Shown here: piece by piece, positions 1 to 64,000 of the stretch
Layout of the letters: the number at the start of each line of letters is the position of its first letter
How positions within the stretch are numbered: position 1 is the stretch's first letter
Assembly: GCA_039794205.1 (NCBI GenBank)
Contig: JBDIVU010000001.1
Coordinates: 223,794-287,793 of the forward strand
Length of the DNA stretch: 64,000 nucleotides
Direction of reading: 5' to 3'
Origin: Phycisphaeraceae bacterium
GTDB lineage: Bacteria > Planctomycetota > Phycisphaerae > Phycisphaerales > UBA1924
Notes under the pieces: generated by a model
Told to the model about the DNA's origin: nothing
The model's input: the letters and a program-made list of their open reading frames with translations, nothing else
Database searches by the model: none
Made by a program: the position numbers and the translations under genes

Positions 1-2
1 TG

Positions 3-89
3 ACCGCGCAGATCGTCGCGGCGATGGTCCTGCTGGCGCTCGGCGCGCACGCGCTCGTCGAATGGATCGTCCCCGCGCTCGGCGGGTGA
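3..89 (+). CDS. 3' end of an upstream gene (hydrophobic C-terminus TAQIVAAMVLLALGAHALVEWIVPALGG*), truncated by the window edge
   Basis: Open frame running to a TGA at 87-89, read by own translation. The fragment is too short to assign a function. Confidence 0.2.
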   Translation, partial: TAQIVAAMVLLALGAHALVEWIVPALGG

Positions 90-109
90 GCCGGCACAAC
101 CGTACAATC

Positions 110-592
110 TTATAATCCGCGTCCGCGTTTGCCCCGGAAGAACTCGCGCAGGAGTTCCGCCGACTCTTCCGCGCGTACGCCCGCGATCGGCTCGACGCGG
201 TGGTTGAGCCTCGCGTCGGTGCAGATCGAATAGAGCGAGTGGGTGGCGCCGGCTTTCGGGTCGAGCGCGCCGAACACCAGCCGGCCCACGCGCGCGTTGA
301 CGATCGCCCCCGCGCACATGGCGCAAGGCTCGAGCGTCACCACCAGCGTGCAGCCGTTGAGCCGCCAGTCCCCGATCGCGCCCGCCGCGGCCCGGAGCGC
401 GAGGATCTCAGCATGGGCCGTCGGGTCCGCATCGATCTCGCGCCGATTGAAAGCCTCTGCGAGCACGCGACCCGTTGCCGACTCAAAAACCACTGCGCCC
501 ACAGGGGTTTCGTCGAGCGCCATCGCCTCGCGGGCGAGTTCCAGCGCCCGCCCCATCATGCGGACATCGAGATCGGTCGCGCCGGTCGTCAT
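110..592 (-). CDS. tadA: tRNA-specific adenosine deaminase
   Basis: 160-aa ORF with the CDA-fold zinc-binding motifs HAEILALR and LEPCAMCAGAI. The size is typical of TadA. Confidence 0.88.
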   Translation of the reverse strand: MTTGATDLDVRMMGRALELAREAMALDETPVGAVVFESATGRVLAEAFNRREIDADPTAHAEILALRAAAGAIGDWRLNGCTLVVTLEPCAMCAGAIVNARVGRLVFGALDPKAGATHSLYSICTDARLNHRVEPIAGVRAEESAELLREFFRGKRGRGL

Positions 593-1557
593 GCGTCCTC
601 GGCTCCGGTCTCGCGCGGGCCCGCGATACGCGACGCCGGGAGCGCGCGCATCAGCAGAAGTCCGAACTCAAAGAGCGCGTACAAGGGGATCATCAGCAGC
701 ACCATCGACCCCGGGTCCGCCGGCGTGAAGAACGCGCCCGCGATCGCGCACACGAACAGCGCGTGCTTCCGATACGGCGTCAGATCGCCCGGCTCGATCA
801 GCCCCGTCCATCCCGCCAGCAGCATCACGATCGGCAACTGGAACGCGATCGCGAACACAATCGCAAGATTAAAAACAAGCCCGACGTATTCGCCGACGCG
901 GTACTGCTGCGCGATCGTCCCGCCCGCAGCGAGCGGCGCGCCGAGAACCGCCCCCGTCCCGGACGCTCCCGTCGCGATCCGCAGTTCCCCCATGCTCTGG
1001 TTCACCCACATCTCGCCCGGCGCGGGATCGGGCGGGTCCGCGGCGAGAACAGGGACCGTCGGCAGCGTCAGCCCGTCGGGCAGCGGCGTCACGCCCGGGT
1101 TCGGCTGGACGATGAACGACCCGAAGACGATGAAGAACCGCAGCATCACGGGCAACATCAGTTTATAAAGAAATATCATCGCCGCGGCGGTCAGCGCCGC
1201 CGACGCTGGCATGAGGAAATAGACGAACCGCCGTTCGTGCCGGTACAGCCCCGGCGCGACGAACAGCCACGCCTGGTAGAAGATCCAAGGCGCCGCGACG
1301 AGGATCGCCGCCGCCGCCGAGACCTTCAGATACGCCGCGAACGGCTCGACCGGGCTTGTCGCGAGCATCCGAATCGGCTGGCCCGCGGCGGCGAGTTGCC
1401 GCTCCAGGGGGCGGATCACGAACCCGAGCAGCGGCCCGCCGTAGATAAGCGCGACGACCAGGATCGGGATCGGCCCAAGCAGCGAGAAGATCAGCCGTCG
1501 GCGGAGTTCCTCGAGGTGGTCGCCGAAGGTCATCACGTTGGGGTCGCGTCTTTTCAT
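589..1557 (-). CDS. tatC: Sec-independent protein translocase TatC, with an inserted periplasmic loop
   Basis: Polytopic membrane protein with a TatC-like N-terminus (FGDHLEELRRRL) and hydrophobic helices. The ATG at 1555-1557 was chosen; the ORF-track N-terminal extension is Arg/Pro-rich and not protein-like. Overlaps tadA by 4 bp. Confidence 0.8.
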   Translation of the reverse strand: MKRRDPNVMTFGDHLEELRRRLIFSLLGPIPILVVALIYGGPLLGFVIRPLERQLAAAGQPIRMLATSPVEPFAAYLKVSAAAAILVAAPWIFYQAWLFVAPGLYRHERRFVYFLMPASAALTAAAMIFLYKLMLPVMLRFFIVFGSFIVQPNPGVTPLPDGLTLPTVPVLAADPPDPAPGEMWVNQSMGELRIATGASGTGAVLGAPLAAGGTIAQQYRVGEYVGLVFNLAIVFAIAFQLPIVMLLAGWTGLIEPGDLTPYRKHALFVCAIAGAFFTPADPGSMVLLMIPLYALFEFGLLLMRALPASRIAGPRETGAEDA

Positions 1558-1692
1558 GCCGATGCATCGCGGGTCGGGATTAGCCGGTCCGGGACAGGCC
1601 GGGCCCGGCCTCGGGCGCGGCGGGTTGAGGATACGGCGTCGGCGGACACGCGGGATTGTGCCGGGTCGGCGTCGGTCGCGCGTCCGGGTGGT

Positions 1693-2292
1693 ATGAGAAC
1701 ACGCATGGACGGGGACGCCACACGCCGCGACGCCGCGGCTGCCATTTCGGGCGACGCCGAGGCGCTGGATCGGCTTTGGCGAGCCCATCGCCGATGGGCC
1801 GCTGCGGTCGTTCTGGCCCACATGCCCCGCGACGCGGACCTCGAGGACCTGGTGCAGGACATCGCCTTGACGATCGTGAGAACAATCTCGGACCTGCGCG
1901 ACCCGGCCTTGTTCCGCCCCTGGCTTAGGCGGATCGCCGTCAACGCCGCGAGGACAGCGGGCAGGCGCAAGTCAACCCGCCTCCGGCTCGTCCGCCCGGA
2001 TCGCAGCGGGACACCGATGGAGGACATCCCCGCCGAGGTCGGCGCCGACAACTCGGCGGAAGGTCGGCGGCTGCTCGAACTCGCACATCGGCTGCACCCC
2101 GATTACCGCGAGCCGCTGCTCTTGCGTTGCGTCCGCGGGATGAGCCACAGGCAGATCGCCGAGGCCCTCGGCCTGCCCGTCACGACCGTCGAGACCCGCA
2201 TCGCCCGGGCGCGGAAAATGCTCCGAGAAGAAGTCGAGTTCGAGAACGACGCAGCCACGCTGCGCGTGACCAGGGCGGGAGGGGCGGAATGA
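1693..2292 (+). CDS. ECF-type RNA polymerase sigma factor (sigma-70 regions 2 and 4)
   Basis: C-terminal 200 aa of the long ORF 475..2292. Region-2-like segment DLEDLVQDIALTIV and region-4 HTH LLLRCVRGMSHRQIAEALGLPVTTVETRIARARKMLR. ATG at 1693. Divergent from tatC. Confidence 0.82.
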   Translation: MRTRMDGDATRRDAAAAISGDAEALDRLWRAHRRWAAAVVLAHMPRDADLEDLVQDIALTIVRTISDLRDPALFRPWLRRIAVNAARTAGRRKSTRLRLVRPDRSGTPMEDIPAEVGADNSAEGRRLLELAHRLHPDYREPLLLRCVRGMSHRQIAEALGLPVTTVETRIARARKMLREEVEFENDAATLRVTRAGGAE

Positions 2293-2390
2293 AACTTATA
2301 TTCGACGATGCAATGAATCAGATTGAACGCAGAGGAAAACAGCGGGGTGCGGAGAGATCGCGCGTCCGGAGCGTTTTTGCTGGTCGAGAT

Positions 2391-2516
2391 CGGACGCCTG
2401 ACCTGAGCGAAGCGGTGGTCGGGGTCGCTGCGCGAGCGCACGGGCGAGACGCCCGTGCCACTGTTCGCGCCCGTGCCACTGTTCAAGCCCGTGCCACTGT
2501 TCAAGCCCTTGCCACC
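2391..2516. repeat. Composite palindromic repeat: leader module CGGACGCCTGACCTGAGCG..GGTCGGGG, hairpin GCGCACGGGCGAGACGCCCGTGCCACTG, then 3 tandem ~18-bp units (TTCAAGCCCGTGCCACTG)
   Basis: Direct reading. The same leader module recurs at 11025-11060 and the same hairpin at 10 or more other loci. It lies in the 300-bp gap between the ECF sigma and anti-sigma genes. Confidence 0.8.
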
Positions 2517-2593
2517 CCGCCGCCTCCCCATCTCCCCTCTGTCTCACTCCGTTTTCCTCTGCGTTCATCCCCTGACCCGATCGGAGCGACGCG

Positions 2594-3214
2594 ATGACTG
2601 TTGACCATGAGGACATCCTGATCTGCCGCATCGTCGATCGCGAGGCGTCGGACGCCGACTGGGCGGAAATCGAACTGCTCGCCGCGGGCGACCCCGGCGT
2701 CTGGCGTCGGCTGGCGGTCGCGGAGCGCGAGCACGCCGCGTTGACCGCGGGTGTGAGCGAGGCTCTTCTCGCCGCCGACCGCGTCGATCTGCCGCGCGTC
2801 GCGATCGAAGCGACGCACCGCTTCCACGCGCGCTGGCGAGCCTGGGGCGGTTGGGCCGTCGCGGCCCTGGTCGCGCTCGCCTGGGCGACGATGCAAGGCG
2901 TCATGCCCGCGTCGCGCACGCCCGGCGGACAGTCAGCGGGGCTGAATTGGGCGAACCTATCGCCCGATCAGGCGTTCGATCAATATCTGACACGCGGGAT
3001 CGAGGAAGGACGGGTGCTCGCGGAACTGCCCACGGTCATGGTCGAGGCACGCCCGACCGACGCCGGCGACGCGATCGAGATCACCATCATGCGCCGAGTC
3101 ATCGAGCGAACAACAGTCCGAGGCGCCTACAGCGTGGGCACCGACGACGCCGGCCGCGTCCGCCTCATCCCCGCTGTCACCGTCAGAACCGCCGCCGACG
3201 GCACGCCCCTCTGA
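2594..3214 (+). CDS. Putative anti-sigma factor (single-pass membrane protein)
   Basis: Lies immediately downstream of the ECF sigma. Cytoplasmic N-terminus, one TM helix (WGGWAVAALVALAWA) and a periplasmic C-terminal domain, the usual anti-sigma architecture. No sequence motif beyond this topology. Confidence 0.55.
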   Translation: MTVDHEDILICRIVDREASDADWAEIELLAAGDPGVWRRLAVAEREHAALTAGVSEALLAADRVDLPRVAIEATHRFHARWRAWGGWAVAALVALAWATMQGVMPASRTPGGQSAGLNWANLSPDQAFDQYLTRGIEEGRVLAELPTVMVEARPTDAGDAIEITIMRRVIERTTVRGAYSVGTDDAGRVRLIPAVTVRTAADGTPL

Positions 3215-3219
3215 ACGCC

Positions 3220-4443
3220 ATGACGCACGAGGTAATTAATATGATTTCAACGGAACGGAACCGCCGCCGGTCGTGCGCGGGCCGGGCTTTCATCGCCGCG
3301 CTCCTGACCCTCGCGCCGATCGGCGTCGCGGCGGGTCAGCCCGCGCGGACCGCCGGCGTCGCGCGCGCAGCGTCCGCGTCGATCGCGGAGTTCGCCACGC
3401 CCGAAGGCCTGCTCGTCGTTCGGCTCGAATCCGGCCGGCCCGTTGTCACGCTCGGCGGTTCGGCGCTGCCGGAATCCCGGCTCCGCGTCGAAGGCGACAT
3501 GCTCGTCGTCACGAACGCCGACGGCGCGCCCCTGATCCGGCTTAATCACGCGCTCTTCCTTCCCAACGCCCCCGACGCCCCCGCCGCGCCCGTTTTTCCC
3601 GCGACCCGCCGGGTCATCGGCGTCGTCACCAACCCGGCGCCCGCGGATCGGCTCGGCGCGCTCAAACTCGATCGTATAGACCGTATAGACGCGGCGTTGC
3701 TGATCGAGTCGGTCGTCCCCGATCTGCCCGCCGACCGCGCCGGGCTTAAACCGGGCGACCTGGTGCTGCGGGTCAACGGCGCCTCGCCCGCGACGATCGA
3801 ACTCCTCCGCGAATCACTGGCGAAAGTCGGCGCGCAGCCCGTGCGTCTCGATATCGCCCGCAGCGGATCGATCGAAACATTCGAGGTCACCCCCGTAGAT
3901 GAGCCGATCGCCGCGGAGTTCTCCTTCACACCGCTGCCCGCCTCGGCGCCCCGCGCGCGTGAACGCGAACGCGAAGTCGCCGACAGGAACATCGAGATCG
4001 AGCGACGCTTGCAGACCGCCGCGATCGAGGCTCTCCGCACCCAGGCGATGTCGGAACGGCTCGAGAAGGAAATGGAACGTCTGGCGTCGCGCGGGGCTTT
4101 GTCCGAGGCCCGTCGCGCGGACCTCGAACGCGCCGTCCGCGAAGCCGCCGAGGCTATCCGCACCATCGAAATGAAGTTTGATTTCGAAATGCCCGAGATG
4201 CCCAACGTCCGCATCCTCCGCGAGGACGGGCAGAGCGTGGCGATCTTCACCCCCGGGGCGCGCGGCGTCGGCGGCGGGCCCCGGACGCCGCCCGAACAGA
4301 CGCCCGGAGCCTCGCGGTTCGAACAGATCGAGTCGCGCATCGCCAGGCTCGAACAGATGCTCGAAACCATCCTCGGCGCGCTCGTCCCGGCGCCGAGAGC
4401 GACCGAACCAACAGATAACTCGAAAAAGACGCCGGGCGGCTGA
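3220..4443 (+). CDS. Secreted PDZ-domain protein with a coiled-coil C-terminus
   Basis: Signal peptide (RAFIAALLTLAPIGVAAGQ), PDZ-like segment (GLKPGDLVLRVNG), Glu/Arg-rich coiled-coil tail ending in RIARLEQMLETIL. The alternative ATG at 3241 is equally plausible. Confidence 0.6.
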   Translation: MTHEVINMISTERNRRRSCAGRAFIAALLTLAPIGVAAGQPARTAGVARAASASIAEFATPEGLLVVRLESGRPVVTLGGSALPESRLRVEGDMLVVTNADGAPLIRLNHALFLPNAPDAPAAPVFPATRRVIGVVTNPAPADRLGALKLDRIDRIDAALLIESVVPDLPADRAGLKPGDLVLRVNGASPATIELLRESLAKVGAQPVRLDIARSGSIETFEVTPVDEPIAAEFSFTPLPASAPRAREREREVADRNIEIERRLQTAAIEALRTQAMSERLEKEMERLASRGALSEARRADLERAVREAAEAIRTIEMKFDFEMPEMPNVRILREDGQSVAIFTPGARGVGGGPRTPPEQTPGASRFEQIESRIARLEQMLETILGALVPAPRATEPTDNSKKTPGG

Positions 4444-4557
4444 ACGCCGTGCGTCGCTGAGATTGTCGGATCGTCAATCAATCGCCGTGCGGGTGGCCGG
4501 CGGGAACACTGGGATCCGGGCGTGACGCCCGGCCCGCAACCACACGGAGGCCTCATC

Positions 4558-5781
4558 ATGTACCGATTCACCGCAGTGGCGCTGCTCGCGCTGTCCGCCG
4601 GGCACGCGCTCAACGCACAGGAGCAGAAGTCCGAAGCCCGCATCATCGTCGCGGCGCCCGATGCCGGCGCCAGGGGCGAAGGCAACGTCGAGCGTCGCAT
4701 GTTCCGCATCGGCGCCGGGGCGGACTCGAAGAACGACAACCGCGTCGTTCTCATCGGGCCCGACGGCAAGACCGTGGAAGAGTTCGTCGCCGACAGCGTC
4801 GCAGCGTCCGACCAGCCGGGCGAGCGTCGCGCCGTCATCCGTCGCGGCCCAGGCGCGGGCGCGCACGGCGGGGGAGATCAGAAAGCCGAGAAGAAAGGCG
4901 AAGTCCGCGTCGTCATCACCGGACCCGACGGGATCAAGGCGGAATGGACCACCGGCGGCTCAGGACGCGCTCAGGGCGTAGTGAAAGACGGCAAACGCTC
5001 CGTCAAAGTTGTCATCGAAGAAAACGGGCAGACACACGTGTTCGACGGCGACGACATTGCATCACTTGAGTTCCTGCCCGATTCAGTGCGCAAGTGGATG
5101 CACGCCGACGGCGACGGGCCTCGCATGCTCCGTTTCTTCCGTGACGGCGCCGACGGCGCCGACGGCCCGGCCGGCGCGGCGGGCGCGTTCCGATTCCGCA
5201 GCGGCGAAGGCGACGGCGACGGCTTCCAATGGCAGAAGCACGTCGAACAACTCCAAAAACAACTCGAAAGGCTTAACTTTAACTTTGATTTCGACTTCGA
5301 CACAGACTCGATCATGGAATCTGTTCACAAGGCCCTCGCCGACGCGCTCAAGAGCAGCGGCCTGAGCGGCGAAGACCGCGAGAAGATCACCAAGGCGCTC
5401 GAAGGCCTCCGTCGCGACGGCGATCGCGGCCGAGGCCCGGGGCAAGGCCAGATGCGCGGTTTCATGCAGCCCGGCCAGCCCGGCGAAGGCGCCATGCCCG
5501 AGGCAGTCCGCGAACGCATGGAAGCAATGCGCGAACGACTCGCCCTGCGTGAACAGCCGCAGCGGGAGCGCGCCGAGGTCGAGCGTCGCCGGGCCGAGGA
5601 AACTATCCGCGAGCGTGAAAACGTCGTCCGCGAGCGCTTCCGCGCCCGCGAGCGTGAGCAGGCCCACGCGCCCACGCCCCCGGCGCCGCCCGCCGGCGAC
5701 ACGGACGCCCGGATCCAACGGCTCGAAGAGCGTCTCGAACGCATCGAACGGATGCTCGAACGGCTCCTGCCCCGCTCCTGA
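4558..5781 (+). CDS. Secreted hypothetical protein (Gly/Asp-rich, coiled-coil C-terminus)
   Basis: Signal peptide MYRFTAVALLALSAGHALNAQ. The C-terminus RIQRLEERLERIERMLERLL is paralogous to the C-terminus of the preceding gene. Confidence 0.55.
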   Translation: MYRFTAVALLALSAGHALNAQEQKSEARIIVAAPDAGARGEGNVERRMFRIGAGADSKNDNRVVLIGPDGKTVEEFVADSVAASDQPGERRAVIRRGPGAGAHGGGDQKAEKKGEVRVVITGPDGIKAEWTTGGSGRAQGVVKDGKRSVKVVIEENGQTHVFDGDDIASLEFLPDSVRKWMHADGDGPRMLRFFRDGADGADGPAGAAGAFRFRSGEGDGDGFQWQKHVEQLQKQLERLNFNFDFDFDTDSIMESVHKALADALKSSGLSGEDREKITKALEGLRRDGDRGRGPGQGQMRGFMQPGQPGEGAMPEAVRERMEAMRERLALREQPQRERAEVERRRAEETIRERENVVRERFRAREREQAHAPTPPAPPAGDTDARIQRLEERLERIERMLERLLPRS

Positions 5782-6059
5782 CGCGGGCCCGCCCGACTGA
5801 AACGCTCGGCGCCCGATTTCCCAAGAACCGTTCGACGAGCGCACGCGAATCTGAGTGACGATCTCCTCCGGGGCGCCGGCGTCAGACACGTCGGCGTCCC
5901 ATTACTCCGAACATATCCCAGCCACCCATCCGCGACCGCGCTCCCGCACGTCGAACAGACGCCAGGGACGCGGTCGTGTTTTGTTCGCATGAGACCGCCG
6001 CGGTCCTTAGAATCGCCGCGTTCGCGCCGGATGGTCGGCGCGCGACGGAGGCCCGGCTC

Positions 6060-7916
6060 ATGCGTTGCAATCACTTTGTTCGTCGGCTCGCCGTGCTCGC
6101 GGCGTTGTGCCTCGTCTCCGCCGCTGCGGTCGCGCAGCCGCGATCCTCGCTGCGCGTCGACGCCCGCGACATAGAACGACGGCTGATCACCGTGCAGCAG
6201 GACATCCCCGTCGAGCCGGGCGAGACGGCGCTGCACTACGTGCTCTGGACGCCGGGCAATCACAGCCCGTCCGGGCCGATACAGAACGTTGTTGACATTA
6301 AAATCACGGACGACCGCGGGCGCGACGTGCCCTGGCGCCGGGACGTGGAACTGCCGACGATGCTGCGGCTGACCGTCGCCGACGGGGCGCGCGTGCTAAC
6401 CGTCCGCTTCGCGTACATAACGAACCAGCCGTCGGTCATCTCGCGCTCGACGGATTCCTACGGCTACGCGGGCCTGGGCGCGCTCAACTGGAACACCGTG
6501 CTCTTCTACCCCGACGGCGCCGACAAGGACGAATGGATCATCGAGGCGGAGTTGCGTCTGCCCGGCGCCTGGCGGTCGGCGACATCGCTCGACGAGCAGC
6601 GGAGCGGCGCCGGGAGGGTGCAGTTCGCGCCCGCGCCGTTGTCGGAAGTGGTGGATTCTCCAGTGATTTTCGGCGCCGCGCTGCGAACTTATGAGTTGGC
6701 GACGCGGAGCCGGGCGCCGCACTACATACACGCGGTCGCGCCGGCGGAGTCGCTGACGGATCTCGGCGACGAACGGCTGGAGAAGTTCGGTCGGCTGATC
6801 GATCAGGCCGAGGCCGTCTTCGGCCCGTTCCCTCGCGACGAATATCACTTCCTCGTGATGCTGTCGGACGAGGCGCCCGGACTCGGCGTCGAGCACAACC
6901 AATCGACGTTCATCACGCTGGGCGAATCGCGGTTCAACAACGCCGAGCGCGCCGGCGACCACATCGGCGTGATCGCGCACGAGTACATCCACGCGTGGTC
7001 GGGGAAACTCCGCGCCCCGGAAGGGCTGCTCTCGCGCGATTACCACACCACGGGCGACCCCCGGCTGCTCTGGCTCTACGAGGGACTGACATCATATTAT
7101 GACGACGTGCTGTCGGTCCGGGCGGGGCTGCTTACGCCGGAACGCTACCGCGCATCGCTCGCCGGTCGGGTCGCGGACAACACGATGCGCGACGGGCGCG
7201 CCTGGCAGAGCGTCGAGGACACCGCCGTGATGCTCCGGCACGTGCGCGGCGGGAGCGCGTCGTGGGGCGACAAACGCCGCGGACAAGCCTACTACGGCGA
7301 GGGCGCGTTCTTCTGGATGGAAGCCGACGCGATCATCCGCCGGGGAACAAACGGCGAGCGGTCGCTGGACGACTTCTGCCGGCGCTTCTTCGATGTTCCC
7401 GCCGGGGCGCCGGGGTCGCCGGTGACTTACACCCGGCGTGACATAGTGCGCTCGCTCGCCGCGGTCTACGACGGGCACGACTGGGACGCGCTGATCCGCG
7501 AGCGCATCGAGACGCCGGGCGTCGATATGGATCGCGCCGCGATGCTCGAGCGGCTCGGGCTTCGGATGACCTACACGGAGAGCGAAGGCGCCGGGGGAAA
7601 TCTCACGCACTCGATCGGGCTGAGCGCGAACTCAGCGGGCGAGATCACGCGCGTCGTGCCCGGGTCAGCCGCGGACACAGCAAGGCTCGGGCAGGGGATG
7701 AAGATCCTCGCGGTCAACGACGCGGTATATTCGCCGGACGTGCTGCGCGACGCGGTCGCGCGTACGCCCGAACGGCGGATGCTCTCGCTGCTCGTCGCGT
7801 TCGGCGGGGAGGTCCGGACCGTGCGCGTTCAGACCGACGCGGGGCTGCGCTCGGCCCGGCTCGAACCAATCCCCGGCGCCCCGGACGTGCTCGGAGACAT
7901 ACTCCGGCCGCGCTGA
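6060..7916 (+). CDS. M61-family (glycyl aminopeptidase-like) zinc metallopeptidase with a C-terminal PDZ domain
   Basis: Signal peptide, HExxH site in GVIAHEYIHAWSGK, and a C-terminal PDZ-like region (MKILAVNDAVYSP). ATG at 6060 with a signal peptide; the track ORF extends further upstream. Confidence 0.7.
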   Translation: MRCNHFVRRLAVLAALCLVSAAAVAQPRSSLRVDARDIERRLITVQQDIPVEPGETALHYVLWTPGNHSPSGPIQNVVDIKITDDRGRDVPWRRDVELPTMLRLTVADGARVLTVRFAYITNQPSVISRSTDSYGYAGLGALNWNTVLFYPDGADKDEWIIEAELRLPGAWRSATSLDEQRSGAGRVQFAPAPLSEVVDSPVIFGAALRTYELATRSRAPHYIHAVAPAESLTDLGDERLEKFGRLIDQAEAVFGPFPRDEYHFLVMLSDEAPGLGVEHNQSTFITLGESRFNNAERAGDHIGVIAHEYIHAWSGKLRAPEGLLSRDYHTTGDPRLLWLYEGLTSYYDDVLSVRAGLLTPERYRASLAGRVADNTMRDGRAWQSVEDTAVMLRHVRGGSASWGDKRRGQAYYGEGAFFWMEADAIIRRGTNGERSLDDFCRRFFDVPAGAPGSPVTYTRRDIVRSLAAVYDGHDWDALIRERIETPGVDMDRAAMLERLGLRMTYTESEGAGGNLTHSIGLSANSAGEITRVVPGSAADTARLGQGMKILAVNDAVYSPDVLRDAVARTPERRMLSLLVAFGGEVRTVRVQTDAGLRSARLEPIPGAPDVLGDILRPR

Positions 7917-7944
7917 CGCGGGGTCTGCGCGCGGCGCTGTGCCA

Positions 7945-8047
7945 GGGTGGCAAGGGCGTCCCGCCCGTGCGCGAACCATACCCAATGGCACGGGCGTCCC
8001 GCCCGTGCAGCGCAACCGGTGGCACGGTCGTCCCGCCCGTCATTATC
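7945..8047. repeat. Three tandem hairpin-repeat units (reverse orientation: CAATGGCACGGGCGTCCCGCCCGTGC..)
   Basis: Direct reading. The palindrome core GCACGGGCGGGACGCCCGTGC is shared with the other arrays. Confidence 0.8.
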
Positions 8048-8117
8048 ACAGATAACCTGATATTCACTCCGCGCGAGTCGATCGTCAAACGTCGCGTGCG
8101 TCGCATATCTCGACATA

Positions 8118-8146
8118 AAGCCCAGGGATGAAATCCCTGGGCTTTG
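8118..8146. terminator. Type-1 palindrome AAAGCCCAGGGATgaaATCCCTGGGCTTT (11-bp GC-rich stem, A-tract/T-tract flanks); putative bidirectional intrinsic terminator / REP-like element
   Basis: Perfect inverted repeat seen directly. Seven near-identical copies occur in the window, 6 of them at gene 3' ends. Here it follows the M61 peptidase gene. Confidence 0.45.
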
Positions 8147-8307
8147 CGCGCATCGCCGCGGCTCGAGTTACGCTCGATCGATCTCGATCCGGTCCGCGTT
8201 TAGCGCGTCTGTCGGGGGAGTTCGGCTTGTGATACGATGCGGGCCGTTGCCGGGCTGCGCATCGGGCTGCGCATCGCTGCGCGGATCGGCAGCGGGAGGG
8301 GCTTCGC

Positions 8308-10977
8308 ATGACTGCGGACGACTTTTCTGCCACGGGCGGCGCGCCGACGTCGGGCGCACCTGATCCCGCGTCGTCGGACACTCGCTCGCTCCGGCCGGGC
8401 GACGCCGTCGGCGCCTCGCGCGCGGACGCCGACGCCGCCGGGCTGCTCCCCGCGGGGACGCGCATCGCGGAGTATGAGATCATCGAGCCGCTGGGCGAAG
8501 GCGGGATGGGCGTCGTCTACCGCGCCCGGCAGGTCTCGCCCGACCGCGAGGTCGCGCTCAAACTGATCCGGGGCAGGTCGCTCTCGCGCGATGCGATCAA
8601 GCGTTTCGAGTTCGAGGCGCACGTCCTCGGCAGGCTCCAGCATCCCGGCGTCGCGGCGATCTACGACGCCGGCGTCCACGCGGGCGACCCGTTCTTCGCG
8701 ATGGAACTCGTCGACGGCGAGCCGTTGACGCGCTACGCCGACCGCGCCGGTTTGAGCGTCAAGCAGCGTCTGGAACTTATGTCCCGGATCTGTGACGCCG
8801 TCCAGCACGCGCACACCAAAGGCGTCGTCCACCGCGATCTCAAGCCCGGCAACATCCTGGTGACGCGCGACGGCATGCCGAAGATCCTCGACTTCGGCGT
8901 AGCCCGCGCGACCGACAGCGACATCCAGACCGCCACCATACAGACCGAGATCGGCCAACTCGTCGGCACCATCCCGTACATGAGCCCCGAGCAGGCGTCC
9001 GGCGACCCCGACTCGATCGACACGCGCAGCGATGTCTACGCGCTCGGCGTGATCGCGTACGAACTGCTCGCCGGGCGTCTGCCTCACGACCTCCGCGCGA
9101 AGATGATCCACGAAGCCGTGCGCGTCATCCGCGAGGACGACCCCGCGCCGCTGAGCAGCGTCCATCGCTCGCTGCGCGGCGATGTCGAGATAATCATCGG
9201 AAAGGCGCTCGCGAAGGAGAAGGAACGCCGATACCAGTCGGCGAATGACTTCGCGTCGGACATCGGGCGCTACCTGCACGACGAGCCGATCGAGGCCCGG
9301 GCGCCGAGCGCATCTTATCAACTTCGCAAGTTCGCCCGGCGGAATCGGCCGCTGGTCGCGGGGGCGTCGGCGGCTCTCGCGGCGCTGGTGCTGGGTCTGG
9401 CGGGGACGTTGTGGCAGGCTTCGCGTGCCGCCGAGCGAGCGCGGGTCGCCGTCGCGGCCGAGGCCCGCGCCGTCGCCGAGGCCGATCGCGCCGCAGAAGC
9501 CGAACTCGTCGCGAGGCGTGAGGCGATCGCCGCGACGACCATCGCCGATTTTCTCGCGTCGATGCTCCAAGGCGTCGGGCCGGGCGTCGCGCGCGGACGC
9601 GACACGGAACTCCTGCGCGAGATCGCCGACAACGCCGTCGCACGCGTCGATTCGGAACTCGCCGATCAGCCCGAGGTCCGCGCCCGCATGCTGCGCACGC
9701 TCGGCGTTGTCTACCACGATCTCGCGGACTACCCGCGCGCCGAAGACCTTATAAGCCGCGCGGTCGAATCGGCCCGGCTGACGCCCGGGGACAACCGCGT
9801 CCCGGTCGCTCGCGCGATGTTCGATCTGGCGCGCGTGATCGATTCCGTCGGGCGCTACGACGACGCCCTCGCGGCGTATCAGGAGTCGCGCGACATGTAC
9901 GTCGCTGCGGACGCCGGCGACACGCCCGATGCGCTCACGGCGCTTAGCGGGATAGGCGGGGCGCTCGTCAAACTCAATCGCAACGCCGAGGCCGTCGATA
10001 TCTTTCGCGCGCTCCTGCGCGCCGAGCGCGACGCCGCCGCCGCGACCGGCGTCGAGACCGCGAAGATCGCCACGATCATGGACCGTCTCTCGATCGCGCT
10101 CGGTCAGAGCGGCGGGGATCCCGAAGAGATAGAACGGCTGTCGCGCGAGTCGCTCGCCGTCCGCCGCAGCATCCTCGGCGAGAATCACCCGGACATCCTG
10201 CTGGGCATGGTCAACCTCGCCGCCCAGATCTCCCGGCAGGGACAGCACGAAGAGGCGATCTCGCTCGTCGAAGACGGGGTTCGGCGTCACCGTGACGTCT
10301 TCGGTGATGTTCACCCCTACACCGCGATGGCGACCAACAGCGCCGCGATTGTCTACCAGCGCGCGGGCCGCGACGCGGACGAGATCGACGCCCGGCGTGA
10401 AACGCTTGCCATCTTCATCGAAGCGCTCGGCCCGGACGCGCGGCAGACGCTCGACGCGGTGTGGCTTCTAGGCTCGGCGCTCGAACGTCTCGGCGATCAC
10501 GCCGGGGCTGAGGAGCAGTACCGCGCGATGCTGGAATACACGCGCAACAACTATCCCGCGGGCGACCGCCGGACTTCTAATGTCATCATGCTGGTGGCGT
10601 CGTCGCTGACGAAGCAAGGCAGGCACGCCGAGGCCGAGCCGCTCCTGCGTGAAGCCCTCGGCGCCCGAGCCGCCGATCTGCCAGCGGGGCATGCGCAGAT
10701 TGCGCAGTCGCGCGAGGCGCTCGTCGAGTGCCTGGTGGCGCAATATAAGTTCGCGGACGCCGAGCCGGTGCTGCTGGCCGTGTACGAGGCGGCGGGGGAA
10801 CCAATCGGCGGTGGGGACTCTGAGAAAGTAGCGGAACCCGACGCCGAAACCGCCCGCGCCGCCGCCGCGGCTCTGGCATCGTTCTACGAAACCTGGGCCG
10901 CCGCCGACCCTTCCCGCGCCGCCGACGCAGAGCGGTGGCGCGCGACACTGAGCCGGCTCGGAGCTCCGTCGCCGTGA
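8308..10977 (+). CDS. Serine/threonine protein kinase with a TM segment and C-terminal TPR repeats
   Basis: Hanks kinase motifs GEGGMGVVYRA, VALK, HRDLKPGNIL, DFG and SPE. One TM helix (LVAGASAALAALVLGLAG) and a long TPR-like C-terminus. ATG at 8308. Confidence 0.85.
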   Translation: MTADDFSATGGAPTSGAPDPASSDTRSLRPGDAVGASRADADAAGLLPAGTRIAEYEIIEPLGEGGMGVVYRARQVSPDREVALKLIRGRSLSRDAIKRFEFEAHVLGRLQHPGVAAIYDAGVHAGDPFFAMELVDGEPLTRYADRAGLSVKQRLELMSRICDAVQHAHTKGVVHRDLKPGNILVTRDGMPKILDFGVARATDSDIQTATIQTEIGQLVGTIPYMSPEQASGDPDSIDTRSDVYALGVIAYELLAGRLPHDLRAKMIHEAVRVIREDDPAPLSSVHRSLRGDVEIIIGKALAKEKERRYQSANDFASDIGRYLHDEPIEARAPSASYQLRKFARRNRPLVAGASAALAALVLGLAGTLWQASRAAERARVAVAAEARAVAEADRAAEAELVARREAIAATTIADFLASMLQGVGPGVARGRDTELLREIADNAVARVDSELADQPEVRARMLRTLGVVYHDLADYPRAEDLISRAVESARLTPGDNRVPVARAMFDLARVIDSVGRYDDALAAYQESRDMYVAADAGDTPDALTALSGIGGALVKLNRNAEAVDIFRALLRAERDAAAATGVETAKIATIMDRLSIALGQSGGDPEEIERLSRESLAVRRSILGENHPDILLGMVNLAAQISRQGQHEEAISLVEDGVRRHRDVFGDVHPYTAMATNSAAIVYQRAGRDADEIDARRETLAIFIEALGPDARQTLDAVWLLGSALERLGDHAGAEEQYRAMLEYTRNNYPAGDRRTSNVIMLVASSLTKQGRHAEAEPLLREALGARAADLPAGHAQIAQSREALVECLVAQYKFADAEPVLLAVYEAAGEPIGGGDSEKVAEPDAETARAAAAALASFYETWAAADPSRAADAERWRATLSRLGAPSP

Positions 10978-11024
10978 CGAGCCGGAACATCTCGCGGTGA
11001 TTTGTTTCTCATTTGCTGCGCCGT

Positions 11025-11228
11025 GTCGGACGCCTGACCTGAGCGGAGCGAAGGTCGGGGTGGATGCTCGATTCACCGCTGAGGCGCAGCGAGCGCAGAG
11101 AGGGAAGAGTTGAGGTGGCTTCGCGCGGGCAGGACGCCCGTGCCACTGTTTCTTAATAAGACGGACGGGACGCCCGTCCCACGGTTGCTTAGTCCCTCTC
11201 CCCCCGGGAGAGGGCCGGGGAGAGGGAC
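11025..11228. repeat. Composite repeat: leader module (11025-11060), hairpin GCAGGACGCCCGTGCCACTG (11123-11148), palindrome GGGACGCCCGTCCC (11165-11180), type-3 palindrome TCCCTCTCCCC..GGGGAGAGGGA (11192-11228)
   Basis: Direct reading. The modules are shared with 2391-2516, 48690-48731 and 50543-50583. Confidence 0.75.
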
Positions 11229-11271
11229 GACCGGTGCTGGGCGTGGCGCGCGCGTTGTGCGCGACACATCC

Positions 11272-11299
11272 AAAGCCCAGGGATTTATCCCTGGGCTTT
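11272..11299. terminator. Type-1 palindrome AAAGCCCAGGGATttATCCCTGGGCTTTT; putative bidirectional terminator between the convergent STK and gatB genes
   Basis: Perfect inverted repeat followed by TTTT. It sits between convergent genes. Confidence 0.5.
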
Positions 11300-11344
11300 T
11301 GTCGTGTTAGGTGAAGCGTTTGATACAAGTCAGACTTAACGTCA

Positions 11345-11437
11345 CGGCTCGGAGAGCCGTGCCACCCTGGAGCCGTGCCACCCTGGAGCCGTGCCACCCT
11401 GGAGCCGTGCCACCCCTGAGCTGTGCCACCCCGGGGC
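11345..11437. repeat. Palindrome CGGCTCGGAGAGCCG followed by 4-5 tandem 16-bp units (GGAGCCGTGCCACCCT)
   Basis: Direct reading. Shares the GCCGTGCCAC core with the hairpin family. It abuts the gatB stop codon. Confidence 0.8.
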
Positions 11438-11446
11438 GGGTCTTGT

Positions 11447-12979
11447 TCAGCAGAGGATTTCGAGGAGTTTTTCCCTCGCCGCGTTGGCGTCGGCTTTGCC
11501 GCCCGAGGCTTTCATCACGCCGCCGACGAGGCGCCCGATCGCGGCGTGCTTGCCTGCTTTGATGTCCTCGATCGACTTCGCGTTGGCCGGGTCCGCGATG
11601 ACCTGTCGGCACCATGCTTCGAGCGCGCCCTCGTCCTTAACTTGCAGGAGGTTCAATCGTTCCGCCGCTGCGCGGGCGTCTTCGTCCGAGTCACACAAGG
11701 CGCCGAAGAGTTCGTCCGCGGCGCTCGAGCCGATGTCCCCGTCCTGGCGCAGGCGGATGATCCCGGCGATCTGTTCGGCGTTGACGCCGAGTTCCCACGC
11801 GCCGACGCCGCGCTCGTTCGCGCGTTTCGCGCCCGCCTGGAGGAGCATGTTCGCGGCCTGTTTGCCCGCGGCGTCTGCGCGCACGCCCACCGCGCCGACC
11901 GCAGCAACGCACGCTTCATAAAAGAAGCACAGGTCGCGCTCGTCCGTCAGCGCGAGCGCCTCCTTGCGCGACAGCACGTAGTCCTTCTGATATCGCGCGG
12001 CCCGGTGATGCGGGAGTTCGGGCAGCCGCGCGACGACCGATTCGCGCCAGGCGTCGTCGATGACGAGCGGGATAAGGTCGGGGTCGGGCATGTATCGGTA
12101 GTCGTGGGCTTCTTCTTTTTCGCGCTGGAGGACGGTGACGCCTCGGGCGTCGTCCCAGCCTCGCGTGGTCTTGGCGCCGGGCGCCATCTCGACGCCGGTC
12201 TCGCGCCAGCGTCTGGGCTGCTCGGCGAGTTCGTGCTCGATGGCGCGCTGCACGGCCCGGAAGGAGTTGAGGTTCTTTATTTCGACGATGGGCGTGCGGA
12301 TCTCGCGGCCGTCGGAGAGGTCGATGATGGTGTTGATGTTAGGTTCGAAGCGCATGTGGCCCTTCTGCATGACGCCCTCGGTGACGCCGAGGAATCGGCA
12401 GGTGTTGCGGAGCATGCGCGCGAACGCGACGACCTCGTCGGCTGTGCGAAAGTCGGGCTGGGTGACTATTTCGAGGAGCGGCGTCCCGGCGCGGTTGTAA
12501 TCGACGATCGAGCCGTCGATTGGCGCGCCGCCCGGGGCTTCGTGGAGAAGTTTGCCTGCGTCTTCTTCGAGGTGTGCGCGGATGATCCCGATTGTTTTCG
12601 TGCGTTCGCCGATCTCGTCGGCGGGGTCGGGCATGGTGACGGCGCCGTCGAAGCAGATGGGCATGTCGTACTGGCTGATCTGATACCCCTTGGGTAGGTC
12701 GGGGTAATAATAGTTTTTGCGGTCCCACTTGGTCTCGCGCGCGATGGAGCAGCCGAAGGCCGCGCCGACGAGCATGGCCATCTCGATCGCGGCGCGGTTG
12801 AGGACGGGGAGCGCGCCGGGCAGGCCGAGGACGACGGGGTCGATGAGGGTGTTGGGCGGCGCGTCGTCGAACTCCCTGTTTGCGGAGCAGCCCGCGCGGG
12901 TGAACATCTTGGTGCGGGTCGCGAGTTCGACGTGTATTTCAAGCCCGACCATGAGCCGGACGGCGGTGATCTCAGCCAT
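11447..12979 (-). CDS. gatB: Asp-tRNA(Asn)/Glu-tRNA(Gln) amidotransferase subunit B
   Basis: GatB N-terminus MAEITAVRLMVGLEIHVEL..TKMF with conserved core blocks. ATG at 12977-12979; the upstream 49 codons of the track ORF are Arg-rich read-through. Confidence 0.88.
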   Translation of the reverse strand: MAEITAVRLMVGLEIHVELATRTKMFTRAGCSANREFDDAPPNTLIDPVVLGLPGALPVLNRAAIEMAMLVGAAFGCSIARETKWDRKNYYYPDLPKGYQISQYDMPICFDGAVTMPDPADEIGERTKTIGIIRAHLEEDAGKLLHEAPGGAPIDGSIVDYNRAGTPLLEIVTQPDFRTADEVVAFARMLRNTCRFLGVTEGVMQKGHMRFEPNINTIIDLSDGREIRTPIVEIKNLNSFRAVQRAIEHELAEQPRRWRETGVEMAPGAKTTRGWDDARGVTVLQREKEEAHDYRYMPDPDLIPLVIDDAWRESVVARLPELPHHRAARYQKDYVLSRKEALALTDERDLCFFYEACVAAVGAVGVRADAAGKQAANMLLQAGAKRANERGVGAWELGVNAEQIAGIIRLRQDGDIGSSAADELFGALCDSDEDARAAAERLNLLQVKDEGALEAWCRQVIADPANAKSIEDIKAGKHAAIGRLVGGVMKASGGKADANAAREKLLEILC

Positions 12980-13011
12980 GCGGTCATCGTACCGCGAGCG
13001 TCGCCGGGCGA

Positions 13012-13899
13012 TCAGGCAAGCCCGGCGTCGGCGCGCCGGCGTTCGAGAAGGTCGCGCGTGATCGGGCCCGGTGCGCCCGCGCCGATCTGCTTCGCCTCGA
13101 CGCGCGTCACGGGCAGGACGCCCCACGACGAGTTCGTGAGGAACACCTCGTCGGCGTCGAGAAGTTCCTGCACGGTCAGGAGCCGGCGCTGAACAACCGC
13201 GCCGATCGCGGCGGCGTGGTCGATAATCTCGGCGCGGGTCACGCCCGGGAGGACCGGGCTTGCGATCGCGCCGGGCGCTTCTTCGCTGCGCGCGGGAGGT
13301 GTGACGAGCGCGCCGTTGAGAACCGCGAAGATGTTGCTGACCGCGCCCGAGGCGACGTGGTTCGTCACCTGAAGAAATATTGTTTCGCCCGCGCCTTTGC
13401 CCGCGGCCTCCTGAAGCGCGCGGAGCCGGGGCCAGTAGTTAAGTGTTTTATGGCCGGCGAAACGGTCGAGTGGGTTGACGCGATCGTCGGCAATGGTGGC
13501 GAGCACGCCGCGCTCGAACATCTCGGCGGGGTATATCGTCGCGGGCTGGGCGGCGATGATGATGGTGGGGTGAGGCGGTGTTTCGCGGCGTTGTTCGAGG
13601 AGGTTGAGATCCCCGCCGGTGATCGTCAGCCGGACTCGGGCGCGCTCGAGCGACGCGCGGGCGACGGTCCGGCGGACTGCCTCGGCGAGCGGTTCGTGCC
13701 GGAGCGACTGCGCGAGTGTGAGCGCCCGGGCGGAATCGATCAGGCGCGCCAGGTGTTCGTCGAGGCGGTGGACGCGATCGCCGACGGCGAGCATGGTCTC
13801 GAAGAGGCCCACGCCGTGCTGAAGCCCGGCGTCGAACGCGCCGACGCGGGCGCGGTCGCGCTCGACAAAGTCGCCGTTGATCCAGACCGCAGCGGGCAT
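13012..13899 (-). CDS. Class IV aminotransferase / aminodeoxychorismate lyase family (PabC/IlvE-like)
   Basis: GVGLFETM, VLPGVTR and E..L blocks typical of the PLP fold-type IV enzymes. ATG at 13897-13899. Confidence 0.72.
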   Translation of the reverse strand: MPAAVWINGDFVERDRARVGAFDAGLQHGVGLFETMLAVGDRVHRLDEHLARLIDSARALTLAQSLRHEPLAEAVRRTVARASLERARVRLTITGGDLNLLEQRRETPPHPTIIIAAQPATIYPAEMFERGVLATIADDRVNPLDRFAGHKTLNYWPRLRALQEAAGKGAGETIFLQVTNHVASGAVSNIFAVLNGALVTPPARSEEAPGAIASPVLPGVTRAEIIDHAAAIGAVVQRRLLTVQELLDADEVFLTNSSWGVLPVTRVEAKQIGAGAPGPITRDLLERRRADAGLA

Positions 13900-13909
13900 G
13901 ACGCAGAGC

Positions 13910-15553
13910 CTAGCGATCCGCCGCCCGGTCCGGGGGCGGGTCGGCGTGGCGTCGGGCGCTGCGCGATCGGCTTTCGAGGAGGGCGCGTTCGATCCGGCGT
14001 GTCGAGACGTTGAGGGTCGCGGCGATCTCGCTGACGGACTGCGGCGGCCCGCCGACACGGCCGAGACGGGCGGCGATCGCGCCTCGCCGCAACGGATCCG
14101 CGGAATCATAATAATGTGATGAGAGTGACTCGGCGGGCGGGTCGAGCGTCGCGCTCCAGGGCGTGGCGCGGTGTGACCAGTCGTCGAGCGAGGCCCCGAT
14201 GTTCTGGGCACGATTGGCGCTCGCGGGGGATGCGCGGCCGAGGGCGATCGACGCGACGGCGCGATCGACCGCGGGGCCGACGACCCCGGCGAGTCGTCGC
14301 TGGGATCCGGTCCGGGCGGCGAGGAATCGGCGTGTCGCGTCGATGGCGGCGTCCATGGCGGCGCGGTGGACGGCGCGCACCGCCGACGAAGGGAGTTCGA
14401 GGATCGATCGGCCGAGCCTGGCTTCGACCGCGGCGAGGATGAACCCGCGCTGCGACGCGATCAGTTTGATCACCAGCAGCGACGCCCAGCGGAGGTCGGT
14501 TTCCGCGCGATCTACAGAGGTGAGCGTCGGGCGGACGTTCGGCTCGACGGACCGGCGGGCGCGGGCGAGCAGCGCGGCGATCGCGCGGGCCAGCGCGGCC
14601 TCGTCGTGCCGGCTCGGCGGAAGGGTCGAGTGAGCGATCGAGGCCCATTCGCCGCTGGTCCGTTCTATCGCCGGGCGGAGGTCGGCTCGCGCAGCGGGAT
14701 GATCGAGGGACGAGCCGTCGGCGATCGCGGGTGTCTCGAACTCTCGCGCGGCTCGGGTTACGGCGGCGGCGCGCTCCTCGAGGGCGATGCGCCGGATGGT
14801 CTGCGGCGATTTGTTGTATCGCCCGGCGAGACGCTCGACTGACACACCCGCGCGGATAGCCCGCGCGATCACACGCCGGCGTCGGTCGTCGCGCCCGATC
14901 GAGGGACGATCGCGGCCGGCGTTTATAAGAATCTGACGGATGGTTTCGTGAGTTCGGCCCTCGCGTTCGGCGATGCGGGCGGCGGTTTCGTTGAGCGACC
15001 AGCCGAATCGCCGCGAGGCACGGTCGGCGATGCGGATGATGGATCGGCGGCGGGGGGCGGGGATGCGCGAACGCTCCGAGGCGCGGCCCAGAGTCTCGGC
15101 GTGGGTTCGTTCGAATGTTTCGACCGATGCGACCGGGAAGCGCAGACGCGTGCGCGCGCCGGCCCGGACGCGGACCGCGATCAGCCCGGATCGGCGGTAG
15201 CGCTCGATGGTCTTGCGCGAGACGGACCAGCGGGCCGCGAGTTCGTCGATCGTCAGCGCGGGCGTGACGGAGTTCGGGGTCAGCGCGGCGCGATCGCTGA
15301 TGCGCTCGACGAAGGCGGAGAGGTCGCGTCGGACCGCGGCGCCGACGATCAGCGGGGGTGAGTCCGTCTCGGGCCGATAGCCCGTCAGGCGTTGGACGAG
15401 CCAGTCCTCGGGGTAGAGTTGATCTGGGTCGATGGTGGCGGCGAGATCGACGGCGCGGGCGATCTGCGTGAGGATCTGCGACGCGGGCGCGTAGCGCAGT
15501 TGCGTGGCGAGGTCGTCGAGCGCTGCGAGCGAGATGCCGCTCAGGCGGGGCAT
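13910..15553 (-). CDS. Hypothetical protein with several HTH-like (sigma-70 region-4-like) segments
   Basis: 547 aa with repeated segments that look like DNA-binding helices (LTIDELAARWSVSRKTIERYRR; SPQTIRRIALEERA; SVSEIAATLNVSTRRIERALLE). ATG at 15551-15553. Confidence 0.45.
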   Translation of the reverse strand: MPRLSGISLAALDDLATQLRYAPASQILTQIARAVDLAATIDPDQLYPEDWLVQRLTGYRPETDSPPLIVGAAVRRDLSAFVERISDRAALTPNSVTPALTIDELAARWSVSRKTIERYRRSGLIAVRVRAGARTRLRFPVASVETFERTHAETLGRASERSRIPAPRRRSIIRIADRASRRFGWSLNETAARIAEREGRTHETIRQILINAGRDRPSIGRDDRRRRVIARAIRAGVSVERLAGRYNKSPQTIRRIALEERAAAVTRAAREFETPAIADGSSLDHPAARADLRPAIERTSGEWASIAHSTLPPSRHDEAALARAIAALLARARRSVEPNVRPTLTSVDRAETDLRWASLLVIKLIASQRGFILAAVEARLGRSILELPSSAVRAVHRAAMDAAIDATRRFLAARTGSQRRLAGVVGPAVDRAVASIALGRASPASANRAQNIGASLDDWSHRATPWSATLDPPAESLSSHYYDSADPLRRGAIAARLGRVGGPPQSVSEIAATLNVSTRRIERALLESRSRSARRHADPPPDRAADR

Positions 15554-15600
15554 GGGGTCTGGTTCGCGCGATCGCGTTCGGTCGGCGCCGGCGGTGAGAA

Positions 15601-15684
15601 TGCGGGCGAGAGGGGTCGAACCTCCACGTCCTTTCGGACACGGGAACCTAAATCCCGCGCGTCTGCCAGTTCCGCCACGCCCGC
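15601..15684 (-). tRNA. tRNA-Leu (anticodon UAG), type II with a long variable arm
   Basis: Manual fold: acceptor GCGGGCG/CGCCCGC, D-arm GCGGAACTGGCAGACGC almost identical to E. coli tRNA-Leu, anticodon stem CGGGA/TCCCG with loop TTTAGGT (U33, anticodon TAG, G37), long variable arm, T-arm GGAGG-TTCGACC-CCTCT, discriminator A. Confidence 0.8.
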
Positions 15685-15856
15685 GGCGGGTCGCCGATGC
15701 CCGGGTGATGCTCGCGGGTTTGCCCGGCCGGGTCAAGGGGATCGGGGTTTATGCGCGAAGGCCGGCGCCCGGTCGGGTAGGATGATCGAGTGAAACGCCG
15801 GTCGCGCCCGCTCGGAAGAAGTCCGGGCGGCGTCGGGCGTCGCGGAGGATCGGGCG

Positions 15857-16693
15857 ATGACTTTCAGACAACGGCTCGGGCTGGGCGTGCCGCCGATCCT
15901 CTTGAGGCTGGTGCTGGCGGTAACATTCATTTACGCGGGCGCCGGGAAGTTCCTCGGGGAGGTGCCGCTGACGCCGGAACAGGCTTCGCGCCTCGACGCG
16001 ATCCACAACGCGGCGCCCATGCCCGCGCCCGCGCCCTCGCAGCCGACCACGCCCGGCGGCGACGAGACCACCGCGTCGCGTCCGCCGATCGTGATGCTCG
16101 TTCAGGGATCGCAACCAGCAGAGCCGGAACCGCAGCCCGAATCTCAGCCGACGGCGCCCGCGGACGCGGACGCGGACGCGGACGCTGTTGACGCGGATAC
16201 TCCCGAGTTCACGATTCCCGTGCCGACGCATCGGTTCGTGGACATGCTGACGGTCATGATCTACGCGTACGCCACGCCTGATGATAATGGGAAGGCGTTG
16301 CTGCCCGGGTTCATGGCTTCGGGGAAGTGGCCGATCTGGATCGCCAATGCGGTGGCGGTGACGGAACTGCTCGGCGGGATCATGGTGCTGATCGGGCTGC
16401 TGACGAGGCTTTGGTCGCTGGGGATCGCGGGTGTGATGGTCGGGGCGTTGTGGCTGACCTCGATCGGGCCGGTGGTCGTGATGGGGCAGCCGGGCTGGCC
16501 GGGGTTCTTCAAGGTGCTGCCTCCGATCGAAGGGTTCAGTTCGCAGGCGTGGCAGACCTGGCTCTGGCAGGCGTCGCTGATCGCGGGGAGCCTGTCGCTG
16601 GCGTGCCTGGGGGCGGGAGCGATGAGCCTTGATCGGCTCTTCTTCGGGAAGCCGGGCGTCAAGCCGACGCCCGCGAAGATAGAACTCGACTGA
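15857..16693 (+). CDS. DoxX-family integral membrane protein with a Pro/Ala-rich periplasmic insertion
   Basis: Helices typical of DoxX (LRLVLAVTFIYAGAGKF and a C-terminal helical bundle). Family assignment by pattern only. Confidence 0.55.
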   Translation: MTFRQRLGLGVPPILLRLVLAVTFIYAGAGKFLGEVPLTPEQASRLDAIHNAAPMPAPAPSQPTTPGGDETTASRPPIVMLVQGSQPAEPEPQPESQPTAPADADADADAVDADTPEFTIPVPTHRFVDMLTVMIYAYATPDDNGKALLPGFMASGKWPIWIANAVAVTELLGGIMVLIGLLTRLWSLGIAGVMVGALWLTSIGPVVVMGQPGWPGFFKVLPPIEGFSSQAWQTWLWQASLIAGSLSLACLGAGAMSLDRLFFGKPGVKPTPAKIELD

Positions 16694-16698
16694 CCGCC

Positions 16699-17748
16699 AT
16701 GCCGCCCGCTGCTCGGCGTAGCCGTAGCCGTCGTCCCTGGCCGAGGCGCGTTTGGCGCGCAGCGACAGCGCTATGGCGCGATCCGAGATCGCAAGGCGCC
16801 CTGCCCTGGCTCGTGTCGCTGATTCTGCACGCCGGATTGGTGACGGTTGCGGGTCTGATCGCGTGGCGAGTGACGGAGGAGAAGTCGGGCGCTCCGCCGA
16901 TCGTCGCGCGATTCGAGGAGCCGGCGATCGCCGCAGCGATGGCGGAGGCGCCGACGCCGATGCCCGAGCCGGATTCCGCCGGGGCGATCGAGGAGTTGCT
17001 CACACCGACCGCGCCGATCCCCGCCGAGGCGCCCGCGTTGCCCGCTGCGCCCGCGCCGCCGGAGTTTACACCACCGGCAGATGTGGTTTCGGAGCCTCCC
17101 CGACTGATCCCGCCGGACGCCTCGCCGAGGGTCGAGTTCTCCGGGCTTGGTGTGTCCGAGGCGCGCGACATCGTGTACGTGGTGGACGCTTCAGGCTCGA
17201 TGGTTACATCGATGGCGAGCGTGGTGGCGGAACTCGGGCGTTCGATCTCGGCGTTGCACCCCGTGCAGCGCGTGCAGGTTCTGCTGTTCCGGACGCCGGT
17301 CGGGGCGGGGGCGGACGAGCCGGGCTATGTCTTCGCGCCGCTGCCCGCGCCCTCGGCTGCGCCCGTGCTCTTCGACGCGACCCGCGCAAATAAGAAGTCG
17401 GCGCTCGACTGGCTCGCGACGATCACGCCGAGGTTCCGCTCGAACCCGCTGCCGGCGCTCGAGGCGGCGTTGCGGCTGCGGCCCGACGCGATCTTTGTGA
17501 TGTCCAGCGGCGCGACGGACGAAACCCTCATGGGAATGACCGCCGAGGAAGTCCTCGCCCGGCTCGATCGGCTCAACCCGCAGCGGCGCGACGGGTCGCG
17601 CACCGTCGTCATCCGCGCGGTGCAGGTGCTCGAGGAGGATCCCGCGGGCCTGCTGCGCAGGATCGCCGAGGCGCACGGCGGGGAAAACGGGTACAAGTTC
17701 ATCAGCCGGGAAGACCTCGCGTCGCGGGCGCCCGGCGCGTCGCCATGA
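16699..17748 (+). CDS. Membrane-anchored von Willebrand factor A (VWA) domain protein
   Basis: N-terminal TM helix, Pro/Ala-rich linker, then the MIDAS motif DIVYVVDASGSM (DxSxS). The stop overlaps the next gene's start (ATGA). Confidence 0.68.
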   Translation: MPPAARRSRSRRPWPRRVWRAATALWRDPRSQGALPWLVSLILHAGLVTVAGLIAWRVTEEKSGAPPIVARFEEPAIAAAMAEAPTPMPEPDSAGAIEELLTPTAPIPAEAPALPAAPAPPEFTPPADVVSEPPRLIPPDASPRVEFSGLGVSEARDIVYVVDASGSMVTSMASVVAELGRSISALHPVQRVQVLLFRTPVGAGADEPGYVFAPLPAPSAAPVLFDATRANKKSALDWLATITPRFRSNPLPALEAALRLRPDAIFVMSSGATDETLMGMTAEEVLARLDRLNPQRRDGSRTVVIRAVQVLEEDPAGLLRRIAEAHGGENGYKFISREDLASRAPGASP

Positions 17749-18515
17749 GAGTACGCAACAACGGTCAATCCGCCGCGGTCTTCGCCGCTGTGCTGGCGAC
17801 GGGAGTCTTCGCGTCCGCGGCGTTCGGGCAGGACGGCGCCGGGGCGCGGGTGTCGCTGCTCGAAGCGTTCTTCATTCAGAAGAACCCGCGCACGGGCGAT
17901 GTCGAACTCTTCGGCAGCATGATCGTCTGGACGCTGCTGCTGATGTCGGTCGCGTCGTTGGCGCTGATCGGCGTGCTGCTGCGCGCGAATAGACGCGACG
18001 CGGTGATCCCGCCGAAACTCGTCGCGGAGGTGCGCGCGCTGGCGCGGGGCGGCAACCGCGACGCCGTGATGAGGCTCTCGAAGGACGACCGCTCGCACCT
18101 GGCGAACGTGCTGCGCGCGACTCTGGCGGAGTTCGAGTTCGGCCGATCCGCGATGCGCCGCGCGCTCGAACGCGCCGCCGACGAGTGCACCGCGGAACGG
18201 CTCCGGCGCATCGAGGTTCTTAATATCCTCGGGTCCGTCGCGCCGATGATCGGGCTTTTCGGGACGGTCTACGGCATGATCCTCGCGTTCGGGGAGATCG
18301 TCGCGTCGGGCGGTTCGCCCGACCCCGTCGGCCTCGCCGCGGGCATCGGGACGGCGCTGACGACGACGTTCTGGGGGCTTGTCGTCGCGATCCCCGCGCT
18401 CGCGGGGTACGCCTTCATCCGCAACGGGATCGACGCCCTGACGAGCGAGGCCTCGCTGCTCGTCGACGACATGATCAACCACTTCCGCCCGGCGTCGGGC
18501 GCCGACACAGAATAA
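17745..18515 (+). CDS. MotA/TolQ/ExbB-family proton-channel protein
   Basis: Signal/TM start followed by the conserved MotA_ExbB helix pair (APMIGLFGTVYGMILAF .. LTTTFWGLVVAIPA). No ExbD/TolR partner follows. Confidence 0.78.
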   Translation: MRVRNNGQSAAVFAAVLATGVFASAAFGQDGAGARVSLLEAFFIQKNPRTGDVELFGSMIVWTLLLMSVASLALIGVLLRANRRDAVIPPKLVAEVRALARGGNRDAVMRLSKDDRSHLANVLRATLAEFEFGRSAMRRALERAADECTAERLRRIEVLNILGSVAPMIGLFGTVYGMILAFGEIVASGGSPDPVGLAAGIGTALTTTFWGLVVAIPALAGYAFIRNGIDALTSEASLLVDDMINHFRPASGADTE

Positions 18516-18519
18516 TATT

Positions 18520-19401
18520 ATGATTGAACGCCGCGATCTCGCCCGACGCATCGACCACACCTTGCTCAAGCCCGAAGCGACCGAGGCGGACGTGCGCGCG
18601 CTCGTCGCTGAGGCGCTCGGGCACGGGTTCGCGGCGGTTTGCGTCAATCCGGTCTTTGTGCCGCTGGTCAGGGGGCTGCTGGATGACGGTTCGCGCACGG
18701 GCGGGACGCCCGTGCCACTGGGTAATGGTTCGCGCACGGGCGGGACGCCCGTGCCACTGGGTAATGGTTCGCGCACGGGCGGGACGCCCGTGCCACTGGG
18801 TGACGCTTCGCGCACGGGCGAGACGCCCGTGCCACTGGGGATGGCGCCCGTGCCACTGGGTGGGGCGCCGGCGCTCTGCACGGTCGCGTCGTTCCCACTA
18901 GGCGCGGCGACTGTGATGCAGCGCGCCATCGAGGCGACGCAGTCCGTCAAAGCCGGCGCCGAGGAGATCGACCTCGTCGCGTGGCTGCCGCGGCTGATCG
19001 CGCGCGACGCCGCCGGGCTGCGCGGCGATCTCATCGAGACGGTGCGCGCCGTTCGCGCCGCCCGCCCGTCGTGCGTCGTCAAGGTCATAATCGAGTCCGC
19101 GGCGTTGCGGGCCGCAGCGTCGAGCGATGACGAGTTCGAAGCCATGATCGCCGCTGCCTGTGCCGCGTCGCGCGAAGCCGGGTGCGATTACGTCAAGACC
19201 TCGACCGGGTTCCACCCCGCCGGCGGTGCGACGATCGAAGCGGTCCGGCTTATGAAAAAGCACGCGGGCGGGCTGAAGGTCAAGGCGTCCGGCGGGATCC
19301 GCGACTACGCCACCGCGTCCGCGATGATCGACGCCGGCGCCGACCGCGTCGGCGCGTCCGCGTCGGTAGCGATAGTCGCGGCGGCGCCGGCGTCGATCTG
19401 A
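18520..19401 (+). CDS. deoC: Deoxyribose-phosphate aldolase carrying an in-frame ~58-aa insertion encoded by a hairpin-repeat array
   Basis: DeoC blocks HTLLKPEAT, VCVNP, CTVASFPLGA and the Schiff-base region YVKTSTGF are intact. Between VRGLLDD and APALCTV the sequence reads GSRTGGTPVPLGN x3 plus a degenerate copy, which is the translation of the 39-bp repeat units. Confidence 0.8.
   Translation: MIERRDLARRIDHTLLKPEATEADVRALVAEALGHGFAAVCVNPVFVPLVRGLLDDGSRTGGTPVPLGNGSRTGGTPVPLGNGSRTGGTPVPLGDASRTGETPVPLGMAPVPLGGAPALCTVASFPLGAATVMQRAIEATQSVKAGAEEIDLVAWLPRLIARDAAGLRGDLIETVRAVRAARPSCVVKVIIESAALRAAASSDDEFEAMIAAACAASREAGCDYVKTSTGFHPAGGATIEAVRLMKKHAGGLKVKASGGIRDYATASAMIDAGADRVGASASVAIVAAAPASI
18688..18863. 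repeat. Four 39-bp tandem units (GGTTCGCGCACGGGCGGGACGCCCGTGCCACTGGGTAAT) plus a partial unit, inside the deoC ORF
   Basis: Direct reading. The period of 39 bp equals 13 codons, so the reading frame is preserved. Confidence 0.85.
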
Positions 19402-20516
19402 TCGAGCGCCCAGCGAACCGCGGGCACACACACCGCGTCCCCGAGCGCGAAGAGCATCGCGTCCTCGCCGATCCCCGCAGGGATCGTGTCGCCGGCGCCT
19501 TGCAGCCGCATGCACTCTCTCGCTGTGAGATGGCGGACGCGCATCACGCCGAGGCCGAGTTCTACGAGGATCTGCTTGGCGCTCCCGCCTTTGGGCGTGC
19601 GCAGACAGCCCGCGACGCCGTCGAACCGCAGTTCCGCGACCGAGCGTTTGACGCCCGCGATCGCGCGGACCCGGCGGAACGCCGTGGCGTGAGTGACGGC
19701 GCCGGCGTCGCGGCGTTTATTAAGTTCCGCTAGATGGTTCGGATGCGCCTGATTAATAAAATAAGTTACGCGCTCGGCGCTCCACCACCGCGGAGAGTCC
19801 GCGTCGATCGGCTCGACGATGTCTTCAATAGTCGTGCCGCGCGCAGGCAGCGGCGGGAGGTCGCGCGCGTGCCAGACGAGATCGGGCGCTGCGCGCATCG
19901 CAGCGATGACGCCCGCGTGGCGGGCTTCGGTTGGCTCGAGCGTCAAGGGGTCCGCGGGCGTCGGCGCCGACGGGTCGTCGAGCCTGGTGGCGATCAGGAA
20001 CAGCCGGGGGCGGGATTGCGGCGTGAAGCGCTCGGCGTTCACGCGCAGCGCGTCCACGCCGAACCCGATCTCGTTGAGCGCCGCGACAAGAGCGCGGAAG
20101 TCCCGCCCGCTGTGGCTCGACAACAACCCCGGCACATTTTCCAGGAACACCCAGCGCGGGCGAGCCGTCTGCGATGTCTGACGCAGAAGTTCCAGCACGC
20201 GCCAGACCGCGCCCGACTGACCGGCGTGGATCCCCGCGCGCCCGCCCGCAAGGCTCAGGTCCGTGCACGGGAACGACGCGGTCCACAGTTCGCAAGGCGG
20301 GATGTCGCCCGGGGCGACCTCGGCGACGTCGCGCGTGTCGAGGTGATCGTCGCCGGGATGGAGCGCGCGGTAGATCGCGGCTTTGGCGGGGTCGATGTCG
20401 TTGGCGTAGGCGACGGTCCATCGGCGTCGGGCGCGCGGGGATTCGAGCGCGGCGCGGACGAGTCCCATGCCCGCGAAGAACTCCGCCGCTGTGCCGCTGC
20501 CCGGATGGATCGCCAT
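19305..20516 (-). CDS. DNA (cytosine-5)-methyltransferase (Dcm-like); no cognate restriction enzyme nearby
   Basis: Motif I FFAGMGL, PC motif SFPCTDLSLAGG, ENV motif FLENVPGLL, motif VIII QSRPRLFLIA. ATG at 20514-20516 (MAIHPGSG..). The 3' end overlaps deoC convergently by about 97 bp. Confidence 0.78.
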   Translation of the reverse strand: MAIHPGSGTAAEFFAGMGLVRAALESPRARRRWTVAYANDIDPAKAAIYRALHPGDDHLDTRDVAEVAPGDIPPCELWTASFPCTDLSLAGGRAGIHAGQSGAVWRVLELLRQTSQTARPRWVFLENVPGLLSSHSGRDFRALVAALNEIGFGVDALRVNAERFTPQSRPRLFLIATRLDDPSAPTPADPLTLEPTEARHAGVIAAMRAAPDLVWHARDLPPLPARGTTIEDIVEPIDADSPRWWSAERVTYFINQAHPNHLAELNKRRDAGAVTHATAFRRVRAIAGVKRSVAELRFDGVAGCLRTPKGGSAKQILVELGLGVMRVRHLTARECMRLQGAGDTIPAGIGEDAMLFALGDAVCVPAVRWALDQIDAGAAATIATDADAPTRSAPASIIADAVA

Positions 20517-20579
20517 GCCTGGGAGCGTACCCGACCGGCGACGCCGCGACACGGGCGCCGCGACGAGTAGGATGCAGCG

Positions 20580-23309
20580 ATGCCTACGACACCGGGGACA
20601 GTCGCGTGGCACGAGATGGACGCCGAGACGGCGCTCGATCGGCTCGGCGCGAGTCCGCACGGGCTGACGCATGAGGAAGCGTCGTCGCGGCTCGGAGAAT
20701 ACGGGCCGAACGAGATCAGCGTGGCGCGAGGCGTCTCGCCTTGGCGCATCCTGCTGCATCAGTTCACAAGCCCGCTTATTTACATCCTGCTGGTCGCGAT
20801 GATCGTGACGCTGGCGATCGGACATCACGCCGACGCGGCGGTTATCGCCGCGGTGCTGGTGGTCAACGCGGTGATCGGTTTCATACAGGAGTTCCGCGCG
20901 GAGAACGCGATGCAGGCGTTGCTCGAGATGGTGGCGCCGCGCGCCGCGGTCCGGCGTGACGGCGAACGCCGGGAGATCGAGGCGCGCGGGTTAGTCCCGG
21001 GCGACATCGTCCTTCTCGAATCCGGCGACATCGTTCCCGCGGACCTGCGCCTGATAGAAGAATCCAATCTGCTCGTTGATGAGGCGATCCTCACCGGCGA
21101 GTCCGTCGCGGTGGGCAAGAACGCCGCGACGCTCGAAACCGGCAAGGGCGCGTCGCTCGGGGATCGGCTGAATATGGCGTTCTCGGGTACAGCCGTGGCG
21201 TCCGGTCGCGGGCGCGGGGTTGTCGTCGCGACCGGCTCGCGCACGCAGATCGGCCTGATCGCGGGCGAGATGCAGGCGACCGAGCGAGCCCTGACGCCGC
21301 TGCAGACGCGGATGAAACGTTTCGGCAATCTTGTGAGCGTTGTCATTCTCGCAGTAAGCGTCGTGGTGTTCTTCGTCGGCGTGTCGCGCGGGCAGAGCGC
21401 GGGCGAGATGTTCCTGACCGCGGTCGCGGTCGCCGTGTCGGCGATTCCCGAGGGGCTGCCCGTCGTGATGACCGTCGCGCTCGCGGTCGGCGTCCGGCGG
21501 ATGGCGAAGCGCAACGCCATCGTCCGCCGGCTCCCCGCCGTCGAGACGCTCGGCTCGTGCACGGTCGTCCTCTCGGACAAGACCGGCACGCTCACCGAGA
21601 ACCGCATGACGGCGCAGACGCTCGCCGCGGGGGGAGCGCGATATTCGTTCCGAGGCGAGGGGCTTGATCCCGCGGGCGAGATCCTCGGCGCCGACGGCGC
21701 GCAAGTCGATCCTGAACATAATGAACCGCTGCGACGAGCGCTCCTCGCCGGCGTTCTTAATAATGAAGCCGACCTGCGCAGACGCGACGACGGCGACGGC
21801 TGGCGCGCGATCGGCGACCCGACCGAGGTCGCGCTGCTTGTCGCTGCGGGTCGCGCGGGGCTTGATCGTGAAACCCTGCTCGACGAACATCCGCGCACGC
21901 ACCACGTGCCGTTCGAATCGGATCGGCAGTTCTCAGCGACGATCAACCGCGGTCCGGACGGGCGCGAATCTGTTTACGTCAAGGGCGCGCCGGAGCGCGT
22001 GCTCGAGATGTGCGATCGCGCTATCGGCGCCGGGGGGGAGACGCCGCTCGACCGCGAGTCGATACTGGAACAGGCGGATGAACTGGCGCGCGATGGGCTT
22101 CGGCTGCTGGCGCTCGCAGCGGGCGACACTGATGAGGCGCTCGACGCGACACGCCGGGGCGAGCCGGCGGGGCTTTCGTTCCTCGGGCTGGTCGGCATGA
22201 TTGATCCGCCTCGCGCGGAGGTGCGCGACGCGGTGCGCGGCTGCCACCGCTCGGGGATCCGCGTGATCATGTGCACCGGCGATCACGCGGCGACAGCCTC
22301 GGCGATCGCGGGACGCATCGGGCTTGAGCCTGATCTCGAACCCGGCGCGACGCCCGAGGTCGTCACCGGCGCGGAACTGGCGCGCATGGACGACGATCGG
22401 CTGCGCGAGGTCGTCGCGCGGGTGCGCGTCTTCGCGCGGATGAACCCGACGCAGAAACTTAGAATCGTCGGCGCGCTCCGCGCGATCGGAGAGGTCGTCG
22501 CTGTGACGGGCGACGGCGTCAACGATGCGCCAGCGCTCAAGGCGGCGCACATCGGCTGCGCGATGGGACAGACCGGCACGGACGTAGCCAAGGCGGCGAG
22601 TGAGATGGTCCTCGCCGACGATAACTTCGCGACGATATACGCAGCGGTCGAAGAGGGGCGCACCGCGTTCTCGAACATACGCAAGGCGACTAACTTCCTC
22701 GTCGCGGGTGCGATCGGGATGGTGCTCGCGGTGCTCGGCGCGTTCGTGCTCGGGACGCCGATCCCGCTGCTGCCGGCGCAGATCCTGTGGGTCAATGTCG
22801 TGACCAACGGCATACAGGACGTGGCGATGGCGTTCGAGCCGGGCGAGCGTGATCAACTCGAACGCCCGCCACGCTCGATGCGCGAGGGCGTCATGTCGGT
22901 GTACCTGATCGAGCAGAGCGTGCTGGTCGGGATGCTGTTCGCGGTCGCGGCGATCGGCGCGTACGCGTGGGAAATCCATCAGGGCATGAGCGGGGAATAC
23001 GCGCGGACCGCAGCGACGACGATGCTCGTCGTCTTCCTAGCGCTGCACATCGGGTCGTGCCGATCCGAGTTCCGCTCGATCTTCAGGAAAAGCCCGCTGT
23101 CGAACCCGGTGCTGCTGATCGGGACGCTGACTGCGCTGGGTGTGCATGTTGGTTCTATGTATCTGGGTCCGACGCGGGCGCTGCTGCGCTTTGAGCCGCT
23201 CGAGGCGCGATCGTGGCTGACGATAATAATGTTTGCGCCGCTGGTGGTCGTGCTGGTCGAGGCGCACAAGGCGGTGCGCGGGCCGGGCGCGAGGCGGGCG
23301 CGGCGCTGA
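20580..23309 (+). CDS. Cation-transporting P-type ATPase (type II, Ca2+/Mg2+-like)
   Basis: Phosphorylation site DKTGTLT, TGES actuator motif (TGESVAV), hinge VTGDGVNDAPALK, and 10 predicted TM helices. 909 aa. Confidence 0.88.
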   Translation: MPTTPGTVAWHEMDAETALDRLGASPHGLTHEEASSRLGEYGPNEISVARGVSPWRILLHQFTSPLIYILLVAMIVTLAIGHHADAAVIAAVLVVNAVIGFIQEFRAENAMQALLEMVAPRAAVRRDGERREIEARGLVPGDIVLLESGDIVPADLRLIEESNLLVDEAILTGESVAVGKNAATLETGKGASLGDRLNMAFSGTAVASGRGRGVVVATGSRTQIGLIAGEMQATERALTPLQTRMKRFGNLVSVVILAVSVVVFFVGVSRGQSAGEMFLTAVAVAVSAIPEGLPVVMTVALAVGVRRMAKRNAIVRRLPAVETLGSCTVVLSDKTGTLTENRMTAQTLAAGGARYSFRGEGLDPAGEILGADGAQVDPEHNEPLRRALLAGVLNNEADLRRRDDGDGWRAIGDPTEVALLVAAGRAGLDRETLLDEHPRTHHVPFESDRQFSATINRGPDGRESVYVKGAPERVLEMCDRAIGAGGETPLDRESILEQADELARDGLRLLALAAGDTDEALDATRRGEPAGLSFLGLVGMIDPPRAEVRDAVRGCHRSGIRVIMCTGDHAATASAIAGRIGLEPDLEPGATPEVVTGAELARMDDDRLREVVARVRVFARMNPTQKLRIVGALRAIGEVVAVTGDGVNDAPALKAAHIGCAMGQTGTDVAKAASEMVLADDNFATIYAAVEEGRTAFSNIRKATNFLVAGAIGMVLAVLGAFVLGTPIPLLPAQILWVNVVTNGIQDVAMAFEPGERDQLERPPRSMREGVMSVYLIEQSVLVGMLFAVAAIGAYAWEIHQGMSGEYARTAATTMLVVFLALHIGSCRSEFRSIFRKSPLSNPVLLIGTLTALGVHVGSMYLGPTRALLRFEPLEARSWLTIIMFAPLVVVLVEAHKAVRGPGARRARR

Positions 23310-23324
23310 TGGTGCGCTGCGCCG

Positions 23325-23355
23325 AAAGCCCAGGGATGAAATCCCTGGGCTTTGG
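23325..23355. terminator. Type-1 palindrome GAAAGCCCAGGGATgaaATCCCTGGGCTTTG between convergent genes
   Basis: Perfect inverted repeat located 16 bp after the P-type ATPase stop codon. Confidence 0.5.
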
Positions 23356-23372
23356 TCGGGATTGAGGCTCAA

Positions 23373-23483
23373 CGGGCACGGCTCGGAGAGCCGTGCCACC
23401 CCGGAGCGCACGGGCGGGACGCCCGTGCCACTGTGAAACCGCGCCACTGTGAAACCGTGCCACTGAGAAGTTGTGCCACCCTG
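23373..23483. repeat. Hairpin-repeat array: CACGGCTCGGAGAGCCGTG palindrome, GCGCACGGGCGGGACGCCCGTGCCACTG, then 2 short TGAAACCGYGCCACTG units
   Basis: Direct reading. Confidence 0.8.
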
Positions 23484-23492
23484 GGCCGCGGG

Positions 23493-25538
23493 TCAGGGTG
23501 AAGCGGCGGTCACGCGAGGCTCCGCGGGGTGTGAGGCTTGTTCGATCGCGTTCTGAGGGAGGACGCCGAGGATGAAGCGAGTGGGGTGTTCGCGCGAGCG
23601 ATGCACACGGTGCGTCGCGGATACAAAGTCTTCCGCCTTTGCCAGGAAGATGTTGTCAACCCACGACTGCGGGTTGCGATCGACCAGCGGGAACCACGTC
23701 GATTGGATCTGGATCATCAGCCGATGCCCAGGCTCGAAAGTGTGCAGCACGTCCTGGAGCGGCAGACGCACGAGCGTAGGCTCGTTCGGGGTGAATGGGA
23801 CCGCTCGCTCGGGGCCTTCGCGGAAACGCCCGCGGATGACTTCAGAGCGGACCATCATCTGATACCCGCCGGTGCGCTGCGAGTCCCGGCGTTCCTTGAA
23901 GTCGGGATGGTCGCCGGGGTGAACGTCGATGATCTTAACTACCCAGTCGGCGTCGCGCTGATCCGTCGATACCCACAGGTCCGCGACGATCGGGCCGGCG
24001 AGAGTCAGCGGCTCGTCGAGAGTGTCGGTCTGGTACACCAGCACGTCGGGCCGACGACCGGCGAAACGCTGGTCCTCGGTCATGTAGCTCGCGACCATGC
24101 CGGTCGAGACGAACTCGGTGTAGGGGACGGGCTTGGCGGGGTCGGAGACGAACTCGTCGTACGCGACGGACTCTGTCGGTCGGCTGTCGAACTCGAGCGA
24201 CCCGCCGGGCTTGGCGAAGAGTTGTTTTTCGACGAGGTCGGCGGGCGGCCAGTTGTCGAAGGCGCGCCAGCGGTTGCGCCCGGTCTCGAAGACGCTGGCC
24301 TCGGGGAGGTCGGGGGCTTGGCCTTCGCCGAGGAGGTGGTAGTCGAAGAACGGCTGCTCGATGCGGGTGCGATAGAACTCGGAGATCCCCTCGCCGAAGT
24401 ACGCGTCGCCGAGCTGCGCGCCGCTGGACCTGGCCCATCCGCCGTGACGCCAGGGGCCCATGACGAGGCGGTTGTTGATGCGCGGGTTCTTATGTTCGAT
24501 CGAGCGGTAGATCTGGAGCGGGCCGTAGAGGTCCTCCGCGTCGAACCAGCCGCCGACGGTCAGGACGTTCGGCGCCACGCGGTTGAGGTGCGGGAGAATA
24601 TTGCGTTTCTGCCAGAACTCGTCGTAGTTGGGGTGGGCGATGGTCTCGTTCCAGAAGGCGATCTGCCCGTCGGCGTAGTCGGGGCCGTTGAGTGTTGACA
24701 GCGGGCCGACGTGGTTGAGGTAGAAGTCGTAGCCGTCGGCGGTGGGGTATCGCCAGGGGCGCGGGGGGCGTGTGGTTGTGGGTTCCGGTCGGGGCAGGCC
24801 GAAGACGGAGATGAAGTTGAAAGTGTGGGGGAGGAAGAAGGCGCCGTGATGGTGGAAGTCGTCGTACCACCAGTCGGCGATGGGCGCCTGCGGGCTTGAC
24901 GCGACGAGGTTGGGGTGGGCGTCGATCATGCTCGCGGCGGCGTAGAAGCCGGGGTAGGAGATTCCCCACAGGCCGACGCGGCCGTTGTTCCCGGGGATGT
25001 TGTTGATGAGCCAATCGACGGTGTCGTAGGTGTCGGTGCTCTCGTCGATGTCGGTGTTCGAGCGCTTGACGGGGACGTGGGGCGTCATGTTGACGAACTC
25101 GCCCTCGGAGTTCCAGGCGCCTCGCACGTCCTGATAGACGATTATGTAGTTCTTGAGCGCGTAGTTCTGATGCGGGCCGATGAACGCGGGGAAGTTGTCC
25201 GCGCCGTACGGCCGGGCGGAGTAGGGGGTGCGCATCATGAGGATGGGCCGCTGCGCCATCATGTTCTTAGGTGTGTAGACGGTTGTGTGAAGGCGCACGC
25301 CGTCACGCATGGGGACGGCGTGCTCGGCTTTGTTGTAGTTGGCGCGGATCCATTCCGGGCCGGCGCCGGGGGGGAACTGCGGGCCTCGGCTGACGGCGGG
25401 GGTTTCGGTCGCGGGGGCGGTGTCGGCGGCGCGATCGGCGCTCGTCGAGGCGCAGCCGCTGAGTGTCAGCGACAAGCCGAGGAGAGCGAGCGGGAGGATC
25501 TCGGCGATCGCTGCGCGACGCGGGTTTGATCGGAACAT
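23493..25538 (-). CDS. CocE/NonD-family (S15, Xaa-Pro dipeptidyl-peptidase-like) serine hydrolase; predicted lipoprotein
   Basis: Lipobox LTLSGC, nucleophile elbow GISYPG, and a family-typical length of 681 aa with a C-terminal beta-sandwich region. Confidence 0.75.
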   Translation of the reverse strand: MFRSNPRRAAIAEILPLALLGLSLTLSGCASTSADRAADTAPATETPAVSRGPQFPPGAGPEWIRANYNKAEHAVPMRDGVRLHTTVYTPKNMMAQRPILMMRTPYSARPYGADNFPAFIGPHQNYALKNYIIVYQDVRGAWNSEGEFVNMTPHVPVKRSNTDIDESTDTYDTVDWLINNIPGNNGRVGLWGISYPGFYAAASMIDAHPNLVASSPQAPIADWWYDDFHHHGAFFLPHTFNFISVFGLPRPEPTTTRPPRPWRYPTADGYDFYLNHVGPLSTLNGPDYADGQIAFWNETIAHPNYDEFWQKRNILPHLNRVAPNVLTVGGWFDAEDLYGPLQIYRSIEHKNPRINNRLVMGPWRHGGWARSSGAQLGDAYFGEGISEFYRTRIEQPFFDYHLLGEGQAPDLPEASVFETGRNRWRAFDNWPPADLVEKQLFAKPGGSLEFDSRPTESVAYDEFVSDPAKPVPYTEFVSTGMVASYMTEDQRFAGRRPDVLVYQTDTLDEPLTLAGPIVADLWVSTDQRDADWVVKIIDVHPGDHPDFKERRDSQRTGGYQMMVRSEVIRGRFREGPERAVPFTPNEPTLVRLPLQDVLHTFEPGHRLMIQIQSTWFPLVDRNPQSWVDNIFLAKAEDFVSATHRVHRSREHPTRFILGVLPQNAIEQASHPAEPRVTAASP

Positions 25539-25588
25539 GGCGGCGTTCTCCTCGGGTGCGGCGCGTCGGCGCCGGCGTGGGGTTCGGG

Positions 25589-26887
25589 TCAGGGCGCCTG
25601 CTGCTTGAGCAGGGTGTCGAGGAATGTCTCCTCGGCATGTCGGTACCGCTCGAACGCGGCGCCGATGCGTCGGATGTAGGTTTCGAGCGCTTCGCCGTCG
25701 GTCGGGCGGGAGGGTCGCTCGGACGCGATGACGGATTCGAGGGCCTCGGAAGCGGCGCGGAGGTCGCTGACGGCGCCGGCGTAGGTGCGGGCCGAGTCGT
25801 AGAGGAGTTCGTACTCGAGCTCCCTCGTCTTGGGCCGATACAGGAGGCGCCAGGGCGATCGGCGGATCTCGCCCATCGTAAGTTTGAGTTCCTCGGACGC
25901 GAGGCGCAGGTTCGCCATCGCGACGCGGACCTCGGGTTCCTCCTCGCGCAGCAGAGAGGAAGCGCGGTCGATGATCTCGCCGGCGTCGGCGACGCGGGCG
26001 CGGCCCTCGGCGAGCATGTCGTTGAGCATGTTCAGCGTTTCGTCGTTGAACCGGGCCAGCAGCGCGTCGGCGCGCTCCGTCGCGCGTTCGATGTTGGCGA
26101 CGGTGCTGTTGAACGCGGGGCGGTTCTCGTCGACGACGCTGCGCATGTCGGCGATGAACGCGCGGGCGTCCGTGACGGCGGCGCCGGTCTCGCGGGAAAT
26201 GGTCACGAACTCATCGAGGATCTCGTCGGCGTTGTCGAACCAGCCGGCCGAGCGTGCGCGGGCGTCGGCGGTGATGGCGGCGGCGTCGCCGGCGGCCTGT
26301 TCAAACTGCGGGAAGATGCGCTGCTCGAAGTCGCGCGCGACGGCCTCGGCGGACTTTGTGATCTCGTCGAGGCGGTCGAAGATTGTGCGGAGTTGTTCGG
26401 ACTGGGCCGACCCGTAGCCCGCGTTGCGGAGGAGTTCGGGGGGTGCGATCTCGCCGCGGAGCATGCCGCCGGTATCGAGTTTCTGGAGCGAGGAGTCGGC
26501 GCCGCCGAGGGACGGGAAGTTGATTACAGATGCCGAGCCGAAGAGAGGTCTTTCGAGGAAGGCGACGGCGTCGGGGAAGATGGGAATGGAGCGTTCGACG
26601 TTGATTGTGACATCGACGCCGACGGGCGGGCGTCCGGGTTCTTCGAAGGCGAGGTCGATGCGTGCGACGCTGCCGACGCTGCGTCCGCCGATGCGGACGT
26701 CGGAACCGATTTCGAGCCCGGTCGCGCCGGTTTCGAGGGGGAAGCGCACGACGTAGGGGGTGGTTCGTCGCCAGAGGTCGGACCCGCCGGAGAGCGAGAT
26801 GAGGATTGTGACGAAAACCGCGAGGGTGAAGAAAACGAACGCTCCGGCGCGGACGTGTGTGGCGCGGCTGAGGTCGATCACGGCCAT
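25589..26887 (-). CDS. MlaD/MCE-domain protein (ABC-transporter periplasmic component)
   Basis: N-terminal TM anchor, MCE-like beta-rich domain, and a long helical C-terminus. Lies directly downstream of the MlaF-like ATPase. Confidence 0.65.
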   Translation of the reverse strand: MAVIDLSRATHVRAGAFVFFTLAVFVTILISLSGGSDLWRRTTPYVVRFPLETGATGLEIGSDVRIGGRSVGSVARIDLAFEEPGRPPVGVDVTINVERSIPIFPDAVAFLERPLFGSASVINFPSLGGADSSLQKLDTGGMLRGEIAPPELLRNAGYGSAQSEQLRTIFDRLDEITKSAEAVARDFEQRIFPQFEQAAGDAAAITADARARSAGWFDNADEILDEFVTISRETGAAVTDARAFIADMRSVVDENRPAFNSTVANIERATERADALLARFNDETLNMLNDMLAEGRARVADAGEIIDRASSLLREEEPEVRVAMANLRLASEELKLTMGEIRRSPWRLLYRPKTRELEYELLYDSARTYAGAVSDLRAASEALESVIASERPSRPTDGEALETYIRRIGAAFERYRHAEETFLDTLLKQQAP

Positions 26888-26951
26888 GGGTCATGCTCCG
26901 TCGCCGGGCATGTCGCCGGGCGGGGGGTCATTCTTGCATAAACCGCTGGAG

Positions 26952-27812
26952 TCAGTCGGCGGGTTCGGCGGCGACCCCGAAGAGTTCGCGCGCGTAGGCG
27001 TCGAGATCGCCGCGGAGGGAGAGCGGGCCGTCGAGGTCGCCGCGGAGGAACTGCCTCAGGATTCTGGTGTTTTCGTCGCGTCCTTCGAGGGCCTCGTCGG
27101 GCATGTCGCGGACGCACTCGAACCACGCGCGGTCTCGGACGGCGACGATCCTGCCGCGGTCGAGCATCGCCATGCGGTCGGCGATGCTGAAGGCGGAGCC
27201 CATCTCGTGTGTGACGACGACGCAGGTCGCGCCGGTGTGCTTGGAGACGGAGCGGATCAGGCGGTCGAGTTCGGCGCTGCGCACGGGGTCGAGGCCGGCG
27301 CTGGGTTCGTCGCAGAAGAGGATTTTCGGGTCGAGGGCGATGGCGCGCGCGAAGCCGGCGCGTTTGCGCATGCCCCCCGAGAGTTCGGCGGGGTACTTGT
27401 CGGCGTGCTCGCGCAGGCCGACCATCTCGAGTTTGACGGTTACGATCGCGTCGATGACGTCGCGGCGTAGATTGGTGTGCTCGCGCAGGGGGAGGGCGAC
27501 ATTCTCGCGGACGGTCTTCGAGGAGAAGAGCGCGCCGGACTGGAACAGGACGCCGATTTTCTTGCGGGCCTCGTCGAGGTCGTCGTCGCACATGGCGCAG
27601 ATGTTTGCGCCGAGGAGGTTGATCTCGCCCGCGTCGGGTTTGATGGACCCGATCATGTGCCGGAGGAGCGTGGATTTGCCGGAGCCGGACCCGCCGAGGA
27701 TGACGAGTATCTCGCCGGGGAGGACTTCGAGGTCCACGCCGCGGAGCACGGGCTGGCCGTTGAAGGATTTGGTCAGCCCGCGGACGCGGATGACGGGTTC
27801 ATGCTCCATCAA
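26952..27812 (-). CDS. ABC transporter ATP-binding protein (MlaF-like)
   Basis: Walker A GGSGSGKST, signature LSGGMRKR, Walker B ILFCDEP, H-loop. Confidence 0.85.
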   Translation of the reverse strand: MMEHEPVIRVRGLTKSFNGQPVLRGVDLEVLPGEILVILGGSGSGKSTLLRHMIGSIKPDAGEINLLGANICAMCDDDLDEARKKIGVLFQSGALFSSKTVRENVALPLREHTNLRRDVIDAIVTVKLEMVGLREHADKYPAELSGGMRKRAGFARAIALDPKILFCDEPSAGLDPVRSAELDRLIRSVSKHTGATCVVVTHEMGSAFSIADRMAMLDRGRIVAVRDRAWFECVRDMPDEALEGRDENTRILRQFLRGDLDGPLSLRGDLDAYARELFGVAAEPAD

Positions 27813-27845
27813 GTTATGTTCACTCCGTTGGGCGTTCGGTGTTTA

Positions 27846-29360
27846 TCATCCGAAGCGTACGCCTTGGGCGAGCGGCAGATCCCGTCCGGCGTTGATTGTA
27901 TTCGTCTGGCGGCGCATATAGGCCTTCCAGGAGTCGGAGCCGGATTCCCGCCCGCCGCCGGTGTCTTTTTCGCCCCCGAAGGCGCCCCCGATCTCGGCGC
28001 CGCTGGTCCCGAGGTTGATATTGGCGATGCCGCAATCGGACCCGGCGGGCGAGAGGAATCGCTCGGCGCCGGCGAGGCTCTCGGTGAAGATGCACGACGA
28101 CAGGCCCTGATCGACGCTGTTGTTCAGCGCGATCGCCTCGTCGATGGACGAGATCTCGAAGATGTAGAGGACGGGGGCGAAGGTCTCCTCGCGGGCGATG
28201 GGGAGGTCGGCGCCTCGCGGCGCGCGGATGATGCAGGGGGTGACGAAGTTGCCGGGGCGGTCGAGGCGCTGCCCGCCGCAGACCGACGAGCCGCCTTGCG
28301 ATTTCGCGGATTCGATGGCGCGCATCATCATCTCCACGGCTTCGGGCGATACGAGCGGGCCGACGAGCGTGCCGTCTTCGAGAGGGTCGCCGATCGGCAA
28401 TGTTTTGTATGCATTGGTCAGGCGCCGGGTCAGTTCGTCGGCGATCGCGCGGTGGGCTAGCACGCGGCGTGTGCTGGTGCAGCGCTGGCCGGTCGTGCCG
28501 ACGGCGCCGAAGAGAATCGCGCGGGTCGCCAGGTCCAGGTCCGCGTCGTCCATCACGATCGCGGCGTTGTTCCCGCCGAGTTCCAGCAGCGTCCGTCCCA
28601 TGCGCTCGGCGACGACCGGCGCGACACGCCGCCCCATCCGGCACGAGCCGGTCGCGCTGATGAGAGGCAGGCGCCGATCGGCGATCATGCGCTCGCCCAC
28701 GATCTCGTCCGACCCGAGCACGAGATTGAATATGTCGGGGAAGCCCTCGCGCGTGGCGGCTTCGCGGACGACATGGTGGAGCGCGACGGAGACGACGGGC
28801 GTGACCAGGCTCGGTTTCCAGAGGACCGTGTCACCGCAGACCGCTGCGATCAGCGCGTTCCAGGCCCAGACCGCGACGGGGAAGTTGAACGCGGTGATGA
28901 CGCCGACGGGTCCGAGCGGGTGCCACTGCTCCATGAGGCGGTGGTCGGCGCGTTCACTTGGGAGAGTAAGCCCGCCGATCTGCCGGGATAGTCCGACGGC
29001 GAAGTCGGCGATGTCGATGGCTTCCTGCACCTCGCCGTCGCCCTCGGACTTGATCTTGCCCATCTCGATCGAGATGAGCGAGCCGAGGGCGTCCTTGTGT
29101 GCGCGGATCGCCTCGCCGACGGCGCGGACGAGCAGGCCGCGTTGCGGGGCCGGGACGCTGCGCCATCTGAGAAAGGCGTTGCGGGCGCGATCGGCGGCGG
29201 CTTCATAGGAGCGGGCGTCGTCGAGGGCGACGGCGCCGATCGGCTGGTTGGTTGATGGGTTCATGGATACGACCGTCCCGCCCGGGCCGGGGGCTGAGAG
29301 TCGCGGGTCCGCGGCGCATCCGATGCGGTCGAGCAGGGCGGCGGTTCGTTCTTGGCTCAT
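27846..29360 (-). CDS. Aldehyde dehydrogenase (ALDH7 / alpha-aminoadipic-semialdehyde dehydrogenase-like)
   Basis: ELGGNNAAIV and catalytic Cys in GQRCTSTRR, plus FNFPVAVW. ATG at 29358-29360. The track's N-terminal extension is a translation of the upstream repeat array. Confidence 0.82.
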   Translation of the reverse strand: MSQERTAALLDRIGCAADPRLSAPGPGGTVVSMNPSTNQPIGAVALDDARSYEAAADRARNAFLRWRSVPAPQRGLLVRAVGEAIRAHKDALGSLISIEMGKIKSEGDGEVQEAIDIADFAVGLSRQIGGLTLPSERADHRLMEQWHPLGPVGVITAFNFPVAVWAWNALIAAVCGDTVLWKPSLVTPVVSVALHHVVREAATREGFPDIFNLVLGSDEIVGERMIADRRLPLISATGSCRMGRRVAPVVAERMGRTLLELGGNNAAIVMDDADLDLATRAILFGAVGTTGQRCTSTRRVLAHRAIADELTRRLTNAYKTLPIGDPLEDGTLVGPLVSPEAVEMMMRAIESAKSQGGSSVCGGQRLDRPGNFVTPCIIRAPRGADLPIAREETFAPVLYIFEISSIDEAIALNNSVDQGLSSCIFTESLAGAERFLSPAGSDCGIANINLGTSGAEIGGAFGGEKDTGGGRESGSDSWKAYMRRQTNTINAGRDLPLAQGVRFG

Positions 29361-29410
29361 GCCGACAGAGTAGAGGACGGGCGGGGGCTGGGTGCAGGCC
29401 GGGGCTGTCT

Positions 29411-29528
29411 GTGCACGTGCAGGACGCCCGTGCCACTGCTGGGGTGCGAACACGTGCGGGACGCCCGTGCCACTGCTGGGGTGCGAACACGGGCGAGACG
29501 CTCGTGCCACTGTTTTGCCCGTGCCACT
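29411..29528. repeat. Three hairpin-repeat units (GTGCGAACACGTGCGGGACGCCCGTGCCACTGCTGGG, ~38-bp period)
   Basis: Direct reading. Confidence 0.8.
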
Positions 29529-29538
29529 TAATGCGCCT

Positions 29539-29567
29539 GAAGCCCAGGGATTTCATCCCTGGGCTTC
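29539..29567. repeat. Type-1 palindrome GAAGCCCAGGGATttcATCCCTGGGCTTC; here in a divergent intergenic region, not at a gene 3' end
   Basis: Perfect inverted repeat. Confidence 0.6.
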
Positions 29568-29600
29568 GGACGTGACAAAGCCGGGTTGGTCTGATAACTA

Positions 29601-30884
29601 TTGGGCATGAGCCTGAAGATGTCGATCGGGTTTGCGTCGCGGGCGGTTGTGGTTGCGGCATTGAGCGCGGGAGTGTGCGGCGGTGTCGCGAACGCGCAGC
29701 CTTGCTCGCCGGGGTGGGACGAGGCGTTCGATCCCGCGCCGGTCGGGGCGGTGCTGGCCCTGCACGCGGAGGATGGGACGCCGACGCCCGGGCTTTATGT
29801 CGGCGGGACGTTCACGTCGATCGCGGGCGCGGATCTCGCGCGGCTTGTGATATATGACGGAAATATATTTGCGCTCGCCGGCGCCAGCCCGGACAACACC
29901 GTGCATGTTATATCCCCGGCGGGCGCCGGCGTCCTCGTCGCGGGCCGATTCGGTTTCATCGGAGAGACGCCCTCGCCGCGGGTCTCGCGCTGGACGGGGT
30001 CGGAATGGTTCCCGCCCGCGACAGGCCCGAACGGCGACGTTCTCGCGGCCGTCGGCGCCGGGGGCGCGGGGGGGTATTACGTCGCGGGGAGTTTCAACGC
30101 CGCGGGCGCGATCTCAGCCGCGGGCGTGGCGTTGCACGACGGTGAAACATGGTCGGCCCTCGGAACGGGGCTGCAAGGCGGGCAGCGCGCGGGGTCAGCG
30201 CTGGCGCGACTCGGCGGGCTGCTCTTCGTAGGCGGGTCGTTCCTCGGCGCTGGTGGGATCCCGTCGCCCAACGTCGCGGTCTGGAACGGGTCGGGGTGGG
30301 CCGCCGCTGGCGCGGGGCTGAACGGGATAGTGCGAACTTTCGAGATATTCAACGGCGAACTGATCGCCGGGGGCGACTTCACCGCGAGCGGGGCGCAAGC
30401 AATATTTCATCTGGCGCGATGGACCGGCGTCGGCTGGGAGCCGTTCGCGGGCGGCGCGAACGGCGCCGTGCGGACGCTGCGCACGATCGCGCTGCGATCG
30501 GGCGATGCGCTCGTCGCGGGCGGGGCGTTCACACAGATCGGCGGCGTCGCGGCGGATCGGGTCGCGATCTACGACGGCGCGGAGTGGGCGCCGCTGGACG
30601 CCGGCTCGCCCGCGGTGGTCAACGCCGCGGCGATCTTCGAGGATCAACTTTACATCGGGTCGGCAGCGACCACGCCGACCGGATCCCCGGCGTCAGCGCT
30701 GCGGCGGTGGAGGCTCTGCGACTCCGGCGTCGCGGGCGATATCAACGGCGACGGCGTGGTCAACGGGACGGATCTCCTGCTGCTGCTCAATCAGTTCGGC
30801 GGGCCCGGCAATGCTGACCTCAACGGCGACGGCGTGGTCAACGGTACGGACCTGCTCCTGCTGCTCAACGCCTTCGGGACGTGA
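29601..30884 (+). CDS. Secreted Gly-rich beta-propeller-like repeat protein with two C-terminal dockerin-like (Ca-binding) repeats
   Basis: Signal peptide, repeated VxGG/FxxxG blades, and a C-terminal pair DINGDGVVNGTDLLLLLNQFG / DLNGDGVVNGTDLLLLLNAFG. Confidence 0.62.
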   Translation: MGMSLKMSIGFASRAVVVAALSAGVCGGVANAQPCSPGWDEAFDPAPVGAVLALHAEDGTPTPGLYVGGTFTSIAGADLARLVIYDGNIFALAGASPDNTVHVISPAGAGVLVAGRFGFIGETPSPRVSRWTGSEWFPPATGPNGDVLAAVGAGGAGGYYVAGSFNAAGAISAAGVALHDGETWSALGTGLQGGQRAGSALARLGGLLFVGGSFLGAGGIPSPNVAVWNGSGWAAAGAGLNGIVRTFEIFNGELIAGGDFTASGAQAIFHLARWTGVGWEPFAGGANGAVRTLRTIALRSGDALVAGGAFTQIGGVAADRVAIYDGAEWAPLDAGSPAVVNAAAIFEDQLYIGSAATTPTGSPASALRRWRLCDSGVAGDINGDGVVNGTDLLLLLNQFGGPGNADLNGDGVVNGTDLLLLLNAFGT

Positions 30885-30999
30885 GCCGGCGTGTCCGATC
30901 GACGCCCGGGCGGGACATGCGGAGCGGACACATGAAAGGGAGTATCCGCGAGCGGGAATAACTGTCGCCCGGGAACGAGGTTCCGGGCAAAATGCGTAC

Positions 31000-31026
31000 A
31001 AAGCCCAGGAATGAAATCCCTGGGCC
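31000..31026. terminator. Type-1 palindrome AAAGCCCAGGaATgaaATCCCTGGGCC (one mismatch)
   Basis: Follows the dockerin-protein gene. Confidence 0.4.
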
Positions 31027-31066
31027 TGGAGTGTGGTTCTCTCAGCGGGCGGGGCGGAGCACGGGC

Positions 31067-31160
31067 GGGACGCCCGTGCCACTGGGGATGGGGTGGCACG
31101 GCTCTCCGAGCCGTGTTCGCACGGGCGGGATGCCCGTGCCACTGGGGCCGTGCCGCTGGG
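31067..31160. repeat. Hairpin-repeat array (2 units plus the palindrome CACGGCTCTCCGAGCCGTG)
   Basis: Direct reading. Confidence 0.8.
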
Positions 31161-31219
31161 GCGGGCGGCGTCGGGCCGGGTAGTGTGTGGTGGACTGACT
31201 GAAGAAAAGGAGGCGGACT

Positions 31220-32782
31220 ATGTGGGTGATTCTTGTGCTTCTGGCGGGGCTGGTGGTGGCGGGGGCGATCCTTTCGACGATGGCGGGGGCGCCTAGACAG
31301 TTCAGGCCCGTGATCGGCGCGGGTGCGCTGTTCGTCGTGCTGCTCGCGGTGTTTGTAAGTTCGTTCCGCTTCGTGGGCGAGAACGAAGTCGGGATCGTGA
31401 TCCGGAACGTCGGGGCGCCGCTGCCCGCGGGCAAGATCATCTCGACCGGGGGCGAGAAAGGCCCGCAGGCGAAGATCCTCTCGCCCGGCTGGCATCCCTT
31501 GCTCTGGCCGGTGATCTTCGATCTCAACCTCGTGCCCGTGGTTGAGATCCCCGAGGGGTCGATCGGCGTGCTCACCGCGCGCGACGGGCGCCCGCTCCCC
31601 GAAGGCCTGGTCTACGCGCCGGAATGGTCCGACGACGATTTAGATCGCATGCTCGACGCGGAGTATTTCCTGACGGACGGCGGGGGCTTCGGCGGGCCAC
31701 AGACATCGGTGCTGCGGCCGCGGAAGTACCGCATGAACACACGTCTATTTAGTGTCGAAATCAAGCCCCTGACGAATGTCGCGCCCGCGACGGTGGGCGT
31801 TGTCAAGTCAAACGTCGGCCCGGCGCGCAGCGACGAGACGGCGCTCGTCGATCGCGGGCAGCGCGGCATATGGCGCACCCCGCTCGCGCCCGCTGAGTAC
31901 TACCTCAACCCCGACGCCTACGAGGTCCGCACTGTCTCGACCGCGACACGCATCGTGCGGTTCGCCAAGGGAAACCGGGAGGGCGAGGAGCGCGAGATCA
32001 CAGTGCGCTCGAACGACGGGTTCACGTTCCCTGTGGACGTTCGTGTCGAGTTCGAGATCCTGCCTATGAACGCGCCGCTGGTGGTGTCTACGCTCGGGGG
32101 CGACGGGGACGCGCTCTCGGACGTGCTCAACTCGGTCGTCCGCGCCGCGTTCCGCAACAACGCCGAGGCCGTCAAGGCGCTCGACTACGTACGCCAGCGT
32201 TCACAGCAGGAAACACAATCGCTGGCGATGATCGGGAACGACATGTCGAAGGTCGGCGTCACAGTCACCGGCGTCCGCATCGGCGACGTCGGCGACGAGG
32301 AGTCGCTCGGGCTTCTGCTCAAGACTCAGACCGACCGCGAGATCGCGCTCCAGGAGCAACTTACATTCCAGGAGCAGCAGCGCGCCGCCGAGCAGCGCAA
32401 GGCCCTCACACGCACCCAGCAGGAGGCGGAGGAGGAACGACGCCTGGCGACCGCGCAGTACCAGGTGCAGATCGCCGAGCAGCGCAAGCAGGAGCGCATC
32501 ATCGAGGCCCAGGCCCAGGCCGAGGCGATCCGCGTCGAGGCCGACGCGCAGGCGCAGGCTTTCCAGGTGATCGCGGCTCAGATCGGCGCGGGCAACGCCG
32601 CCCTGATCGAGCTTCTTAAGATCGTCGGGGAGCGCGGCATCCAGATCACGCCCCGCGTTATGGTCAACGGGCAGGCCGGGTCGGGCGCCAACGCCGAGAC
32701 GACCGCGCTCATCGGGACGATGCTGGATTCGATGCTCAGCCGGGAGGAGACGCCGACGCCGACGCCGACGGGTTCGCGCTGA
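31220..32782 (+). CDS. SPFH/band-7 (flotillin-like) membrane protein
   Basis: N-terminal TM helices, an SPFH-domain core, and a long Ala/Glu/Gln-rich coiled-coil (AEQRKQERIIEAQAQAEAIRVEADAQAQA). Confidence 0.75.
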   Translation: MWVILVLLAGLVVAGAILSTMAGAPRQFRPVIGAGALFVVLLAVFVSSFRFVGENEVGIVIRNVGAPLPAGKIISTGGEKGPQAKILSPGWHPLLWPVIFDLNLVPVVEIPEGSIGVLTARDGRPLPEGLVYAPEWSDDDLDRMLDAEYFLTDGGGFGGPQTSVLRPRKYRMNTRLFSVEIKPLTNVAPATVGVVKSNVGPARSDETALVDRGQRGIWRTPLAPAEYYLNPDAYEVRTVSTATRIVRFAKGNREGEEREITVRSNDGFTFPVDVRVEFEILPMNAPLVVSTLGGDGDALSDVLNSVVRAAFRNNAEAVKALDYVRQRSQQETQSLAMIGNDMSKVGVTVTGVRIGDVGDEESLGLLLKTQTDREIALQEQLTFQEQQRAAEQRKALTRTQQEAEEERRLATAQYQVQIAEQRKQERIIEAQAQAEAIRVEADAQAQAFQVIAAQIGAGNAALIELLKIVGERGIQITPRVMVNGQAGSGANAETTALIGTMLDSMLSREETPTPTPTGSR

Positions 32783-32814
32783 TCCGGGGATCGAGCGAGG
32801 GTTCACGCAACTGC

Positions 32815-32955
32815 GCCGGCGCACGGGCGGGACGCCCGTGCCACTGGGCTGTTCGCGCACGGGCGGGACGCCCGTGCCACTGGGCTGTTCGCGCACGGGC
32901 GGGACGCCCGTGCCACTGGGCTGTTCGCGCACGGGCGAGACGCCCGTGCCGCTGT
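32815..32955. repeat. Four tandem 39-bp units GGGCTGTTCGCGCACGGGCGGGACGCCCGTGCCACTG
   Basis: Direct reading. Confidence 0.85.
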
Positions 32956-33208
32956 TGCTTACTCCGTCATCCCCGTGGGGCAGGCGTCCCTGCCTGCCCG
33001 GGGACAGCATCAATAAATAACACTCAACAAGGCGGGCACGGAGGCCCGCCCCACGGGGTTTGGGCGGGTGCGACGGCCCGCCTTACGGTTGATCTTGCGG
33101 GCGCGGAGGCATGCACGCACGATGGTTGCGTGACCGTTTTCCCCTTGGGAGTGGGGTGTGGGGATGGGGAATTACGTTGGTGTGCGTGAATCGCGCTTTC
33201 AGCGCTGC

Positions 33209-33235
33209 GAGGCCCAGGGATAAATCCCTGGGCTT
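33209..33235. terminator. Type-1 palindrome AGGCCCAGGGATaaATCCCTGGGCTTT fused to the next hairpin array
   Basis: Its 3' arm continues directly into the first 39-bp unit. Confidence 0.4.
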
Positions 33236-33336
33236 TCGCGCACGGGCGGGACGCCCGTGCCACTGGGGCTTTCGCGCACGGGCGGGACGCCCGTGCCACT
33301 GGGGCTTTCGCGCACGGGCGGGACGCCCGTGCCACT
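33233..33336. repeat. Three tandem 39-bp units TTCGCGCACGGGCGGGACGCCCGTGCCACTGGGGCT
   Basis: Direct reading. Confidence 0.85.
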
Positions 33337-33588
33337 GCATAATTGCGGGTTCGGGCCGATAGTAGATGAGTCTGGAGCGAGAATTCGGGCAGGATGGGTG
33401 AACCCGAGCGTCCCCGCGGTCGATCTATCGACGGAGAACATGGTTCGAGTCGGCGGGAGCCGCCGAGGGGTGAGTATGCATTGACAGCGCGCGGGCGGGT
33501 GATACCGTGCGGCGCTGCGAAGGGTGAAGCACCCGTGGGGGCGTCCGGGCGGGCGGGGGCACGCCGACACGCGAGCGAGGAGTCAGCC

Positions 33589-35160
33589 GTGCAGGCAGGA
33601 ATAAGCGGTGGACAACGACGGGCGGGCGCTCTGGTCCGTGTCTCGGGCGCGTCGATCGGATTGGCGCTGGTCGCCGGTACGATGGGGGGCTGCCGGAACG
33701 ATCTGAACTCGTTCTTTGATCCGAGCGTCGTCGGGCGATGGGAGTACACGCCGACGGTCGTCCCGATCCTCGAACGGCTGGACGTGATAGAGGACGATTC
33801 GGGCGATTTCGTTGAAACGTCCGAGGTCATGCCCGAGGATCTGATCCCGGAGCCCGCGGCGTACGAGATCGGCGCGGGCGATCAGGTGCGGATCATCATC
33901 TTCGACTTCCTGGTGGCGAACCAGCCGTCGGAGTTCATCCGCATCGTGGACCCGCGGGGGATGCTGGACCTGCCTCAGATCGGCGAACTGCCGGTGCGGG
34001 GGCTGACAGCCAAGCAGATCGAGTCGATGATCGTCCGGTTGCTGCGCGAGCAGGGGATCATTCAGGACGCGCTCGTGACGGCGGAGTCGCTGTCCCGGCA
34101 GGACGCCACGTTCACGGTGTACGGGTCGATCGCGCGAGTCGGGCGTTACGGGATCCCGAAGCCGAACTATCGGCTTCTCGATGCGCTGACGGACGCCGGG
34201 GGGACGGGCGTCCCCGTGCCTAGCATTTTCGTGATCCGGCAGGCGCCGTTGACTTCTGAGGTCTCGTCGGGTCTGGCGCCGATCCGGACGCCCGAGCCGA
34301 CCGAGCCGAGGCGTGACGACGGGGCCAATCTTGAGGATCTGATCGACCGTCTGACCGAGCCGCCGAAAGGCGCCGAGCCGCCGTCACCCGGGGTTTTCGG
34401 CTCGGGTTCCGGTTCTGCGCTGGGCCTGACGCGCCAGCCGACGGAGCCGGGTCAGCCCGATCGCCCGCCGATCGACCTGCCCGCGGACAGGCCCGCGGCT
34501 CAGCCCGATCCCGGCGAGCCGCCGGCGGGCCAGTGGGTGTTCATCGACGGGCGATGGGTCCGGGTGGCTGCGGGTGAGGCTGTGCAGGCGGGCGCCCCGG
34601 CGGGCGGGCTGGCGGAGGGGCCTGATCCTCTATCCGCCGCCGGCGCCGACGCGAGTGATCTTGTCACGCAGCGGGTGATCGAGATCCCGCTCCGTCCGTT
34701 GCTTCAGGGCAACGCCGCATACAACATCGTGATCCGTCCGGGTGATGCGATCCGAGTCCCGCCTCCGGATCAGGGTCTGGTTTATATGTCCGGGCCTGGT
34801 ATAGCCCGGCCGGGCGTGTTCAACCTCCCGGTGTTCGGCAGGCTGACTCTTACCAAGGCCGTCGCCGCTGCTGGCGGGCTGTCCCCGATCGGGATCCCCA
34901 ACCGGACGGACCTGACCCGGATGATCGGCGACGACCGCCAGGCGACGATCCGGCTCAACCTTCGGGCGATCTACGAAGGCTCCGAGCCGGACGTCTTTCT
35001 CAAGCCCGACGACGTGGTCAACGTGGGTACGACCTGGTGGGCCCAGCCGTTGGCCATCATCCGCAACGGCTTCCGGGTGAACTACGGGTTCGGGTTCCTG
35101 CTCGACCGCAACTTCGGCAACGACGTGTTCGGCGCCCCGCCGACGAACTTCAGGAACTGA
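33589..35160 (+). CDS. Polysaccharide export protein, Wza/OPX family (PES + SLBB domains); lipoprotein
   Basis: Lipobox LVAGTMGGC, Poly_export-like segment YEIGAGDQVRIIIFD, and SLBB-like segments (VYGSIARVGRYGI; YNIVIRPGDAIRVP). The GTG at 33589 with an upstream GAGGAG is the proposed start; the true start is uncertain. Confidence 0.65.
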   Translation: MQAGISGGQRRAGALVRVSGASIGLALVAGTMGGCRNDLNSFFDPSVVGRWEYTPTVVPILERLDVIEDDSGDFVETSEVMPEDLIPEPAAYEIGAGDQVRIIIFDFLVANQPSEFIRIVDPRGMLDLPQIGELPVRGLTAKQIESMIVRLLREQGIIQDALVTAESLSRQDATFTVYGSIARVGRYGIPKPNYRLLDALTDAGGTGVPVPSIFVIRQAPLTSEVSSGLAPIRTPEPTEPRRDDGANLEDLIDRLTEPPKGAEPPSPGVFGSGSGSALGLTRQPTEPGQPDRPPIDLPADRPAAQPDPGEPPAGQWVFIDGRWVRVAAGEAVQAGAPAGGLAEGPDPLSAAGADASDLVTQRVIEIPLRPLLQGNAAYNIVIRPGDAIRVPPPDQGLVYMSGPGIARPGVFNLPVFGRLTLTKAVAAAGGLSPIGIPNRTDLTRMIGDDRQATIRLNLRAIYEGSEPDVFLKPDDVVNVGTTWWAQPLAIIRNGFRVNYGFGFLLDRNFGNDVFGAPPTNFRN

Positions 35161-35396
35161 GCCGGGATCAGCCCGGCGTAGGGCGTGAATCGGCCCGAGT
35201 CGGCCCGAACCGTCGCGGCGCGCCGGGCGTAGCATCCCCGCTCGCCCGGAAGGCGGCGGACGACGCGAGGTGGGCGTCGTCGCGGGCGGGTCATCATGGT
35301 GGAATCATCCGGTGCGTCCCGTCGGAGCCGACGCGACTCCCGGATCATGGGCGCTGGGGGGCAGAACCCGGCGTACGGGTGGAGGACTGATTCGGT

Positions 35397-36323
35397 ATGA
35401 GCGTCGCGGGGGTGAACCCGTCACGTCAGGTTGACGCCGCCGCCGACCCGCCGCCGTGGTGGGCGACGCCGGGCTTCATCGCGGGCGCCGCGATCATCAC
35501 CGCCGCCCTGGTGTTCTTCTTTCGGCACTGGCTCTACGCGCAACATCAGAAGAGTTGGGGCAACGACGACTGGGCCCACGCCTACATCGTCCCGGTCATC
35601 TCCGGGTACGCGGCGTGGCGTGTCCGCGACCAACTACGCGCGCTCAGGCCGGAGGTCTTCGCGCCCGGGCTGGCGCCGCTGGCCCTCGGCGTCGTCTGTT
35701 ATATCTTCTTTACGCTCGGGTTCCCGACCCACATGGGCCGCGGCTTCTCGATCGTGCTCACTATCTTCGGGCTGGCGCTGCTGAACCTCGGCCCGAAGAT
35801 CACCGCTCTCCTCGCCTTCCCGATCGCGTACCTCGCCTTCGCCGTGACGCTGTCGAACTACATGATCCGGGGCGTTCTTTTCGAACTCCAACTGATCGCC
35901 TCGCAGGGCGCGTGGATACTGCTGAACATGGTCGGGATTCAGACGGATGTCAGCGGGAACACCCTCACCATCATGCCCCGGCTCGGGGAGCCGATCCCTC
36001 TCGATGTCGCCGAGGCTTGCAGCGGGATGCGCATGGTGATCGCGTTCGTGGCGCTCGGCGCCGCGGTCGCGTTCATCTCCACGCCGCGCTGGTGGCAGCG
36101 GATCGCGCTGCTGACTATCGCCGCCCCGGTGGCGATCTTCGTGAACATCCTCCGCGTCGCGTCGCTCGGGGCGCTGAGCCTCTGGGATCCGGAGTTCGCC
36201 AAGGGCAACGCGCACATGATGGTCGGGGTGGCGTGGCTGATCCCGGCGTTCTTGCTCTTCATGGGCTGCGCGTGGGCGCTCCTCCGCGCGGGCGGGAACG
36301 ATCGCGAGGAGGCGCCGGCGTGA
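35397..36323 (+). CDS. Exosortase (EpsH/Xrt family)
   Basis: Eight TM segments, catalytic-Cys motif AEACSGMRM, Arg motif NILRVASLGA, and a conserved His region (KGNAHMMVG). Confidence 0.72.
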   Translation: MSVAGVNPSRQVDAAADPPPWWATPGFIAGAAIITAALVFFFRHWLYAQHQKSWGNDDWAHAYIVPVISGYAAWRVRDQLRALRPEVFAPGLAPLALGVVCYIFFTLGFPTHMGRGFSIVLTIFGLALLNLGPKITALLAFPIAYLAFAVTLSNYMIRGVLFELQLIASQGAWILLNMVGIQTDVSGNTLTIMPRLGEPIPLDVAEACSGMRMVIAFVALGAAVAFISTPRWWQRIALLTIAAPVAIFVNILRVASLGALSLWDPEFAKGNAHMMVGVAWLIPAFLLFMGCAWALLRAGGNDREEAPA

Positions 36324-37180
36324 GCACGCAGCGTTCCCGATTAATCACAGCGGTCGCGTCCGCGATGCTGCTCGCCGCGGGCGCAGCGGGCCTCGACGCC
36401 GCGATCGCGCTGACGGACGCAGTGATCACCAAGGTCGCCATCCACCCCCCGGGCGGGCTTCGCTACCACACCATCCCCGTCCGGTCGGAGACCTGGGAGC
36501 GTTTCGGCGCCGACCCGCCGCCGCTGTCCGCCGAGATCATCGAGAACCTCGGGACCGAAAACTATATTTCCAGATATTATATCAAGTCGTCCACCCGCCA
36601 GGACCCCCGCCCGCGGATCTTCGAACTCCACTGCACCTACTTCACCGGCATGTCCGACACGGTCCCGCACGTCCCCGAGACCTGCTTCGTCGGCGGGGGG
36701 ATGCGCATCGTCAACGAAGCCGTCATCGTCCCCGTCCCGATAGACATCGGCCGCTTCCCGCCCGATCCGACCCTCGAGGACTCGGAGTTCGATCCCGCGG
36801 TCTTCGGCGTGATCCGTCGCGGCCGGACCGGCCCGGACTCCGACACCCCCGGCGTGCGCGTGCGGATGCCGTTCGGCTTGGATCGGCTCCGGCTGAGAGT
36901 GACGGAGTTCGAGTCGCCCGACGGCCGGCGCACATTCGCGGGGTACTTCTTCCTTGCCAACGGCTGGGCGGTGGATTCGGCGCTGGGCGTCCGCCTGCGC
37001 GCCTTCGACCTCAAAGCCAGGCACGCCTACTACTCGAAAGTTCAGTTCACCAGTTCGCTCGTAGACTCGGCGGAGGAGCTCGCCGAGATCGCCGCGGACT
37101 TCCTCAACGAGATGCTCCCCGAGATCATGCGCCGCGTCCCGGACTGGACCGAGGTCGCCGCCGGACGATACCCCGAATGA
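36320..37180 (+). CDS. Candidate exosortase-associated EpsI-like periplasmic protein (assignment tentative)
   Basis: GTG start overlapping the exosortase stop. Signal peptide (LITAVASAMLLAAGAAGLDA). Adjacency to exosortase is the usual EpsI arrangement, but no diagnostic motif was recognised. Confidence 0.4.
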   Translation: MSTQRSRLITAVASAMLLAAGAAGLDAAIALTDAVITKVAIHPPGGLRYHTIPVRSETWERFGADPPPLSAEIIENLGTENYISRYYIKSSTRQDPRPRIFELHCTYFTGMSDTVPHVPETCFVGGGMRIVNEAVIVPVPIDIGRFPPDPTLEDSEFDPAVFGVIRRGRTGPDSDTPGVRVRMPFGLDRLRLRVTEFESPDGRRTFAGYFFLANGWAVDSALGVRLRAFDLKARHAYYSKVQFTSSLVDSAEELAEIAADFLNEMLPEIMRRVPDWTEVAAGRYPE

Positions 37181-37230
37181 CGCCAACCACGCGGACGCGC
37201 GCCCGCGCCCGCGCCAAGGAATGACCGCCC

Positions 37231-40200
37231 ATGCCTGCAAATAAAATCAACATCAGGTTTGTCGCGACCCTGGGCGCCGTGCTCGTCGTGCTGTTCGCGG
37301 GCGTGGCTTTCGTGGCGTACCAGCGTCTGTCGACCTCGGGAGCGGAGTACGAGGCCCGCGGCGACGCGCTCATGGCGCAGGGGATGCCCCGCGAGGCCGC
37401 GGGCATGTACCGCCGGGCCGTCCGCCACGACCGCACAAACGTAGCCTGGCTGACGAAGTGGCGCGAGGCGCTGCTCCAGATCGTCCCCGCGACGGCCGTC
37501 GAATACAGCCAATATTACACAGATTTTTACCGCGGATCGCTGGGCATGCTCGCCGCGCTCCAGGAGCGGAACCCGGACGCGCAGCGTGACTACATCGGGA
37601 CGATATACGACGAGCTGCGGTTCTCAGGCGCCGCGCCCGAAGCGTGGGTTCAGTTCGCGGACATCGTCGCGTCGGCGCTCAACCGCCTGCCCGCGGACGA
37701 CCCGAAGACTCAGTCCCTGCACCGCTACCGCGCCCTGGCGAACCTGGCGCGCGGGCGCACGATCGATCTCAACGACGACGAGGTCCGGAAGATCCGCGAG
37801 GATCTCGAGACCGCCATCGCCGGTGATCCGACCGACATCGAAGCCGCGGCGTCACTGGTGATCTGGCATTCCGAGGTCTGGCGCAGGGCCGTGCGCGCAC
37901 GGCGCGCCGAGACCGCGGCGCGGGCCTGGCAGGACACGCTCGCGGCACTCGAATCGCAGAAGGAAAAATTCCCGGGCGAGCCTATGCTCGCCCTCGTCGA
38001 GATCCAGCTCACCGCCCAGAACATCCTCTCGAACACCCAGACGGTGCGAGATCGGCTCGCGGCATTATCCAACGTCGATCAGATCGACGCGCCGCTTATC
38101 GATGCGCTCGCCGACCGCGACCCCGCGACGCTCGACCCATCGCTCCTCGACCGCGCCTACGCGACTCTCCAGCAGATGCGCGCCCCGTCGGCAGCGGCGC
38201 GAAGGCTGCTGCCGATCCTCGACGCGGTCGCCCAGTCGCAGACCGCCCGGCCGCACCTGATGATCCTCCGCGCGGACATGCTCGCAGCGGTCGGGCGACA
38301 CCGCGAGGCGATCGAACAATTAGATCAGTTGCTCGCGCTCCCGGACCTGCCCGTGAGCCTCGAAGGGCTGATGCTCATGCAGGTCTACCGCGCCGAGGCG
38401 ATCTACCGCCAGGGCGAGGCGTTCCTGTCGCTATATAACAACACGGAAGACGCCGCGGAGAGGCAGACTCTCCTCGCAAGCGCGCACGAAGCCCGCGGGC
38501 GTCTCGTGCAGCGCGTGTCGGGCGGCGAAACAGCCCCGAACGTCATGCTTCTCGATGCGAGGCTCGCGCTCGCTGAAGGACGCCCGCGCATCGCCGCGGA
38601 GCGCCTCGCCGCGCTCGACGAGCAGCGCGAAGGCCGGGATCAACGCGTGATCCGCCTGCTCGGGACGGCCCTGGCCCAGAGCAACCTGCTCGGCGCCTCC
38701 CGCGAACAGTTCCTGCGGATCATCGAGGACAACCCGCTCGACATCGACGCGCTCTTCCGTCTCGGCGACATCGAGCGATCGCTGCGCGAACTCAAGTCCG
38801 CCGAGTCGCGGTACGAGCAGATCCTGACCGTCCTGCCGGACTCCGCCGACGCCCGGCTGCGCCTCAGCGCCATCCGCGCCGAGCAAGGCGTCGTCACCGT
38901 GCTCGACCGCACAGCCGTCGATCCCGTCTCCGCGGCGCTGATCCGCTGGCGCACGCTCATGAACTTCGAAACGCCCGCGATCGACGACGCGCTCAAAACG
39001 CTGACCGACGCGCGGGCCGCCCTGGGCGACGACCCCCGGCTTCTCAACGGCCTGATCCTCCACCACGCGCAGGTCGGTAATATCGACGCCGCCCGCGCCC
39101 AACTCGACGAGGCAGAACAGCTCTTCCCCGACGACGACCGCTTCGGGCACTGGCGTGCGCGCCTGTCGCTGGCCGATTCGCGTTCTTCTCTCGACGACGT
39201 GCTCGCGGCGATCGACGAGAGCGAGTCGCGCCCGCTCGAACGGCTCCTGACCAAGCACGACGTCTGCGTCGCCAACGGCGCGCCCGACCGCGCGTCCGAC
39301 TATCTCCGCGAGGCGGCGGCGCTCGCGCCCGCCGACCCGCGCGTGCTCGACCGCCGATTCTCCCGGGCGATCGTGGACAACGACATGGACACGGCCCGCG
39401 CGGTCGTCGCCGAGGCCGCCCGCGCCAACGCCGACAGCGTCGGCGGCGCGCTCTACCAGGGACGACTGGAGTTCTCTCTCAACGAGATCGAAAAAGCGCA
39501 CACAACATTAACTCAGGTCGTCGACCGCATCCCCTTCGATTCCGCGGCCTGGCGCCTGCTCGGGCAGACGCGGCTGCGGCTCGGACGGGTCGGGGAGGCG
39601 CTCGATGCCTTCGAACGCGCCTTCACCACCAAGCCCGACGACGCCAACATCGCCCGGCTATACGCGCAGACGCTCGCGCAACTCCAGCGCGGCGGCGATG
39701 CGCTCGAAGTCGCGCGCCGGGCCCGCAGGCTCACGCCCGGCAACCCCGAACTCAACGACCTCTGGCTGGCGCTCGAGGAATCCTTCGGCGACGCCGGCCT
39801 CGCCGCCCGCGAACGCGGCGAGCGCTTCGCCGCGGCGCCCGACGATTTCGCCAACACGCTCGCGCTGGCGCGCATCCACATCAGCGCCGAGCGCTGGGCC
39901 GAGGCCCGCAAGGTGCTCGACTCAGCCCGCGCCGCCCGCCCGCGTCATCCCGCCGCGGCGAGGCTCGACGCGGAATGGCACGCGCGTCAAGGCGACATCG
40001 AGGCCGGGGCTGGCGTTCTCCGCGGGATCGCCGATGAGCAGGCGCCCGCCGGGAATCATCTCGCGGTCGCGCAGTATTATCTCGAACATAATTTGACCCC
40101 CGACGCCCGCCGGGAACTCGAAGCGGCCCGCTCGAAGCAACCCGCGGGCGAGAAGAACGCCGAGATCATGCTCGCCGACCTTCACTTCGCCGCGGGCGAG

Positions 40201-41790
40201 TACGAGCAGGCGCTCCCGCTCTTTCGCGAGGCTCTCTCCGCAGCGACGGGCGCGCGCGCGGGCGACATCTCGCGGCGCATGGCCGAGGGCCTGCTCCGCC
40301 TTGAACGATACGAGGAAGCGACCCGGGCGCTTTCCGGCCTTGACGAGGCGCAGCGGCGCGACCCGAGGACGTTCGTCCTCCTCGCGCGTGCCGCGGCAGG
40401 ATCCAACAACGCCCGCGCCGCAGCCAGGCTTCTAGACGACGGCATCCAGGCGAACCCGACAAGCGCGATGCTCTTCGTCGAACGCGCGTCGCAGTCCATG
40501 CAACGTCCCGAGCAGTTGAACGACGCGCTCGCCGACGCGACGCAGGCGATCCGCCTGGCGCCCGGGATGCCCGAGGCGCGCAGGCTCCGCGTGGCGATCC
40601 TGGCGCGGCTGGGCAGAATGGCAGACGCGATCGCCGAGACCGAGCAGGCGCTCGCCGTGCTGAGCAACGACCGCGATCTCTGGCGCCAGCGGATCGAGTT
40701 GCTGATCGCGTCGGGCGATTCGCTGCGCGCCGCCGACGCCGCCGACAAAGCCGCCGAGCGTTTCCCGGCGGAGACGATCTGGCTCGTCACCGCGGGCGAC
40801 CTGCACGCGCAGTCTCAGCGCTGGAATCAGGCGGCGCCGCGATATCAGAAGGCTTACACAGTCGCACCGAACGTGCGGCTGGCGGTGCGGCTCGGGCAGA
40901 CGTTGCTCGAGATCGACCAGCCCCGGCCGCGCGAGGTGATCGCGCTCATGGACCGCTACATCGACGGCGACGACCTCCGCAGCACGACGCGGCTGCTAAA
41001 GTCCGCGGCCCACGCCGAGGCCGGCGAGCGCGACGCCGCGGTCAACGCCGCGATCGAATCGCTGGATGAAGCGCGCACGACCGCGGACCTGCGCGACTGG
41101 TTCCGCGGGATCGAGCCGGCGTTCCCCGAGCCGAGCGCCCGGCTCGAGTTCGTGCGTTCGAGGCCGGCGCCGGAGGGGCTTGGGTCGCTGCACACGTTCT
41201 TGGTTTCGCAGCTCTCGCTGGCCGCCGGCGCCGCGCACATCCCGACCATGGTCGCCGAACTCACCGCCGCCGAAGCCGGGACCACGGACCCGACGGTGCT
41301 GGTGGACATCGTCCGCCTGCTCGGGCAGATCCACTATTCGAGCGGGGACTACAACGCCGCGGCGTCGTTCTTCGAGAAAGGAACCAAACTTAATCCCGAC
41401 GATGTCGAGTTCAACAACAACCTCGCTTACACCCTGGCGCGTCATCTCAACCAGCCCGCCAGAGCGCTCGCGCCGGCCGAGCAGGCGGCCCGGCTCGCGC
41501 CGTCGAGCGCGAGCATCCTGGACACGCTGGGGTGGGTCTACGCGCTGCTGGATCGGCTAGACGAGGCGTCGGCGACGCTGAACCGGGCCCTGAACAACGC
41601 CCGCACGGACGACGAGCGGGCGCCCGCGCACATCCACCTCGCGGAGACGATGCTACGCCGGCAGGACACTCTGGGCGCCGCACGCCACGCCGAGTCCGCC
41701 CAGCGGATCCTCGCCCGCAGCGCCGTCCTCCGCAACGAGTACGGCGAGGCCCTCGACCGCGTTATGAAGCAACTGGAATCGTCCGAATGA
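37231..41790 (+). CDS. Giant TPR-repeat protein (1519 aa), N-terminally membrane-anchored; PrsT-like in context
   Basis: SD AAGGAA plus ATG, one N-terminal TM helix, then more than 1400 aa of Ala/Leu/Arg-rich TPR-like helical repeats. Confidence 0.7.
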   Translation: MPANKINIRFVATLGAVLVVLFAGVAFVAYQRLSTSGAEYEARGDALMAQGMPREAAGMYRRAVRHDRTNVAWLTKWREALLQIVPATAVEYSQYYTDFYRGSLGMLAALQERNPDAQRDYIGTIYDELRFSGAAPEAWVQFADIVASALNRLPADDPKTQSLHRYRALANLARGRTIDLNDDEVRKIREDLETAIAGDPTDIEAAASLVIWHSEVWRRAVRARRAETAARAWQDTLAALESQKEKFPGEPMLALVEIQLTAQNILSNTQTVRDRLAALSNVDQIDAPLIDALADRDPATLDPSLLDRAYATLQQMRAPSAAARRLLPILDAVAQSQTARPHLMILRADMLAAVGRHREAIEQLDQLLALPDLPVSLEGLMLMQVYRAEAIYRQGEAFLSLYNNTEDAAERQTLLASAHEARGRLVQRVSGGETAPNVMLLDARLALAEGRPRIAAERLAALDEQREGRDQRVIRLLGTALAQSNLLGASREQFLRIIEDNPLDIDALFRLGDIERSLRELKSAESRYEQILTVLPDSADARLRLSAIRAEQGVVTVLDRTAVDPVSAALIRWRTLMNFETPAIDDALKTLTDARAALGDDPRLLNGLILHHAQVGNIDAARAQLDEAEQLFPDDDRFGHWRARLSLADSRSSLDDVLAAIDESESRPLERLLTKHDVCVANGAPDRASDYLREAAALAPADPRVLDRRFSRAIVDNDMDTARAVVAEAARANADSVGGALYQGRLEFSLNEIEKAHTTLTQVVDRIPFDSAAWRLLGQTRLRLGRVGEALDAFERAFTTKPDDANIARLYAQTLAQLQRGGDALEVARRARRLTPGNPELNDLWLALEESFGDAGLAARERGERFAAAPDDFANTLALARIHISAERWAEARKVLDSARAARPRHPAAARLDAEWHARQGDIEAGAGVLRGIADEQAPAGNHLAVAQYYLEHNLTPDARRELEAARSKQPAGEKNAEIMLADLHFAAGEYEQALPLFREALSAATGARAGDISRRMAEGLLRLERYEEATRALSGLDEAQRRDPRTFVLLARAAAGSNNARAAARLLDDGIQANPTSAMLFVERASQSMQRPEQLNDALADATQAIRLAPGMPEARRLRVAILARLGRMADAIAETEQALAVLSNDRDLWRQRIELLIASGDSLRAADAADKAAERFPAETIWLVTAGDLHAQSQRWNQAAPRYQKAYTVAPNVRLAVRLGQTLLEIDQPRPREVIALMDRYIDGDDLRSTTRLLKSAAHAEAGERDAAVNAAIESLDEARTTADLRDWFRGIEPAFPEPSARLEFVRSRPAPEGLGSLHTFLVSQLSLAAGAAHIPTMVAELTAAEAGTTDPTVLVDIVRLLGQIHYSSGDYNAAASFFEKGTKLNPDDVEFNNNLAYTLARHLNQPARALAPAEQAARLAPSSASILDTLGWVYALLDRLDEASATLNRALNNARTDDERAPAHIHLAETMLRRQDTLGAARHAESAQRILARSAVLRNEYGEALDRVMKQLESSE

Positions 41791-41896
41791 ACCCGGACAC
41801 GACCGGCCCGGGGTCGCCCCGAAGCACGTCCGAAAACCGTCCGGCGGGAGCGGACGTGAACACAGCGACCCCGCCCGGCGTGTGAGTAAGGAAGCC

Positions 41897-44185
41897 ATGC
41901 CGACACCCGGCCAGAATCAATTCGCACGCCCAGGCGGCCAGCAACGCCATGCCTCGGCGCCTGCTCCCGCCTCGGGCGGGCTCGGCGTCGCTCTCGACCC
42001 CATCAAACTCCTCCGGCAGTACGCCAAGTGGCTGGTCGCAGCGGGAATCGTCGGCGCGATCGTCGGCGTCGCTGCGCACTTCGGGCTTATGCGCGTATAT
42101 CCACTTTACCGCTCCGAGGTCACCTTCGAGATGACCTCCCCGATCACCGACGCCAGCGCGATCATCACAACTCTCGACCGCTCCGAAGCCGAGATCGAAC
42201 GTTTCATCGGCGGGCAGATCTTCCTCCTGCGCTCGGAGTCGCTGCTACTCGACGCCGTTCGCAACGACCCGAGCATCCGCAACGACACGCAGTGGTCCCG
42301 CGCCTATATCTCGCCCGACACCGGCGTCCACGACGAAAACGCGATGGTCAAGGATCTCACCGGGATAGTTCAGGCGTCCCCGATCCCGCGCTCGAACATC
42401 GTGATCCTGTCCGCGACGACGCACGTCCCGCAGGACGCCGCGACGATCGCCAAGGCAGTAAAGGACGCCTACCGAAGACAACTCAACCGCGACAAGCAGA
42501 CCGACTCGCAGGACATCCTCGCCGCCTTGTCCAGCCAGCTCCGCGGCGTGCAGGACGAACGCCGGCTCGTCGAGGAGCGCATGGACAAACTCCTCGTCGA
42601 CAACCAGGTCACGAACCTCGAAGAACGGCTCATGATGCAGTCCGAGGAGTTCGCCTCGCTCCAGCCCCGGGTTATAGAAACCAGGCAATCTCTGGAGATA
42701 TCGAAGGATCTCCTCAAGTCCTACGAGGAGCAGCTCGCGGCGCCCGGCGGCGCGACCTACCCCGAGTCCGTGCGAACCGCCGTCCGCGAGCACTTCATCG
42801 TACGCAACTTCGAGTCACAGGAAGCCAACCTCGAAGCGGCCCTGCGCAACGCTCGAACCCGGCTCGGCGAGCGCAACCTCCAGACTCAGCAGATCGTCAA
42901 CTCCATCGCCGCGGTGCGCGAGTCCAAGCGCCTCGCCGAGGAGCGTTTGCTACAGGAGAAGTTCCTCGAACTGATCGAGATGACGCGCTCGACGATCCGC
43001 TCGCTCGAAGCGTCGCTGGTCGAGATGCAGACCTCGATCGAGCAGGCCCGGGCGCGCCTGGCCGACCTCAAGCGCGTCTCCGAGGACTACTCGAAACTCA
43101 AGTCCGACCAGGCGCGCCTCGCCGAGACCGAAGCCAGGCTCCAACTCGACATCGAGTCGCAGCGCGCCATCCGCGCCCGCGAGGCGTCCAGCCGGGTCCG
43201 CGTGCGCTACAACGAGGAAGTCCCCACCGAGCCGATCTTCCCGAAGATCCAGTTCATCGCGCCGGCGGGGGTCGTGCTCACGCTCGGGCTGGTCAGCGGG
43301 CTGATCCTGCTGCGCGAACTTCTCGAACAGCGTGTCCGCTCGCCGCAGGACGTGGCCCTGATCCCCAGGGCCCGCGTCATCGGCGTGGTCCCGGACCTGG
43401 ACGAAGACCCGTCGCGACCCGCCTCGCCCGAACTGGCCGTGCACGATCGGCCCACCGGCGTCATCGCGGAGTCCGTGCGCCAGATCCGCACTGCCGTCCT
43501 CAAAGAATTCACCCAGCGCGGGCACAAGGCGCTGCTGGTCGTAGGCGGCGCGCCCGGCTCCGGCGCGAGCACTCTCATAACAAACCTCGCGCACTCGCTC
43601 GCCGCGACCGACCACCGCGTCCTCGTGATCGACGGCAACTTCCGCCGGCCCACAATGCACAAGCACTTCGGGGTGGCCGAGGCGCCCGGGCTTGGCGAGG
43701 CGCTCACCGGCGCCGCGACACTCGCCGACGCCGCACAGCCGACCGACGACACGCACATCGACGTCGTACCCGCGGGCGCGCCGGGCAGCCGAATCTTCGA
43801 ACGCCTCACAACCAGCGGCATGAGCCGGCTCCTCGACGAAGCCCGCGCGCGCTACGACATCGTCCTCGTCGATTCGCCACCCGCGATCGTAGCGGGCGAC
43901 GCGATGGCGCTCGCCAACCGCTGCGACGCCGCGCTGCTCGTCATCCGCGCCTACAGCGAAAAACGCGGCCTGGTCGCGCGTGTCCGCGATCAACTCGACG
44001 AATCCCGCGCGGAGTTCCTGGGCGTGGTCGTAAACGCCGTCCGCTCGAGCGCCGGCGGGTACTTCAAACGTAACTATCGTACGGCCCACACCTACCAGAA
44101 CGGCCTGGCCGAGGAACTCGAAGCCGCCCGGCTCGCTCGCGCCCGCACCGCAGCCGAACCGATCGAACCCGCCGAGTCGCGCTGA
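41897..44185 (+). CDS. Polysaccharide co-polymerase (Wzz domain) fused to a BY-kinase/MinD-like P-loop ATPase (Wzc/EpsG-like)
   Basis: Two TM helices flanking a periplasmic coiled-coil, then a C-terminal Walker A (VVGGAPGSGAST), A' (VLVIDGNFRRP) and B (DIVLVDSPP). SD AAGGAAG before the ATG at 41897. Confidence 0.78.
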   Translation: MPTPGQNQFARPGGQQRHASAPAPASGGLGVALDPIKLLRQYAKWLVAAGIVGAIVGVAAHFGLMRVYPLYRSEVTFEMTSPITDASAIITTLDRSEAEIERFIGGQIFLLRSESLLLDAVRNDPSIRNDTQWSRAYISPDTGVHDENAMVKDLTGIVQASPIPRSNIVILSATTHVPQDAATIAKAVKDAYRRQLNRDKQTDSQDILAALSSQLRGVQDERRLVEERMDKLLVDNQVTNLEERLMMQSEEFASLQPRVIETRQSLEISKDLLKSYEEQLAAPGGATYPESVRTAVREHFIVRNFESQEANLEAALRNARTRLGERNLQTQQIVNSIAAVRESKRLAEERLLQEKFLELIEMTRSTIRSLEASLVEMQTSIEQARARLADLKRVSEDYSKLKSDQARLAETEARLQLDIESQRAIRAREASSRVRVRYNEEVPTEPIFPKIQFIAPAGVVLTLGLVSGLILLRELLEQRVRSPQDVALIPRARVIGVVPDLDEDPSRPASPELAVHDRPTGVIAESVRQIRTAVLKEFTQRGHKALLVVGGAPGSGASTLITNLAHSLAATDHRVLVIDGNFRRPTMHKHFGVAEAPGLGEALTGAATLADAAQPTDDTHIDVVPAGAPGSRIFERLTTSGMSRLLDEARARYDIVLVDSPPAIVAGDAMALANRCDAALLVIRAYSEKRGLVARVRDQLDESRAEFLGVVVNAVRSSAGGYFKRNYRTAHTYQNGLAEELEAARLARARTAAEPIEPAESR

Positions 44186-44212
44186 CCCCGCATCGCCAGA
44201 ATCAAGAATCCG

Positions 44213-45595
44213 ATGAACCGCGACTCGCTCATCTTCGACACCGACGCGCTGAGCGGGCTATCTCTCCGCGCGCCGGGATCCGACGCGCTCCCCGTCGAAC
44301 CTATGTCGGCGATGTCCGTCTTCAACGGCTATCTCGGCGTGTTCATCGTCGCCTTCCTCGTCACCCTTCTCGCGACCCCGATCCTCCGCCGACTCGCCCT
44401 CGCGCACGGCGTGATCGACCAGCCCGACTTCGATCGCAAGGAACACCGCCTGCCCGTCGCGTACCTCGGCGGGGTAGCCGTGTTCCTCGGCCTGCTCGCC
44501 GCCGTCGCGTTCGGGATGATCGCGCGAAGCCCCCTCATCGAGGACCACCCCTCAGTCGTCTATCAGCGGCCGGTCCCGATCTCCATCCTCTTCGGCATGA
44601 TGGTCATAATGTTCGTCGGGCTTCTCGACGACCTCGTGGGGATCCCCCCGCGCGCCAAGATCGCCGGGCAACTCTTCGCGGCAGCGGCTCTCGCGATGGA
44701 AGACGTCGGCGTCCGCGTCGCCGCCGGCCTGCTCACCCCGCTCGGACGCGCTATCGGGCACGAGTCGATGGTCTTCACCTTCCCGCTGCCCGTCGTCGGG
44801 ATGGACGCGCGCATCGACCTCGTCTACTGGACCGGCACCGCGATCATCGCAATCTTCATCCTCGGCGCCTGCAACGCCAGCAACCTCCTCGACGGACTCG
44901 ACGGCCTGGTCACCGGCGTCACCGGCATCGCCGTCGGCGCCATGCTCGTCCTCGCGCTCGGACTCGCCGTCATCAGCGACGGACCGCTCGACGCCACGCG
45001 CGTGATCCTCTCTCTCGCAGTCCTGGGCGCCTGTCTAGGGTTCCTCCCGCACAACTTCAGACCCGCGACGATCTTCCTCGGCGACTGCGGGTCGATGCTG
45101 CTCGGCTACTGCGCCGTCGTCATCATCCTCTCGCTCGGGGACACCGGCCGCACGCCCCTCGTCGTCGCGGGGCTGATCGCGTACGCAGTCCCGATCATCG
45201 ACACCACGCTGTCGATCGTCCGCCGGAAGATGTCCGGCAAGTCCATGAGCGAACCCGACCGCGAGCACATCCACCACCTGCTGCGCCGATCGCTGGGCGT
45301 GACACGCGCGGTCCTCGCGCTCTACGCGCTCGGCGCCGTCTTCGGCGCACTGGCGATCTTCGTGACGCTCGGCCGCGCTCGGCTCGCGTACACCATCGCG
45401 CTCGTGCTCGCGGCGTTCATCGGTGTGACAGCCGTGAAAATCGCCCGGCTCAAGGCGTTCGAGGAAGAAGCCCGCGCGATCGCGGAGGGTCGCCCGCTCA
45501 CCGTTCGCCGCCGTCGGCGCCCGGCCGCGATCCCTCAGCCCGACGCCGACCTCCCCGGCGAACCCGCCGTCCGCCCCGAGCCGACCGGCGCCTGA
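44213..45595 (+). CDS. Polyprenol-phosphate N-acetylhexosamine-1-phosphate transferase (WecA/MraY family, GT4 class) - initiating glycosyltransferase
   Basis: DDLVGI, NASNLLDGLDGL, cytoplasmic-loop DREHIHH, and 10-11 TM helices. Confidence 0.78.
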   Translation: MNRDSLIFDTDALSGLSLRAPGSDALPVEPMSAMSVFNGYLGVFIVAFLVTLLATPILRRLALAHGVIDQPDFDRKEHRLPVAYLGGVAVFLGLLAAVAFGMIARSPLIEDHPSVVYQRPVPISILFGMMVIMFVGLLDDLVGIPPRAKIAGQLFAAAALAMEDVGVRVAAGLLTPLGRAIGHESMVFTFPLPVVGMDARIDLVYWTGTAIIAIFILGACNASNLLDGLDGLVTGVTGIAVGAMLVLALGLAVISDGPLDATRVILSLAVLGACLGFLPHNFRPATIFLGDCGSMLLGYCAVVIILSLGDTGRTPLVVAGLIAYAVPIIDTTLSIVRRKMSGKSMSEPDREHIHHLLRRSLGVTRAVLALYALGAVFGALAIFVTLGRARLAYTIALVLAAFIGVTAVKIARLKAFEEEARAIAEGRPLTVRRRRRPAAIPQPDADLPGEPAVRPEPTGA

Positions 45596-45676
45596 CCTAC
45601 CATGCCCGCGAAACCGGTCGGCGTCATCGGTCCCGACGCCGAGCCTGATCGCACACCCGCCGCGTGGAGCAGCGCC

Positions 45677-46045
45677 ATGCCCGAACGTTACATCGACGAC
45701 TTCCGCCGACGCCGCGCCGACGGCCAGACGCGCCTCCTCAATACCGAACACCTCGGCATAAAACGTTTCCTTCGCCTCGACAGCGATTCTTACTCCGACC
45801 GATCCGCCGAGGGTCGGCTCGACGCGCGCACCAAGGAACTGCTCGGCCTGGTCGCGTCCGCAGTCCTCCGCTGCGACGACTGCATCGCCTACCACGTCGA
45901 GCAATCCGTCGCGCAGGGCTGGACAAAGGAAGAAATCGAAGACGCCCTGAACGTCGCGCTGGTCGTCGGCGGCTCGATCACGATCCCCCACCTCCGCCGA
46001 GCGCGCATCGCGCTGGACGAACTCCTCGAAGAACGCGATAGGTAG
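45677..46045 (+). CDS. Carboxymuconolactone decarboxylase / AhpD-like family protein
   Basis: CxxC-containing AhpD core LRCDDCIAYH and a four-helix pattern. ATG at 45677. Confidence 0.6.
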   Translation: MPERYIDDFRRRRADGQTRLLNTEHLGIKRFLRLDSDSYSDRSAEGRLDARTKELLGLVASAVLRCDDCIAYHVEQSVAQGWTKEEIEDALNVALVVGGSITIPHLRRARIALDELLEERDR

Positions 46046-46251
46046 CGCCGATTGCGCTTGTCACAGTAATTGGTCACAATCAATACCCGACCATCGGCCG
46101 GATCACCGGAGCGTTCGCCCGGGCTGGATTTGGATAAACACGGACAATTGTATTGATTCCGCGCCGGGCTTATGGGACGATGCGCGGGTCGGCGCCTCCC
46201 CGCGCAGCGTGCCCGGGGCGCGACCTGCACGGTCCTTCCCAGGGAGAGAAA

Positions 46252-48135
46252 TGATGAACCGAAGAATCGCCGCCGCCGCGGGTCTGGCGCTGTCATGCGC
46301 CGCAGCCCCCACGCACACGCTCAGTTCACGTACCGGACGGTTGCGCAGAGCGGGGTCGCGGGGTTTACAGACTTTGACATCGCGCTCATCGCGAACAACG
46401 GTCTGACCTCCATGAAAGCCACGCAAGGCTCCGAAGGCGTCTGGGCTGAAAACGGCGTGCCCGGCAATCTGCTGACTCTTGCCAAGGTCGGAGTCGACAG
46501 CAATTTCGGATGCCAGAGCGAACCCACGGAGGCAATTACAAGGCCCTCTATGAATTCGGCCGGTCTAGTGACACTCGCCGCAATGGAGGATGGGCTCATT
46601 TTCAGTGCAGGCGCATGCAGCAATGAGTGCGCATCATCAACTGCGGTACAAACATGGTCAGGAATTCTCCGCTGGAATCCTGGCAGCCCTGCTCCCTCTG
46701 TAGCGATGCAGGTCAGCGACTCGGTTCAACACGGCGGCGTGACAATCCCTTTCTATCCCGCGGGCTCTCCCGGGTTCTTCGATGGTTTCGTGCCGAGAAT
46801 CGGCAACAGCGGCAGTGTTACCGTGTACGACAAATTCTGTCTGAACGTGCCCGGAGCCCCCAGAGCGCCACGATCGTTAGCCCGCTGACCGGCGGCCTGG
46901 TAGTGCATGCGGCCACTGGCGAAACTGGCATTTTGGATTTACCCGCGACCATGTCCAATCCCTCCATCAACGGCGCGGCGTCGGCGAACACAGTCTTCTA
47001 CGCACGACAGGCTCTCGACACCGACATGGTCTCCAACGACCCCAACAACGTCGACTTCGGTATCTATTTTACATCGGCGGGTTCCGCCACCAGGGTCTTC
47101 GTCGAAGGCGATATCGCTCCGGTTCCCTTCGAGGAGGAGCCGATGGATCCGACGGACCCATTCCCGTTCCCGGATCCAGGCCCGGATTACCGCTTCTCAC
47201 AACTCGGCTTCCACCCCGCGATCAACGACGCCGGTCAGGTCGCGTTCTACGCCCGGATTGCAGAGCGCGTGCAGATCGGCTCTGACATCCAGTACATCAA
47301 CCCCAGCGGCGGGATCTGGTCCGGACTCGGCGCTAACTATGGCACGTACCGCCTGGTCGCCATGCACGGCGACCAAGCCCCCGGCCTGCCCGCCGGGGTG
47401 GTCTTCTCCGGCTTCGGCGACCCTGTCATCAACGCGACCGGCCAACTCGCCTTCGTCGCGTATCTCGCCGGGGCCGGCGTCAACGCTCTAAACGACTTCG
47501 CGGTCTATCGCGCGACCCCCGACGGCCAGGGCGGCTTCACCCTCGAGCTGATCGCCCGCGAAGGGTTCTCCGCGCCGGGCACAATCGGTTTTTATGCCGG
47601 CGATCTGCCCAACGGCAGCCCGTTCCGCGATCCCTTCATCAACGCCTCCGGCCAGGTCGCGTTCCAGGCGAACTGGCACTCCAATCCAGGTTCGTTCGGG
47701 TCCGGCGGCCCTGGAATCTGGCTGAATACACCAGGCGTCGGCAACGTCGCCGTGGCAGCGCGTAGATTGTTCGGAAAAGGGATCCAAACGATCTCGCTTG
47801 GTTCAGGGGAAGCGTCAGGCGCCGGGCAGTCTAAAGCCGCTTCTTCCGGTGGCCAGGACGGCCGCGGCACTGCTCTCAACGACAACGGGGAAGTGGTTTT
47901 CGTAGTTCGACTTCAAGCGATTCCGGAGCTCGACCGGCGCGTCGTCGTCGCCTCACACCCGTCGCCGATCATGCTCGCGACCGACTTCAACGCCGACGGC
48001 TTCACCGACTCGGGCGATCTGGCGCTCCTCTTCGAAGCCTTCGACACCCAGAACAGCCGCTACGACATCAACGCCGACGGCGTTATCGACATGCGCGACG
48101 TCAGCGTCGTCCTGAACGCGATGACTTCACGCTAA
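46252..48135 (+). pseudogene. Secreted repeat protein (x-G-Q-V-A-F repeats) with a C-terminal dockerin-like pair, disrupted by two frameshifts
   Basis: Signal peptide MMNRRIAAAAGLALSCAAAP is in frame 0 (46252). The body continues in frame 2 (to 46888) and then frame 1 (to 48135). Both frame switches coincide with CCCCC tracts (~46303 and ~46853). The C-terminus reads DFNADGFTDSGDLALLF..DINADGVIDMRDVSVVLN. Confidence 0.5.
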
Positions 48136-48159
48136 GACGCTACCCCCAACGGCTGGAAC

Positions 48160-48631
48160 ATGCCGATAGATAGTGATGACACACTTATTCAAGCAGCCAC
48201 GGATGGCGGGAATCTCCCCGGCAGCGGGGCCGCCCGCCGTCCGGGCCGTGCCCGACGATCTCCGGCGCGGCTTCGTCGTCCCGATTCTTAAGAAGCACGA
48301 CCCGGCGCCGCGCACCGGCTAACCACGCATCGACCAGCGCAACGCCCTCGACGGGATAATCTTCATTCCGCGCAGCGGGTGTCAATGGAACCTCCTGCCC
48401 GGGGAGTTCGGCTACGACTCGTCGGCGCATCGAACATTCCTACGCCGGGCGCGGCTGGGCGTTTTCCAGAAACTCCGGGCAGCGCCTGTTGACTATGCGC
48501 TTCGGCTGAGCCTGGTCGAGTTCGAGTATCAGTCGGCGGACTGTTCGATGGGCAAGCCGCGCTTCGGGGGGATCGAGTCGGCAAAGACCCCACTGATCGG
48601 GCCGAGCCGGGCGCGAAGCGCGGCGCGCTGA
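48160..48631 (+). mobile_element. IS5-family (DUF4096 / IS427-group OrfA-like) transposase remnant with an in-frame TAA; no DDE catalytic half
   Basis: Own translation gives ..LRRGFVVPILKKHDPAPRTG*PRIDQRNALDGIIFIPRSGCQWNLLPGEFG..AHRTFLRRARLGVFQKL. This is the conserved helix-turn-helix module ..RTGCxWRxLP.. / ..F.RW... of IS4/IS5 transposase N-termini. TAA at 48320-48322. Confidence 0.55.
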
Positions 48632-48689
48632 CCGACGCCGACGGGTATATGCGCATCTCGCATCTTGCGCAAATAGCGCCCAGCACCGT

Positions 48690-48818
48690 TCGTCCCTCTC
48701 CCCGACCCTCTCCCAGGGGAGAGGGGGTCAGAACCAGCGACGCGAGCACAACCAGTGGCACGTGCGTCCCGCCCGCGCGCGTTCAGCCGCGGTGGCGCGG
48801 GCGTCCCGCCCGTGCAGG
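48690..48818. repeat. Type-3 palindrome (GTCCCTCTCCCCGACCCTCTCCCAGGGGAGAGGGGGTCAG) followed by 2 hairpin units in reverse orientation
   Basis: Direct reading. Confidence 0.8.
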
Positions 48819-48951
48819 ATCATCCACGCTGCGCAGGCCTCCCCGTCCGACGTTGAAACACCCCGCCGCTCGAACCGCCCGCCCGCCACCTCCGCTGCCT
48901 GTCCCACCCCGGGTTCCGGTACGATGACGCTTCTAACCCACGGAGGGCGCC

Positions 48952-50157
48952 ATGCCTATCGACCCGCCCCGCGGCGCCGCAGTCATCGGTCAGGCCGGCG
49001 GCCCGACCGCTGTAATAAACCAATCTCTCGTCGGCGTCGTCGAAGGACTTCGCGCCGGCGGACTGATCGGCAAAGTCCTCGGCGCCAGGCACGGCGTCCG
49101 CGGCATGATCAACGACGACTTCGCCGATCTCACCGACCTCTCACCCGACAAACTCGGCCGCGTCGCCGCCACTCCATCCGCCGCCCTCGGCTCGACGCGC
49201 GACAAACCCGACGCCGCGTACTGCGAACGCATCTTCCAGAAACTCCGCGCCCGCGAGGTCCGCTACTTCTTCTACATCGGCGGGAACGACTCGTCCGACA
49301 CCTGCCGGATCGTCAACGATCTCTCGACCGCTGCGGGTTATGAACTCCGCTGCTTCCACGTCCCGAAGACCATCGACAACGACCTGATGGAGAACGACCA
49401 CACGCCGGGCTATCCCTCCGCGGCCCGCTTCGTCGCCAACGCCTTCACCGGCGACAACCTCGACAACGCCTCCCTGAAGGGAATTAAGATTAATATCGTG
49501 ATGGGTCGGCACGCCGGGTTCCTCACCGCCGCGAGCGCCCTGGCGCGACGCCGCGACACCGACGGCCCGCACCTCATCTACCTCCCCGAGCGCGACTTCG
49601 ACCCCACCGCGTTCGTCGCCGACGTGGACCGCGTATTCACGGAGCACGGGCGCTGCCTCGTCGCGGTCAGCGAGGGCGTCCACAACGCCGCGGGCGAGCC
49701 GATCAGCGCCCTCATGAGCGGGCTTAACGAACGCGACGCGCACGGGAACGTGCAACTGTCAGGCTCGGGCGCGCTCGGCGACTGGCTTGCGAACCTGCTC
49801 CGCGTCGAGATGACCCCCGCCGGGGGCAAGCCGCCCCGGGTCCGCGCCGACACGTTCGGCTATCTCCAGCGCTGCTACCCGGACGCCAGCCCGATCGATC
49901 AGCGCGAAGCCCGTGCTGTTGGTCGCAAGGCGGCCGAAGTCGCGCTCCTCGGCGACCTTGACGGGTCGATCGCCATCAAGCGTGTCCGCAGTGAACCCTA
50001 CGAAAGCCGATACGAACTCGTCCCCCTCGTCGCCGTCGCGGGCAAGACGCGCGTGATGCCCGAGGCCCACCTCGCCGCTGGCCCGGACGTCACGCCCGCG
50101 TTCCTCGATTACCTCCGCCCGCTCGTAGGCGACCTGCCGACCGTAGAACACCTCTGA
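48952..50157 (+). CDS. pfp: Pyrophosphate-dependent phosphofructokinase family protein (PFK/PFP)
   Basis: GGPTAVINQS, GGNDS, PKTIDNDL and MGRHAGF blocks. Confidence 0.82.
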   Translation: MPIDPPRGAAVIGQAGGPTAVINQSLVGVVEGLRAGGLIGKVLGARHGVRGMINDDFADLTDLSPDKLGRVAATPSAALGSTRDKPDAAYCERIFQKLRAREVRYFFYIGGNDSSDTCRIVNDLSTAAGYELRCFHVPKTIDNDLMENDHTPGYPSAARFVANAFTGDNLDNASLKGIKINIVMGRHAGFLTAASALARRRDTDGPHLIYLPERDFDPTAFVADVDRVFTEHGRCLVAVSEGVHNAAGEPISALMSGLNERDAHGNVQLSGSGALGDWLANLLRVEMTPAGGKPPRVRADTFGYLQRCYPDASPIDQREARAVGRKAAEVALLGDLDGSIAIKRVRSEPYESRYELVPLVAVAGKTRVMPEAHLAAGPDVTPAFLDYLRPLVGDLPTVEHL

Positions 50158-50180
50158 CTTAGAAATTGTGAAATTGAAAA

Positions 50181-50282
50181 CGGCACAGGCGCAACAGCGG
50201 CACAGGCGCAACAGTGGCACGGGCGTCCCGCCCGTGCGCGAACAGCTCCAGTGGCACGGGCGTCCCGCCCGTGCATTAGCGG
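50181..50282. repeat. Hairpin-repeat array in reverse orientation (CAGTGGCACGGGCGTCCCGCCCGTGC x2, preceded by degenerate CGGCACAGGCGCAACAG units)
   Basis: Direct reading. Confidence 0.8.
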
Positions 50283-50478
50283 TGAACTTTCATCCCCGCG
50301 CCCAACAACCGGGCCTAGGACGGCCCGGCTCGGCCCCCAAATCGGCACAGCCGCGGAGTGGCGCCGGCTCCCGGGGTGGCACGGCTCACCGTCCCGTCTC
50401 TGTTGAGCGCATCACGCCCGGACCCTCGCTCCGCTCAGCAGAGGCGCCGTCCCGCGCCTTTGCTGCATATCGCAACTT

Positions 50479-50508
50479 CAAGCCCAGGGATTTCATCCCT
50501 GGGCTTTG
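50479..50508. terminator. Type-1 palindrome CAAGCCCAGGGATttcATCCCTGGGCTTTG
   Basis: Lies in the pfp - GH57 intergenic region. Confidence 0.45.
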
Positions 50509-50542
50509 GGCGCATCGCGCGCGAACTCCGCAACGCGCCGGA

Positions 50543-50583
50543 TGTCCCTCTCCCCAACCCTCACCCGAGGGAGAGGTGGTCAG
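50543..50583. repeat. Type-3 palindrome GTCCCTCTCCCCAACCCTCACCCGAGGGAGAGGTGGTCAG
   Basis: Third copy of the TCCCTCTCCCC..GGGAGAGG module. Confidence 0.8.
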
Positions 50584-50799
50584 CGACAGTGCAATAGAAG
50601 CATCTCAGCCGCGCGGACGGTACGCCCGCACCGCAGATGTGCCCGCCGCCGTCGATCATCCACAGAATCGAGGGAGGATTTCGTGTGAACTTCGCGTTAT
50701 GGCGCTTGCCCCGGGCCGCGGGGGTGGGAGAATGAGACGATCGGCCCGATCGGCGCCGCGGGATGGTCCGCGGCCTCGGCGAGCAACGGAGCGCGGGGC

Positions 50800-52074
50800 A
50801 TGACTTCCGTCGTCTTTTATTTCCAGGTTCATCAGCCGCACCGGCTTAGGCGGTACTCCGTCTTTGACGAGTCGCCGCACTATTTCGACGACCACCACAA
50901 CGAGGCCGTGCTGCGCAAGGTCGCCGACAAGTGCTATCGGCCAGCGACGGCGAAGATCCTCGACCTCGTACGCCGGCACGAGGGGCGCTTCCGCGTGTCC
51001 TACGCGATCACCGGCGTCGTGCTCGACCAGCTCGCGCGCTGGGCGCCCGACGTGATCGATCTCTTCAAAGAACTCGCCGACACCGGCTGCTGCGAGTTCC
51101 TCGGCGAGACCTACCACCACTCGCTGTCGTTCCTCTACTCCCGCAACGAGTTTCTCGATCAGGTGGACCTGCACACCGCGCGGATCGAGGGGCTTTTCGG
51201 CGTGACGCCGCGCGTCTTCCGCAACACGGAACTTATATATAACAACGATGTCGCGCACTACATCGCGGGGCTGAAGGACGACGCGGGCGAGCCGCGGTTC
51301 GACGGCGTGCTGTGCGAGGGGGTCGACGGCGTGCTCGGATACCGCTCGCCGAACTATCTTTACCTCCCGCCCGGGCTGAAGGGGCGCGACGGGCGACGCT
51401 TCGCGCTGATGCTCAAGAACTATCGCCTGAGCGACGACATCGCGTTCCGGTTCTCGAACCGCGGCTGGGCGGAATGGCCGCTCTCCGCGGAGAAGTTCGC
51501 GGGGTGGGTCGATCAGATCAACGGCGACGGGCACGTCTGCAACCTTTTCATGGACTATGAAACCTTCGGCGAGCACCAGTGGGCCGACACGGGCATCTTC
51601 GAGTTCCTCGACGCGCTGCCCGAGAAGATCTTCGACTTCAAGCCCGGGCACAACCACTTCGACACGCCTTCGGAGGCGATCGCGCAATACGAGCCGGTCG
51701 GCGTGTACGACGTGCCGCACATGATCTCGTGGGCGGACACGGAGCGCGATCTGTCGGCGTGGCTGGGGAACCCGATGCAGTCCAACGCGCTGTACGAGTT
51801 GTACCGGCTCGAGGGGCCGATCAAGGACCGCGTCGCGGGTGCTTCGAGCGAGGCGGATCGGCATCACGCCGAGGGCCTGCTGGCGGACTGGCGCAAGATG
51901 ACGACCAGCGATCATTTTTATTACATGTGCACGAAGTGGTTCGCCGACGGGGACGTGCACAAGTACTTCAACCCGTACGAGTCGCCGTACGACGCGTACA
52001 TCAACTTCATGAACGTTCTGGACAACATCCGAACCCGCGCCGAGGCCGGGTCGCGCGAGCCGGCGGCGGTATGA
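50800..52074 (+). CDS. Glycoside hydrolase family 57 (alpha-amylase / 4-alpha-glucanotransferase-like)
   Basis: N-terminal FYFQVHQPHR, a catalytic-region-like segment MDYETFGEHQW, and a size typical of GH57. Confidence 0.68.
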   Translation: MTSVVFYFQVHQPHRLRRYSVFDESPHYFDDHHNEAVLRKVADKCYRPATAKILDLVRRHEGRFRVSYAITGVVLDQLARWAPDVIDLFKELADTGCCEFLGETYHHSLSFLYSRNEFLDQVDLHTARIEGLFGVTPRVFRNTELIYNNDVAHYIAGLKDDAGEPRFDGVLCEGVDGVLGYRSPNYLYLPPGLKGRDGRRFALMLKNYRLSDDIAFRFSNRGWAEWPLSAEKFAGWVDQINGDGHVCNLFMDYETFGEHQWADTGIFEFLDALPEKIFDFKPGHNHFDTPSEAIAQYEPVGVYDVPHMISWADTERDLSAWLGNPMQSNALYELYRLEGPIKDRVAGASSEADRHHAEGLLADWRKMTTSDHFYYMCTKWFADGDVHKYFNPYESPYDAYINFMNVLDNIRTRAEAGSREPAAV

Positions 52075-52101
52075 CTTTACGCGGGAGTTCGTTTGACGAT
52101 C

Positions 52102-52899
52102 TCAGAAGTCCCCCCCGAGAAAACCGTTCACAGTGTTGAGCATCCTGCTGGAGAACTGCCCGCCGGGATAGAACGGGTTGAGCACCGGTTCCGGGATCAG
52201 CCCGGGCGGGACGATCCTGCCCGAGCCGTCGACCATCACAGCGGGGACCGGCCAGCGTCCGTCGATTCGCCCGGCGAATCCGGGCACACCGTCGCCGTTA
52301 AGTTCCGCGTTCGCGGTGAGGTGATAGGGCACTGATTCGTAAAACATTAGTTTATTTGACGGGAACGCAACGGCGGCGGCGCCGACGGGCGCGAGTTGAG
52401 ACACGTCGAGTGTCGGCGACACCGGCGCCCACATCGCGGCGCCCGAGAAGAGTGCCGTCGAAAGCCCGATCGAATTCGCCACCGCGCCGCCGGCGCCGAA
52501 CTGCGAATGCGGGCCGTCGATTATGTGTGTGCCGTTCTTGATGACCTCGCGTAGCGGGTGCCACGGTGAGTACGCTTCCGGATTCTGGACGTGCTCGCCG
52601 TCACCGATGTAAGGGTGCAACGTGAGCATCCAATACCACTGTTGGTTAAAATACGGCATGTCGACGCCGCCGTTACGGAACGCGCCGGACAGCCTGGGTT
52701 CGGCGTAGTGCGGCCAGTGCCCGGTGTCCTCGGCGTAATTATGCGCGGCCTGGCCGACCGAGCGGACCACTGCGAGCACGGTCAGCGAACGTGCAGTAAG
52801 AACGGAAGGGCGCAGCGCCGCGGCTGCAATCCCGAGGAGCACCGCGATAACCCCAATGGATACAAGGAGTTCCAGCAGTGTCACGCCGCGGCGAACCAT
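52102..52899 (-). CDS. DUF1559 / H-X9-DG prepilin-type N-terminal cleavage-methylation domain protein
   Basis: N-terminus GVTLLELLVSIGVIAVLLGI, the prepilin motif. This family is very abundant in Planctomycetota. Confidence 0.78.
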   Translation of the reverse strand: MVRRGVTLLELLVSIGVIAVLLGIAAAALRPSVLTARSLTVLAVVRSVGQAAHNYAEDTGHWPHYAEPRLSGAFRNGGVDMPYFNQQWYWMLTLHPYIGDGEHVQNPEAYSPWHPLREVIKNGTHIIDGPHSQFGAGGAVANSIGLSTALFSGAAMWAPVSPTLDVSQLAPVGAAAVAFPSNKLMFYESVPYHLTANAELNGDGVPGFAGRIDGRWPVPAVMVDGSGRIVPPGLIPEPVLNPFYPGGQFSSRMLNTVNGFLGGDF

Positions 52900-53033
52900 G
52901 CGTCGATTGTCCCGGCGACGGCGTGAGTCGTCAAGAAGAAATTTGGAAATTTTTGGGGATGGCCCTTGACAGGGGGGGGGTATATTGGATCATAGGAACG
53001 TGCCACGCGGCAGCAACAGAAAGGAACCAGACG

Positions 53034-53339
53034 ATGCGATGGAACCACATGGCAGGCGCTTCACACAGATTCAATGTTCGTATTGCTTTCGTGACGATGT
53101 GCCTACCTGTGGGATATGCAGCGTCAGCGGGGATCGATCAACTGGCTGCTTTCTACGACTGCTTGAACGGCAATCGGGCCGGATCGAGCAATCAATGCGG
53201 TTTTTGTGATGATTCGGCCATTCCGAAACCGGGGTCGCCGAATGGAACAAACGCGGATTGTCAGGCTTGCTGCAATTCCTACGACCCCGCGGGGTCGACC
53301 AAAAATGATAACTGTAGAATTCTAGGTGGATGTTCGTAA
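53034..53339 (+). CDS. Small secreted Cys-rich protein (101 aa, 8 Cys in the mature part)
   Basis: SD AAGGAA 8 bp upstream of the ATG. Signal peptide ..RIAFVTMCLPVGYAASA. Mature part contains C..CGFCDD..CQACC..C..C. GC is about 50% against ~69% for the surrounding DNA. Confidence 0.5.
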   Translation: MRWNHMAGASHRFNVRIAFVTMCLPVGYAASAGIDQLAAFYDCLNGNRAGSSNQCGFCDDSAIPKPGSPNGTNADCQACCNSYDPAGSTKNDNCRILGGCS

Positions 53340-53340
53340 A

Positions 53341-54045
53341 ATGTTCAACGACCGATTTTCAATCGGACAACGTGCTACGATCGCAGGCGGCGCTCTACTG
53401 TTGATCGTTGGGGCTGGGTTGTACATTATTCCATTGCGGAGTAAGCCGATTGCACAACTGCCGCCTGTCCCTGAAGAGCTGGCGAGCCTGTCAAAACCAA
53501 CGCTCGAACCGGATGTGTACGGCGAGTTCGCAGCTGCGCTCGCCTCGCTCTCCGAGGAGCAGAGACACGTCGCGCTTCTAGTGTACGCAAGGAGTGCTCC
53601 TGAAGGTGAAATCAAGGCGCGAGCATGGGGAATGACTAAGCACAACATGAAGGGGAACGCGCGGGAGGTCGAACCGTTTCTGGATGTGTTGGAACGCCCG
53701 CTCGTTCAACCAATGGTCACTGATGCTCTAGCGACCGAGCCGGTTGGGCAGCCTGACAACGGACTGAGGAGCGGCGCGATGTACGGTCTGACTAAAGCCC
53801 TGGTCAGCGGTCTGGATTATGGCGAACAATTATTTACGCGAATCGAAAATGCCGCGATTATGAATATCGATAATGGCGATTGCAGGCATAATGCGATGGT
53901 AGTGCTGCTACTTCTCAGCGAACGGCGGCCTCTCGCACCGGCCTCAAGAAACATTTTTGACTACGCTATGGCCGAGCGCCCCGCATACTTCGAACGGCAC
54001 CTGCAATCCCTTAAAAACATGTTCGAAGCGGGAGAGACCGGCTGA
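53341..54045 (+). CDS. Hypothetical membrane-anchored protein (234 aa) in a low-GC islet
   Basis: Start lies 1 bp after the preceding stop. One N-terminal TM helix (IAGGALLLIVGAGLYII). No recognisable family. Confidence 0.45.
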   Translation: MFNDRFSIGQRATIAGGALLLIVGAGLYIIPLRSKPIAQLPPVPEELASLSKPTLEPDVYGEFAAALASLSEEQRHVALLVYARSAPEGEIKARAWGMTKHNMKGNAREVEPFLDVLERPLVQPMVTDALATEPVGQPDNGLRSGAMYGLTKALVSGLDYGEQLFTRIENAAIMNIDNGDCRHNAMVVLLLLSERRPLAPASRNIFDYAMAERPAYFERHLQSLKNMFEAGETG

Positions 54046-54111
54046 ATAATCGATGCGGCGTGATGCAATTCATCTACTATACTGGTTTTATCAACAACCG
54101 AGTGCCTGACG

Positions 54112-54636
54112 ATGACAGAGACGTTTTTGAAGGCGGACGCCAGCGCTGGCGCCTTACCTGACGCCGTTTCGTCTTACCTCGCATACTTCGCTCGGCTGTT
54201 CGAGTATGACCGCTGGGCTAACGGGCGGGCGCTCGACGCGATGCGGTCGCTGGGCGATCGGCTGCCCGCGCGGCCGGTGCATCGGCTGTCGCACCTATTA
54301 ATATGTCAGGAGATGTGGGTCGGGCGGATGACGCGCTCGCCCAGGCCGATCACGGACTTTTTCCCGTCGTGGACGCTCGCCGAGGCCGCGACGCGGGCGG
54401 CGTCGATCGGGACGCTCGTGCAGCGGTTCATCGAATCTATCGACGACGCGATGCTGCTCGCAGAGTTTGAATACACATCAAGCGAAGGCGGGCGATACCG
54501 CAATCGGCCGATCGACGTGCTCACGCAACTGTCCCAGCACGGGTGCTATCACCGCGGGCAGATCGCGCTCGAATTGAACCCGCTGCTCCCGGCGCCGATA
54601 TCGACGGATTACATCGTGTTTTCCAGGATCGGCTGA
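54112..54636 (+). CDS. DinB/YfiT-like family protein (four-helix metal-binding bundle)
   Basis: DinB-fold His pattern: H..LLICQEMW .. QHGCYHRGQI. Confidence 0.6.
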   Translation: MTETFLKADASAGALPDAVSSYLAYFARLFEYDRWANGRALDAMRSLGDRLPARPVHRLSHLLICQEMWVGRMTRSPRPITDFFPSWTLAEAATRAASIGTLVQRFIESIDDAMLLAEFEYTSSEGGRYRNRPIDVLTQLSQHGCYHRGQIALELNPLLPAPISTDYIVFSRIG

Positions 54637-54892
54637 TGGCCCGCAGCGCCGACCGCCCGCGATCCGAGCGTGCGTGTATACGGGTGGCAGCGGCGCCAGG
54701 CGTCGAACCGGGATCAACCGATCGTGGCTCCGGCGTGCCGCATCGCCCGAGGGGGCGTCACCGCGAGCAAGGCCTTCGGACTGAGAGGCTAGCTCGTTGA
54801 TCTTCGCCACGATGGCGACTACGCGGGCCGGCCCTGGCCCGGGTTGTTGCTCGGTTGGAGTCGGGCATCCGATTCGCGCTAGAATCGTGTTC

Positions 54893-56860
54893 ATGTCGAA
54901 GCAGTCGAGATCCAGCCGGGCGAGATACGCCGCGTACCGCGATCGTCGTGCGGAGGTGGCGACGCCGGACGCGCTGCCCGAGCCGGGCGAGAGCGCGCCG
55001 AAAACCGCGCGGGCGAGGTCGGCGAAGGTTCTTATCGGGCATCTCTGGCGGCTGATGCGCGGGCAGCGCAAGGGCGTCGCGTGGGCGCTCGCGGCGCTTT
55101 CGGTTTCGACCGCGGTCGCGCTCGTCATGCCCGCTTCGACGAAGATCGCCATCGACTACATTCTCACCGACAACCCCGGGCCGACGGGCCTGCCCGACGC
55201 GCTGAGCCTCGGGACGGATCGCGTGCGGCTGCTGTGGCTGTTGTCCGCGGCGATGGTCGCGTCGGCGATCGTCGCGGTGACGTTCGGCACGTGGGGCCGA
55301 TGGCGCATGACGCGGATGAGGCTGCGGATGCAGGCGCGGATGCGCAAACTCGCGTTCGAGCACGCGGTGCGCCTGCCGTTGCACCGGGTTCATTCGATCC
55401 GTTCGGGCGGGATCGCGAGCCTGCTGCGCGAGGACGCCGCGGGCGCGGGCGAACTGCTCTTCAGCGCGATCTACAACCCCTGGAGGGCGGTCCTGCAACT
55501 CATCGGCACGCTCGGGGTGCTGCTGTTCGTTGACTGGCGGCTGCTGCTCGGCGCGGTCGCGTTGTTCCCTGTTATATGGATGACTCATAAAACCTGGATC
55601 GGGCGGATACGCCCGGTCTACCGCGACATCCGCTCGACGCGCCAGCGTATCGACGCGCAGACGACCGAAGTCTTCGGCGGGATGCGCGTTGTCCGCGCCT
55701 TCAGCCGGGAGAACACCGAAGCCGGGCGGTTCCTGCGGGACACGCACTTCATGCTCCGGCAGGAGGCGCTGGCGTGGTGGCGGTCGCGCGTCATCGACAT
55801 CACCTGGCTGCTGCTGATACCGGTCGCGTCGACGGGCGTGCTGCTCTACGGCGGGACGCAGGTCGTCAACGGGTCGCTGACCATCGGCGATGTTATGATG
55901 TTCACGACTTATCTTGTGATGCTGCTGGCGCCGCTGGAGGCGCTGGCTTCCACGGCGACGCAGATACAGTCGAGCCTGGCGGGCTTCGACCGCACGCTCG
56001 ACCTCCTCGAAGAGCCGACGGAATTCACGGCGAACGCCGGCGCGATCCACGCGGACCGGGCGACCACGCCGGGCGGGATCGCGTTCGAGAACGTGTCGTT
56101 CCGCTACCCCGGAGCGCCGGCGGACTCGGCGCCGGTGCTCGCGGAAATCTCGCTCGACGCGGCGCCGGGCGAGACGATCGCGCTCGTCGGGTCGTCGGGA
56201 TCTGGCAAAACAACTTTCTGCAACCTCGTGGCGAGGTTCTATGACCCGACCCAGGGCGCGATCCGGCTCGACGGCGTGGACCTCCGCGACATCGAACTGG
56301 ACTCATACCGCAGGCTGCTCGGCGTCGTCGAGCAGGACGTGTTCCTTTTCGACGGGTCGATCGCAGAGAACATCGCGTTCGCCCGGCCCGGCGCGTCGAG
56401 TGAGGACATCGAAGCCGCCGCTAGCGCGGCCGACGCGCATCGGTTCATAGAAACTTTCAACGACGGGTACGACACCATCATCGGCGAGCGCGGCGTGCGC
56501 CTCTCGGGCGGTCAACGACAACGCCTGGCGATCGCGCGGGCACTCCTCGCGAACCCGCGCATACTTATTCTTGATGAGGCGACCAGCAACCTCGATTCCG
56601 AGTCCGAACGGCTCGTGCAGCGGAGCTTGGCGCGGCTGCTGCGCGGACGGACGAGTTTCGTCATCGCGCACCGGCTGAGCACGGTCCGGCACGCGGACCG
56701 GATCGTTGTGCTGGACAAGGGGAGGATCGTCGAGGTCGGCCCGCACGAAGAACTCTGGCGCCGGGGCGGCCGATACGCGACGCTCCTGACGCTGCAACTC
56801 GGCGAACGCGCGGCGGAACTAGAGGAGGAAATAATACTGACAGAATCGCCGCACCATTGA
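54893..56860 (+). CDS. ABC transporter permease/ATP-binding fusion protein (MsbA-like exporter)
   Basis: Six-TM domain followed by Walker A GSSGSGKTT, signature LSGGQRQR, Walker B ILILDEATS. ATG at 54893. Confidence 0.85.
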   Translation: MSKQSRSSRARYAAYRDRRAEVATPDALPEPGESAPKTARARSAKVLIGHLWRLMRGQRKGVAWALAALSVSTAVALVMPASTKIAIDYILTDNPGPTGLPDALSLGTDRVRLLWLLSAAMVASAIVAVTFGTWGRWRMTRMRLRMQARMRKLAFEHAVRLPLHRVHSIRSGGIASLLREDAAGAGELLFSAIYNPWRAVLQLIGTLGVLLFVDWRLLLGAVALFPVIWMTHKTWIGRIRPVYRDIRSTRQRIDAQTTEVFGGMRVVRAFSRENTEAGRFLRDTHFMLRQEALAWWRSRVIDITWLLLIPVASTGVLLYGGTQVVNGSLTIGDVMMFTTYLVMLLAPLEALASTATQIQSSLAGFDRTLDLLEEPTEFTANAGAIHADRATTPGGIAFENVSFRYPGAPADSAPVLAEISLDAAPGETIALVGSSGSGKTTFCNLVARFYDPTQGAIRLDGVDLRDIELDSYRRLLGVVEQDVFLFDGSIAENIAFARPGASSEDIEAAASAADAHRFIETFNDGYDTIIGERGVRLSGGQRQRLAIARALLANPRILILDEATSNLDSESERLVQRSLARLLRGRTSFVIAHRLSTVRHADRIVVLDKGRIVEVGPHEELWRRGGRYATLLTLQLGERAAELEEEIILTESPHH

Positions 56861-56905
56861 ATGAGGCGATTCTGTCAGTTACGAATTCAGTGGCAGTCTT
56901 GAATA

Positions 56906-58693
56906 TTATTTAATCGACTGCCCAATAAGTGTAATTACACGCACTAGATCAGTTGCGTCCACAACCCCGTCACGGTTGACGTCTTGTGGCAGTCCAGAGC
57001 CGACTGCGCCGAACGAGGCAAGCACTGAGACGAGGTCGTCCGCACCCACGACGCCGTCGCCGTTGAAATCGGCGTGATGCAAGAATTCAAAATCTGAGCA
57101 TGTTGGAATTTCGTCAGTATCTCAGCATGTGCCGATTCCATCGAAATCGAAATCTTCCTGTGTCGGATTGAAGACACCCGGGCAATTATCGATATCGTCG
57201 CGTACCCCGTCGCCATCATTGTCATACGGCATGAAGAAATATACAGAACCATGATCGGTGCAGTTTGAGCCGCAGCCAGGACTGTCGTCATAGGGAGCCC
57301 CGACTAAGAGGCGTCCGTTCATTGCCGCAAGGCATACACCCAATTCGTCGTCTGCGGATGCGTCGCTGGCCTGAACAATATCTGTCTCAACCCACGCACC
57401 TGACAAATCTCGCTTATATATATATACTGCGCCGGTGTCGACTCCCGCAGCGCCGTCACGCCTGAAAGCGCCAATGTAGGCAGTGTCTTCGCCGTCGAGA
57501 TCAACCCAGCGGCCGAAGCGATCTTGCGGGTTGCGGTCCGACGCGAGTATCTCAGCGTCGAGAGTCCATGCGCCAGTTTCACGCCTGAATACATGAGCGG
57601 CACCCTCATCGAGTGAAGTTCCTACCAGAAGGGTGTTGTTTTCCAGTGAAACGGAGTATGCTCCGAACCACTGGTGATGAGTAATTCCAGGGATAAGTGT
57701 TGGATCAAAAAACTGTTCCGGCGTCCAGTCGCCAGAGACAGAATCGTAGACGAATGTCCATACTGCACCGGATCGAATGGCAACACACTGCGGCTGATTC
57801 GGGCTAGAGCCGAGATCGGTCGCTGAACAACCAAAGAATCTTGAACCAACTGCGATTCTTCCATTCGAGATATCGATGGAAGCGCCAAACTGAGCACTCA
57901 TAAGCGTTTGTGGATCCTGCCATGGTAGCAGTTTTTGCCGACTAAGAACGTTGCCTAACGCATCCACTTCGAATACCCACACGGCTCCCGGATCGCACCC
58001 GCCGTCTTTGTCGTTAGCAGGTTCGCAACCTGGTATGTTCATCATGGCTTCGTCATCAAGATGAGCTCCCGCGACAATGAAAGGTCCATCTATAGCGACG
58101 CCACCATAACCTAGTCTGTCTGCCCAAGTTACATTGTCGCGTTCGTCAGAATCAAAACGAGATATTGCAAGCTTTGATACTTGGATCCAGGATCCCGAAA
58201 AATCTCTGTCAAAAATATACACAGCACCAGAGTTGTTTTCAAAGTTATTATTTTGATTATCTATGTGGGCCGATACTGCGATCCTATTGCCTTGAATGGC
58301 AACCTGCCGCCCAAAGCGTGACCCGCGGTTGTCCTTGATTGCACCTGGAGCTGGCACCGCATCGCTTGCGGTCAGCATAGTGTCAAGTACCCATTGTTTC
58401 AGAATATAATCAAACTTGTACACGAACGCCGCGCCTGGATTTGCCCCCGGCTGGGCGACCAGACCAAAGGCGCCAACGACGGCATAGTCTCCGTCAATGG
58501 CCACGGAATAGTAGTTGCTCTTGATCTGGAGCGTTGAGGGTAGAAGTTTCTGAACTTCAATATACCCCGGTTGTGCGTTCGCTGCGGGTAACGTGAATCC
58601 TACATCACACGGAAGAATGCCTGACGTAGTCACGATCACGATGTACGCGACTCTATCCAGAGTCCGATTCGCCATGGGAGACTCCTTGAGCAT
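56906..58693 (-). pseudogene. Secreted FG-GAP-repeat / thrombospondin-type-3-repeat protein with a C-terminal dockerin-like pair, interrupted by an in-frame TGA (57122-57124) at a conserved Cys position
   Basis: The 523-aa ORF ends ..DNDGDGVRDDIDNCPGVFNPTQEDFDFDGIGTC*. The same frame continues DTDEIPTCSDFEFLHHADFNGDGVVGADDLVSVLASFG..DVNRDGVVDATDLVRVITLIGQSIK* down to 56906. The region is ~50% GC. Confidence 0.5.
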
Positions 58694-58927
58694 TTGCTCA
58701 GGTTACGCTTTAGCGCCAGAAGTGATACACCTCCGCGTATCCGTCGGGGAGGCACCAGCGCTTGATTCCGATAACGGCATAATCCCTATTCACAGTGTCT
58801 ATGTCAAGGGGATATAATCAAAATGCGGTCCCCAAAAATCGTCAGTCTATTACGGCCGGGCAAAACCCGAACGATCTGTGTGATCACTGCTCTGCAACGA
58901 CAATAAGCCCAATTGGAGCTACATCTG

Positions 58928-60463
58928 ATGATATCCGAGGCAACTATTCTGGGCGTCGCCGCCTATGACGAACTGCGTTCGCTCCTGCGTGAGGCTGCGA
59001 CGATCGAGTCTGTCGGGCGGCTGTGTTCGTGGGATCAGGAGACGGACATGCCGCCCAAGGCCGCGGGGTTCCGGGCGGAGGAACTCGCGCTGATATCCCG
59101 GCTGCATCACGAGCGCGCGACCAGCGATCGGCTCGGGGAACTAATCGCGGCGTGCGAAGCCGACGCCGACCTGCCCGCCGACCCGCTCGCTGCGGCGAAC
59201 ATCCGCGAGACTCGGCGTGAGTACGACCGCGCGACGAAACTGCCCGCGGATCTGGTGTCGGAGATCGCTGAGACCGCGTCGCGGGCGATGGAGGCGTGGA
59301 AGGCGGCACGCGCGAAGAGCGATTTCTCGATGTTTCGGCCCTGGCTAGAGAAATCCTTCGAACTGGCGAGGCGGAAGGCGGAGTGTCTGGGTGCGCCGGC
59401 GGGCGGGGAGTTGTACGACGCGCTGCTGGATGAGTACGAGCCTGGCGTGCGGAGCGCGGATGTCGAGCGTGTGTTCGGGCCGTTGCGTGGGGCGCTGACG
59501 CCGATGATCGCGGAGATCGCCTCGGCTCCGAGACGGCCGAGCCGGGCGCCGGACGAAGTTAAAGTTGATCGGGCGGCGCAGATCGAGATGAACAAGTTTG
59601 TCGCGGGCGCGATCGGGTTTGACTTTGAAGCGGGGCGGCTGGCGGTCTCGACGCACCCCTTCAGCGAGGGGCTGGCGCCGGGCGACACGCGGATGACGAC
59701 GCGGTACTACGGGGACCGTTTCACGGACTCGCTCGCGGCGACGCTGCACGAGACGGGGCACTCGCTGTACGAGCAGGGGCTGCCCAAGGACGCGCATCAC
59801 GGCGAGCCGATCGCGCATTACATAAGTCTCGGCGTGCACGAGAGCCAGTCCCGGCTTTGGGAGAACCAGGTCGGGCGCGGGCGGCGGTTCTGGGAGTGGA
59901 TGACGCCGGTTGTTAAGAAATATCTCGGCGCGGGGATGCAGAGGTTCGGCGCCGACGACTTCTTCGGCTGCGTCAACATCATTGAGCCGACCTTCATCCG
60001 CGTCGAGGCGGACGAGTTGACGTACCACCTGCACGTGATGCTGCGCTTCGACGCCGAGCGGGCGATGATCCGCGGCGATCTCGCAGCGGCGGACCTGCCC
60101 GCGTGGTGGAACGCGCGGATGAAAAACGATCTCGGGCTTGTAGTGCCTGATGACGCGCGCGGGTGCTTGCAGGACGTGCACTGGTCGATGGGGGCGATCG
60201 GGTACTTCTCGACGTATTCGCTCGGGAGCATGCTGGCGGCGCAGTTGTGGGAGACGGCGCAGCGGGAACTTCCCGGGGTCGAGGATGGGTTCGCGCGGGG
60301 GGAGTTCTCGCCGCTGTTAGATTGGCTGCGGACTAATATTCACGCGCACGGCAGGCGCTGGACCGCGGCGGAACTTACGCAGCGGCTGACGGGGTCGCCG
60401 CTGGGTCACGGGCCGCTGGTCAGGCAGTTGGGGGATAAATTGAAGCCGATCTACGGGATCTGA
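58928..60463 (+). CDS. Carboxypeptidase Taq-like (M32) metallopeptidase
   Basis: HETGHSLYEQG (HExxH) and the family-specific HESQSRLWEN motif. Confidence 0.85.
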   Translation: MISEATILGVAAYDELRSLLREAATIESVGRLCSWDQETDMPPKAAGFRAEELALISRLHHERATSDRLGELIAACEADADLPADPLAAANIRETRREYDRATKLPADLVSEIAETASRAMEAWKAARAKSDFSMFRPWLEKSFELARRKAECLGAPAGGELYDALLDEYEPGVRSADVERVFGPLRGALTPMIAEIASAPRRPSRAPDEVKVDRAAQIEMNKFVAGAIGFDFEAGRLAVSTHPFSEGLAPGDTRMTTRYYGDRFTDSLAATLHETGHSLYEQGLPKDAHHGEPIAHYISLGVHESQSRLWENQVGRGRRFWEWMTPVVKKYLGAGMQRFGADDFFGCVNIIEPTFIRVEADELTYHLHVMLRFDAERAMIRGDLAAADLPAWWNARMKNDLGLVVPDDARGCLQDVHWSMGAIGYFSTYSLGSMLAAQLWETAQRELPGVEDGFARGEFSPLLDWLRTNIHAHGRRWTAAELTQRLTGSPLGHGPLVRQLGDKLKPIYGI

Positions 60464-61407
60464 GTTCGTCTGGTCGCGGGCGGTGGTTTGCCGTCGGCGA
60501 TCCAGAGGAAGCCGAGCGCGGACATATGCCTGGGGGGCAGGAGCGTGCGGACGAGCCAGCGCGCGGCGGGTCGTCCGATGAACACGCCGACGATCATGCC
60601 GGCGTACATCCACATGTCGGATAGCGCGAAGAGGATCGCGCCGAGTTCGACGCGCGCGATGGAGTGGGCGCTCTCGTAGGTGGCGGCGGCGAGGTCGGTC
60701 GATCTTGTCACGTGGATGGATGTCTGGATCGCCACGGCTACGAGCACGGGCAGGAGCATGAGGATCGCGGCTCGGCGGCGCGTCGCGTGGAGCATCGCGA
60801 CGGACCCTATCACGCCGCCCGACAGGCCGACGGCGAGCAGGCTGATCCAGAAACCTGTTACGGGGGCAGCGGCGATATGCCGGAACCCGCCGGCCTGGCG
60901 GAGGTGGTCGGCGGCGCTCTCGGCGCGCCACCAGTCGAGGTCCACCGCGTTGAAGCGGTTCATCATCCCGACGCCGAAGCCTGTTATGTTTTGTGATGAA
61001 GGGCCGGCGCCGGGTGTCGCGGCGTACGCGGACGCGATGTAATCGCCGAAGCGTTCCGAGCCGACCTCTGACGCCGCCATGGAAACGGCGAAGGTGTACA
61101 TGGAGAGCGCGAAGGCGCCTGCGAGGATGACGACGAGCCAGCCCGCTGCGGCGAGCGACGCCCAGCGAGCGGCCCACTTGCCGAGGATGGGGTATTCCTG
61201 CATGGGCGCGACTATGCCGCACTCCGGACATCGCGCGATGAGCAGGCTGTAGACGGATTCTTTGAGGACGGGCTGGCCGGTGAGGTTGAACCCGCAGCCG
61301 ACACACAGACGGTCGCCGATGATTGTTGAGACGCGGGTCTCGGTGTGGGCGGCGGTGTCGGCGGGGGCGGTCGCGGGGGCCGGTGATGTGTGGGTTTGTT
61401 CGGTCAT
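60451..61407 (-). CDS. Hypothetical membrane protein with an N-terminal zinc-ribbon (CxxC..CxxC)
   Basis: CVGCGFNL..CPECG, followed by 6-7 TM helices. ATG at 61405-61407. Confidence 0.45.
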   Translation of the reverse strand: MTEQTHTSPAPATAPADTAAHTETRVSTIIGDRLCVGCGFNLTGQPVLKESVYSLLIARCPECGIVAPMQEYPILGKWAARWASLAAAGWLVVILAGAFALSMYTFAVSMAASEVGSERFGDYIASAYAATPGAGPSSQNITGFGVGMMNRFNAVDLDWWRAESAADHLRQAGGFRHIAAAPVTGFWISLLAVGLSGGVIGSVAMLHATRRRAAILMLLPVLVAVAIQTSIHVTRSTDLAAATYESAHSIARVELGAILFALSDMWMYAGMIVGVFIGRPAARWLVRTLLPPRHMSALGFLWIADGKPPPATRRTQIP

Positions 61408-62129
61408 CCGCCGCTCCGCGCGATGCGGGTTTTCGAGATCGCCCGTCGGCGTCGGCTTCGGCGGTGCGCGTCGAGCATCCTCTGCATTCCGATCCCGATG
61501 GGCAAGGTGAGTGTGGAGATCACGAAGGACGCGAGCAGGACGGCGGCGACGGTCAGCCAGCCCGACGCGGTTGGGCCGGTGTAATGATATGTCCGGCCGG
61601 CGATGGCGTGGACGGGGACAACAAAGAAGGCCCACGCGAGGACGGGCGTAAGCGCGGCGAGTGCGAGGGCCGCGGCGTACGCGGGCGGGCGCGTGATGAC
61701 GCGCCAGTGCGGCAGCCCGATCCCCAGCCAGATCCCCGCCGCGACCGAGGCGACTGCGAAGAATATAAGAACGTAGGGCGCTTCGGAGTCAACCCGGCGC
61801 GATCCGGAAGGTTCGGCCGCGACGGCCGCGAGGGCCAGGGCGCGGAGCGAGACCTGCTCGTCGTAGGTCCACCGGGCCGTGGCGTGCGCGATGGCGGCGG
61901 CGAAAGTGAGGAACCCGGCGAGGAGCGTGAACTGGCCGACGAGTGTCCAGATAGCGCGGCGTGCGCGGAGGAAGCGTCGCGAGTCGCGGATGAGGGGGTG
62001 TTTGCGACGGACGGCGGCGACGCCGCACTCGGGGCAGACCACGGCGTTGATCGCGAGCGTCGGGTGCGGCGTGGAGCGGACGCGGGCGAGATCGACGCCG
62101 CAGTTCAGGCAGATGTGCGAGATGGGCAC
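61404..62129 (-). CDS. Paralogous zinc-ribbon membrane protein
   Basis: CLNCGVDL..CPECG plus TM helices. Overlaps the previous gene by 4 bp. Confidence 0.45.
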   Translation of the reverse strand: MPISHICLNCGVDLARVRSTPHPTLAINAVVCPECGVAAVRRKHPLIRDSRRFLRARRAIWTLVGQFTLLAGFLTFAAAIAHATARWTYDEQVSLRALALAAVAAEPSGSRRVDSEAPYVLIFFAVASVAAGIWLGIGLPHWRVITRPPAYAAALALAALTPVLAWAFFVVPVHAIAGRTYHYTGPTASGWLTVAAVLLASFVISTLTLPIGIGMQRMLDAHRRSRRRRAISKTRIARSGG

Positions 62130-62201
62130 GTTGAGTTGTTCGCGGTGTGGTGCGGCGGTTTTGTGAACCCGTTCGCGGCCTGATTGTCCGGCTCGCTCGG
62201 G

Positions 62202-63299
62202 TTATTGCGAGGGGAAGAAGTCTGACGTACGCCGGGACAGGTGCGAGATGGTCTCGCTAGGCAGGCGGAAGCGGAACCCGCCGAGACGTTCGTTGGTCTG
62301 CCGGACGAGTTGTGCGATGGTGTCGCGGTCGCGGAATAAGTTTTGTTCGGGGTCGAGGGTTGGGTCCGGCGGCGTTTCCGCCGGGGAGTCGTATTCGGGT
62401 GTGATCGGGTCGATGTGCTCGGCCTCGAAGACGACCCAGGTTGCGTCTTCGTGGTCGAAGAGCCGCGCGGTGAAGGCGAAGCCGTCAAACGTGCGGACGG
62501 TGGCGACGGGGCCCGGGGCGGTGAGAGCCATGCTCTCGTTGAAACGGTCGACGTCGTCGTGGCCGACATAAATAAACATATTTCCGATGAGATTCACTGC
62601 GAGCGGGTCGGCGGTCGGCGAGAGCGGCGGGAGGTCGGGGATGAAGTCCTGCGTCTCGGTGTCGGGCCGGTAGACACGGACGATCTCGCCGTCGGGATGG
62701 ACTATGGACACGTCATGAATGAGTGCGCGGGTGAAGCGGATGATCTGCTTGTCGACCCAGGTGTTCCAGGCGGTGGAGATATTGGCGGCGCCGTGGACGT
62801 AGTAGACACGCGGATCGTCGGTGAGGCGGACGTAGCGCCGGACGGCGCCCGACGAGACGACTCGCTCCATCTTCCCGAGCACGACGGAGACCACCGGGCG
62901 ATCGTCGCGGTCGATCATCCGCACGAGCGTGGATTCGGAACCCGGGCCGGGGTCCTGGACGCCGAGCGACGGGTAGTTTTCCGGCTTCGAGGTCTTCGGC
63001 TCCGCGACGCTCAGGTCGCTCAGGGCGAGCACGGCGGTCCGCATGCGTTCGACGCGGATGGGGTACCCGCCTTTCTGGTCGAGCGTCCACTGCTGATCGC
63101 TGCGACTGAATGTGAGTTCTCCGTCCGGCCCGATCAACTCGATGCGTGTGATCTGATCGAGGTTGTCGATGAGGCCGGGGTAGAGGACGTCCGGGGCGCT
63201 TGCGGCGAACTCCGTAGTGCGTCGGCCGTAGGTGGCAAGCCCGAGCACGAGGAGGATCGCGGCGATCACGGCGAGGATGGAAAGTGTCCGTGGTTTCAT
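62202..63299 (-). CDS. DUF4340-like periplasmic protein (GldG-associated)
   Basis: N-terminal TM anchor. The ATGA overlap with the upstream GldG-like gene is the usual arrangement. Confidence 0.5.
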   Translation of the reverse strand: MKPRTLSILAVIAAILLVLGLATYGRRTTEFAASAPDVLYPGLIDNLDQITRIELIGPDGELTFSRSDQQWTLDQKGGYPIRVERMRTAVLALSDLSVAEPKTSKPENYPSLGVQDPGPGSESTLVRMIDRDDRPVVSVVLGKMERVVSSGAVRRYVRLTDDPRVYYVHGAANISTAWNTWVDKQIIRFTRALIHDVSIVHPDGEIVRVYRPDTETQDFIPDLPPLSPTADPLAVNLIGNMFIYVGHDDVDRFNESMALTAPGPVATVRTFDGFAFTARLFDHEDATWVVFEAEHIDPITPEYDSPAETPPDPTLDPEQNLFRDRDTIAQLVRQTNERLGGFRFRLPSETISHLSRRTSDFFPSQ

Positions 63300-64000
63300 G
63301 GGTTCGCGTGTGATTGGTCTGCGCGAGGCTGCGGCGTGGAGAGTTGGGCCAGGGCATGACGGTCTGCGCGTCGTCTCGAGGCGCGTGCGAGCGCAAGCCC
63401 GATGGCCGCTAGAGCGATGATCGCGGGGGTGAGGGCGGAGTTTATTAGTTTGAGCCTCAGCCCGAGGACTTCGACGTCGCGTCGGAGGCGGTGCTGCACG
63501 TCCCTGAGTTCTTTGCGGGCTTCGAGGAGCCGGGCGTTGAGCGCGTCGATCTCCTGCCGGACCTGAGGATCGACGAGTATGGACGAGTCGGTGCGTCCGG
63601 CGCGGACCTGATCGATGCGTGACTGAGTCTGACGGATTTCCTGTTCGAGTTTGAGTTGCTCGGCGCGGTACTCGTCCTCGGCGCGGGCGCGGAGTTCATT
63701 GACGCGGTCGAACGGCCGGGAGAAAGCGCCGCCGGCGCGAAGGGAGATGAGGTCGGTCGATCCGGCGAGGTGGTCGAGGGCGTTGACGAGGAAGTCGCCG
63801 TTGTCGGCGACTTTGGTCGTGACCCCGAGCGCGTTTTGTGAGAGCCAGAAGCGGTCGGAGAATGCGTCGGTGTCGGCGACGGCGACAACCGTGATGGGCT
63901 TCTCGCTGCGCGCGAGGTGGGCGATGGGCGAAGGGGCGACGCCGGGCGGCGGGCCTTGCGGGAACGCCGAGTCCGCCGGGCCGGTGATCCGGACCGCGAG
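63296..64000 (-). CDS. GldG-like ABC-transporter auxiliary component, C-terminal part (5' end truncated by the window)
   Basis: Frame is open to the window edge. C-terminal coiled-coil plus TM helix (LINSALTPAIIALAAIGLALA). GSTDLISLR-like block. Confidence 0.5.
   Translation of the reverse strand, partial: LAVRITGPADSAFPQGPPPGVAPSPIAHLARSEKPITVVAVADTDAFSDRFWLSQNALGVTTKVADNGDFLVNALDHLAGSTDLISLRAGGAFSRPFDRVNELRARAEDEYRAEQLKLEQEIRQTQSRIDQVRAGRTDSSILVDPQVRQEIDALNARLLEARKELRDVQHRLRRDVEVLGLRLKLINSALTPAIIALAAIGLALARASRRRADRHALAQLSTPQPRADQSHANP

Follow-up and report, generated by a model that had tools for sequence, protein, structure and literature searches.

In Escherichia coli, BIMEs are built from alternating Y and Z REPs that lie in opposite orientation, are joined by defined linker motifs and bind IHF and gyrase; an ability to bind IHF, DNA gyrase or Pol I also counts toward their definition. 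Rickettsia palindromic elements (RPEs), which are 100–150 bp in length, carry a CGTC tag. For REPINs, the inverted doublet has been described as the unit of gain and loss (Bertels & Rainey 2011). For the GTAG-19 REPs of the verrucomicrobium Opitutus terrae, Additional file 3 of the original study lists the peptides GTGVSPV, GTGVPPV, (H)GRDARAT, VARASRP and TGGTPVP (Di Nocera, De Gregorio & Rocco 2013, BMC Genomics 14:522, PMC3733652), and GTAG-19 is probably the GTGG-tagged family that is numbered GTAG-20 in the main text of the same paper.

The window analyzed here, a 64-kb stretch of DNA from a Phycisphaerae-type planctomycete, contains a short palindromic repeat, T2, the full unit of which is TTCGC-GCACGGGCG-RGA-CGCCCGTGC-CACTGGG, along with a variant, T2' (CACGGCTC-GGA-GAGCCGTG-CCACCC). 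The opposite strand of T2 reads GTGG-hairpin-GCGAA, in which GTGG is a variant of the GTAG tag, and essentially all T2/T2' units carry this (CA)GTGG tag. The hairpins have a 9-bp G+C-rich stem and a 3-nt loop, with a short GAA tail opposite the GTGG tag, and their energies as single-stranded DNA are −12.4 to −13.2 kcal/mol (z of −3 to −4). Five of the six reading frames of T2 translate exactly into the peptides listed for the O. terrae family, and the identity of T2 with this family is inferred from these peptides. The two also share the GTGG form of the tag and an occurrence as singles, dimers and groups as well as inside ORFs, but they differ in host (a verrucomicrobium versus a planctomycete) and in the prominence of long head-to-tail arrays and half-unit satellites in our window.

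By anchoring on the 3' arm and tag, we count 29 full T2-type units in the 64-kb window (25 T2, 3 T2' and 1 other variant) and approximately 14 half units, which adjoin the full ones. These are distributed over 11 loci, 10 of which are intergenic and one intragenic (in deoC). The pattern GCACGGGCG-NNN-CGCCCGTGC has 25 matches with up to two mismatches, compared with 0.05 expected, and the window contains 23 perfect hairpins with a GT[AG]G tag, compared with 0–3 in Markov shuffles. Three further modules are present: T1 in seven copies (8120, 11275, 23328, 29542, 31003, 33212 and 50482; 0 expected), T3 in three (11194 on the minus strand, 48694 and 50546) and a leader in two copies over 36 nt (2390 and 11026; 0 expected). 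The palindromic modules reported in an initial annotation of this DNA are thus real, with all counts far above chance, and they are arranged as follows:

2390–2425, plus: leader copy 1, a weak hairpin with a T2 unit 12 nt downstream
2438–2515, plus: full T2 REP (2438–2461), then three half units (3' arm + CCAC + TGTTCAA, period 18)
7947–8040, minus: two reverse T2 REPs (plus-strand tag GTGG/ATGG) and a degenerate third unit, downstream of an M61 peptidase gene
8118–8144, unstranded: T1 palindrome with conserved flanks (ATATC.CGAC ... TTTG.GCGCATCGC)
11026–11061, plus: leader copy 2
11123–11182, plus: degenerate T2 (11123–11146) and a short-stem variant, GGACGGG-acg-CCCGTCC-CAC (11163–11182)
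11194–11226, minus: T3 copy (CCCTCTCCCC / CCCTCTCCC / GGGGAGAGGG)
11273–11298, unstranded: T1 palindrome between convergent kinase and gatB genes
11343–11431, plus: T2' REP (CACGGCTC-GGA-GAGCCGTG-CCACCCTG), then a 16-bp satellite from its 3' arm and tag, 4.9 copies
18688–18869, plus: four T2 REPs and one half unit, period 39 bp (13 codons), inside deoC
23326–23352, unstranded: T1 palindrome, 17 nt past the stop codon of a P-type ATPase gene
23375–23480, plus: T2' REP, T2 REP and 16-bp half-unit repeats (CCGTGCCACTGTGAAA)
29413–29527, plus: three degenerate T2 units (period 37) and a half unit, upstream of an aldehyde dehydrogenase gene (minus strand)
29540–29566, unstranded: T1 palindrome with loop TTC, in a divergent intergenic region
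31001–31027, unstranded: T1 palindrome with one mismatch, also present at the orthologous position in a sister species
31059–31156, plus: T2, inverted T2' (31093–31117, minus), T2 and a half unit
32821–32952, plus: four T2 REPs, period 36
32978–33050, unstranded: two tagged hairpins in inverted arrangement, each with a different stem from T2/T2', GTGG-GGCAGGC... (minus, 32978–32999) and GGCGGGC...-CCAC (plus, 33031–33050), both additional to those of the initial annotation
33210–33337, plus: T1 abutting three T2 REPs, period 36
48690–48728, plus: T3 copy
48755–48815, minus: two degenerate reverse T2 REPs, upstream of a PPi-phosphofructokinase gene
50181–50274, minus: two 17-bp half units, then two reverse T2 REPs, downstream of the phosphofructokinase gene
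50371–50387, minus: remnant of a T2' unit
50480–50582, plus: composite of T1, a conserved linker and T3, with the same composite in the sister species (L006, 143–238)

The T2 arrays have periods of 39 (18688), 36 (32815), 36 (33233) and 37 bp (29411), which replace the 38–39 bp given previously. The spacers had been described as constant within an array and different between arrays. The first part holds, as the variable nucleotides are identical inside any one array, but the inter-hairpin DNA is mostly conserved REP flank (TTCGC on one side and CACTGGG on the other), and only 3–6 nt vary between arrays. The arrays are mostly head-to-tail, consisting of direct repeats of a single REP type with half-REP satellites, and inverted neighbors are found only at 31059–31142 and 32978–33050. 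The satellites, with repeats of 14–21 bp, are tandem copies of the 3' arm and tag of T2 or T2'; the 16-bp satellite at 11354–11431 (4.9 copies), which had been noted to share a core sequence with the modules, is derived in this way from T2'. In the 33233 array, the spacer GGGCTTTCGC includes the 3' end of the adjoining T1, which indicates local tandem duplication.

As with the REPs of E. coli, T2 is a short, G+C-rich hairpin with a 5' GT(A/G)G tag and, as described below for related genomes, a RAYT gene between inverted copies. The T2 arrays differ from BIMEs in being direct repeats of one type, with perfect 9-mer stems, 3-nt loops and a GTGG tag; a BIME in the E. coli sense, for which alternating orientation and two REP types are defining, is therefore rejected. 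Of the REP/BIME likeness drawn in the initial annotation, the REP half is right for T2/T2', on the strength of the defining tag, the match to a published family and the RAYT flanks in relatives, while the BIME half is not. T2 and T2' are genuine REPs of the GTAG superfamily with the GTGG variant of the tag; members of this superfamily are G+C-rich palindromes of 20–40 bp that fold into a stem-loop, have an unpaired tetranucleotide tag at one foot of the stem, and are abundant and mostly extragenic. The REPIN model of an inverted doublet that is gained and lost as a unit fits a 59-bp T2/T2' doublet (31.06–31.12 kb) that is absent from the sister species, and it fits the inverted pair at 32978–33050 too. 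Most copies in the window, however, are not doublets, and the two arms of the doublets have unlike stems, such that no single long hairpin is possible.

The 18688 array is not extragenic but lies within the deoC gene (18520–19401), which holds it as an in-frame 59-aa insertion. DERA structures align only to residues 1–57 and 117–288 of the deoC product, leaving the insertion unaligned. Like RPEs and other intragenic REPs, this is an in-frame palindromic insertion in a housekeeping gene that keeps the frame, but unlike in RPEs, what is inserted consists of 39-bp REP units in tandem. There are no stop codons in any of the six T2 reading frames, and thus, arrays in multiples of three can persist in genes, as in deoC. 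A presence/absence comparison with a related genome, which the initial annotation had envisaged, is informative here: the sister species has one T2 unit in its deoC ortholog, compared with 4.5 in our window, and lacks the 59-bp doublet, while T1 at 31001 is kept.

We find no RAYT or Y1 gene in the window by tblastn with nine RAYT/TIRYT queries (best E of 0.9) and no transposase domain in 30 window ORFs by Pfam and NCBIfam scans, in agreement with the initial annotation. RAYT genes are reported to be single-copy, and their absence from a 64-kb window is therefore expected. In related genomes, REPtrons, in which a RAYT lies between inverted REPs, are found with exact T2 at four loci (L034, L051, L131 and L135), and one-base-pair T2 variants flank a RAYT at two more (L047, and L050, where the tag is the canonical GTAG). 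Within the T2-associated RAYT clade, 63 of 80 loci have GT[AG]G-tagged hairpins (177 hairpins with 48 different stems), and the tag in these REPtron flanks is GTGG in 116 cases and GTAG in 61. Tagged hairpins at 80 metagenomic loci of this clade number 84 in 22 kb upstream and 83 in 22 kb downstream (~3.8 per kb each), compared with a density of 0.41 per kb beyond 400 nt, and the 5' tag predominates upstream and the 3' tag downstream. The T2-associated enzyme has 282 homologues named RayT or REP-associated tyrosine transposase with PF01797, keeps the HUH and Tyr motifs (MPDHVH and Y...NPV.AGL), and matches E. coli TnpA-REP (PDB 4ER8, E = 5.6e-6). As judged from its sequence, with the HUH motif, the catalytic Tyr and the Y1_Tnp fold all present, the enzyme adjoining T2 in relatives is a RAYT.

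In at least 30 planctomycete ValRS clusters, the RAYT that has been seen with exact T2 flanks lies in frame inside the essential gene valS, at one conserved site and with 48–70% identity and intact catalytic motifs. In those relatives in which exact T2 copies flank the RAYT, valS contains the whole REPtron in frame. No report of this ValRS::RAYT arrangement was found in the literature searched. At four loci with ValRS-embedded REPtrons (L034, L131, L134 and L135; 8–24 kb of DNA each), we observe no dispersed REPs, and hence, the presence of this RAYT alone is insufficient for a REP-rich genome, which weighs against RAYT-driven spread as a full explanation. We tentatively raise the possibility, to which we give slightly less than an even chance, that T2 in this lineage is serviced by a valS-embedded RAYT domain between two translated T2 REPs rather than by a free-standing gene. 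The REP expansion in our window, with the deoC array as one part of it, would then be the trace left throughout the genome by a transposase that an aminoacyl-tRNA synthetase has domesticated as an insertion domain.

The initial annotation had treated the three modules as one family. T1, however, lacks a GT[AG]G tag, being a symmetric palindrome between AAA and TTT, and no T1 flanks a RAYT among ~130 loci (L001–L135). T3 likewise has no such tag, its 3' flank being GGTCAG or GGTAAG depending on the copy, and it is not found beside a RAYT across the ~130 loci, with no T3-like hairpins in 80 RAYT flanks. T1 and T3 are palindrome families separate from T2. The fold of the leader module is weak (−8.2 kcal/mol, z of −1.3).

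Taken together, it is likely that T2/T2' are RAYT-mobilized REPs of the GTAG superfamily in a Phycisphaerae-type planctomycete and that T1 and T3 are separate families sharing intergenic space. [quoted passage not shown] If T2 behaves as E. coli REPs do, its hairpin and tag would form on single-stranded DNA and be recognized and cut by the RAYT, an HUH/Y1 transposase of the IS200/IS605 superfamily that we infer to be encoded elsewhere in the genome between inverted T2 copies. New T2 copies may arise by two routes: insertion of single units or inverted doublets, such as the 59-bp T2/T2' doublet, and local tandem duplication of either whole units, giving the 36–39-bp arrays, or the 3' arm and tag, giving the 14–21-bp satellites. 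A RAYT would not classically be expected to produce head-to-tail arrays and half-REP satellites, which could result from transposase-free replication slippage. T1 would be a lineage-restricted perfect palindrome that is older than the local turnover of T2 and terminator-like in appearance, with T3 as a third hairpin family. Both would be found with T2 mainly through shared permissive intergenic regions, sometimes in fixed composites (T1-linker-T3).

An unlikely alternative is that the hairpins are kept mainly for work at the RNA level, as terminators, 3'-end stabilizers or sites for RNA-binding proteins, with the transposase link being historical only. Most repeat loci do lie downstream of at least one gene, and the hairpins are very stable, but T2 faces either way with respect to the gene upstream of it and is found in divergent promoter regions (2438 and 29413) and inside deoC, and no T2 unit has a U-tract. 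T1 has AAA/TTT flanks, a copy at 23326 that is 17 nt past a stop codon, and conservation at the orthologous site of the sister species; its stem, however, is followed by only TTT rather than the U-tract of ~5 or more of an intrinsic terminator, and a terminator scan of 22000–34000 flagged no T1 copy in that stretch. The hairpins match no Rfam family. Recognition by a RAYT accounts for a tag that is both conserved and asymmetric, and for the layout of the REPtrons, whereas termination does not. T1 may still act as a terminator in a high-G+C organism, and an RNA role is compatible with T2/T2' being REPs, possibly via exaptation.

Less probable again is that replication slippage alone, acting around the hairpin, has made the arrays and satellites as ordinary minisatellites, with no dedicated enzyme at work in this genome today. 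While slippage would explain the spacers that are identical within a locus, the copying of flanking T1 sequence in the 33233 array, the half-unit repeats of 14–21 bp and the altered copy number in deoC, it cannot place one 33-nt unit at 11 distinct sites within 64 kb, create an inverted T2/T2' doublet that the sister species lacks, or explain why other phyla have this sequence too. We consider it very improbable that the modules are MITEs or parts of MITEs, moved by a DDE transposase that recognizes terminal inverted repeats. A 17-bp perfect inverted repeat (2324–2340 / 2551–2567) encloses the leader and T2 locus, and a T2 in L042 is bracketed by a similar inverted repeat of the ACGCAGAG type, but the leader and T2 locus is the only one in the window bracketed in such a way, T2 units elsewhere have just the inverted repeat of their own hairpin, the window is without a transposase, and the tag and RAYT association fit REPs. 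Finally, the regular 36–39-bp periodicity might suggest a degenerate CRISPR array or an artefact of assembly, but either is scarcely credible, given that an independent Logan contig (L046) has 100% identity over 45964–50234, that the loci are common to the sister species (contig L038 has both T1 and T2 at the orthologous site), that the units also exist as singles and inverted pairs, that there are no unique spacers, as the initial annotation had concluded, the variable 3–6 nt being identical within an array, and that no cas domain was found among the scanned ORFs.

REPs are normally species-specific. Exact T2 followed by CACTG is nevertheless found at more than 45 loci in MAGs assigned to at least five phyla (Planctomycetota, Verrucomicrobiota, Acidobacteriota, Armatimonadota and Hydrogenedentota), frequently as inverted pairs. 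An identical 26-nt T2 in MAGs of five phyla is unusual for REPs and might reflect a constraint other than a transposase. T3 is likewise present across phyla.

The main hairpin repeat of the window, T2, is a REP with a GTGG tag. Together with the other palindromic modules that co-occur with it (T1, T3 and the leader), it sits where the initial annotation placed it, and all four counts are far above chance: the T2 hairpin has 25 matches at up to two mismatches against 0.05 expected in the window, while T1, T3 and the leader occur in 7, 3 and 2 copies, respectively, with an expectation of 0 for each. When copies from the window and from other genomes are aligned, the T2 unit reads TTC(GC)-GCACGGGCG-RGA-CGCCCGTGC-CAC(TGGG). 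On the opposite strand, this corresponds to (CA)GTGG-hairpin-GCGAA, in which a stem-loop follows a 5′ GTGG tag in the manner of a GTAG-type REP. Because conservation reaches past the hairpin, the inter-hairpin segment that had been described as specific to each array mostly belongs to the unit itself, and arrays differ from one another in only 3-6 nt of it. A stem variant, T2′ (CACGGCTC-GGA-GAGCCGTG-CCACCC), shares the tag, loop and outer stem of T2 and carries compensatory changes in the inner stem.

With the 3′ arm plus tag (CCGTGCCAC) as the anchor, we count 29 full T2-type units and about 14 adjoining half units (3′ arm plus tag) in the window; 7 further isolated one-mismatch matches to CCGTGCCAC lie inside genes and look like chance. 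Tandem Repeats Finder gives periods of 39 bp (18688), 36 bp (32819 and 33230) and 37 bp (29414), as well as short-period satellites of 14-21 bp. The short satellites repeat the 3′ arm plus tag in tandem and always adjoin a full unit on its tag side. The 16-bp satellite GGAGCCGTGCCACCCT, which had been noted for its shared core, is such a run of half units. The same pattern of a full unit followed by half units recurs in five loci from other genomes (L001, L012, L020, L023 and L026). In the window, a tagged inverted hairpin pair (GTGG/CCAC) at 32978-32999 and 33031-33050 has stems, GGCAGGC and GGCGGGC, that are unlike T2; their resemblance to REPs beside more distant RAYTs (REP-associated tyrosine transposases) of the clade suggests that the genome holds further REP subfamilies.

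REPs have been split into GTAG- and CGTC-tagged superfamilies, with a GTGG tag variant noted in Opitutus terrae (Di Nocera et al. 2013, PMC3733652). The residues listed in Additional file 3 of that study for intragenic O. terrae ‘GTAG-19’ REPs include GTGVSPV, GTGVPPV, (H)GRDARAT, VARASRP, GARASRP and TGGTPVP. HGRDARAT is the translation of GCACGGGCGAGACGCCCGTGCCAC, the reverse complement of GCACGGGCGAGACGCCCGTGCCAC encodes (S)GTGVSPV and VARASRP, and the deoC reading frame of a T2 array in the window encodes SRTGGTPVPLG. Since these encoded peptides coincide with the residues in that file, T2 is, as judged at the peptide level, of the same family as ‘GTAG-19’ or a very near relative. Neither the nucleotide strings nor the peptides encoded by the REPs gave a relevant match in our literature searches.

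A RAYT gene is absent from the window, as the initial annotation had stated: tblastn with the RAYT and TIRYT sequences from the PMC3733652 alignment gives a best E value of 0.9. The same queries detect a RAYT-like gene adjoining a T2 match in L034, a contig from another genome. Here, the gene lies between inverted REPs, an arrangement known as a REPtron, with a reverse GTGG-tagged T2 on its 5′ side and two forward T2 units on its 3′ side. The L034 RAYT domain has 282 homologues, with PF01797 and with source names of RayT or REP-associated tyrosine transposase, and it matches the E. coli TnpA-REP structure 4ER8. In the best homologues, the predicted N-termini (SGTGVSPV or STGILPV) and C-termini (HGQDARAT) are translated flanking REPs. 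At the DNA level, one-base-pair stem variants of T2 are found in L047-L049 (Phycisphaerales) and in L050, whose hairpins bear the canonical GTAG tag. The GTAG-tagged REPtron of L050 (3001-3762) interrupts a large gene beside a DUF499 gene.

A metagenome scan with the RAYT alignment yields 80 loci. In the 290-nt flanks upstream of the RAYT, a 5′ GT[AG]G tag is present on 58/106 perfect hairpins, and in the downstream flanks, a 3′ C[CT]AC tag is present on 56/111; more than 400 nt from the RAYT, about 5% of hairpins are tagged. Tagged hairpins occur in 63/80 loci (n = 177) with pyrimidine-rich loops and 48 inner stems, so it is the stem that varies along with the enzyme, whereas the tag and fold are conserved. 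The nearest relative (L051, 63% identity) is flanked on both sides by exact T2. Class 3 TnpA-Y1 enzymes, which have a CnGA foot and occur in Planctomycetes and Acidobacteria (Quentin et al. 2018), are ruled out as the partner of T2, given the GTGG tag and the RAYT-like nature of the flanking enzyme. T2 and T2′ are members of an already described REP family for which a RAYT partner can be identified. The likeness to REPs drawn in the initial annotation is correct for these two modules; the E. coli BIME organisation, to which the mosaics had been compared, does not apply to the repeats of the window.

With one genome per species searched, exact T2 followed by CACTG is found at no fewer than 45 loci. 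Among the matches listed, many of which are inverted pairs, most are from Phycisphaerae or other Planctomycetota, and the other hosts are Verrucomicrobiota, Acidobacteriota (Pyrinomonadaceae, Thermoanaerobaculia and Ca. Angelobacter), Armatimonadota (Fimbriimonadales) and Hydrogenedentota. Several matches lie on contigs of 100-800 kb and some lie amid much lower G+C, and thus neither mis-binning nor base composition explains the distribution. Nor are these elements carried by phage, as T1 is absent from the viral contigs searched and T2 occurs in them once. That a 26-nt REP is unchanged in MAGs assigned to five phyla points to horizontal spread of REP and RAYT as a pair or to unusually strong constraint. 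The novelty of the window itself is modest; the parts worth following are this cross-phylum identity and the embedding of a RAYT in valS.

In L034, the entire REPtron lies in frame within the ORF of a valyl-tRNA synthetase (ValRS), and the same fusion is found at several other places:

ValRS::RAYT fusions
L034, 3450-7265, minus strand: 1271-aa ValRS ORF containing the REPtron
L131, 6001-9783: ValRS::RAYT
L135, 8117-11992: ValRS::RAYT
L134, 10001-14044: ValRS::RAYT
L051-L053: metagenomic ValRS::RAYT loci
P0241-P0357: ValRS homologues, with or without the insertion

Among the best 120 ValRS clusters, 30 cover the L034 query over its full length (48-70% identity, 1220-1360 aa); they lie on contigs of up to 1.36 Mb, and 17/30 have a precomputed Y1_Tnp match. 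The insertion, carried by at least 30 planctomycete ValRS clusters, has an identical site in 16 aligned ValRS sequences, which falls between residues 364 and 378 by the numbering of Thermus ValRS (1GAX). The embedded RAYT has conserved HUH and Tyr motifs, and the linkers read SGTG(V/I)(S/P/L)PV on the N-side and HG(R/Q)DARAT on the C-side. Exact T2 hairpins are present at both RAYT junctions in the DNA of L131 and L135, and in L131 the RAYT also lies between direct repeats about 40 bp long; in L134, the stem differs from T2 and the tags are the same. One ValRS that is 92% identical (P0243) is without the RAYT insertion. Of the metagenomic RAYTs, the 3 closest to that of L034 are inside valS, while the other 77 are free-standing. 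Further tagged hairpins are absent from the 8-24 kb of DNA per locus at the ValRS-embedded REPtrons that we examined. Our literature searches, which combined RAYT with valyl-tRNA synthetase, tRNA synthetase and Planctomycetes, returned no report of this arrangement. The in-frame occurrence of a T2-flanked RAYT within valS in many Planctomycetota is one of two points of wider interest: if functional, the fusion would give a domesticated transposase a new means of securing its vertical inheritance, and would offer a natural setting in which to test how RAYTs affect their host. Gene callers also join other RAYTs of the clade to adjacent ORFs across stop-free REP linkers (L050 and P0005), and in P0005, the RAYT is joined to a Ham1 domain via an HGQDARAT linker.

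A REP array also lies within a gene of the window. The ORF at 18520-19401 encodes deoxyribose-phosphate aldolase (Pfam DeoC; PDB DERA matches at E = 1e-42), of which DERA structures cover only residues 1-57 and 117-288. The unmatched 59 residues correspond to nt 18691-18867, the span of the T2 array, and consist of SRTGGTPVPLGNG three times, then SRTGETPVPLG and MAPVPLGGA; a period of 39 bp amounts to 13 codons. The array at 18688 is therefore intragenic. The DeoC of the sister species (93% identical) has one unit, MRTVGTPVPLGGA, whereas the window has 4.5 T2 units. DeoC proteins elsewhere are mostly 227-250 aa, and a repeat-like insert is absent from this loop in 3/8 aligned sequences. Other homologues carry a GAGVSPV-like peptide (P0123) or a T3-like RGRGQGEG...GERQGE (P0163) in the same loop, which looks like a permissive surface site for repeat insertion. 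As read from its sequence, T2 is stop-free in all six frames, which explains the tolerance of such insertions. The odd-looking 293-aa DeoC is thus a normal aldolase with a REP-encoded 59-aa loop. Convergent to deoC is a long ORF for a C-5 cytosine DNA methyltransferase (19305-20828, minus strand); it overlaps both the deoC end and the ATPase gene start, which leaves its true start uncertain.

Turnover of the repeats is visible in the orthologous intergenic region at 31 kb, where the window and the sister species both have T1, a single T2 and a single half unit, and 59 bp found only in the window are a T2 with an inverted T2′. In the array at 33233, every spacer repeats the last bases of the adjoining T1 (GGGCTTTCGC), which indicates that the array expanded through local tandem duplication once T2 lay beside T1.

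T1 and T3 are palindrome families additional to the T2/T2′ REP family. T1 is a perfect palindrome with a 10-bp stem and AAA/TTT flanks (ssDNA energy of -14.5 kcal/mol, z of -6.6); it has no tag, and about 15 nt of flank are conserved in one subfamily. Its only occurrences found are in the window and in contigs of the sister species (L006, L026, L033 and L038). T1 lies downstream of at least one gene in 6/7 copies. Its T run spans only 3 nt, and a terminator scan of 22000-34000 flags none of the copies there. T3 consists of a copy of the 5′ arm followed by a hairpin (CCCTCTCCCC..CCCTCTCCC.GGGGAGAGGG) and also occurs in loci of Acidobacteriota, Armatimonadota and other Planctomycetota; our searches found no partner enzyme for it. 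A CGTC tag, seen in 2/3 window copies and absent in other genomes, was rejected for T3. A T1-linker-T3 composite at 50480-50582 appears again at L006 143-238. The leader forms a weak hairpin, and both of its copies lie upstream of a T2. All 7 T1 copies are in intergenic regions that also bear T2, which by a rough gene map is present in about 10/18 intergenic regions of at least 80 nt; as the repeats themselves lengthen these regions, the association of T1 with T2 is only suggestive.

The nearest public sequences are Logan contig L046, identical to the window over 45964-50234, and L038 (CAZTEE01, a contig of an ‘uncultured Phycisphaeraceae’ MAG), which is 88-91% identical over 29677-32787. G+C is 66-70% across most of the window, and the gene content is typical of planctomycetes or Phycisphaerae (TatC, an ECF sigma/anti-sigma/PDZ cluster, Ser/Thr kinase, GatB, P-type ATPase, an exosortase/PEP-CTERM polysaccharide cluster, dockerin/DUF7453 proteins and PPi-phosphofructokinase). 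The sole Rfam match at the gathering threshold over the entire window is a tRNA-Leu, and two repeat-rich regions searched at E ≤ 1 give one chance-level match. K-mer repeat catalogues (k = 11 and k = 14) are too noisy for use in DNA of 68% G+C. About 1.5 kb of the intergenic ‘structure’ of the window is REP-type DNA, selfish or domesticated, and gene callers are prone to extend or fuse ORFs across its stop-free hairpins. Lower G+C (0.59-0.63 versus about 0.68 elsewhere) is seen at 46000-48000, 52000-54000 and 56000-60000, which encode dockerin/DUF7453, prepilin-type N-methyl and FG-GAP proteins; these stretches and the exosortase/polysaccharide cluster at 33.4-45.6 kb are free of repeat modules.

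T2 is nearly always in plus orientation over 2.4-33.3 kb, apart from 7.9 kb and 31093, and in minus orientation at 48.7-50.4 kb. The orientation thus flips between 33 and 48 kb, and the GC skew changes sign near 35 kb; over these few loci, the pattern could reflect a strand-specific, replication-linked insertion bias. Finally, a perfect 17-bp inverted repeat (2324-2340, TGAACGCAGAGGAAAAC; 2551-2567, GTTTTCCTCTGCGTTCA) encloses a locus of leader, T2 and half unit, and a similar ACGCAGAG-rich inverted repeat encloses T2 in an Isosphaeraceae contig (L042).

Follow-up and report, generated by a model that had tools for sequence, protein, structure and literature searches.

REPs of the GTAG super-family have been described by Di Nocera, De Gregorio & Rocco (2013, BMC Genomics 14:522; PMC3733652), who distinguished 24 GTAG families, several of them in the verrucomicrobium Opitutus terrae, and who noted GTGG as a variant of the terminal tag. 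REPs are reported there inside genes of known function, most numerously in O. terrae, where GTAG-19 is located in dozens of genes. According to Additional file 3 of the same paper, the intragenic O. terrae GTAG-19 REPs encode the peptides GTGVPPV, HGRDARAT, TGGTPVP, WHGRPAR, VARASRP and (S)RAGRPCH. The source also mentions REP clusters encoding 43-82 aa in other species and clusters in which the units are repeated in tandem together with flanking DNA, and equates the Rickettsia palindromic elements RPE-4 and RPE-6 with CGTC REPs.

In the window (the whole stretch of 64,000 nucleotides that was analysed), a tandem array of such a palindrome is situated in frame inside a gene for deoxyribose-phosphate aldolase, deoC (Table 1). 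We regard it as likely that this is a tolerated REP array, which arose from an ancestral insertion in deoC and a later amplification in steps of 39 nt, and that it is a passenger and not an adaptation.

The product of the deoC ORF scored 177 bits against the NCBIfam equivalog TIGR00126 (cut-off 117), matched Pfam DeoC as well, and aligned to DERA chains in the PDB with a best E-value of 2.6e-42. Every one of the PDB alignments was split in two, with query residues 5-57 corresponding to chain residues 3-55 and the query from residue 118 onward (118-288) to the chain from residue 59 onward, showing that approximately 60 residues stand in place of approximately 3. Judged from its sequence and model, the protein appears to be a class I DeoC/DERA: the equivalog match, a predicted TIM-barrel fold and the putative Schiff-base Lys with its partners were all found. 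D151, K188, K226 (in YVKTSTGF) and K255 are the counterparts of the catalytic set of E. coli DERA and are invariant in the DeoC alignment. The ORF encodes the tryptic peptide TGGTPVPLGNGSR. The window contains a single deoC. DeoC acts in catabolism and many bacteria can do without it; the initial annotation, which counted it among the essential enzymes, went too far in this respect, as DeoC is not generally essential.

Tandem Repeats Finder placed the repeat at 18688-18839 (period 39, 3.9 copies, 96% matches, score 276). It had initially been annotated as (GSRTGGTPVPLGN)x4, which holds approximately; the array consists of two identical units, two variant units and a half unit, and ends at 18864. 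The half unit is equivalent to the 3' portion of the one unit that the sister allele described below contains. The REP core is formed by a 9-bp stem (GCACGGGCG/CGCCCGTGC) with a GGA loop and a CACTG tail. Read on the minus strand, the element is CA-GTGG-CACGGGCG-TCC-CGCCCGTG-C, in which the GTGG tag is followed by the 9-bp palindrome. The first base of the array falls on codon phase 0 of the ORF, and the unit lengths of 39 and 21 bp are all multiples of 3, confirming that the DeoC frame is preserved, as had been claimed. Together with its edges, the array encodes approximately residues 57-115, a loop rich in Gly, Pro and Thr.

Units 1 and 2 and most of unit 3, which deviates at its end only, form a perfect period-39 repeat of ~113 bp, and because of this the copy number may be about one unit off if the assembly was based on short reads. 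It is improbable that the count of 4.5 units is partly an assembly artefact and that the real number of units is lower or higher. The perfect repeat is close to short-read length, and the source is probably a metagenome-assembled genome, like its relatives, but the distinguishing substitutions in unit 3, unit 4 and the half unit anchor the reads, and the identical protein (P0001) is recorded from a 556-kb contig. Moreover, any whole-unit miscount keeps the frame, which leaves the conclusion unchanged.

Table 1. Position of deoC, the units and REP cores of its array, and the intergenic copies of the element in the window.
Feature	Coordinates	Strand	Remarks
deoC (deoxyribose-phosphate aldolase) CDS	18520..19401	+	293 aa, stop 19399-19401; from the ORF list
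In-frame tandem REP array	18688..18864	+	four 39-bp units and one 21-bp half unit
Array unit 1	18688-18726	+	GSRTGGTPVPLGN, direct reading
Array unit 2	18727-18765	+	GSRTGGTPVPLGN, same as unit 1
Array unit 3	18766-18804	+	GSRTGGTPVPLGD
Array unit 4	18805-18843	+	ASRTGETPVPLGM
Array half unit, 21 bp	18844..18864	+	3' arm and tail only, GCGCCCGTGCCACTGGGTGGG; encodes APVPLGG
REP core copy 1	18695..18720	+	exact 26-mer match
REP core copy 2	18734..18759	+	exact 26-mer match
REP core copy 3	18773..18798	+	exact 26-mer match
REP core copy 4, GAGA loop variant	18812..18837	+	1 mismatch
Full REP, then half-unit array (period 18 bp)	2438..2515	+	between ORFs 1972-2295(-) and 2576-3214(+)
Intergenic cluster, 3 REPs	7945..8042	-	downstream of M61 peptidase gene
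Single intergenic REP	11123..11148	+	between convergent genes
Intergenic REP and half-unit array, period 16 bp	23408..23469	+	
REP array, period 37	29413..29527	+	precedes the actual start of the aldehyde dehydrogenase gene
Intergenic REPs, second hairpin type between them	31059..31162	+	
Intergenic array, 3.8 tandem copies of period 36	32819..32954	+	
Intergenic array, 3 tandem copies of period 36	33230..33337	+	100% identical
Pair of intergenic REPs, period 37	48753..48815	-	
Intergenic REP pair (period 37) and half-unit array (period 17)	50181..50274	-	26-mer locus at 50212

The same palindrome is dispersed over the window. The 26-nt core GCACGGGCGGGACGCCCGTGCCACTG was found in 26 copies (at most 4 mismatches) at 11 loci, and the 22 copies outside deoC fall at 10 intergenic loci on a gene map based on codon-position GC and Pfam scans of ~40 ORFs. 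The 21-nt hairpin core GCACGGGCGGGACGCCCGTGC gave 24 matches (at most 2 mismatches) against 0 expected, and the conserved 3' tail CCGTGCCAC gave 32 exact matches against 0.9 expected. The description of the repeat as a mobile or recombinogenic hairpin element of intergenic type, in frame in an otherwise intact deoC, is supported. The REPs upstream of the aldehyde dehydrogenase gene are non-coding, since the Pfam Aldedh match begins at residue 93 of the stop-to-stop ORF. GC skew was looked at as a cause of REP orientation; it tracks the gene strand, with no obvious replication switch in the window.

The intergenic arrays of the window have periods of 14, 16, 17, 18, 34, 36 and 37, of which those of 34-37 represent whole units and those of 14-18 the 3' arm and tail only. 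As these periods are not tied to multiples of three, the element itself has no intrinsic 3n period, and the steps of 39 and 21 bp in deoC are what a frame filter would leave. The suggestion in the initial annotation that the 39-bp period reflects selection for frame-neutrality is therefore reasonable, if selection is understood as such a filter.

By its architecture, the element is a GTAG-type REP: it is a stem-loop within the 20-40 bp range, carries a terminal tag, is dispersed and mostly intergenic, and is found singly, as inverted dimers and in tandem clusters. Six-frame translation of the REP consensus gave FAHGRDARATG, SRTGGTPVPLG, RARAGRPCHW, PQWHGRPARAR, PSGTGVPPVRE and PVARASRPCA. All six frames match the published GTAG-19 peptides, and the element was therefore filed in the GTAG-19 sequence family of O. 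terrae, its identity resting on the encoded peptides and not on a nucleotide consensus. The published clusters of 43-82 aa and the tandem units that include flanking DNA both agree with the deoC array.

Rfam at gathering thresholds detected only a tRNA and no family for the element, and permissive Rfam scans of the largest intergenic arrays returned only sub-threshold chance matches. A literature search by sequence strings gave nothing relevant. The stem covariation count met with too few independent variants among the compared loci. Other classes of repeat were considered and rejected. A CRISPR array does not fit, since the linkers are identical within each array and the units are 96-100% identical; none of the ~40 window ORFs scanned had a cas-type Pfam match. 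A sigma-54 promoter was rejected by eye, because on the minus strand TGGCAC-N5 is followed by TCCC and not by TTGC. Membership of the Rickettsia palindromic elements or of the MITEs was rejected on the basis of the conserved unit of 26-33 nt with sharp borders and flanks that are not conserved.

Comparison with orthologues had been proposed in the initial annotation as a means to distinguish an insertion from a native loop. From N43 (CVN motif) to F125 (FPLG motif), the window protein has 81 aa, against 23-29 aa in 112 of the 122 DeoC homologues, and on this alignment the array is an insertion relative to the DeoC orthologues. There is hardly any probability left for a native, lineage-specific DeoC loop that is repetitive by chance and is not a dispersed element. 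Its position in a loop fits such an origin, and nothing further does; the same sequence is present in the 22 intergenic copies of the window and in copies in many other genomes, and these copies together with the short loop in 112 of the 122 homologues refute this reading.

The closest orthologue (P0002, locus L001, from an uncultured Phycisphaeraceae MAG) has ~93% nucleotide identity over deoC. This sister allele contains exactly one REP unit at the same site, and the window allele is longer by 138 bp, i.e. 3x39+21. A comparison of the unit copy number between strains had also been proposed; between these two relatives it is 4.5 (window) versus 1 (sister). Judging from the two alleles, one unit was present in deoC before the split from the sister lineage, and 138 bp were added in the window lineage in steps of whole codons. 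A scan of metagenomes for the left junction of the deoC loop, aimed at further alleles and copy-number variants, gave 0 matches.

A more distant orthologue (P0003, locus L002, 63% identity) contains one copy in the same loop, AGAGTGGCGCGGGCGTCTCGCCCGTGG, with the tag on the 5' side. Its opposite orientation implies an independent insertion event. The synteny of deoC with the convergent methylase gene is kept in both L001 and L002. Other Phycisphaerae DeoC proteins carry different inserts in this loop. In P0033 and P0043 it is a hairpin element of the CCCTCCCC...GGGAGGGG type, encoding the peptide GRGQGEG, and in P0031 it is a whole DUF559 endonuclease ORF, in frame and bounded by direct copies of the CCCTCCCC...GGGAGGGG-type element. 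On these alignments, the loop is a permissive site that has repeatedly been used by different inserts.

An AlphaFold2 model built on the orthologue alignment (mean pLDDT 86) matched DERA crystal structures in Foldseek with target-normalised TM-scores of 0.90-0.95. In this model, a strand (11-15), a helix (22-35), a strand (39-42) and a helix (44-59) precede residues 60-117, which have no predicted secondary structure and a pLDDT below 50 over 69-113; the next strand is at 118-123. The insert between helix 44-59 and strand 118-123 is consequently located in the alpha2-to-beta3 loop, and not between beta1 and alpha1 as the initial annotation had it. In TIM barrels, the alpha-to-beta loops at the N-terminal ends of the strands are on the face opposite the catalytic one. 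The model thus predicts the insert to be disordered and on the non-catalytic face of the barrel.

The window and sister alleles both contain the REP, and their comparison by the Nei-Gojobori method gave a dN/dS of 0.16 (dS 0.24, dN 0.038). The two proteins differ at 17 amino acids; polarised with outgroups, 5 of the changes were window-derived and 10 sister-derived, and the expanded allele consequently gives no sign of relaxation. These substitution patterns indicate that deoC is under purifying selection, and together with the invariant D151, K188, K226 and K255 they agree with the earlier statement that the DeoC blocks are intact and that the gene is not a pseudogene. The expansion of the array could be very recent.

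It is conceivable, at a low probability, that this deoC copy was recently disabled or is redundant, so that the expansion is tolerated because another deoC, or none, is needed. DeoC is catabolic and often dispensable, only one deoC is seen in the 64-kb window, an insert of 60 residues is large for a protein of ~233 residues, and a very recent loss of function is compatible with the dN/dS of 0.16, because this ratio averages over the whole divergence. However, the frame is intact through five units, dN/dS is low with fewer derived amino acid changes on the window branch than on the sister branch, the catalytic residues are conserved with the insert predicted on the non-catalytic face, and the synteny with the convergent methylase gene is kept. 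Most likely the enzyme still works with its loop of ~60 residues, as far as can be inferred from the sequences.

A function of the array seems very improbable to us, be it a loop that lets DeoC interact or localise in a new way, or RNA hairpins that control the translation of deoC or the stability of its mRNA. Each unit is able to fold as an RNA hairpin (-17 to -18 kcal/mol), REPs have been proposed in the literature to act as RNA elements, and the same loop contains inserts in several lineages. These inserts are unrelated, however, and differ in orientation (REP +, REP -, the CCCTCCCC-type element and the DUF559 cassette), which argues for a permissive site and not for a selected peptide. Furthermore, the intragenic copies of the REP use all six frames (PMC3733652), the array folds only modestly better than its shuffles (z = -2.4), and the loop is predicted to be disordered. 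A tolerated passenger remains the preferred interpretation of the array.

The occurrence of the element in other genomes was investigated by a scan for the exact 26-mer with one genome per species, which gave at least 37 loci. Among the matches listed, three other Phycisphaerales MAGs had multiple copies, and single copies were present in records labelled Verrucomicrobiota, Acidobacteriota, Haliangiales, Fimbriimonadales and Tepidisphaerales (MAG labels as recorded). One of the carriers outside the PVC group is the Acidobacteriota contig of L020 (119 kb). At the listed loci the borders of the element were sharp, with weakly conserved flanks (ttcGC 5' and GGG 3'), and inverted doublets were frequent (seen in L009, L034 and L035). 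A scan of viral contigs for the 26-mer gave 0 matches.

Several of the copies in other genomes are in frame in genes. In a uvrA, an inverted REP pair separates the UvrA_inter domain from the DNA-binding domain; a GT4 glycosyltransferase has one copy between its two Rossmann domains, and a HemN-like protein has one between the radical-SAM and HemN_C domains. All of these are in linkers, as expected of tolerated passengers. Given these three genes and the dozens of O. terrae genes with GTAG-19 in the 2013 paper, the remark in the initial annotation that such elements are seldom seen inside enzymes was overstated.

The REP may, alternatively, be unusually promiscuous and possibly still active, with a horizontal spread of a REP/transposase system that prefers certain targets, e.g. 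a DNA structure at the DeoC site. This possibility is suggested by the exact 26-mer in records labelled as at least five or six phyla, and by the fact that the same DeoC loop was struck independently in both orientations and also by two other hairpin-bounded elements; we consider it rather unlikely. If it were true, translated REP arrays would be a recurrent source of disordered loops in proteins of the PVC superphylum.

For the tolerated passenger array, the following course of events is proposed. A GTGG-tagged REP of ~26-33 nt would have entered the alpha2-to-beta3 loop of deoC before the window lineage and its closest known relative separated. Afterwards, on the window branch, this REP would have been amplified head-to-tail together with its short linker in steps of 39 nt, the most likely cause being slipped-strand mispairing at the hairpins or unequal recombination there. 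Slippage or recombination is proposed because the linkers are identical within the array, unlike what repeated independent insertions would give. A deletion of 18 nt (one arm and the loop) may have produced the half unit of 21 nt. Inside the gene only length changes divisible by three would survive, and as a result of this filter the product would be a DeoC whose added loop, ~60 residues long and rich in Gly, Pro and Thr, is disordered.

The original insertion may have been made by a single-strand transposase of the RAYT type, as has been proposed for GTAG REPs. None of the ~40 window ORFs matched PF01797 (Y1 transposase). Searches with E. coli RayT, Oter_2468 and 17 other RAYT/TIRYT proteins (phmmer/hmmsearch) found nothing in the 2427 ORFs of the window and 39 loci, and no RAYT or Y1 transposase was found in the REP-bearing loci, which cover ~300 kb. 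Searching the database with Oter_2468 led to a clade of relatives; the locus taken as its example, L041, is flanked by a GTAG REP other than the one in deoC. As no RAYT was found in the window or in the REP loci, the transposition mechanism rests on analogy.

The related genomes provide a clean and datable series from no unit to one and to 4.5 units, in which a selfish palindrome becomes protein. The case shows a part of the TIM barrel that is able to absorb 60 extra residues, and it adds the Phycisphaerae to the hosts of a REP family known in a single verrucomicrobium. For annotation, it is a warning that Gly/Pro-rich stretches such as TGGTPVPLG and GTGVPPV in proteins of the PVC group are translated REPs.

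Of the described systems, coding minisatellites (in-frame VNTRs) resemble the deoC array in a period divisible by 3 and a copy number that varies between close relatives; unlike these, the deoC unit is a dispersed genomic REP and not a gene-specific sequence. With the REPIN/RAYT system (Bertels & Rainey 2011, PMC3116915; E. coli RayT) the element shares a GTGG/GTAG palindrome, a high copy number and a mostly intergenic location, and the inverted doublets with short spacers in the related loci L009, L034 and L035 are REPIN-like. It differs in that no RAYT flanked by the deoC-type REP was found in the window or in the listed loci, and in that REPIN populations are usually lineage-specific, whereas the deoC 26-mer is present in records labelled as several phyla. 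The Rickettsia RPEs (PMC10969869) are likewise selfish palindromes that are translated in host proteins, at fold-compatible sites in metabolic and housekeeping genes. Classical RPEs are ~100-150 bp single insertions with a conserved peptide of their own, whereas the deoC REP has a length of 26-33 nt and a GTGG tag, and is amplified in tandem.

With O. terrae GTAG-19, as described in PMC3733652, the element has in common the same encoded peptides in six frames, the stem-loop and the terminal GT(A/G)G tag. Both are mostly intergenic, are often found in frame in known genes, including uvrA, and occur as singletons, dimers and clusters. The host is different, a verrucomicrobium for GTAG-19 and a Phycisphaerae-type (Planctomycetota) genome for the deoC REP, and the intragenic GTAG-19 entries examined are singletons or dimers, whereas the deoC array has 4.5 units head-to-tail encoding ~60 aa. 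The host clade is mildly new, as are the expansion to 4.5 units in a small TIM-barrel enzyme with a one-unit sister allele, and the independent and repeated use of the same DeoC loop by different elements. The deoC array is another example of a known phenomenon, translated intragenic REPs, and points to no new mechanism; on the evidence of the sources cited, O. terrae GTAG-19 is the closest described system and the Rickettsia RPEs are its functional analogue.

The more distant deoC orthologue P0003 also carries the main REP in the DeoC loop, at the same position as the window deoC and in the opposite orientation. As read from sequence, this reversal implies a separate insertion into the same loop, which would make the P0003 copy an event independent of that in the window deoC. 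In three other Phycisphaerae DeoC proteins a different hairpin element, CCCTCCCC...GGGAGGGG, which translates to '...SGRGQGEGS', occupies the loop. P0033 and P0043 each hold a solo copy; in P0031 direct copies of the element flank an in-frame endonuclease ORF, and the ORF and its bounding hairpins together look like a small mobile cassette. P0043 has a second small insert (peptide GQGEG) in a different DeoC loop, near 'RKHAGQGEGALKVK' (alignment A1, columns 281-288), which may be a remnant of a CCCTCCCC-type element.

Features in the window and in the loci of related genomes
Feature	Position	Details
Second hairpin, AAGCCCAGGGAT-nnn-ATCCCTGGGCTT(T)	8117-8146, 11272-11300, 23325-23353, 29539-29567, 33209-33237, 50479-50507	window
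Second hairpin, half site	31016-31025	window
Third hairpin, GGCACGGCTC-GGAG-AGCCGTGCC-ACCC	11341-11431, 23375-23397, 31095-31117	window
C-5 cytosine DNA methyltransferase gene	19305-20828	window; minus strand, convergent with deoC
Exopolysaccharide-type cluster	33370-45592	window; Poly_export/SLBB, exosortase EpsH, 1521-aa TPR protein, AAA_31 chain-length-type protein, Glycos_transf_4
Low-GC stretch	52000-60000	window; prepilin-type N-methyl protein, DinB-family protein, ABC exporter, FG-GAP repeat protein, M32 carboxypeptidase
Main REP, reversed (AGAGTGGCGCGGGCGTCTCGCCCGTGG)	L002:2618-2646	deoC of P0003; peptide KSGAGVSPVV
DUF559/PF04480 Vsr-like endonuclease ORF	L043:3160-3720	in frame in DeoC loop; deoC of P0031, 422 aa
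Solo CCCTCCCC...GGGAGGGG element	L044:3185-3235	DeoC loop of P0043
Main REP, inverted pair	L009:1125-1204	in frame, uvrA; GTGVPPV...HGRDARAT
Main REP	L015:3450-3475	in frame, GT4 glycosyltransferase gene
Main REP	L017:3138-3163	in frame, hemN-like radical SAM gene

Beside exact copies of the 26-nt REP core (26-mer), neighbouring variants were found in which loop and CCACTGGGG tail are unchanged and the stems are altered yet complementary, namely GGACAG/CTGTCC and GGCCG/CGGCC (L037:7460-7620; also loci L020 and L039). These altered but complementary stems, representing few independent variants, hint at selection on the shape of the hairpin. Among the matches listed, the exact 26-mer occurred in records labelled Verrucomicrobiota, Acidobacteriota (a 119-kb contig), Haliangiales, Fimbriimonadales, Tepidisphaerales and Spirochaetaceae; the GC content of these loci ranges from 0.55 to 0.70. 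This distribution means either that the REP family extends across phyla or that some of the MAG contigs were mis-binned; an example bearing on the latter is the Spirochaetaceae-labelled contig, which shares its co-assembly with the sister Phycisphaeraceae MAG.

Two further hairpin types are present in the window. The second, with six complete copies and one half site, is always intergenic and mostly adjoins REP clusters; in appearance it is a shared hairpin of the intrinsic-terminator type. The third has the GTGCCAC tail in common with the main REP, and its 3' half forms an array at 11354-11431 (16-bp period, 4.9 copies).

The 3' ends of deoC and the methyltransferase gene overlap by approximately 97 nt (19305-19401), and this convergent overlap was also called in the sister locus (L001) and in that of P0003. 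A short ORF (48323-48628) is probably an IS remnant, because it matched nothing but DUF4096, the N-terminal domain of IS4/IS5 transposases; it is located approximately 125 bp upstream of a REP pair. No REPs were found within the low-GC stretch of the window (GC content 0.59-0.62 versus approximately 0.68 in the rest). Two REP arrays (32819-33337) are located directly upstream of the exopolysaccharide-type cluster; REP arrays flanking EPS clusters have been described in Thauera by Di Nocera et al. (PMC3733652).

Outside deoC, the main REP was found in frame in three other housekeeping genes of Phycisphaerales and Verrucomicrobiota MAGs, in each case in an inter-domain linker. The inverted pair in uvrA resembles the published case of O. 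terrae uvrA (Oter_3168; PMC3733652).

Follow-up and report, generated by a model that had tools for sequence, protein, structure and literature searches.

The window analysed here, a 64-kb stretch of Phycisphaeraceae DNA with a GC content of about 68%, contains a real cassette of six co-oriented genes at positions 33589-45595 of the forward strand (Table 1). In order, these encode an OPX (Wza-like) protein, an exosortase, an EpsI-like protein, a giant TPR protein, a Wzc-like protein and a WecA/MraY-type transferase. This is the arrangement that a preliminary description had read from the sequence, and both the family matches and the conserved gene order bear it out. GC3 is of the coding type (0.81-0.90) for all six ORFs, the intergenic gaps are small, and the exosortase and EpsI-like genes share 4 bp at the exosortase stop codon. 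No promoter or terminator signal delimiting an operon was found at the locus.

There are 80 related loci, nearly all labelled Phycisphaerales or Phycisphaeraceae, which together with two copies of the window itself (one of them L001) make up a set of 82. The gene order is identical in all 80 relatives as far as their contigs reach: Wza - Xrt - EpsI - TPR (~1500 aa) - Wzc - (epimerase) - WecA. A pattern scan that took a single genome from each species yielded 539 confirmed matches. The cassette is compact, is probably co-transcribed, and occurs across the Phycisphaerales.

Table 1. Features of the cassette and its surroundings (positions in the window)
Feature	Position	Strand	Basis
Dockerin-tailed protein	29601-30884		Pfam/NCBIfam
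Upstream intergenic region, two tandem arrays of a REP-like palindrome	32783..33588	.	repeat scan
OPX (Wza-like) outer-membrane polysaccharide export lipoprotein, 523 aa	33589..35160	+	PF02563, SLBB, lipobox-like
Exosortase (EpsH family), 308 aa, >=7 hydrophobic segments, Cys208/Arg253/His273	35397..36323	+	PF09721
Divergent EpsI-family partner, 286 aa, N-terminal membrane anchor and periplasmic alpha/beta domain	36320..37180	+	orthologs
Giant membrane-anchored TPR protein, 1519 aa, PrsT-like in the middle	37231..41790	+	TIGR02917, TPR Pfam models
PCP-2a (Wzc-like) polysaccharide co-polymerase, 762 aa, 2 TM segments	41897..44185	+	TIGR01007, TIGR01005
Polyprenyl-phosphate N-acetylhexosamine-1-phosphate transferase (MraY/WecA family), 460 aa, ~10 TM segments	44213..45595	+	PF00953
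AhpD/CMD-family protein, 147 aa	45602..46045	+	PF02627 58.8, TIGR00778 40.1
Dockerin-tailed protein	46627-48135		Pfam/NCBIfam
Thrombospondin-type-3-like Ca-binding repeat at protein end	57122-58693	-	

Exosortase, EpsI-like partner and TPR protein

The 308-amino acid protein had been proposed to be an exosortase, and it exceeds the thresholds of the general family models (PF09721, 158.1 versus a gathering score of 25.7; TIGR02602, 124.8 versus 105.55; TIGR04178, 59.3 versus 23). It belongs to no named subfamily, given that the scores for XrtW (138, cut-off 425), XrtD (131, cut-off 400), XrtA (127, cut-off 208) and XrtV (81, cut-off 313) are all too low. The Cys, Arg and His residues listed in Table 1 are invariant in an alignment of 19 sequences. 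There are 416 relatives at E<=1e-10, and those with a name come from Phycisphaerales or Planctomycetota. Across the Phycisphaerales, the Cys/Arg/His triad and the EpsI-like protein are conserved at 45-70% identity.

The proposed EpsI likeness of the adjacent ORF is established through its orthologs. The product itself scores 24.4 with the DUF3485/EpsI Pfam model, just below the gathering score of 26.1. However, PF11984 is found in most orthologs, several of which are named 'exosortase-associated EpsI family protein' by NCBI. Each of the 40 orthologs tested aligns with the C-terminal EpsI portion of the XrtD model, and TIGR02914 is matched by 11 of them.

The TPR protein matches many TPR Pfam models, with PrsT (TIGR02917) as the top TPR match at 183.5, below the cut-off of 312.2; the best stretch spans residues 851-1284. 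It has a single N-terminal hydrophobic anchor and lacks a lipobox Cys. The protein had been called unusually large, but within this clade 1519 amino acids is a normal size. In 81 of the 82 loci (80 relatives and two window copies), the corresponding place is taken by an ortholog of about 1500-1600 amino acids, at 24-44% identity. Because all 80 related loci keep the same gene order, a TPR protein of about 1500 amino acids is a clade trait.

Exporter, co-polymerase and transferase

In the Wza-like protein, a long Pro-rich linker separates the Poly_export domain (PF02563, 53 bits versus 28) from the SLBB domain (28.9 versus 27), and there is a lipobox-like sequence LVAGTMGGC ('TMGGC'). The exporter model of the XrtA system, TIGR03027, scores 40 versus 180. 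The GTG start of the gene agrees with an independent gene call in L001, and in 79 of the 82 loci, the two window copies included, the exosortase gene is preceded by an ortholog.

The Wzc-like ORF is open from 41882, with a likely start at 41897. Its product passes TIGR01007 (124.1, cut-off 108.05) and matches TIGR01005 at 112.8 over residues 156-738; the XrtA-associated models TIGR03018 (108.8 versus 230.65) and TIGR03007 (26 versus 279) fall short on the window. A fused domain with the BY-kinase fold has a Walker A sequence that reads GAPGSGAST. The canonical Walker A Lys position is A, G, S or T, and Walker A' is D-x-N, in all 72 orthologs. When aligned to BceF and to the CapA1/CapB chimera chains, the Wzc-like protein places Ala opposite the Lys and Asn opposite the Asp. 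The Walker B Asp, ExxRxxR and two invariant C-terminal tyrosines are retained. Judging from these motifs, the domain is probably a pseudokinase, and it may have residual nucleotide binding.

The transferase scores 106.4 bits with PF00953 and 101.6 with the WecA equivalog TIGR02380, below the cut-off of 326. Orthologs are present in 68 loci and are 47-75% identical in the relatives. It is presumed to be the initiating enzyme. No glycosyltransferase, flippase (Wzx) or polymerase (Wzy) gene was found in the 64 kb, so the link to a specific polymer is drawn from the OPX, PCP and transferase genes only. The AhpD/CMD gene starts 6 bp downstream of the transferase gene and follows the WecA-like gene in 12 loci, L001 among them; it is possibly co-transcribed with the cassette.

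Hairpin repeats and dockerin-tailed neighbours

A hairpin block of about 800 bp had been noted upstream of the locus, and it is indeed present in the 806-bp intergenic region, where 36-bp units are repeated in tandem at 32819-32954 and again at 33230-33337. The palindrome has a 9-bp stem (GCACGGGCG / CGCCCGTGC) and the loop GGA. There are 26 copies of the 24-nucleotide palindrome (<=3 mismatches) across the window versus 0 expected by chance. The block is a dispersed REP-like repeat and is not locus-specific.

Three dockerin-like tails had been described in the window. Two of these are dockerins, and their proteins pass the curated models NF041540 (GC-type dockerin) and TIGR05002 (NxxGxxAF), whereas the third is rejected because the protein ends in a thrombospondin-type-3-like repeat. 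The GC-type dockerin-anchored protein is encoded 2.7 kb upstream of the cassette and has homologs upstream of the cassette in five related loci. The NxxGxxAF 'choice-of-anchor' protein (TIGR05002, 125 bits) belongs to a family in which at least 65 of 150 representatives from all lineages end in a PxP-type tail; 62 of these tails are PEP and none is PAP. Because the dockerin tails lack both transmembrane and basic segments, they are ruled out as exosortase substrates. They are a separate, already catalogued anchor class that is independent of the exosortase. Through them, this genome puts another kind of anchor on a protein family whose members elsewhere usually have PEP-CTERM.

Candidate sorting tails in related genomes

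No PEP-CTERM-like (hydrophobic plus basic) tail was found on stop-to-stop ORFs of at least 60 amino acids in the 64-kb window, and a custom HMM built from PAP-type tails found none of that type either. This agrees with the earlier observation that the window holds no PEP/TM/basic sorting signal. However, seven of the 80 related loci encode, within 10 kb of the cassette, a protein with a [VI]PAP[GST]-hydrophobic-RR(RR) tail. In only two of them (L071 and L063) does the gene reside within the cassette, between the Wza and exosortase genes, and the two proteins share 73% identity. Elsewhere, three more members of this protein family occur in unrelated gene contexts. The seven tails per ~0.64 Mb of non-cassette flank may reflect genome-wide abundance rather than linkage, and there may be a second exosortase elsewhere in the related genomes. 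Sec signal peptides are present in five of six PAP-CTERM proteins checked, and also in a VPTTG-tailed protein (L048).

Close homologs of the L071/L063 protein have the tails VPAPG, VPAPS, VPSPA or VPGPG. Because its distant homologs end in VPEP or IPEP, one of them with PF07589, the sequences indicate that the PAP tail is a variant of, and homologous to, PEP-CTERM. There are no PEP tails in ~1.5 Mb of related loci. Six tails score 16.5, 15.7, 15.3, 10.9, none and none with TIGR02595 (cut-off 16), and VPLPA-CTERM models do not match the tails at E<=1. PAP tails are mostly missed by standard searches. We consider [VI]PAP[GST]-CTERM, known from related genomes only, to be a likely candidate exosortase substrate tail. 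In the paper search, exosortase and Phycisphaerae came up together in reference lists only.

Comparison with known systems

Published work places exosortases in EPS loci and identifies PEP-CTERM proteins as their substrates (PMC1569441; PMC12188702). The present cassette has several parts in common with the XrtA/PEP-CTERM/EpsH system described for Proteobacteria (Haft et al. 2006, PMC1569441): a Cys/Arg/His exosortase, an EpsI that is adjacent or fused, and, at one locus with them, an OPX exporter, chain-length/kinase proteins and a large TPR protein (PrsT). Substrates of the XrtA system carry a signal peptide and a short motif, TM helix and basic tail. In contrast, the tail motif of the Phycisphaerales relatives is [VI]PAP[GST] rather than PEP, the chain-length and kinase parts are fused and the kinase has no Walker A lysine, and the whole cassette numbers just 6-7 genes, with PrsK/PrsR not identified in the window. 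The best-scoring subtype models, XrtD (VPLPA-CTERM exosortase, TIGR04152) and XrtW (NF038142), have cut-offs far above the window exosortase, and they describe EpsI fused to the exosortase (models of 486-494 aa), whereas EpsI is separate in the cassette except for a rare fusion into one gene (P0157). Within the same phylum, Planctomycetes, Rhodopirellula baltica has an exosortase/PEP-CTERM system (EpsH RB2461) but is listed without EpsI and PrsT (PMC1569441, Table 1); the Phycisphaerales cassette has EpsI-like and PrsT-like genes, and nearby tails are PAP, not PEP.

PCP-2 proteins with a BY pseudokinase include EcpK/EpsV (Myxococcus), HfsB/HfsA (Caulobacter) and fused forms such as SMc01795 (PMC12004946). 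In them, too, the kinase fold is conserved although residues required for catalysis are missing, and its proposed role is that of a scaffold for the co-polymerase octamer. The window domain differs in replacing only the Walker A Lys and second Walker A' Asp, in keeping the other motifs described above, and in passing the BY-kinase model TIGR01007. The dockerin-tailed neighbours, which match NF041540 and TIGR05002, lie outside the exosortase system. The cassette is likely a variant of the known exosortase/EPS theme, with an unnamed exosortase type and PAP instead of PEP tails.

Alternative explanations

One possibility is that the locus is a divergent but ordinary proteobacterial-type XrtA/PEP-CTERM system whose canonical PEP-CTERM substrates are encoded elsewhere in the genome. 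Its layout resembles that of XrtA loci, the exosortase aligns with the XrtA model from one end to the other (positions 4-258 of 261, 126.9 bits), and the EpsE, PEP-CTERM exporter and XrtA-associated kinase models rank among the top matches for their genes. Nevertheless, we regard this as unlikely. The likeness to proteobacterial EpsH loci that had been proposed extends to gene content and order but not to the same XrtA system, since all equivalog models (XrtA, PrsT, TIGR03027, TIGR03018 and TIGR03007) are below cut-off, and XrtW and XrtD slightly outscore XrtA. Moreover, the TPR protein has a membrane anchor instead of a lipoprotein signal and, at 1519 amino acids, greatly exceeds the 899 positions of the PrsT model, and tails beside related cassettes are PAP, never PEP. 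XrtA loci use a Bac_transf-type sugar transferase, whereas the presumed initiating enzyme here is of the MraY/WecA type.

Perhaps, instead, the exosortase substrates were lost in this genome, surface proteins switched to dockerin-type anchors, and the cassette was kept for polysaccharide export or another exosortase role. This would fit the 64 kb without a PEP or PAP tail, the dockerin end on an NxxGxxAF protein whose relatives often carry a PxP-type tail, and the GC-type dockerin-anchored protein near this and five related cassettes. It is improbable, however, in that the intact, conserved catalytic triad and EpsI partner argue for a retained enzymatic role, and dockerin tails are uninformative on the loss of other substrates. 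Furthermore, 64 kb is a small sample and substrate genes are typically scattered and monocistronic (PMC1569441). That the adjacent genes are functionally unrelated, or a chance grouping of membrane proteins, might be entertained for a GC-rich genome with many long spurious ORFs and an operon not delimited by terminator or promoter signals, but we give this almost no credence: coding-type GC3, significant family matches in all six ORFs, small gaps and the 4-bp overlap speak against it, and it is refuted by the strict synteny of 80 loci with 30-55% sequence divergence.

Proposed function

We consider it probable that the region is the form taken in Phycisphaerales by a module that couples polysaccharide export to an exosortase, with the following mechanism and PAP-type substrates. 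As its family membership suggests, the WecA/MraY-type transferase would begin a glycan on undecaprenyl phosphate, with the remaining glycosyltransferases, flippase and polymerase presumably encoded outside the 64 kb. By homology, the Wza-like lipoprotein and the Wzc-like co-polymerase with its two TM segments would move the polymer through the envelope, and the kinase-fold domain, given its motif loss, probably serves as a phosphorylation-independent scaffold ring. Sec-exported proteins with a PEP-CTERM-type tail would be recognized by the exosortase together with the EpsI-like protein, to which it is translationally coupled, and the giant TPR scaffold anchored in the membrane. Co-occurrence in related genomes suggests that the recognized tail in this lineage is [VI]-P-A-P-[G/S/T], a hydrophobic helix and RRRR. 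By analogy with other exosortases and with archaeosortases, the Cys/Arg/His site would cut the tail, and the protein would be released or attached to the surface or matrix. Substrates in the Phycisphaeraceae source organism would be encoded outside the window, and the dockerin-tailed neighbours would use their different, independent anchor. The preliminary description had left the exosortase substrate open; the PAP-CTERM proteins of related genomes supply a concrete candidate.

Gene content of the cassette and its surroundings

The G+C content of the window is approximately 68%, and therefore most long ORFs are spurious. Genes were selected by GC3 frame choice combined with family searches, and this procedure recovered the six co-oriented genes where the preliminary description had placed them.

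Features of the window (window positions)
Feature	Position	Strand	Remarks
Ser/Thr protein kinase fused to TPR repeats	8308-10977	+	889 aa
ORF from mechanical listing	13910-15736	-	608 aa
tRNA-Leu	15601-15684	-	anticodon TAG
C-5 cytosine DNA methylase	19305-20828	-	
REP-like palindromes, examples	18695-18835, 32821-32952, 33240-33335, 50214-50274		
Beta-propeller (Rax2-like) protein	29601-30884	+	GC-type dockerin
OPX/Wza-like protein	33589-35160	+	523 aa; Poly_export and SLBB domains; lipobox-like TMGGC after a hydrophobic stretch
Exosortase	35397-36323	+	308 aa
EpsI-like protein	36320-37180	+	286 aa; GTG start overlaps exosortase stop codon
TPR protein	37231-41790	+	1519 aa; one N-terminal membrane anchor
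Wzc-like PCP-2a protein	41897-44185	+	two TM segments
MraY/WecA family transferase	44213-45595	+	about 10 TM segments
AhpD/CMD-family (carboxymuconolactone decarboxylase) gene	45602-46045	+	starts 6 bp past the WecA-like gene
NxxGxxAF protein (DUF7453)	46627-48135	+	Dockerin_1 tail
Lower-G+C islands	52000-54000, 56000-60000		G+C 0.59 versus about 0.68
FG-GAP-repeat protein	57122-58693	-	523 aa

The Wza-like protein scores above the cut-offs of PF02563 (53 versus 28) and PF10531 (28.9 versus 27), and an independent annotation of a Logan contig with identical sequence places the start of its gene at the same position. At the other end of the cassette, the transferase exceeds the cut-off of PF00953 (106.4 versus 27) and falls below that of the WecA equivalog TIGR02380 (101.6 versus 326). 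It is thus a member of the MraY/WecA family whose sugar specificity is not fixed by the family match. In 12 of the loci compared, including one that is a copy of the window (L001), WecA is followed by the AhpD/CMD gene. This family is not known to play a role in exosortase systems.

The genes in the remainder of the 64 kb are housekeeping or unrelated ones, among them TatC, GatB, a P-type ATPase, an aldehyde dehydrogenase, PFK, GH57, an ABC exporter and several peptidases. Wzx, Wzy and glycosyltransferases of other families are absent from the window. The Ser/Thr kinase and the DNA methylase are also unrelated to the cassette. A scan for promoters and terminators gave nothing informative, and the sole Rfam match in the window is the tRNA-Leu, which is distant from the cassette. 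This tRNA lies within the mechanically listed 608-aa ORF, and the N-terminal part of that ORF is therefore not coding. One of the lower-G+C islands contains the FG-GAP-repeat protein, the gene for which has a weak codon bias (GC3 0.50) and may represent a horizontal acquisition.

Conservation of gene order in Phycisphaerales

Records of the exact exosortase sequence are limited to two Logan assemblies and one 556-kb NCBI contig, and all named homologs come from Phycisphaerales, Phycisphaeraceae or Planctomycetota MAGs. A pattern scan that used one genome per species yielded 539 confirmed matches, from which the best 80 loci were taken for comparison; nearly all of these 80 are labelled Phycisphaerales or Phycisphaeraceae. 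When searched by tblastn with the window proteins, every locus exhibits the order Wza - Xrt - EpsI - TPR - Wzc - WecA as far as its contig reaches. Identity to the window protein ranges from 42 to 68% for the exosortase and from 32 to 71% for the EpsI-like protein. Most related loci also carry a gene for an NAD-dependent sugar epimerase/dehydratase between Wzc and WecA (for example, at 18792-19892 of locus L082), and this slot appears as a gap of approximately 1.1 kb in most of loci L008-L082. The epimerase gene is missing from the window, as it is from the relatives nearest to it (for example, L003-L007, L009-L011 and L013). The synteny of the cassette is order-wide, and the copy in the window is typical of the clade.

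Exosortase and EpsI-like protein

The 308-aa protein is an exosortase, as had been proposed. Three family models match it above their cut-offs, namely PF09721 (158.1 versus 25.7, with an alignment from position 2 to position 253 of the 254 in the model), TIGR02602 (124.8 versus 105.55) and TIGR04178, a signature shared by exosortases and archaeosortases (59.3 versus 23). An alignment of 19 homologs, which share 44-70% identity with the window protein, shows no variation at residues C208, R253 and H273, and conserved Cys, Arg and His residues are a trait of the exosortase/EpsH family (PMC1569441). Seven segments rise above a strict hydropathy threshold and the alignment to TIGR02602, the '8TM_EpsH' model, extends from position 2 to position 234 of 241, which agrees with a polytopic membrane protein of about eight TM segments.

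No subtype model reaches its cut-off (scores and cut-offs in bits): XrtW (NF038142) gives 138.1/425, XrtD (TIGR04152) 131.2/400, XrtA (TIGR03109) 126.9/208 and XrtV 81/313. XrtD and XrtW have an EpsI domain fused to the C terminus, whereas the window exosortase is a protein of 308 aa with EpsI encoded by a separate gene. A profile search with the exosortase found no solved structure.

The similarity of the adjoining ORF to EpsI is likewise borne out. The copy in the window scores just under the family cut-off (24.4 versus 26.1), most of its orthologs carry PF11984, and TIGR02914 is matched by 11 of 40 orthologs and the EpsI part of the XrtD model by all 40. The gene overlaps that for the exosortase by 4 bp, the pair is adjacent in 82 of 82 loci (two of them being copies of the window) and the two genes are fused in the relative P0157. 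The exosortase and EpsI genes are translationally coupled.

TPR protein and Wzc-like protein

The best family match of the TPR protein is PrsT (TIGR02917), with a score of 183.5 against a cut-off of 312.2. It is not a PrsT by this measure, and its N terminus is a hydrophobic anchor that has no Cys and hence no lipoprotein signal. The protein had been called unusually large. This does not hold, since the gene measures about 4.7 kb in all related loci (24-44% identity to the window protein), and a size of 1519 aa is therefore the norm for the clade.

The Wzc-like protein has its two TM segments at residues 46-64 and 454-472, which enclose a periplasmic domain and are followed by a kinase-fold domain at residues ~520-735. 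It passes the BY-kinase model TIGR01007 (124.1 versus 108.05), its PDB matches are BceF, CapA1/CapB chimeras, VpsO, Wzc and Etk, and automated annotation would name it an autokinase. However, the Walker A Lys and the Walker A' DxD of active BY-kinases are both missing. Walker A reads G-A-P-G-S-G-A-S-T, in which Ala occupies the canonical Lys position of GK[ST]; among 72 Phycisphaerales orthologs this position is A, G, S or T in every case and Lys in none. Similarly, the second Asp of Walker A' is replaced by Asn in 72 of 72 orthologs (DxN instead of DxD). Pairwise HMMER alignments to the solved structures of BceF and the CapA1/CapB chimera place Lys opposite this Ala and Asp opposite this Asn. 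In the same 72 orthologs there is no change in the Walker B Asp, the ExxRxxR motif or two C-terminal tyrosines. The C-terminal tail of the window protein (GGYFKRNYRTAHTYQ) has three Tyr, of which Y722 and Y733 are the invariant ones, and this is fewer than in typical clusters. Judged from these residues, the Wzc-like protein is probably a fused BY pseudokinase rather than an autokinase. A class of BY pseudokinases has been described for EcpK and HfsB, with fused variants listed (PMC12004946), and the Wzc-like protein fits with these examples.

PAP-type tails as candidate sorting signals

The preliminary description had seen no PEP-CTERM substrate in the window, and three scans agree with it: a hydropathy-plus-basic-tail scan, a P-x-P regular expression and a custom HMM each find no PEP-CTERM or PAP-CTERM protein there. 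C-terminal tails composed of a hydrophobic and a basic segment were also sought in approximately 1.5 Mb of related loci, and none of the tails found is of the PEP type. Instead, six proteins (in loci L013, L022, L037, L051, L064 and L071) end in [VI]PAP[G/S/T], some 15-18 hydrophobic residues and RRRR. A seventh PAP tail, in L063, has a short extension past the basic residues, and a tail in L048 reads VPTTG. A Sec-type signal peptide is present in five of the six PAP-tailed proteins and in the L048 protein, whereas the N terminus picked by the scan for the L064 protein does not resemble one.

Two of these genes are situated inside the cassette, between Wza and the exosortase (L071 8474-9358 and L063 4024-4760). 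They have the tail [V]PAP[TS] and their products are 73% identical and thus related to each other, and the PAP-CTERM gene of L064 adjoins Wza in divergent orientation. The corresponding 236-bp gap in the window contains no trace of a remnant of an L071-type gene. Nor is the in-cassette placement consistent within the family, since three further members reside in unrelated and scattered contexts. Physical linkage to the cassette is therefore only occasional, although scattered contexts are typical of PEP-CTERM genes (PMC1569441).

There are 17 detectable homologs of the L071 protein. In the close ones the tail is VPAPG, VPAPS, VPSPA or VPGPG, in the distant ones it is VPEP or IPEP, and the Pfam PEP-CTERM domain is present in one of the latter. 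This gradation indicates that the PAP tail is a homolog of PEP-CTERM in which Glu has been replaced. Existing models largely overlook it: TIGR02595 (cut-off 16) scores 16.5, 15.7, 15.3 and 10.9 on four of the six PAP tails and does not match the other two, PF07589 reaches at most 16.9 versus 20.7, and NCBIfam release 20 contains no sorting-signal model that suits these tails better. All examples of the PAP-CTERM signal come from relatives and none from the window. The substrates of the window exosortase are likely encoded elsewhere than the window, and the likely signal of Phycisphaerales has drifted from PEP to PAP.

Hairpin repeats and dockerin proteins near the cassette

The hairpin block noted directly before the cassette is real and consists of two arrays of a 36-bp unit with a perfect 9-bp-stem palindrome. 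It has no special link with the locus. The REP-like palindrome GCACGGGCGGGACGCCCGTGCCAC, a 24-mer with a 9-bp stem and a GGA loop, is present in 26 copies in intergenic regions of the window where none would be expected. These copies span positions 2438-50274 and often form tandem arrays with periods of 34-39 bp; the + strand carries most of the copies before ~33 kb, and the - strand those after 48 kb. This dispersal rules out the block as a locus-specific regulatory element.

Three secreted proteins had been credited with dockerin-like tails, and two of them do carry dockerins, whereas the C-terminal repeat of the FG-GAP-repeat protein is a thrombospondin-type-3-like Ca-binding repeat. In the beta-propeller protein, the GC-type dockerin model NF041540 matches residues 380-425 (30.8 versus 29) and Pfam Dockerin_1 scores 42.7. 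Five related loci (L004, L045, L055, L078 and L080) carry a homolog of this protein, which lies on the opposite strand at 4-8 kb upstream of the cassette. The second dockerin protein passes TIGR05002, the model for 'choice-of-anchor tandem repeat NxxGxxAF-containing protein' (125 versus 50). The 46-48 kb stretch around its gene has a G+C content of 0.63, which is below that of the rest of the window.

Among the 150 best NxxGxxAF representatives across all sequenced life, at least 65 have a PxP-type tail with hydrophobic and basic segments, 62 of which are canonical PEP tails, and many more have a PxP-type tail followed by an extension. The dockerin-like class comprises 18 representatives, several of which are misclassified, leaving roughly ten true dockerins that include the closest homolog of the window protein (72% identity). 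In the window, therefore, a dockerin anchors a member of a family whose proteins are usually substrates of exosortases. A reading of the dockerin tails as alternative exosortase signals is rejected, because they lack a TM or basic segment and match an independent anchor that is already catalogued (NF041540) and a choice-of-anchor family (TIGR05002). The dockerin of the NxxGxxAF protein is an anchor swap of an already catalogued kind and not a new exosortase signal. The literature search brought up no paper on PEP-CTERM together with Planctomycetes and dockerin.

Proposed function and implications

These results support and sharpen the earlier reading of the cassette as an exosortase-EPS locus, a class that is itself already well known. 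From knowledge of the families involved, the WecA-type enzyme would prime a glycan on undecaprenyl phosphate and the PCP and OPX proteins would export the polymer, with the pseudokinase ring as a presumed scaffold. Together with EpsI and the TPR scaffold, the exosortase would cleave the PAP-CTERM tail of Sec-exported proteins, which would then be released or attached at the surface. By analogy, the cassette would work in the manner of the XrtA/PEP-CTERM system, yet it falls below every equivalog cut-off of that system. It also differs in the tail motif, the fused PCP-pseudokinase, the type of initiating transferase, the size and anchoring of the TPR protein, and its compactness.

We see an even chance that the cassette defines an unnamed, order-wide Phycisphaerales exosortase subfamily with its own signal, [VI]PAP[GST]-TM-RRRR, which PEP-CTERM models mostly miss. 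This subfamily would be hard-wired to a minimal export core composed of the OPX protein, a kinase-dead PCP-2a, a WecA-type initiator, a separate EpsI and a 1500-aa TPR scaffold. Nearly all that is known of exosortase systems comes from bioinformatics and from a few mutants in Proteobacteria and Cyanobacteria. For Phycisphaerae, the literature search found mentions of exosortases only in reference lists and no paper that describes them.

For the window alone the result is modest, as it holds a typical member of the clade with substrates that are probably located elsewhere. More broadly, an exosortase is embedded here in a fixed module of six or seven genes across one whole order, the PAP tail supplies a specific signal model that can be tested on surface proteins of Phycisphaerales, and both the exosortase and the tail give reason to build clade-specific HMMs. 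The conserved fused BY pseudokinase is a natural example of its kind and is relevant to the question of how polysaccharide co-polymerases can function in the absence of tyrosine phosphorylation. An exosortase in a genome with no detectable PEP-CTERM protein is a known puzzle, which has been pointed out in Sphingomonadales (bioRxiv 10.64898/2025.12.21.693542). If the subfamily is as proposed, at least some genomes of this kind would present a detection problem, and the near-universal syntenic cassette would be a core envelope-assembly machine of the lineage rather than an accessory biofilm locus.

Follow-up and report, generated by a model that had tools for sequence, protein, structure and literature searches.

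On the minus strand of the window, by which we mean the whole 64-kb stretch of DNA that was analysed, a gene for an FG-GAP protein lies between an ABC-transporter gene and an M32 peptidase gene. Up to its first in-frame stop codon, the reading frame encodes, in this order, a predicted signal peptide, a predicted complete seven-bladed FG-GAP propeller and approximately 1.5 TSP3-like repeats. The original prediction placed a TGA at 57122-57124 followed by 71 codons in frame to a TAA at 56906, and these coordinates all check: read on the minus strand, the TGA occupies 57124..57122 and the TAA 56908..56906, in the same frame and with 71 sense codons between them (57121..56909). The features of the locus are as follows, with strand where one applies and the basis of each assignment.

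58779..58807, minus strand: sigma-70-like promoter match, TTGACA, 17-nt spacer, GATTAT (consensus scan, 10/12 matches)
58693, minus strand: alternative upstream ATG (ORF list)
58682..58687, minus strand: Shine-Dalgarno-like AAGGAG, 6 nt upstream of the ATG at 58675 (direct sequence reading)
57122..58675, minus strand: open reading frame as terminated, 517 aa plus TGA (ORF list and translation)
57227..58564, minus strand: predicted seven-bladed integrin-alpha-type beta-propeller, residues 38-483 of 517 (AlphaFold2 model)
57110..57223, minus strand: TSP3-like Ca-binding repeats, DNDGDGVRDDIDNCPGVFNPTQEDFDFDGIGTC-stop-DTD, the stop interrupting the second repeat (TSP_3 score and motif comparison)
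57122..57124, minus strand: TGA in frame, where an invariant Cys is expected in the second TSP3 repeat (sequence and translation; repeat comparison)
57092..57130, minus strand: 12-nt near-repeat, ACATGCTGAGAT (57119-57130, includes the TGA) and ACATGCTCAGAT (57092-57103), 27 nt apart and in frame (TC-stop-D / TCSD)
56909..57121, minus strand: 71 sense codons after the TGA, a linker (DTDEIPTCSDFEFLHH) and then a dockerin (translation)
56921..57085, minus strand: intact dockerin type I / EF-hand pair with Ca loops DFNGDGVVGADD and DVNRDGVVDATD (Dockerin_1 match)
56906..56908, minus strand: TAA, the putative original stop codon of the gene (sequence and translation)
56836..56879: inverted repeat 26 nt past the TAA, its 18-nt arms being 94% complementary and its loop 8 nt long (repeat search)
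56827..58950: lineage-specific low-GC insertion of approximately 2.1 kb (synteny with sister MAGs and composition)

The gene had originally been given the extent 56906-58693. Its end stands, and its start is more probably the ATG at 58675 than that at 58693, because the former has the AAGGAG upstream and is the start used for P0001, a database protein of 517 aa to which the product of the terminated frame is identical. The N-terminus (MANRTLDRVAYIVIVTTSGILP...ANA/Q) looks like a Sec-pathway signal peptide. The sigma-70-like promoter match lies within the inserted DNA and is a consensus match only. Separate expression of a 58-aa ORF with a TTG start (56906-57082) was considered and rejected: this frame has no signal peptide and is the in-frame continuation of the gene.

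The propeller, the interrupted repeat and the dockerin

Before the TGA, the product gives a Pfam FG-GAP_2 match in 6 stretches with an E-value of 9e-44 and 147.9 bits against a cut-off of 23, above the gathering threshold of the FG-GAP/integrin-alpha-type beta-propeller family (PF14312). An AlphaFold2 model built from 31 sequences (mean pLDDT 81, pTM 0.84) has strands across residues 38-483, and its top Foldseek matches among solved structures are the propellers of integrin alpha4, alpha5 and alphaV (E 7.5e-16). Model and structural matches together assign the product to the seven-bladed propeller fold, and the propeller as modelled is complete upstream of the stop. Long inter-blade insertions in the propeller are modelled with low confidence, and the position of the stop corresponds to the low-confidence TSP3 linker region of the model.

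The integrin-type beta-propeller domain is conserved in bacteria (PMC3192720). With its six FG-GAP_2 matches, its predicted seven blades and its structural matches to integrin alpha, the protein resembles the bacterial integrin-alpha-type FG-GAP proteins (PF14312), and it shares with many FG-GAP homologues a predicted signal peptide and C-terminal accessory modules. Unlike other proteins of this type, it has a stop codon ahead of its C-terminal module and forms an orphan branch: a search of the whole readthrough protein against a collection of 5.8 billion proteins returned only the identical 517-aa entry, everything else being at most approximately 33% identical (24-33%).

The repeats that follow the propeller are TSP3-like rather than members of TSP_3 (PF02412) by the Pfam threshold. 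The truncated protein scores 18.6 bits and the readthrough variants 21.3-21.7 bits against a cut-off of 25, with a single stretch aligned. Placing C, S, W, G, R or L at the stop shifts the score by 0.2-0.4 bits, the model aligning only the first repeat, and ranking candidate ancestral residues in this way was uninformative. We therefore counted residues directly over 60 repeats with the context N..Q.D.D.DG.G, taken from 12 homologous FG-GAP proteins. The third residue after this context is Cys in 60/60 repeats and the fourth is Asp in 55/60. At the same place the gene reads NPTQEDFDFDGIG-T-C-stop-D-T-D, so that the stop falls on the invariant Cys of the repeat, and the comparison bears out the earlier claim that the TGA stands where a TSP3 repeat expects this residue. 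Set against the motif N-x-x-Q-x-D-x-D-x-D-G-x-G-D-x-C-D, NPTQEDFDFDGIGTC-stop-D fits all acidic and Gly positions except for one D that has become T, and the Cys is the stop. The last repeat of one homologue, P0016, ends DNDGIGTACDT.

The codon directly before the TGA is itself a Cys codon, and Cys at this second position after the context occurs in 0/60 of the comparison repeats. Because of this residue the repeat is atypical, and the alignment at the stop could be off by one residue. The 12-nt near-repeat that includes the TGA is the sole such pair in the gene, at least one pair arising somewhere in 14% of codon-shuffled genes. It suggests TCA (Ser) as a possible minority alternative for the ancestral codon and, speculatively, would permit a templated change from C to A by which the first copy came to resemble the second more closely. 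Of the 58 other one-step routes to TGA in the gene, 11 (approximately 20%) start from Cys codons, so that a stop at a Cys codon alone is not special.

Downstream of the stop, the 71-codon tail encodes a full-length dockerin that matches Dockerin_1 with 34.5 bits against a cut-off of 22.9, in two stretches, and EF-hand families match as well. The translation after the TGA thus contains a dockerin type I module (PF00404) with the duplicated Ca-binding loop-helix segment, the complete pair that the original prediction had described. Dockerin modules from other, unrelated bacteria share 52-56% identity with it, and neither of its Ca-binding loops is damaged. The frame stays open in only 4.2% of shuffles of the tail stretch; this rarity, together with the dockerin match, indicates that the tail is real coding sequence.

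The inverted repeat beyond the TAA overlaps the stop codon of the ABC-transporter gene, which is convergent, and a U-rich tract, UAUUAUUUCC, comes after it on the minus strand. By these features it looks like a bidirectional terminator; a simple terminator scan did not list it. No other strong, terminator-like hairpin was found, and this one comes after the TAA rather than the TGA.

A dockerin at the end of such a protein is in keeping with its relatives. In single-propeller homologues, the C-terminal module is often a dockerin pair or some other sorting module (e.g., P0056, P0099, P0074 and P0084), and two high-GC genes of the window itself, at 29601-30884 (Rax2-like) and 46627-48135 (DUF7453), encode a propeller-like domain with Dockerin_1 as the last ~50 residues, which is also the design of the readthrough product. 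No cohesin partner was seen in the eight large ORFs scanned within the 64-kb window. For Planctomycetota, non-cellulosomal dockerin exoproteins have been described as parts of a hypothetical 'planctosome', a cohesin/dockerin system with TSP3 spacers (PMC6461901). The readthrough product resembles these exoproteins in being predicted to be secreted and in carrying TSP3 repeats and a type-I dockerin-like EF-hand pair at its extreme C-terminus; it differs from them in that a stop codon separates the dockerin from the protein, and a tethering role for the dockerin is assumed.

A low-GC insertion between two housekeeping genes

Two sister MAGs delimit the insertion. Homology to L002 (an uncultured Phycisphaeraceae MAG) and L003 (a Planctomycetota MAG) ends at approximately 56826 and resumes at approximately 58957-58959, and the gap between the ABC-transporter and M32 genes is approximately 100 bp in both of them versus 2.13 kb in the window. 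The flanking M32 carboxypeptidase is 94% identical at the amino acid level to that of L002 and 79% identical to that of L003. A tblastn search with the gene found no trace of it at the syntenic loci of the sister MAGs. All of the FG-GAP gene comes from the inserted DNA, as do the final ~11 codons and the stop of the ABC-transporter gene, the intergenic region that these two genes share, and the first ~8 codons and the promoter region of the M32 peptidase gene.

The insertion is atypical in composition. GC is 0.48-0.57 over approximately 56.85-58.95 kb versus 0.65-0.72 for most of the window, and approximately 0.52 for the insertion versus 0.68 for its flanks, in agreement with the low-GC segment of approximately 2 kb first noted. 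Before and after the TGA, GC3 amounts to 0.50 and 0.52, respectively, versus 0.84-0.89 in three host genes; the likeness of the two values indicates that both parts of the gene are of one origin and that the gene is unameliorated. Absence from the site in close relatives and atypical composition and codon usage are features of an acquired genomic islet. No mobility signature was found, that is, no integrase, no nearby tRNA and no flanking direct or inverted repeat at the junctions, and the insert is a single gene. Since two outgroups are without the gene, the parsimonious reading is a recent, lineage-specific gain of an unameliorated gene, and the recent horizontal acquisition that had been proposed from base composition may now draw on synteny and GC3 as well.

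Readings of the in-frame TGA

Our preferred reading, which we hold to be very likely, is a recent TGC/TGT-to-TGA nonsense mutation in a recently acquired propeller gene, leaving either an untethered secreted propeller or a young pseudogene. A single nonsense change at a Cys codon had already been put forward in the original prediction, and it agrees with the invariant Cys of the repeat count, with the full-length dockerin, with a terminator-like hairpin after the TAA only, and with the propeller-plus-dockerin design that is usual among the homologues and recurs in the two other genes of the window. The tail carries no further lesion, for which reason the mutation would be recent.

Other copies of the gene were sought in several ways. 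A search with the C-terminal 136 aa returned only generic dockerin modules, none of them across the junction; JGI metagenome contigs gave 0 matches to an exact pattern in which the stop was replaced by NNN; and looking up the M32 and ABC proteins of the neighbouring genes by exact match gave the same contigs only, or nothing. The databases searched thus yielded no orthologue, intact allele or second allele, the next best protein being approximately 30% identical, and because of this the ancestral state is read solely from paralogous repeats at this level of identity.

The TGA might be an artefact of sequencing, assembly or consensus calling, or a minority allele, in a population that has TGC or TGT and a full-length, anchored protein. 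The assembly is of metagenome type, and the sequence is known from one NCBI contig and from Logan contigs, which leaves room for such an error. Against it, a Logan contig (SRR28812184) agrees with the window at 100% identity through 13.5 kb that take in the TGA and both junctions of the insertion; it comes from a different assembly pipeline and is reported from 4 samples, which may overlap the data behind the deposited assembly. In addition, no homopolymer or repeat near the TGA favours substitution errors, and we regard an artefact or minority allele as improbable. An assembly chimera is rejected, given that the independent Logan contig has both junctions.

A second alternative is a leaky or programmed stop, read through at a low level by near-cognate tRNA-Trp or tRNA-Cys, giving a major free form and a minor anchored form of the protein, an arrangement that selection would keep in place. 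UGA is the leakiest bacterial stop codon, the downstream dockerin is without a disabling mutation, and transcription probably runs on to the hairpin beyond the TAA, all of which would suit readthrough. However, UGA followed by G is not known as a markedly leaky combination, no stimulatory structure was found 3' of the UGA, and a very recent mutation would leave the tail intact just as well. On balance, we give readthrough little credence.

Decoding of the UGA as selenocysteine would yield a full-length protein in which Sec takes the place of the TSP3 Cys and, beside the adjacent Cys, could form a selenenylsulfide in an exoprotein. The case for this is that the TGA aligns with the Cys of all 60 homologous repeats and is followed by a conserved, intact domain, the classical SECIS-independent signature of a selenoprotein; that the adjacent Cys would create a C-U dipeptide, absent from all comparison repeats; and that some Planctomycetes have complete Sec machinery (PMC4807772). 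The gene therefore resembles bacterial selenoprotein genes of the Sec/Cys type in having an in-frame UGA at the Cys of its homologues with conserved coding sequence after it. It is unlike them in that no SECIS-like hairpin, redox context or Sec-containing orthologue was found. The bacterial SECIS model asks for a loop of 3-9 nt on a stem of at least 4 bp, with G in the first two loop positions, at a UGA-to-loop distance of 16-37 nt and a folding energy of -7.5 kcal/mol or lower (PMC13188914). No hairpin 3' of the UGA qualifies in a scan with this model, an inspection for such a hairpin being one of the checks first suggested for excluding Sec, and Sec is disfavoured. The same scan detects a control sequence that we take to be that of fdhF. 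Local structure is weak: a 96-nt fold has z = -0.49, and the best structure within 50 nt of it reaches -3 to -4.7 kcal/mol, a value that 61% of gene positions match or better. An Rfam scan gave nothing relevant, and the 64-kb window contains no tRNA-Sec, its only tRNA being a tRNA-Leu.

Further points stand against Sec. The site belongs to a structural Ca-binding/disulfide repeat rather than to a redox centre; a SECIS in this foreign gene would need to suit the SelB of the host; and approximately 20% of random one-step TGA mutations in the gene would land on a Cys codon anyway. We judge selenocysteine highly improbable. The broader proposal that the UGA is decoded, as Sec via a non-canonical SECIS or by regulated readthrough, with one transcript giving both a free and a dockerin-anchored propeller, strikes us as very doubtful too. 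If Sec were true, Cys and Sec would stand side by side in the anchored form, within an extracellular TSP3 repeat of structural, Ca-binding type, and this would be the first non-redox, structural Sec in a bacterial exoprotein; decoding of the stop in general would amount to an unusual structural selenoprotein or a dual-localisation switch, and we found nothing in support of either.

The weakest alternative, a donor that reads TGA as sense (Trp in code 4, Gly in code 25) and a new host that reads it as stop, would fit a foreign gene of lower GC but is extremely improbable and is rejected on codon counts, there being a single TGA in 589 codons, with all 11 Trp encoded by TGG and Gly by the standard GGN (e.g., 14 GGA), at a position that is invariably Cys rather than Trp or Gly and at a GC of approximately 52%, which far exceeds the GC of known lineages with code 4 or code 25.

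Under the nonsense reading, the gene would originally have encoded a secreted, Ca-binding, integrin-alpha-like seven-bladed FG-GAP propeller with TSP3-like repeats and a C-terminal dockerin. One Phycisphaeraceae lineage would have gained it recently, from a donor of approximately 50% GC, as a single-gene insertion of 2.1 kb between two housekeeping genes. After the transfer, or shortly before it, a single substitution would have turned the invariant Cys codon (TGC or TGT) into TGA. In the host, the ABC-transporter, M32 and GH57 genes all end in TGA, and if the host uses this codon as an ordinary stop here as well, translation would end 72 codons early. The product would still be exported and folded as a complete propeller, and it would do without the dockerin by which it may have been tethered to a cell-surface partner. 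Since there are homologues that consist of a propeller only, folding of the free form is to be expected.

The gene thus resembles young pseudogenes and truncated alleles of transferred genes: it is unameliorated, lineage-specific and intact but for one disabling point mutation. Unlike in typical young pseudogenes, only the anchoring module is removed, and a complete propeller that is predicted to be exportable is left. We consider the protein a new, divergent member of known families and its lesion one of a common kind, a case that is ordinary and of little importance beyond annotation. For annotation, the 517-aa product should be flagged as truncated, or the gene as a pseudogene with a 72-codon remnant. 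There is also a caution for selenoprotein screens that do without the SECIS criterion, since Cys codons are one step from TGA (the fifth or so of routes in this gene given above) and chance can easily put a TGA at an invariant Cys ahead of a conserved domain. The locus illustrates cleanly how a single gene, only just transferred and still unameliorated in composition, would on the reading we prefer already have one disabling or truncating mutation.

Host gene ends at the insertion borders

The low-GC insertion of approximately 2.1 kb (56827-58950), which carries the FG-GAP gene, has altered both of its host neighbours. Compared with L002, a sister metagenome-assembled genome of an uncultured Phycisphaeraceae, the ABC-transporter gene has had its 3' end swapped by the insertion (56827-56860), such that the protein ends in EEIILTESPHH* in the window versus DAAAEPTPVD* in L002. 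The 5' end of the M32 peptidase gene and its upstream region have likewise been swapped (58928-58957). The termini of both genes in the window are therefore foreign low-GC sequence, and the M32 promoter is probably foreign as well. A consensus scan gave a promoter-like match upstream of M32 (TTCACA, 18 nt, TATAAT; 58789-58818).

A near-repeat around the in-frame stop

Sequence comparison around the in-frame TGA (57122-57124, minus strand) of the FG-GAP gene identified the following feature:

57092-57130, minus strand: in-frame 12-nt near-repeat, ACATGCTGAGAT / ACATGCTCAGAT

The copies are identical except for one base, the second position of the TGA/TCA codon. The second copy may have been the template for the stop-creating change; alternatively, TCA may be the ancestral codon at the TGA site.

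Other differences from L002

Homology to L002 skips from 52074 to 54168, so that approximately 2.1 kb of the window is missing there, comprising:

52102-52899, minus strand: prepilin-type N-methylation protein gene
52878-53339: low-GC ORF (GC approximately 0.53-0.55)
53326-54045: low-GC ORF (GC approximately 0.53-0.55)

A Pfam search with the 2 ORFs returned no match. This stretch may be a further recent acquisition. Conversely, in L002 approximately 2.8 kb (1970-4760) with no counterpart in the window (54636-54795) lies between the genes for the DinB-like protein and the ABC transporter. The neighbourhood of these 2 genes is an indel hotspot in the window and L002 lineages alike.

Polysaccharide cluster and other dockerin exoproteins

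The window also contains a cluster for polysaccharide export and biosynthesis (33394-45595), which is chromosomal context of an ordinary kind and encodes:

Wza-like Poly_export/SLBB protein
TPR protein, 1519 aa
BcsQ/AAA_31-type ATPase protein
GT4 glycosyltransferase

Two other exoprotein genes lie in the window:

29601-30884, plus strand: Rax2-like propeller and C-terminal Dockerin_1; GC ordinary for the host
46627-48135, plus strand: DUF7453 and C-terminal Dockerin_1; lower-GC stretch (approximately 0.61-0.65)

No cohesin partner for the dockerins was seen among the 8 large ORFs scanned in the window. Since both genes end in Dockerin_1, a terminal dockerin is a design that recurs in this Phycisphaeraceae genome.
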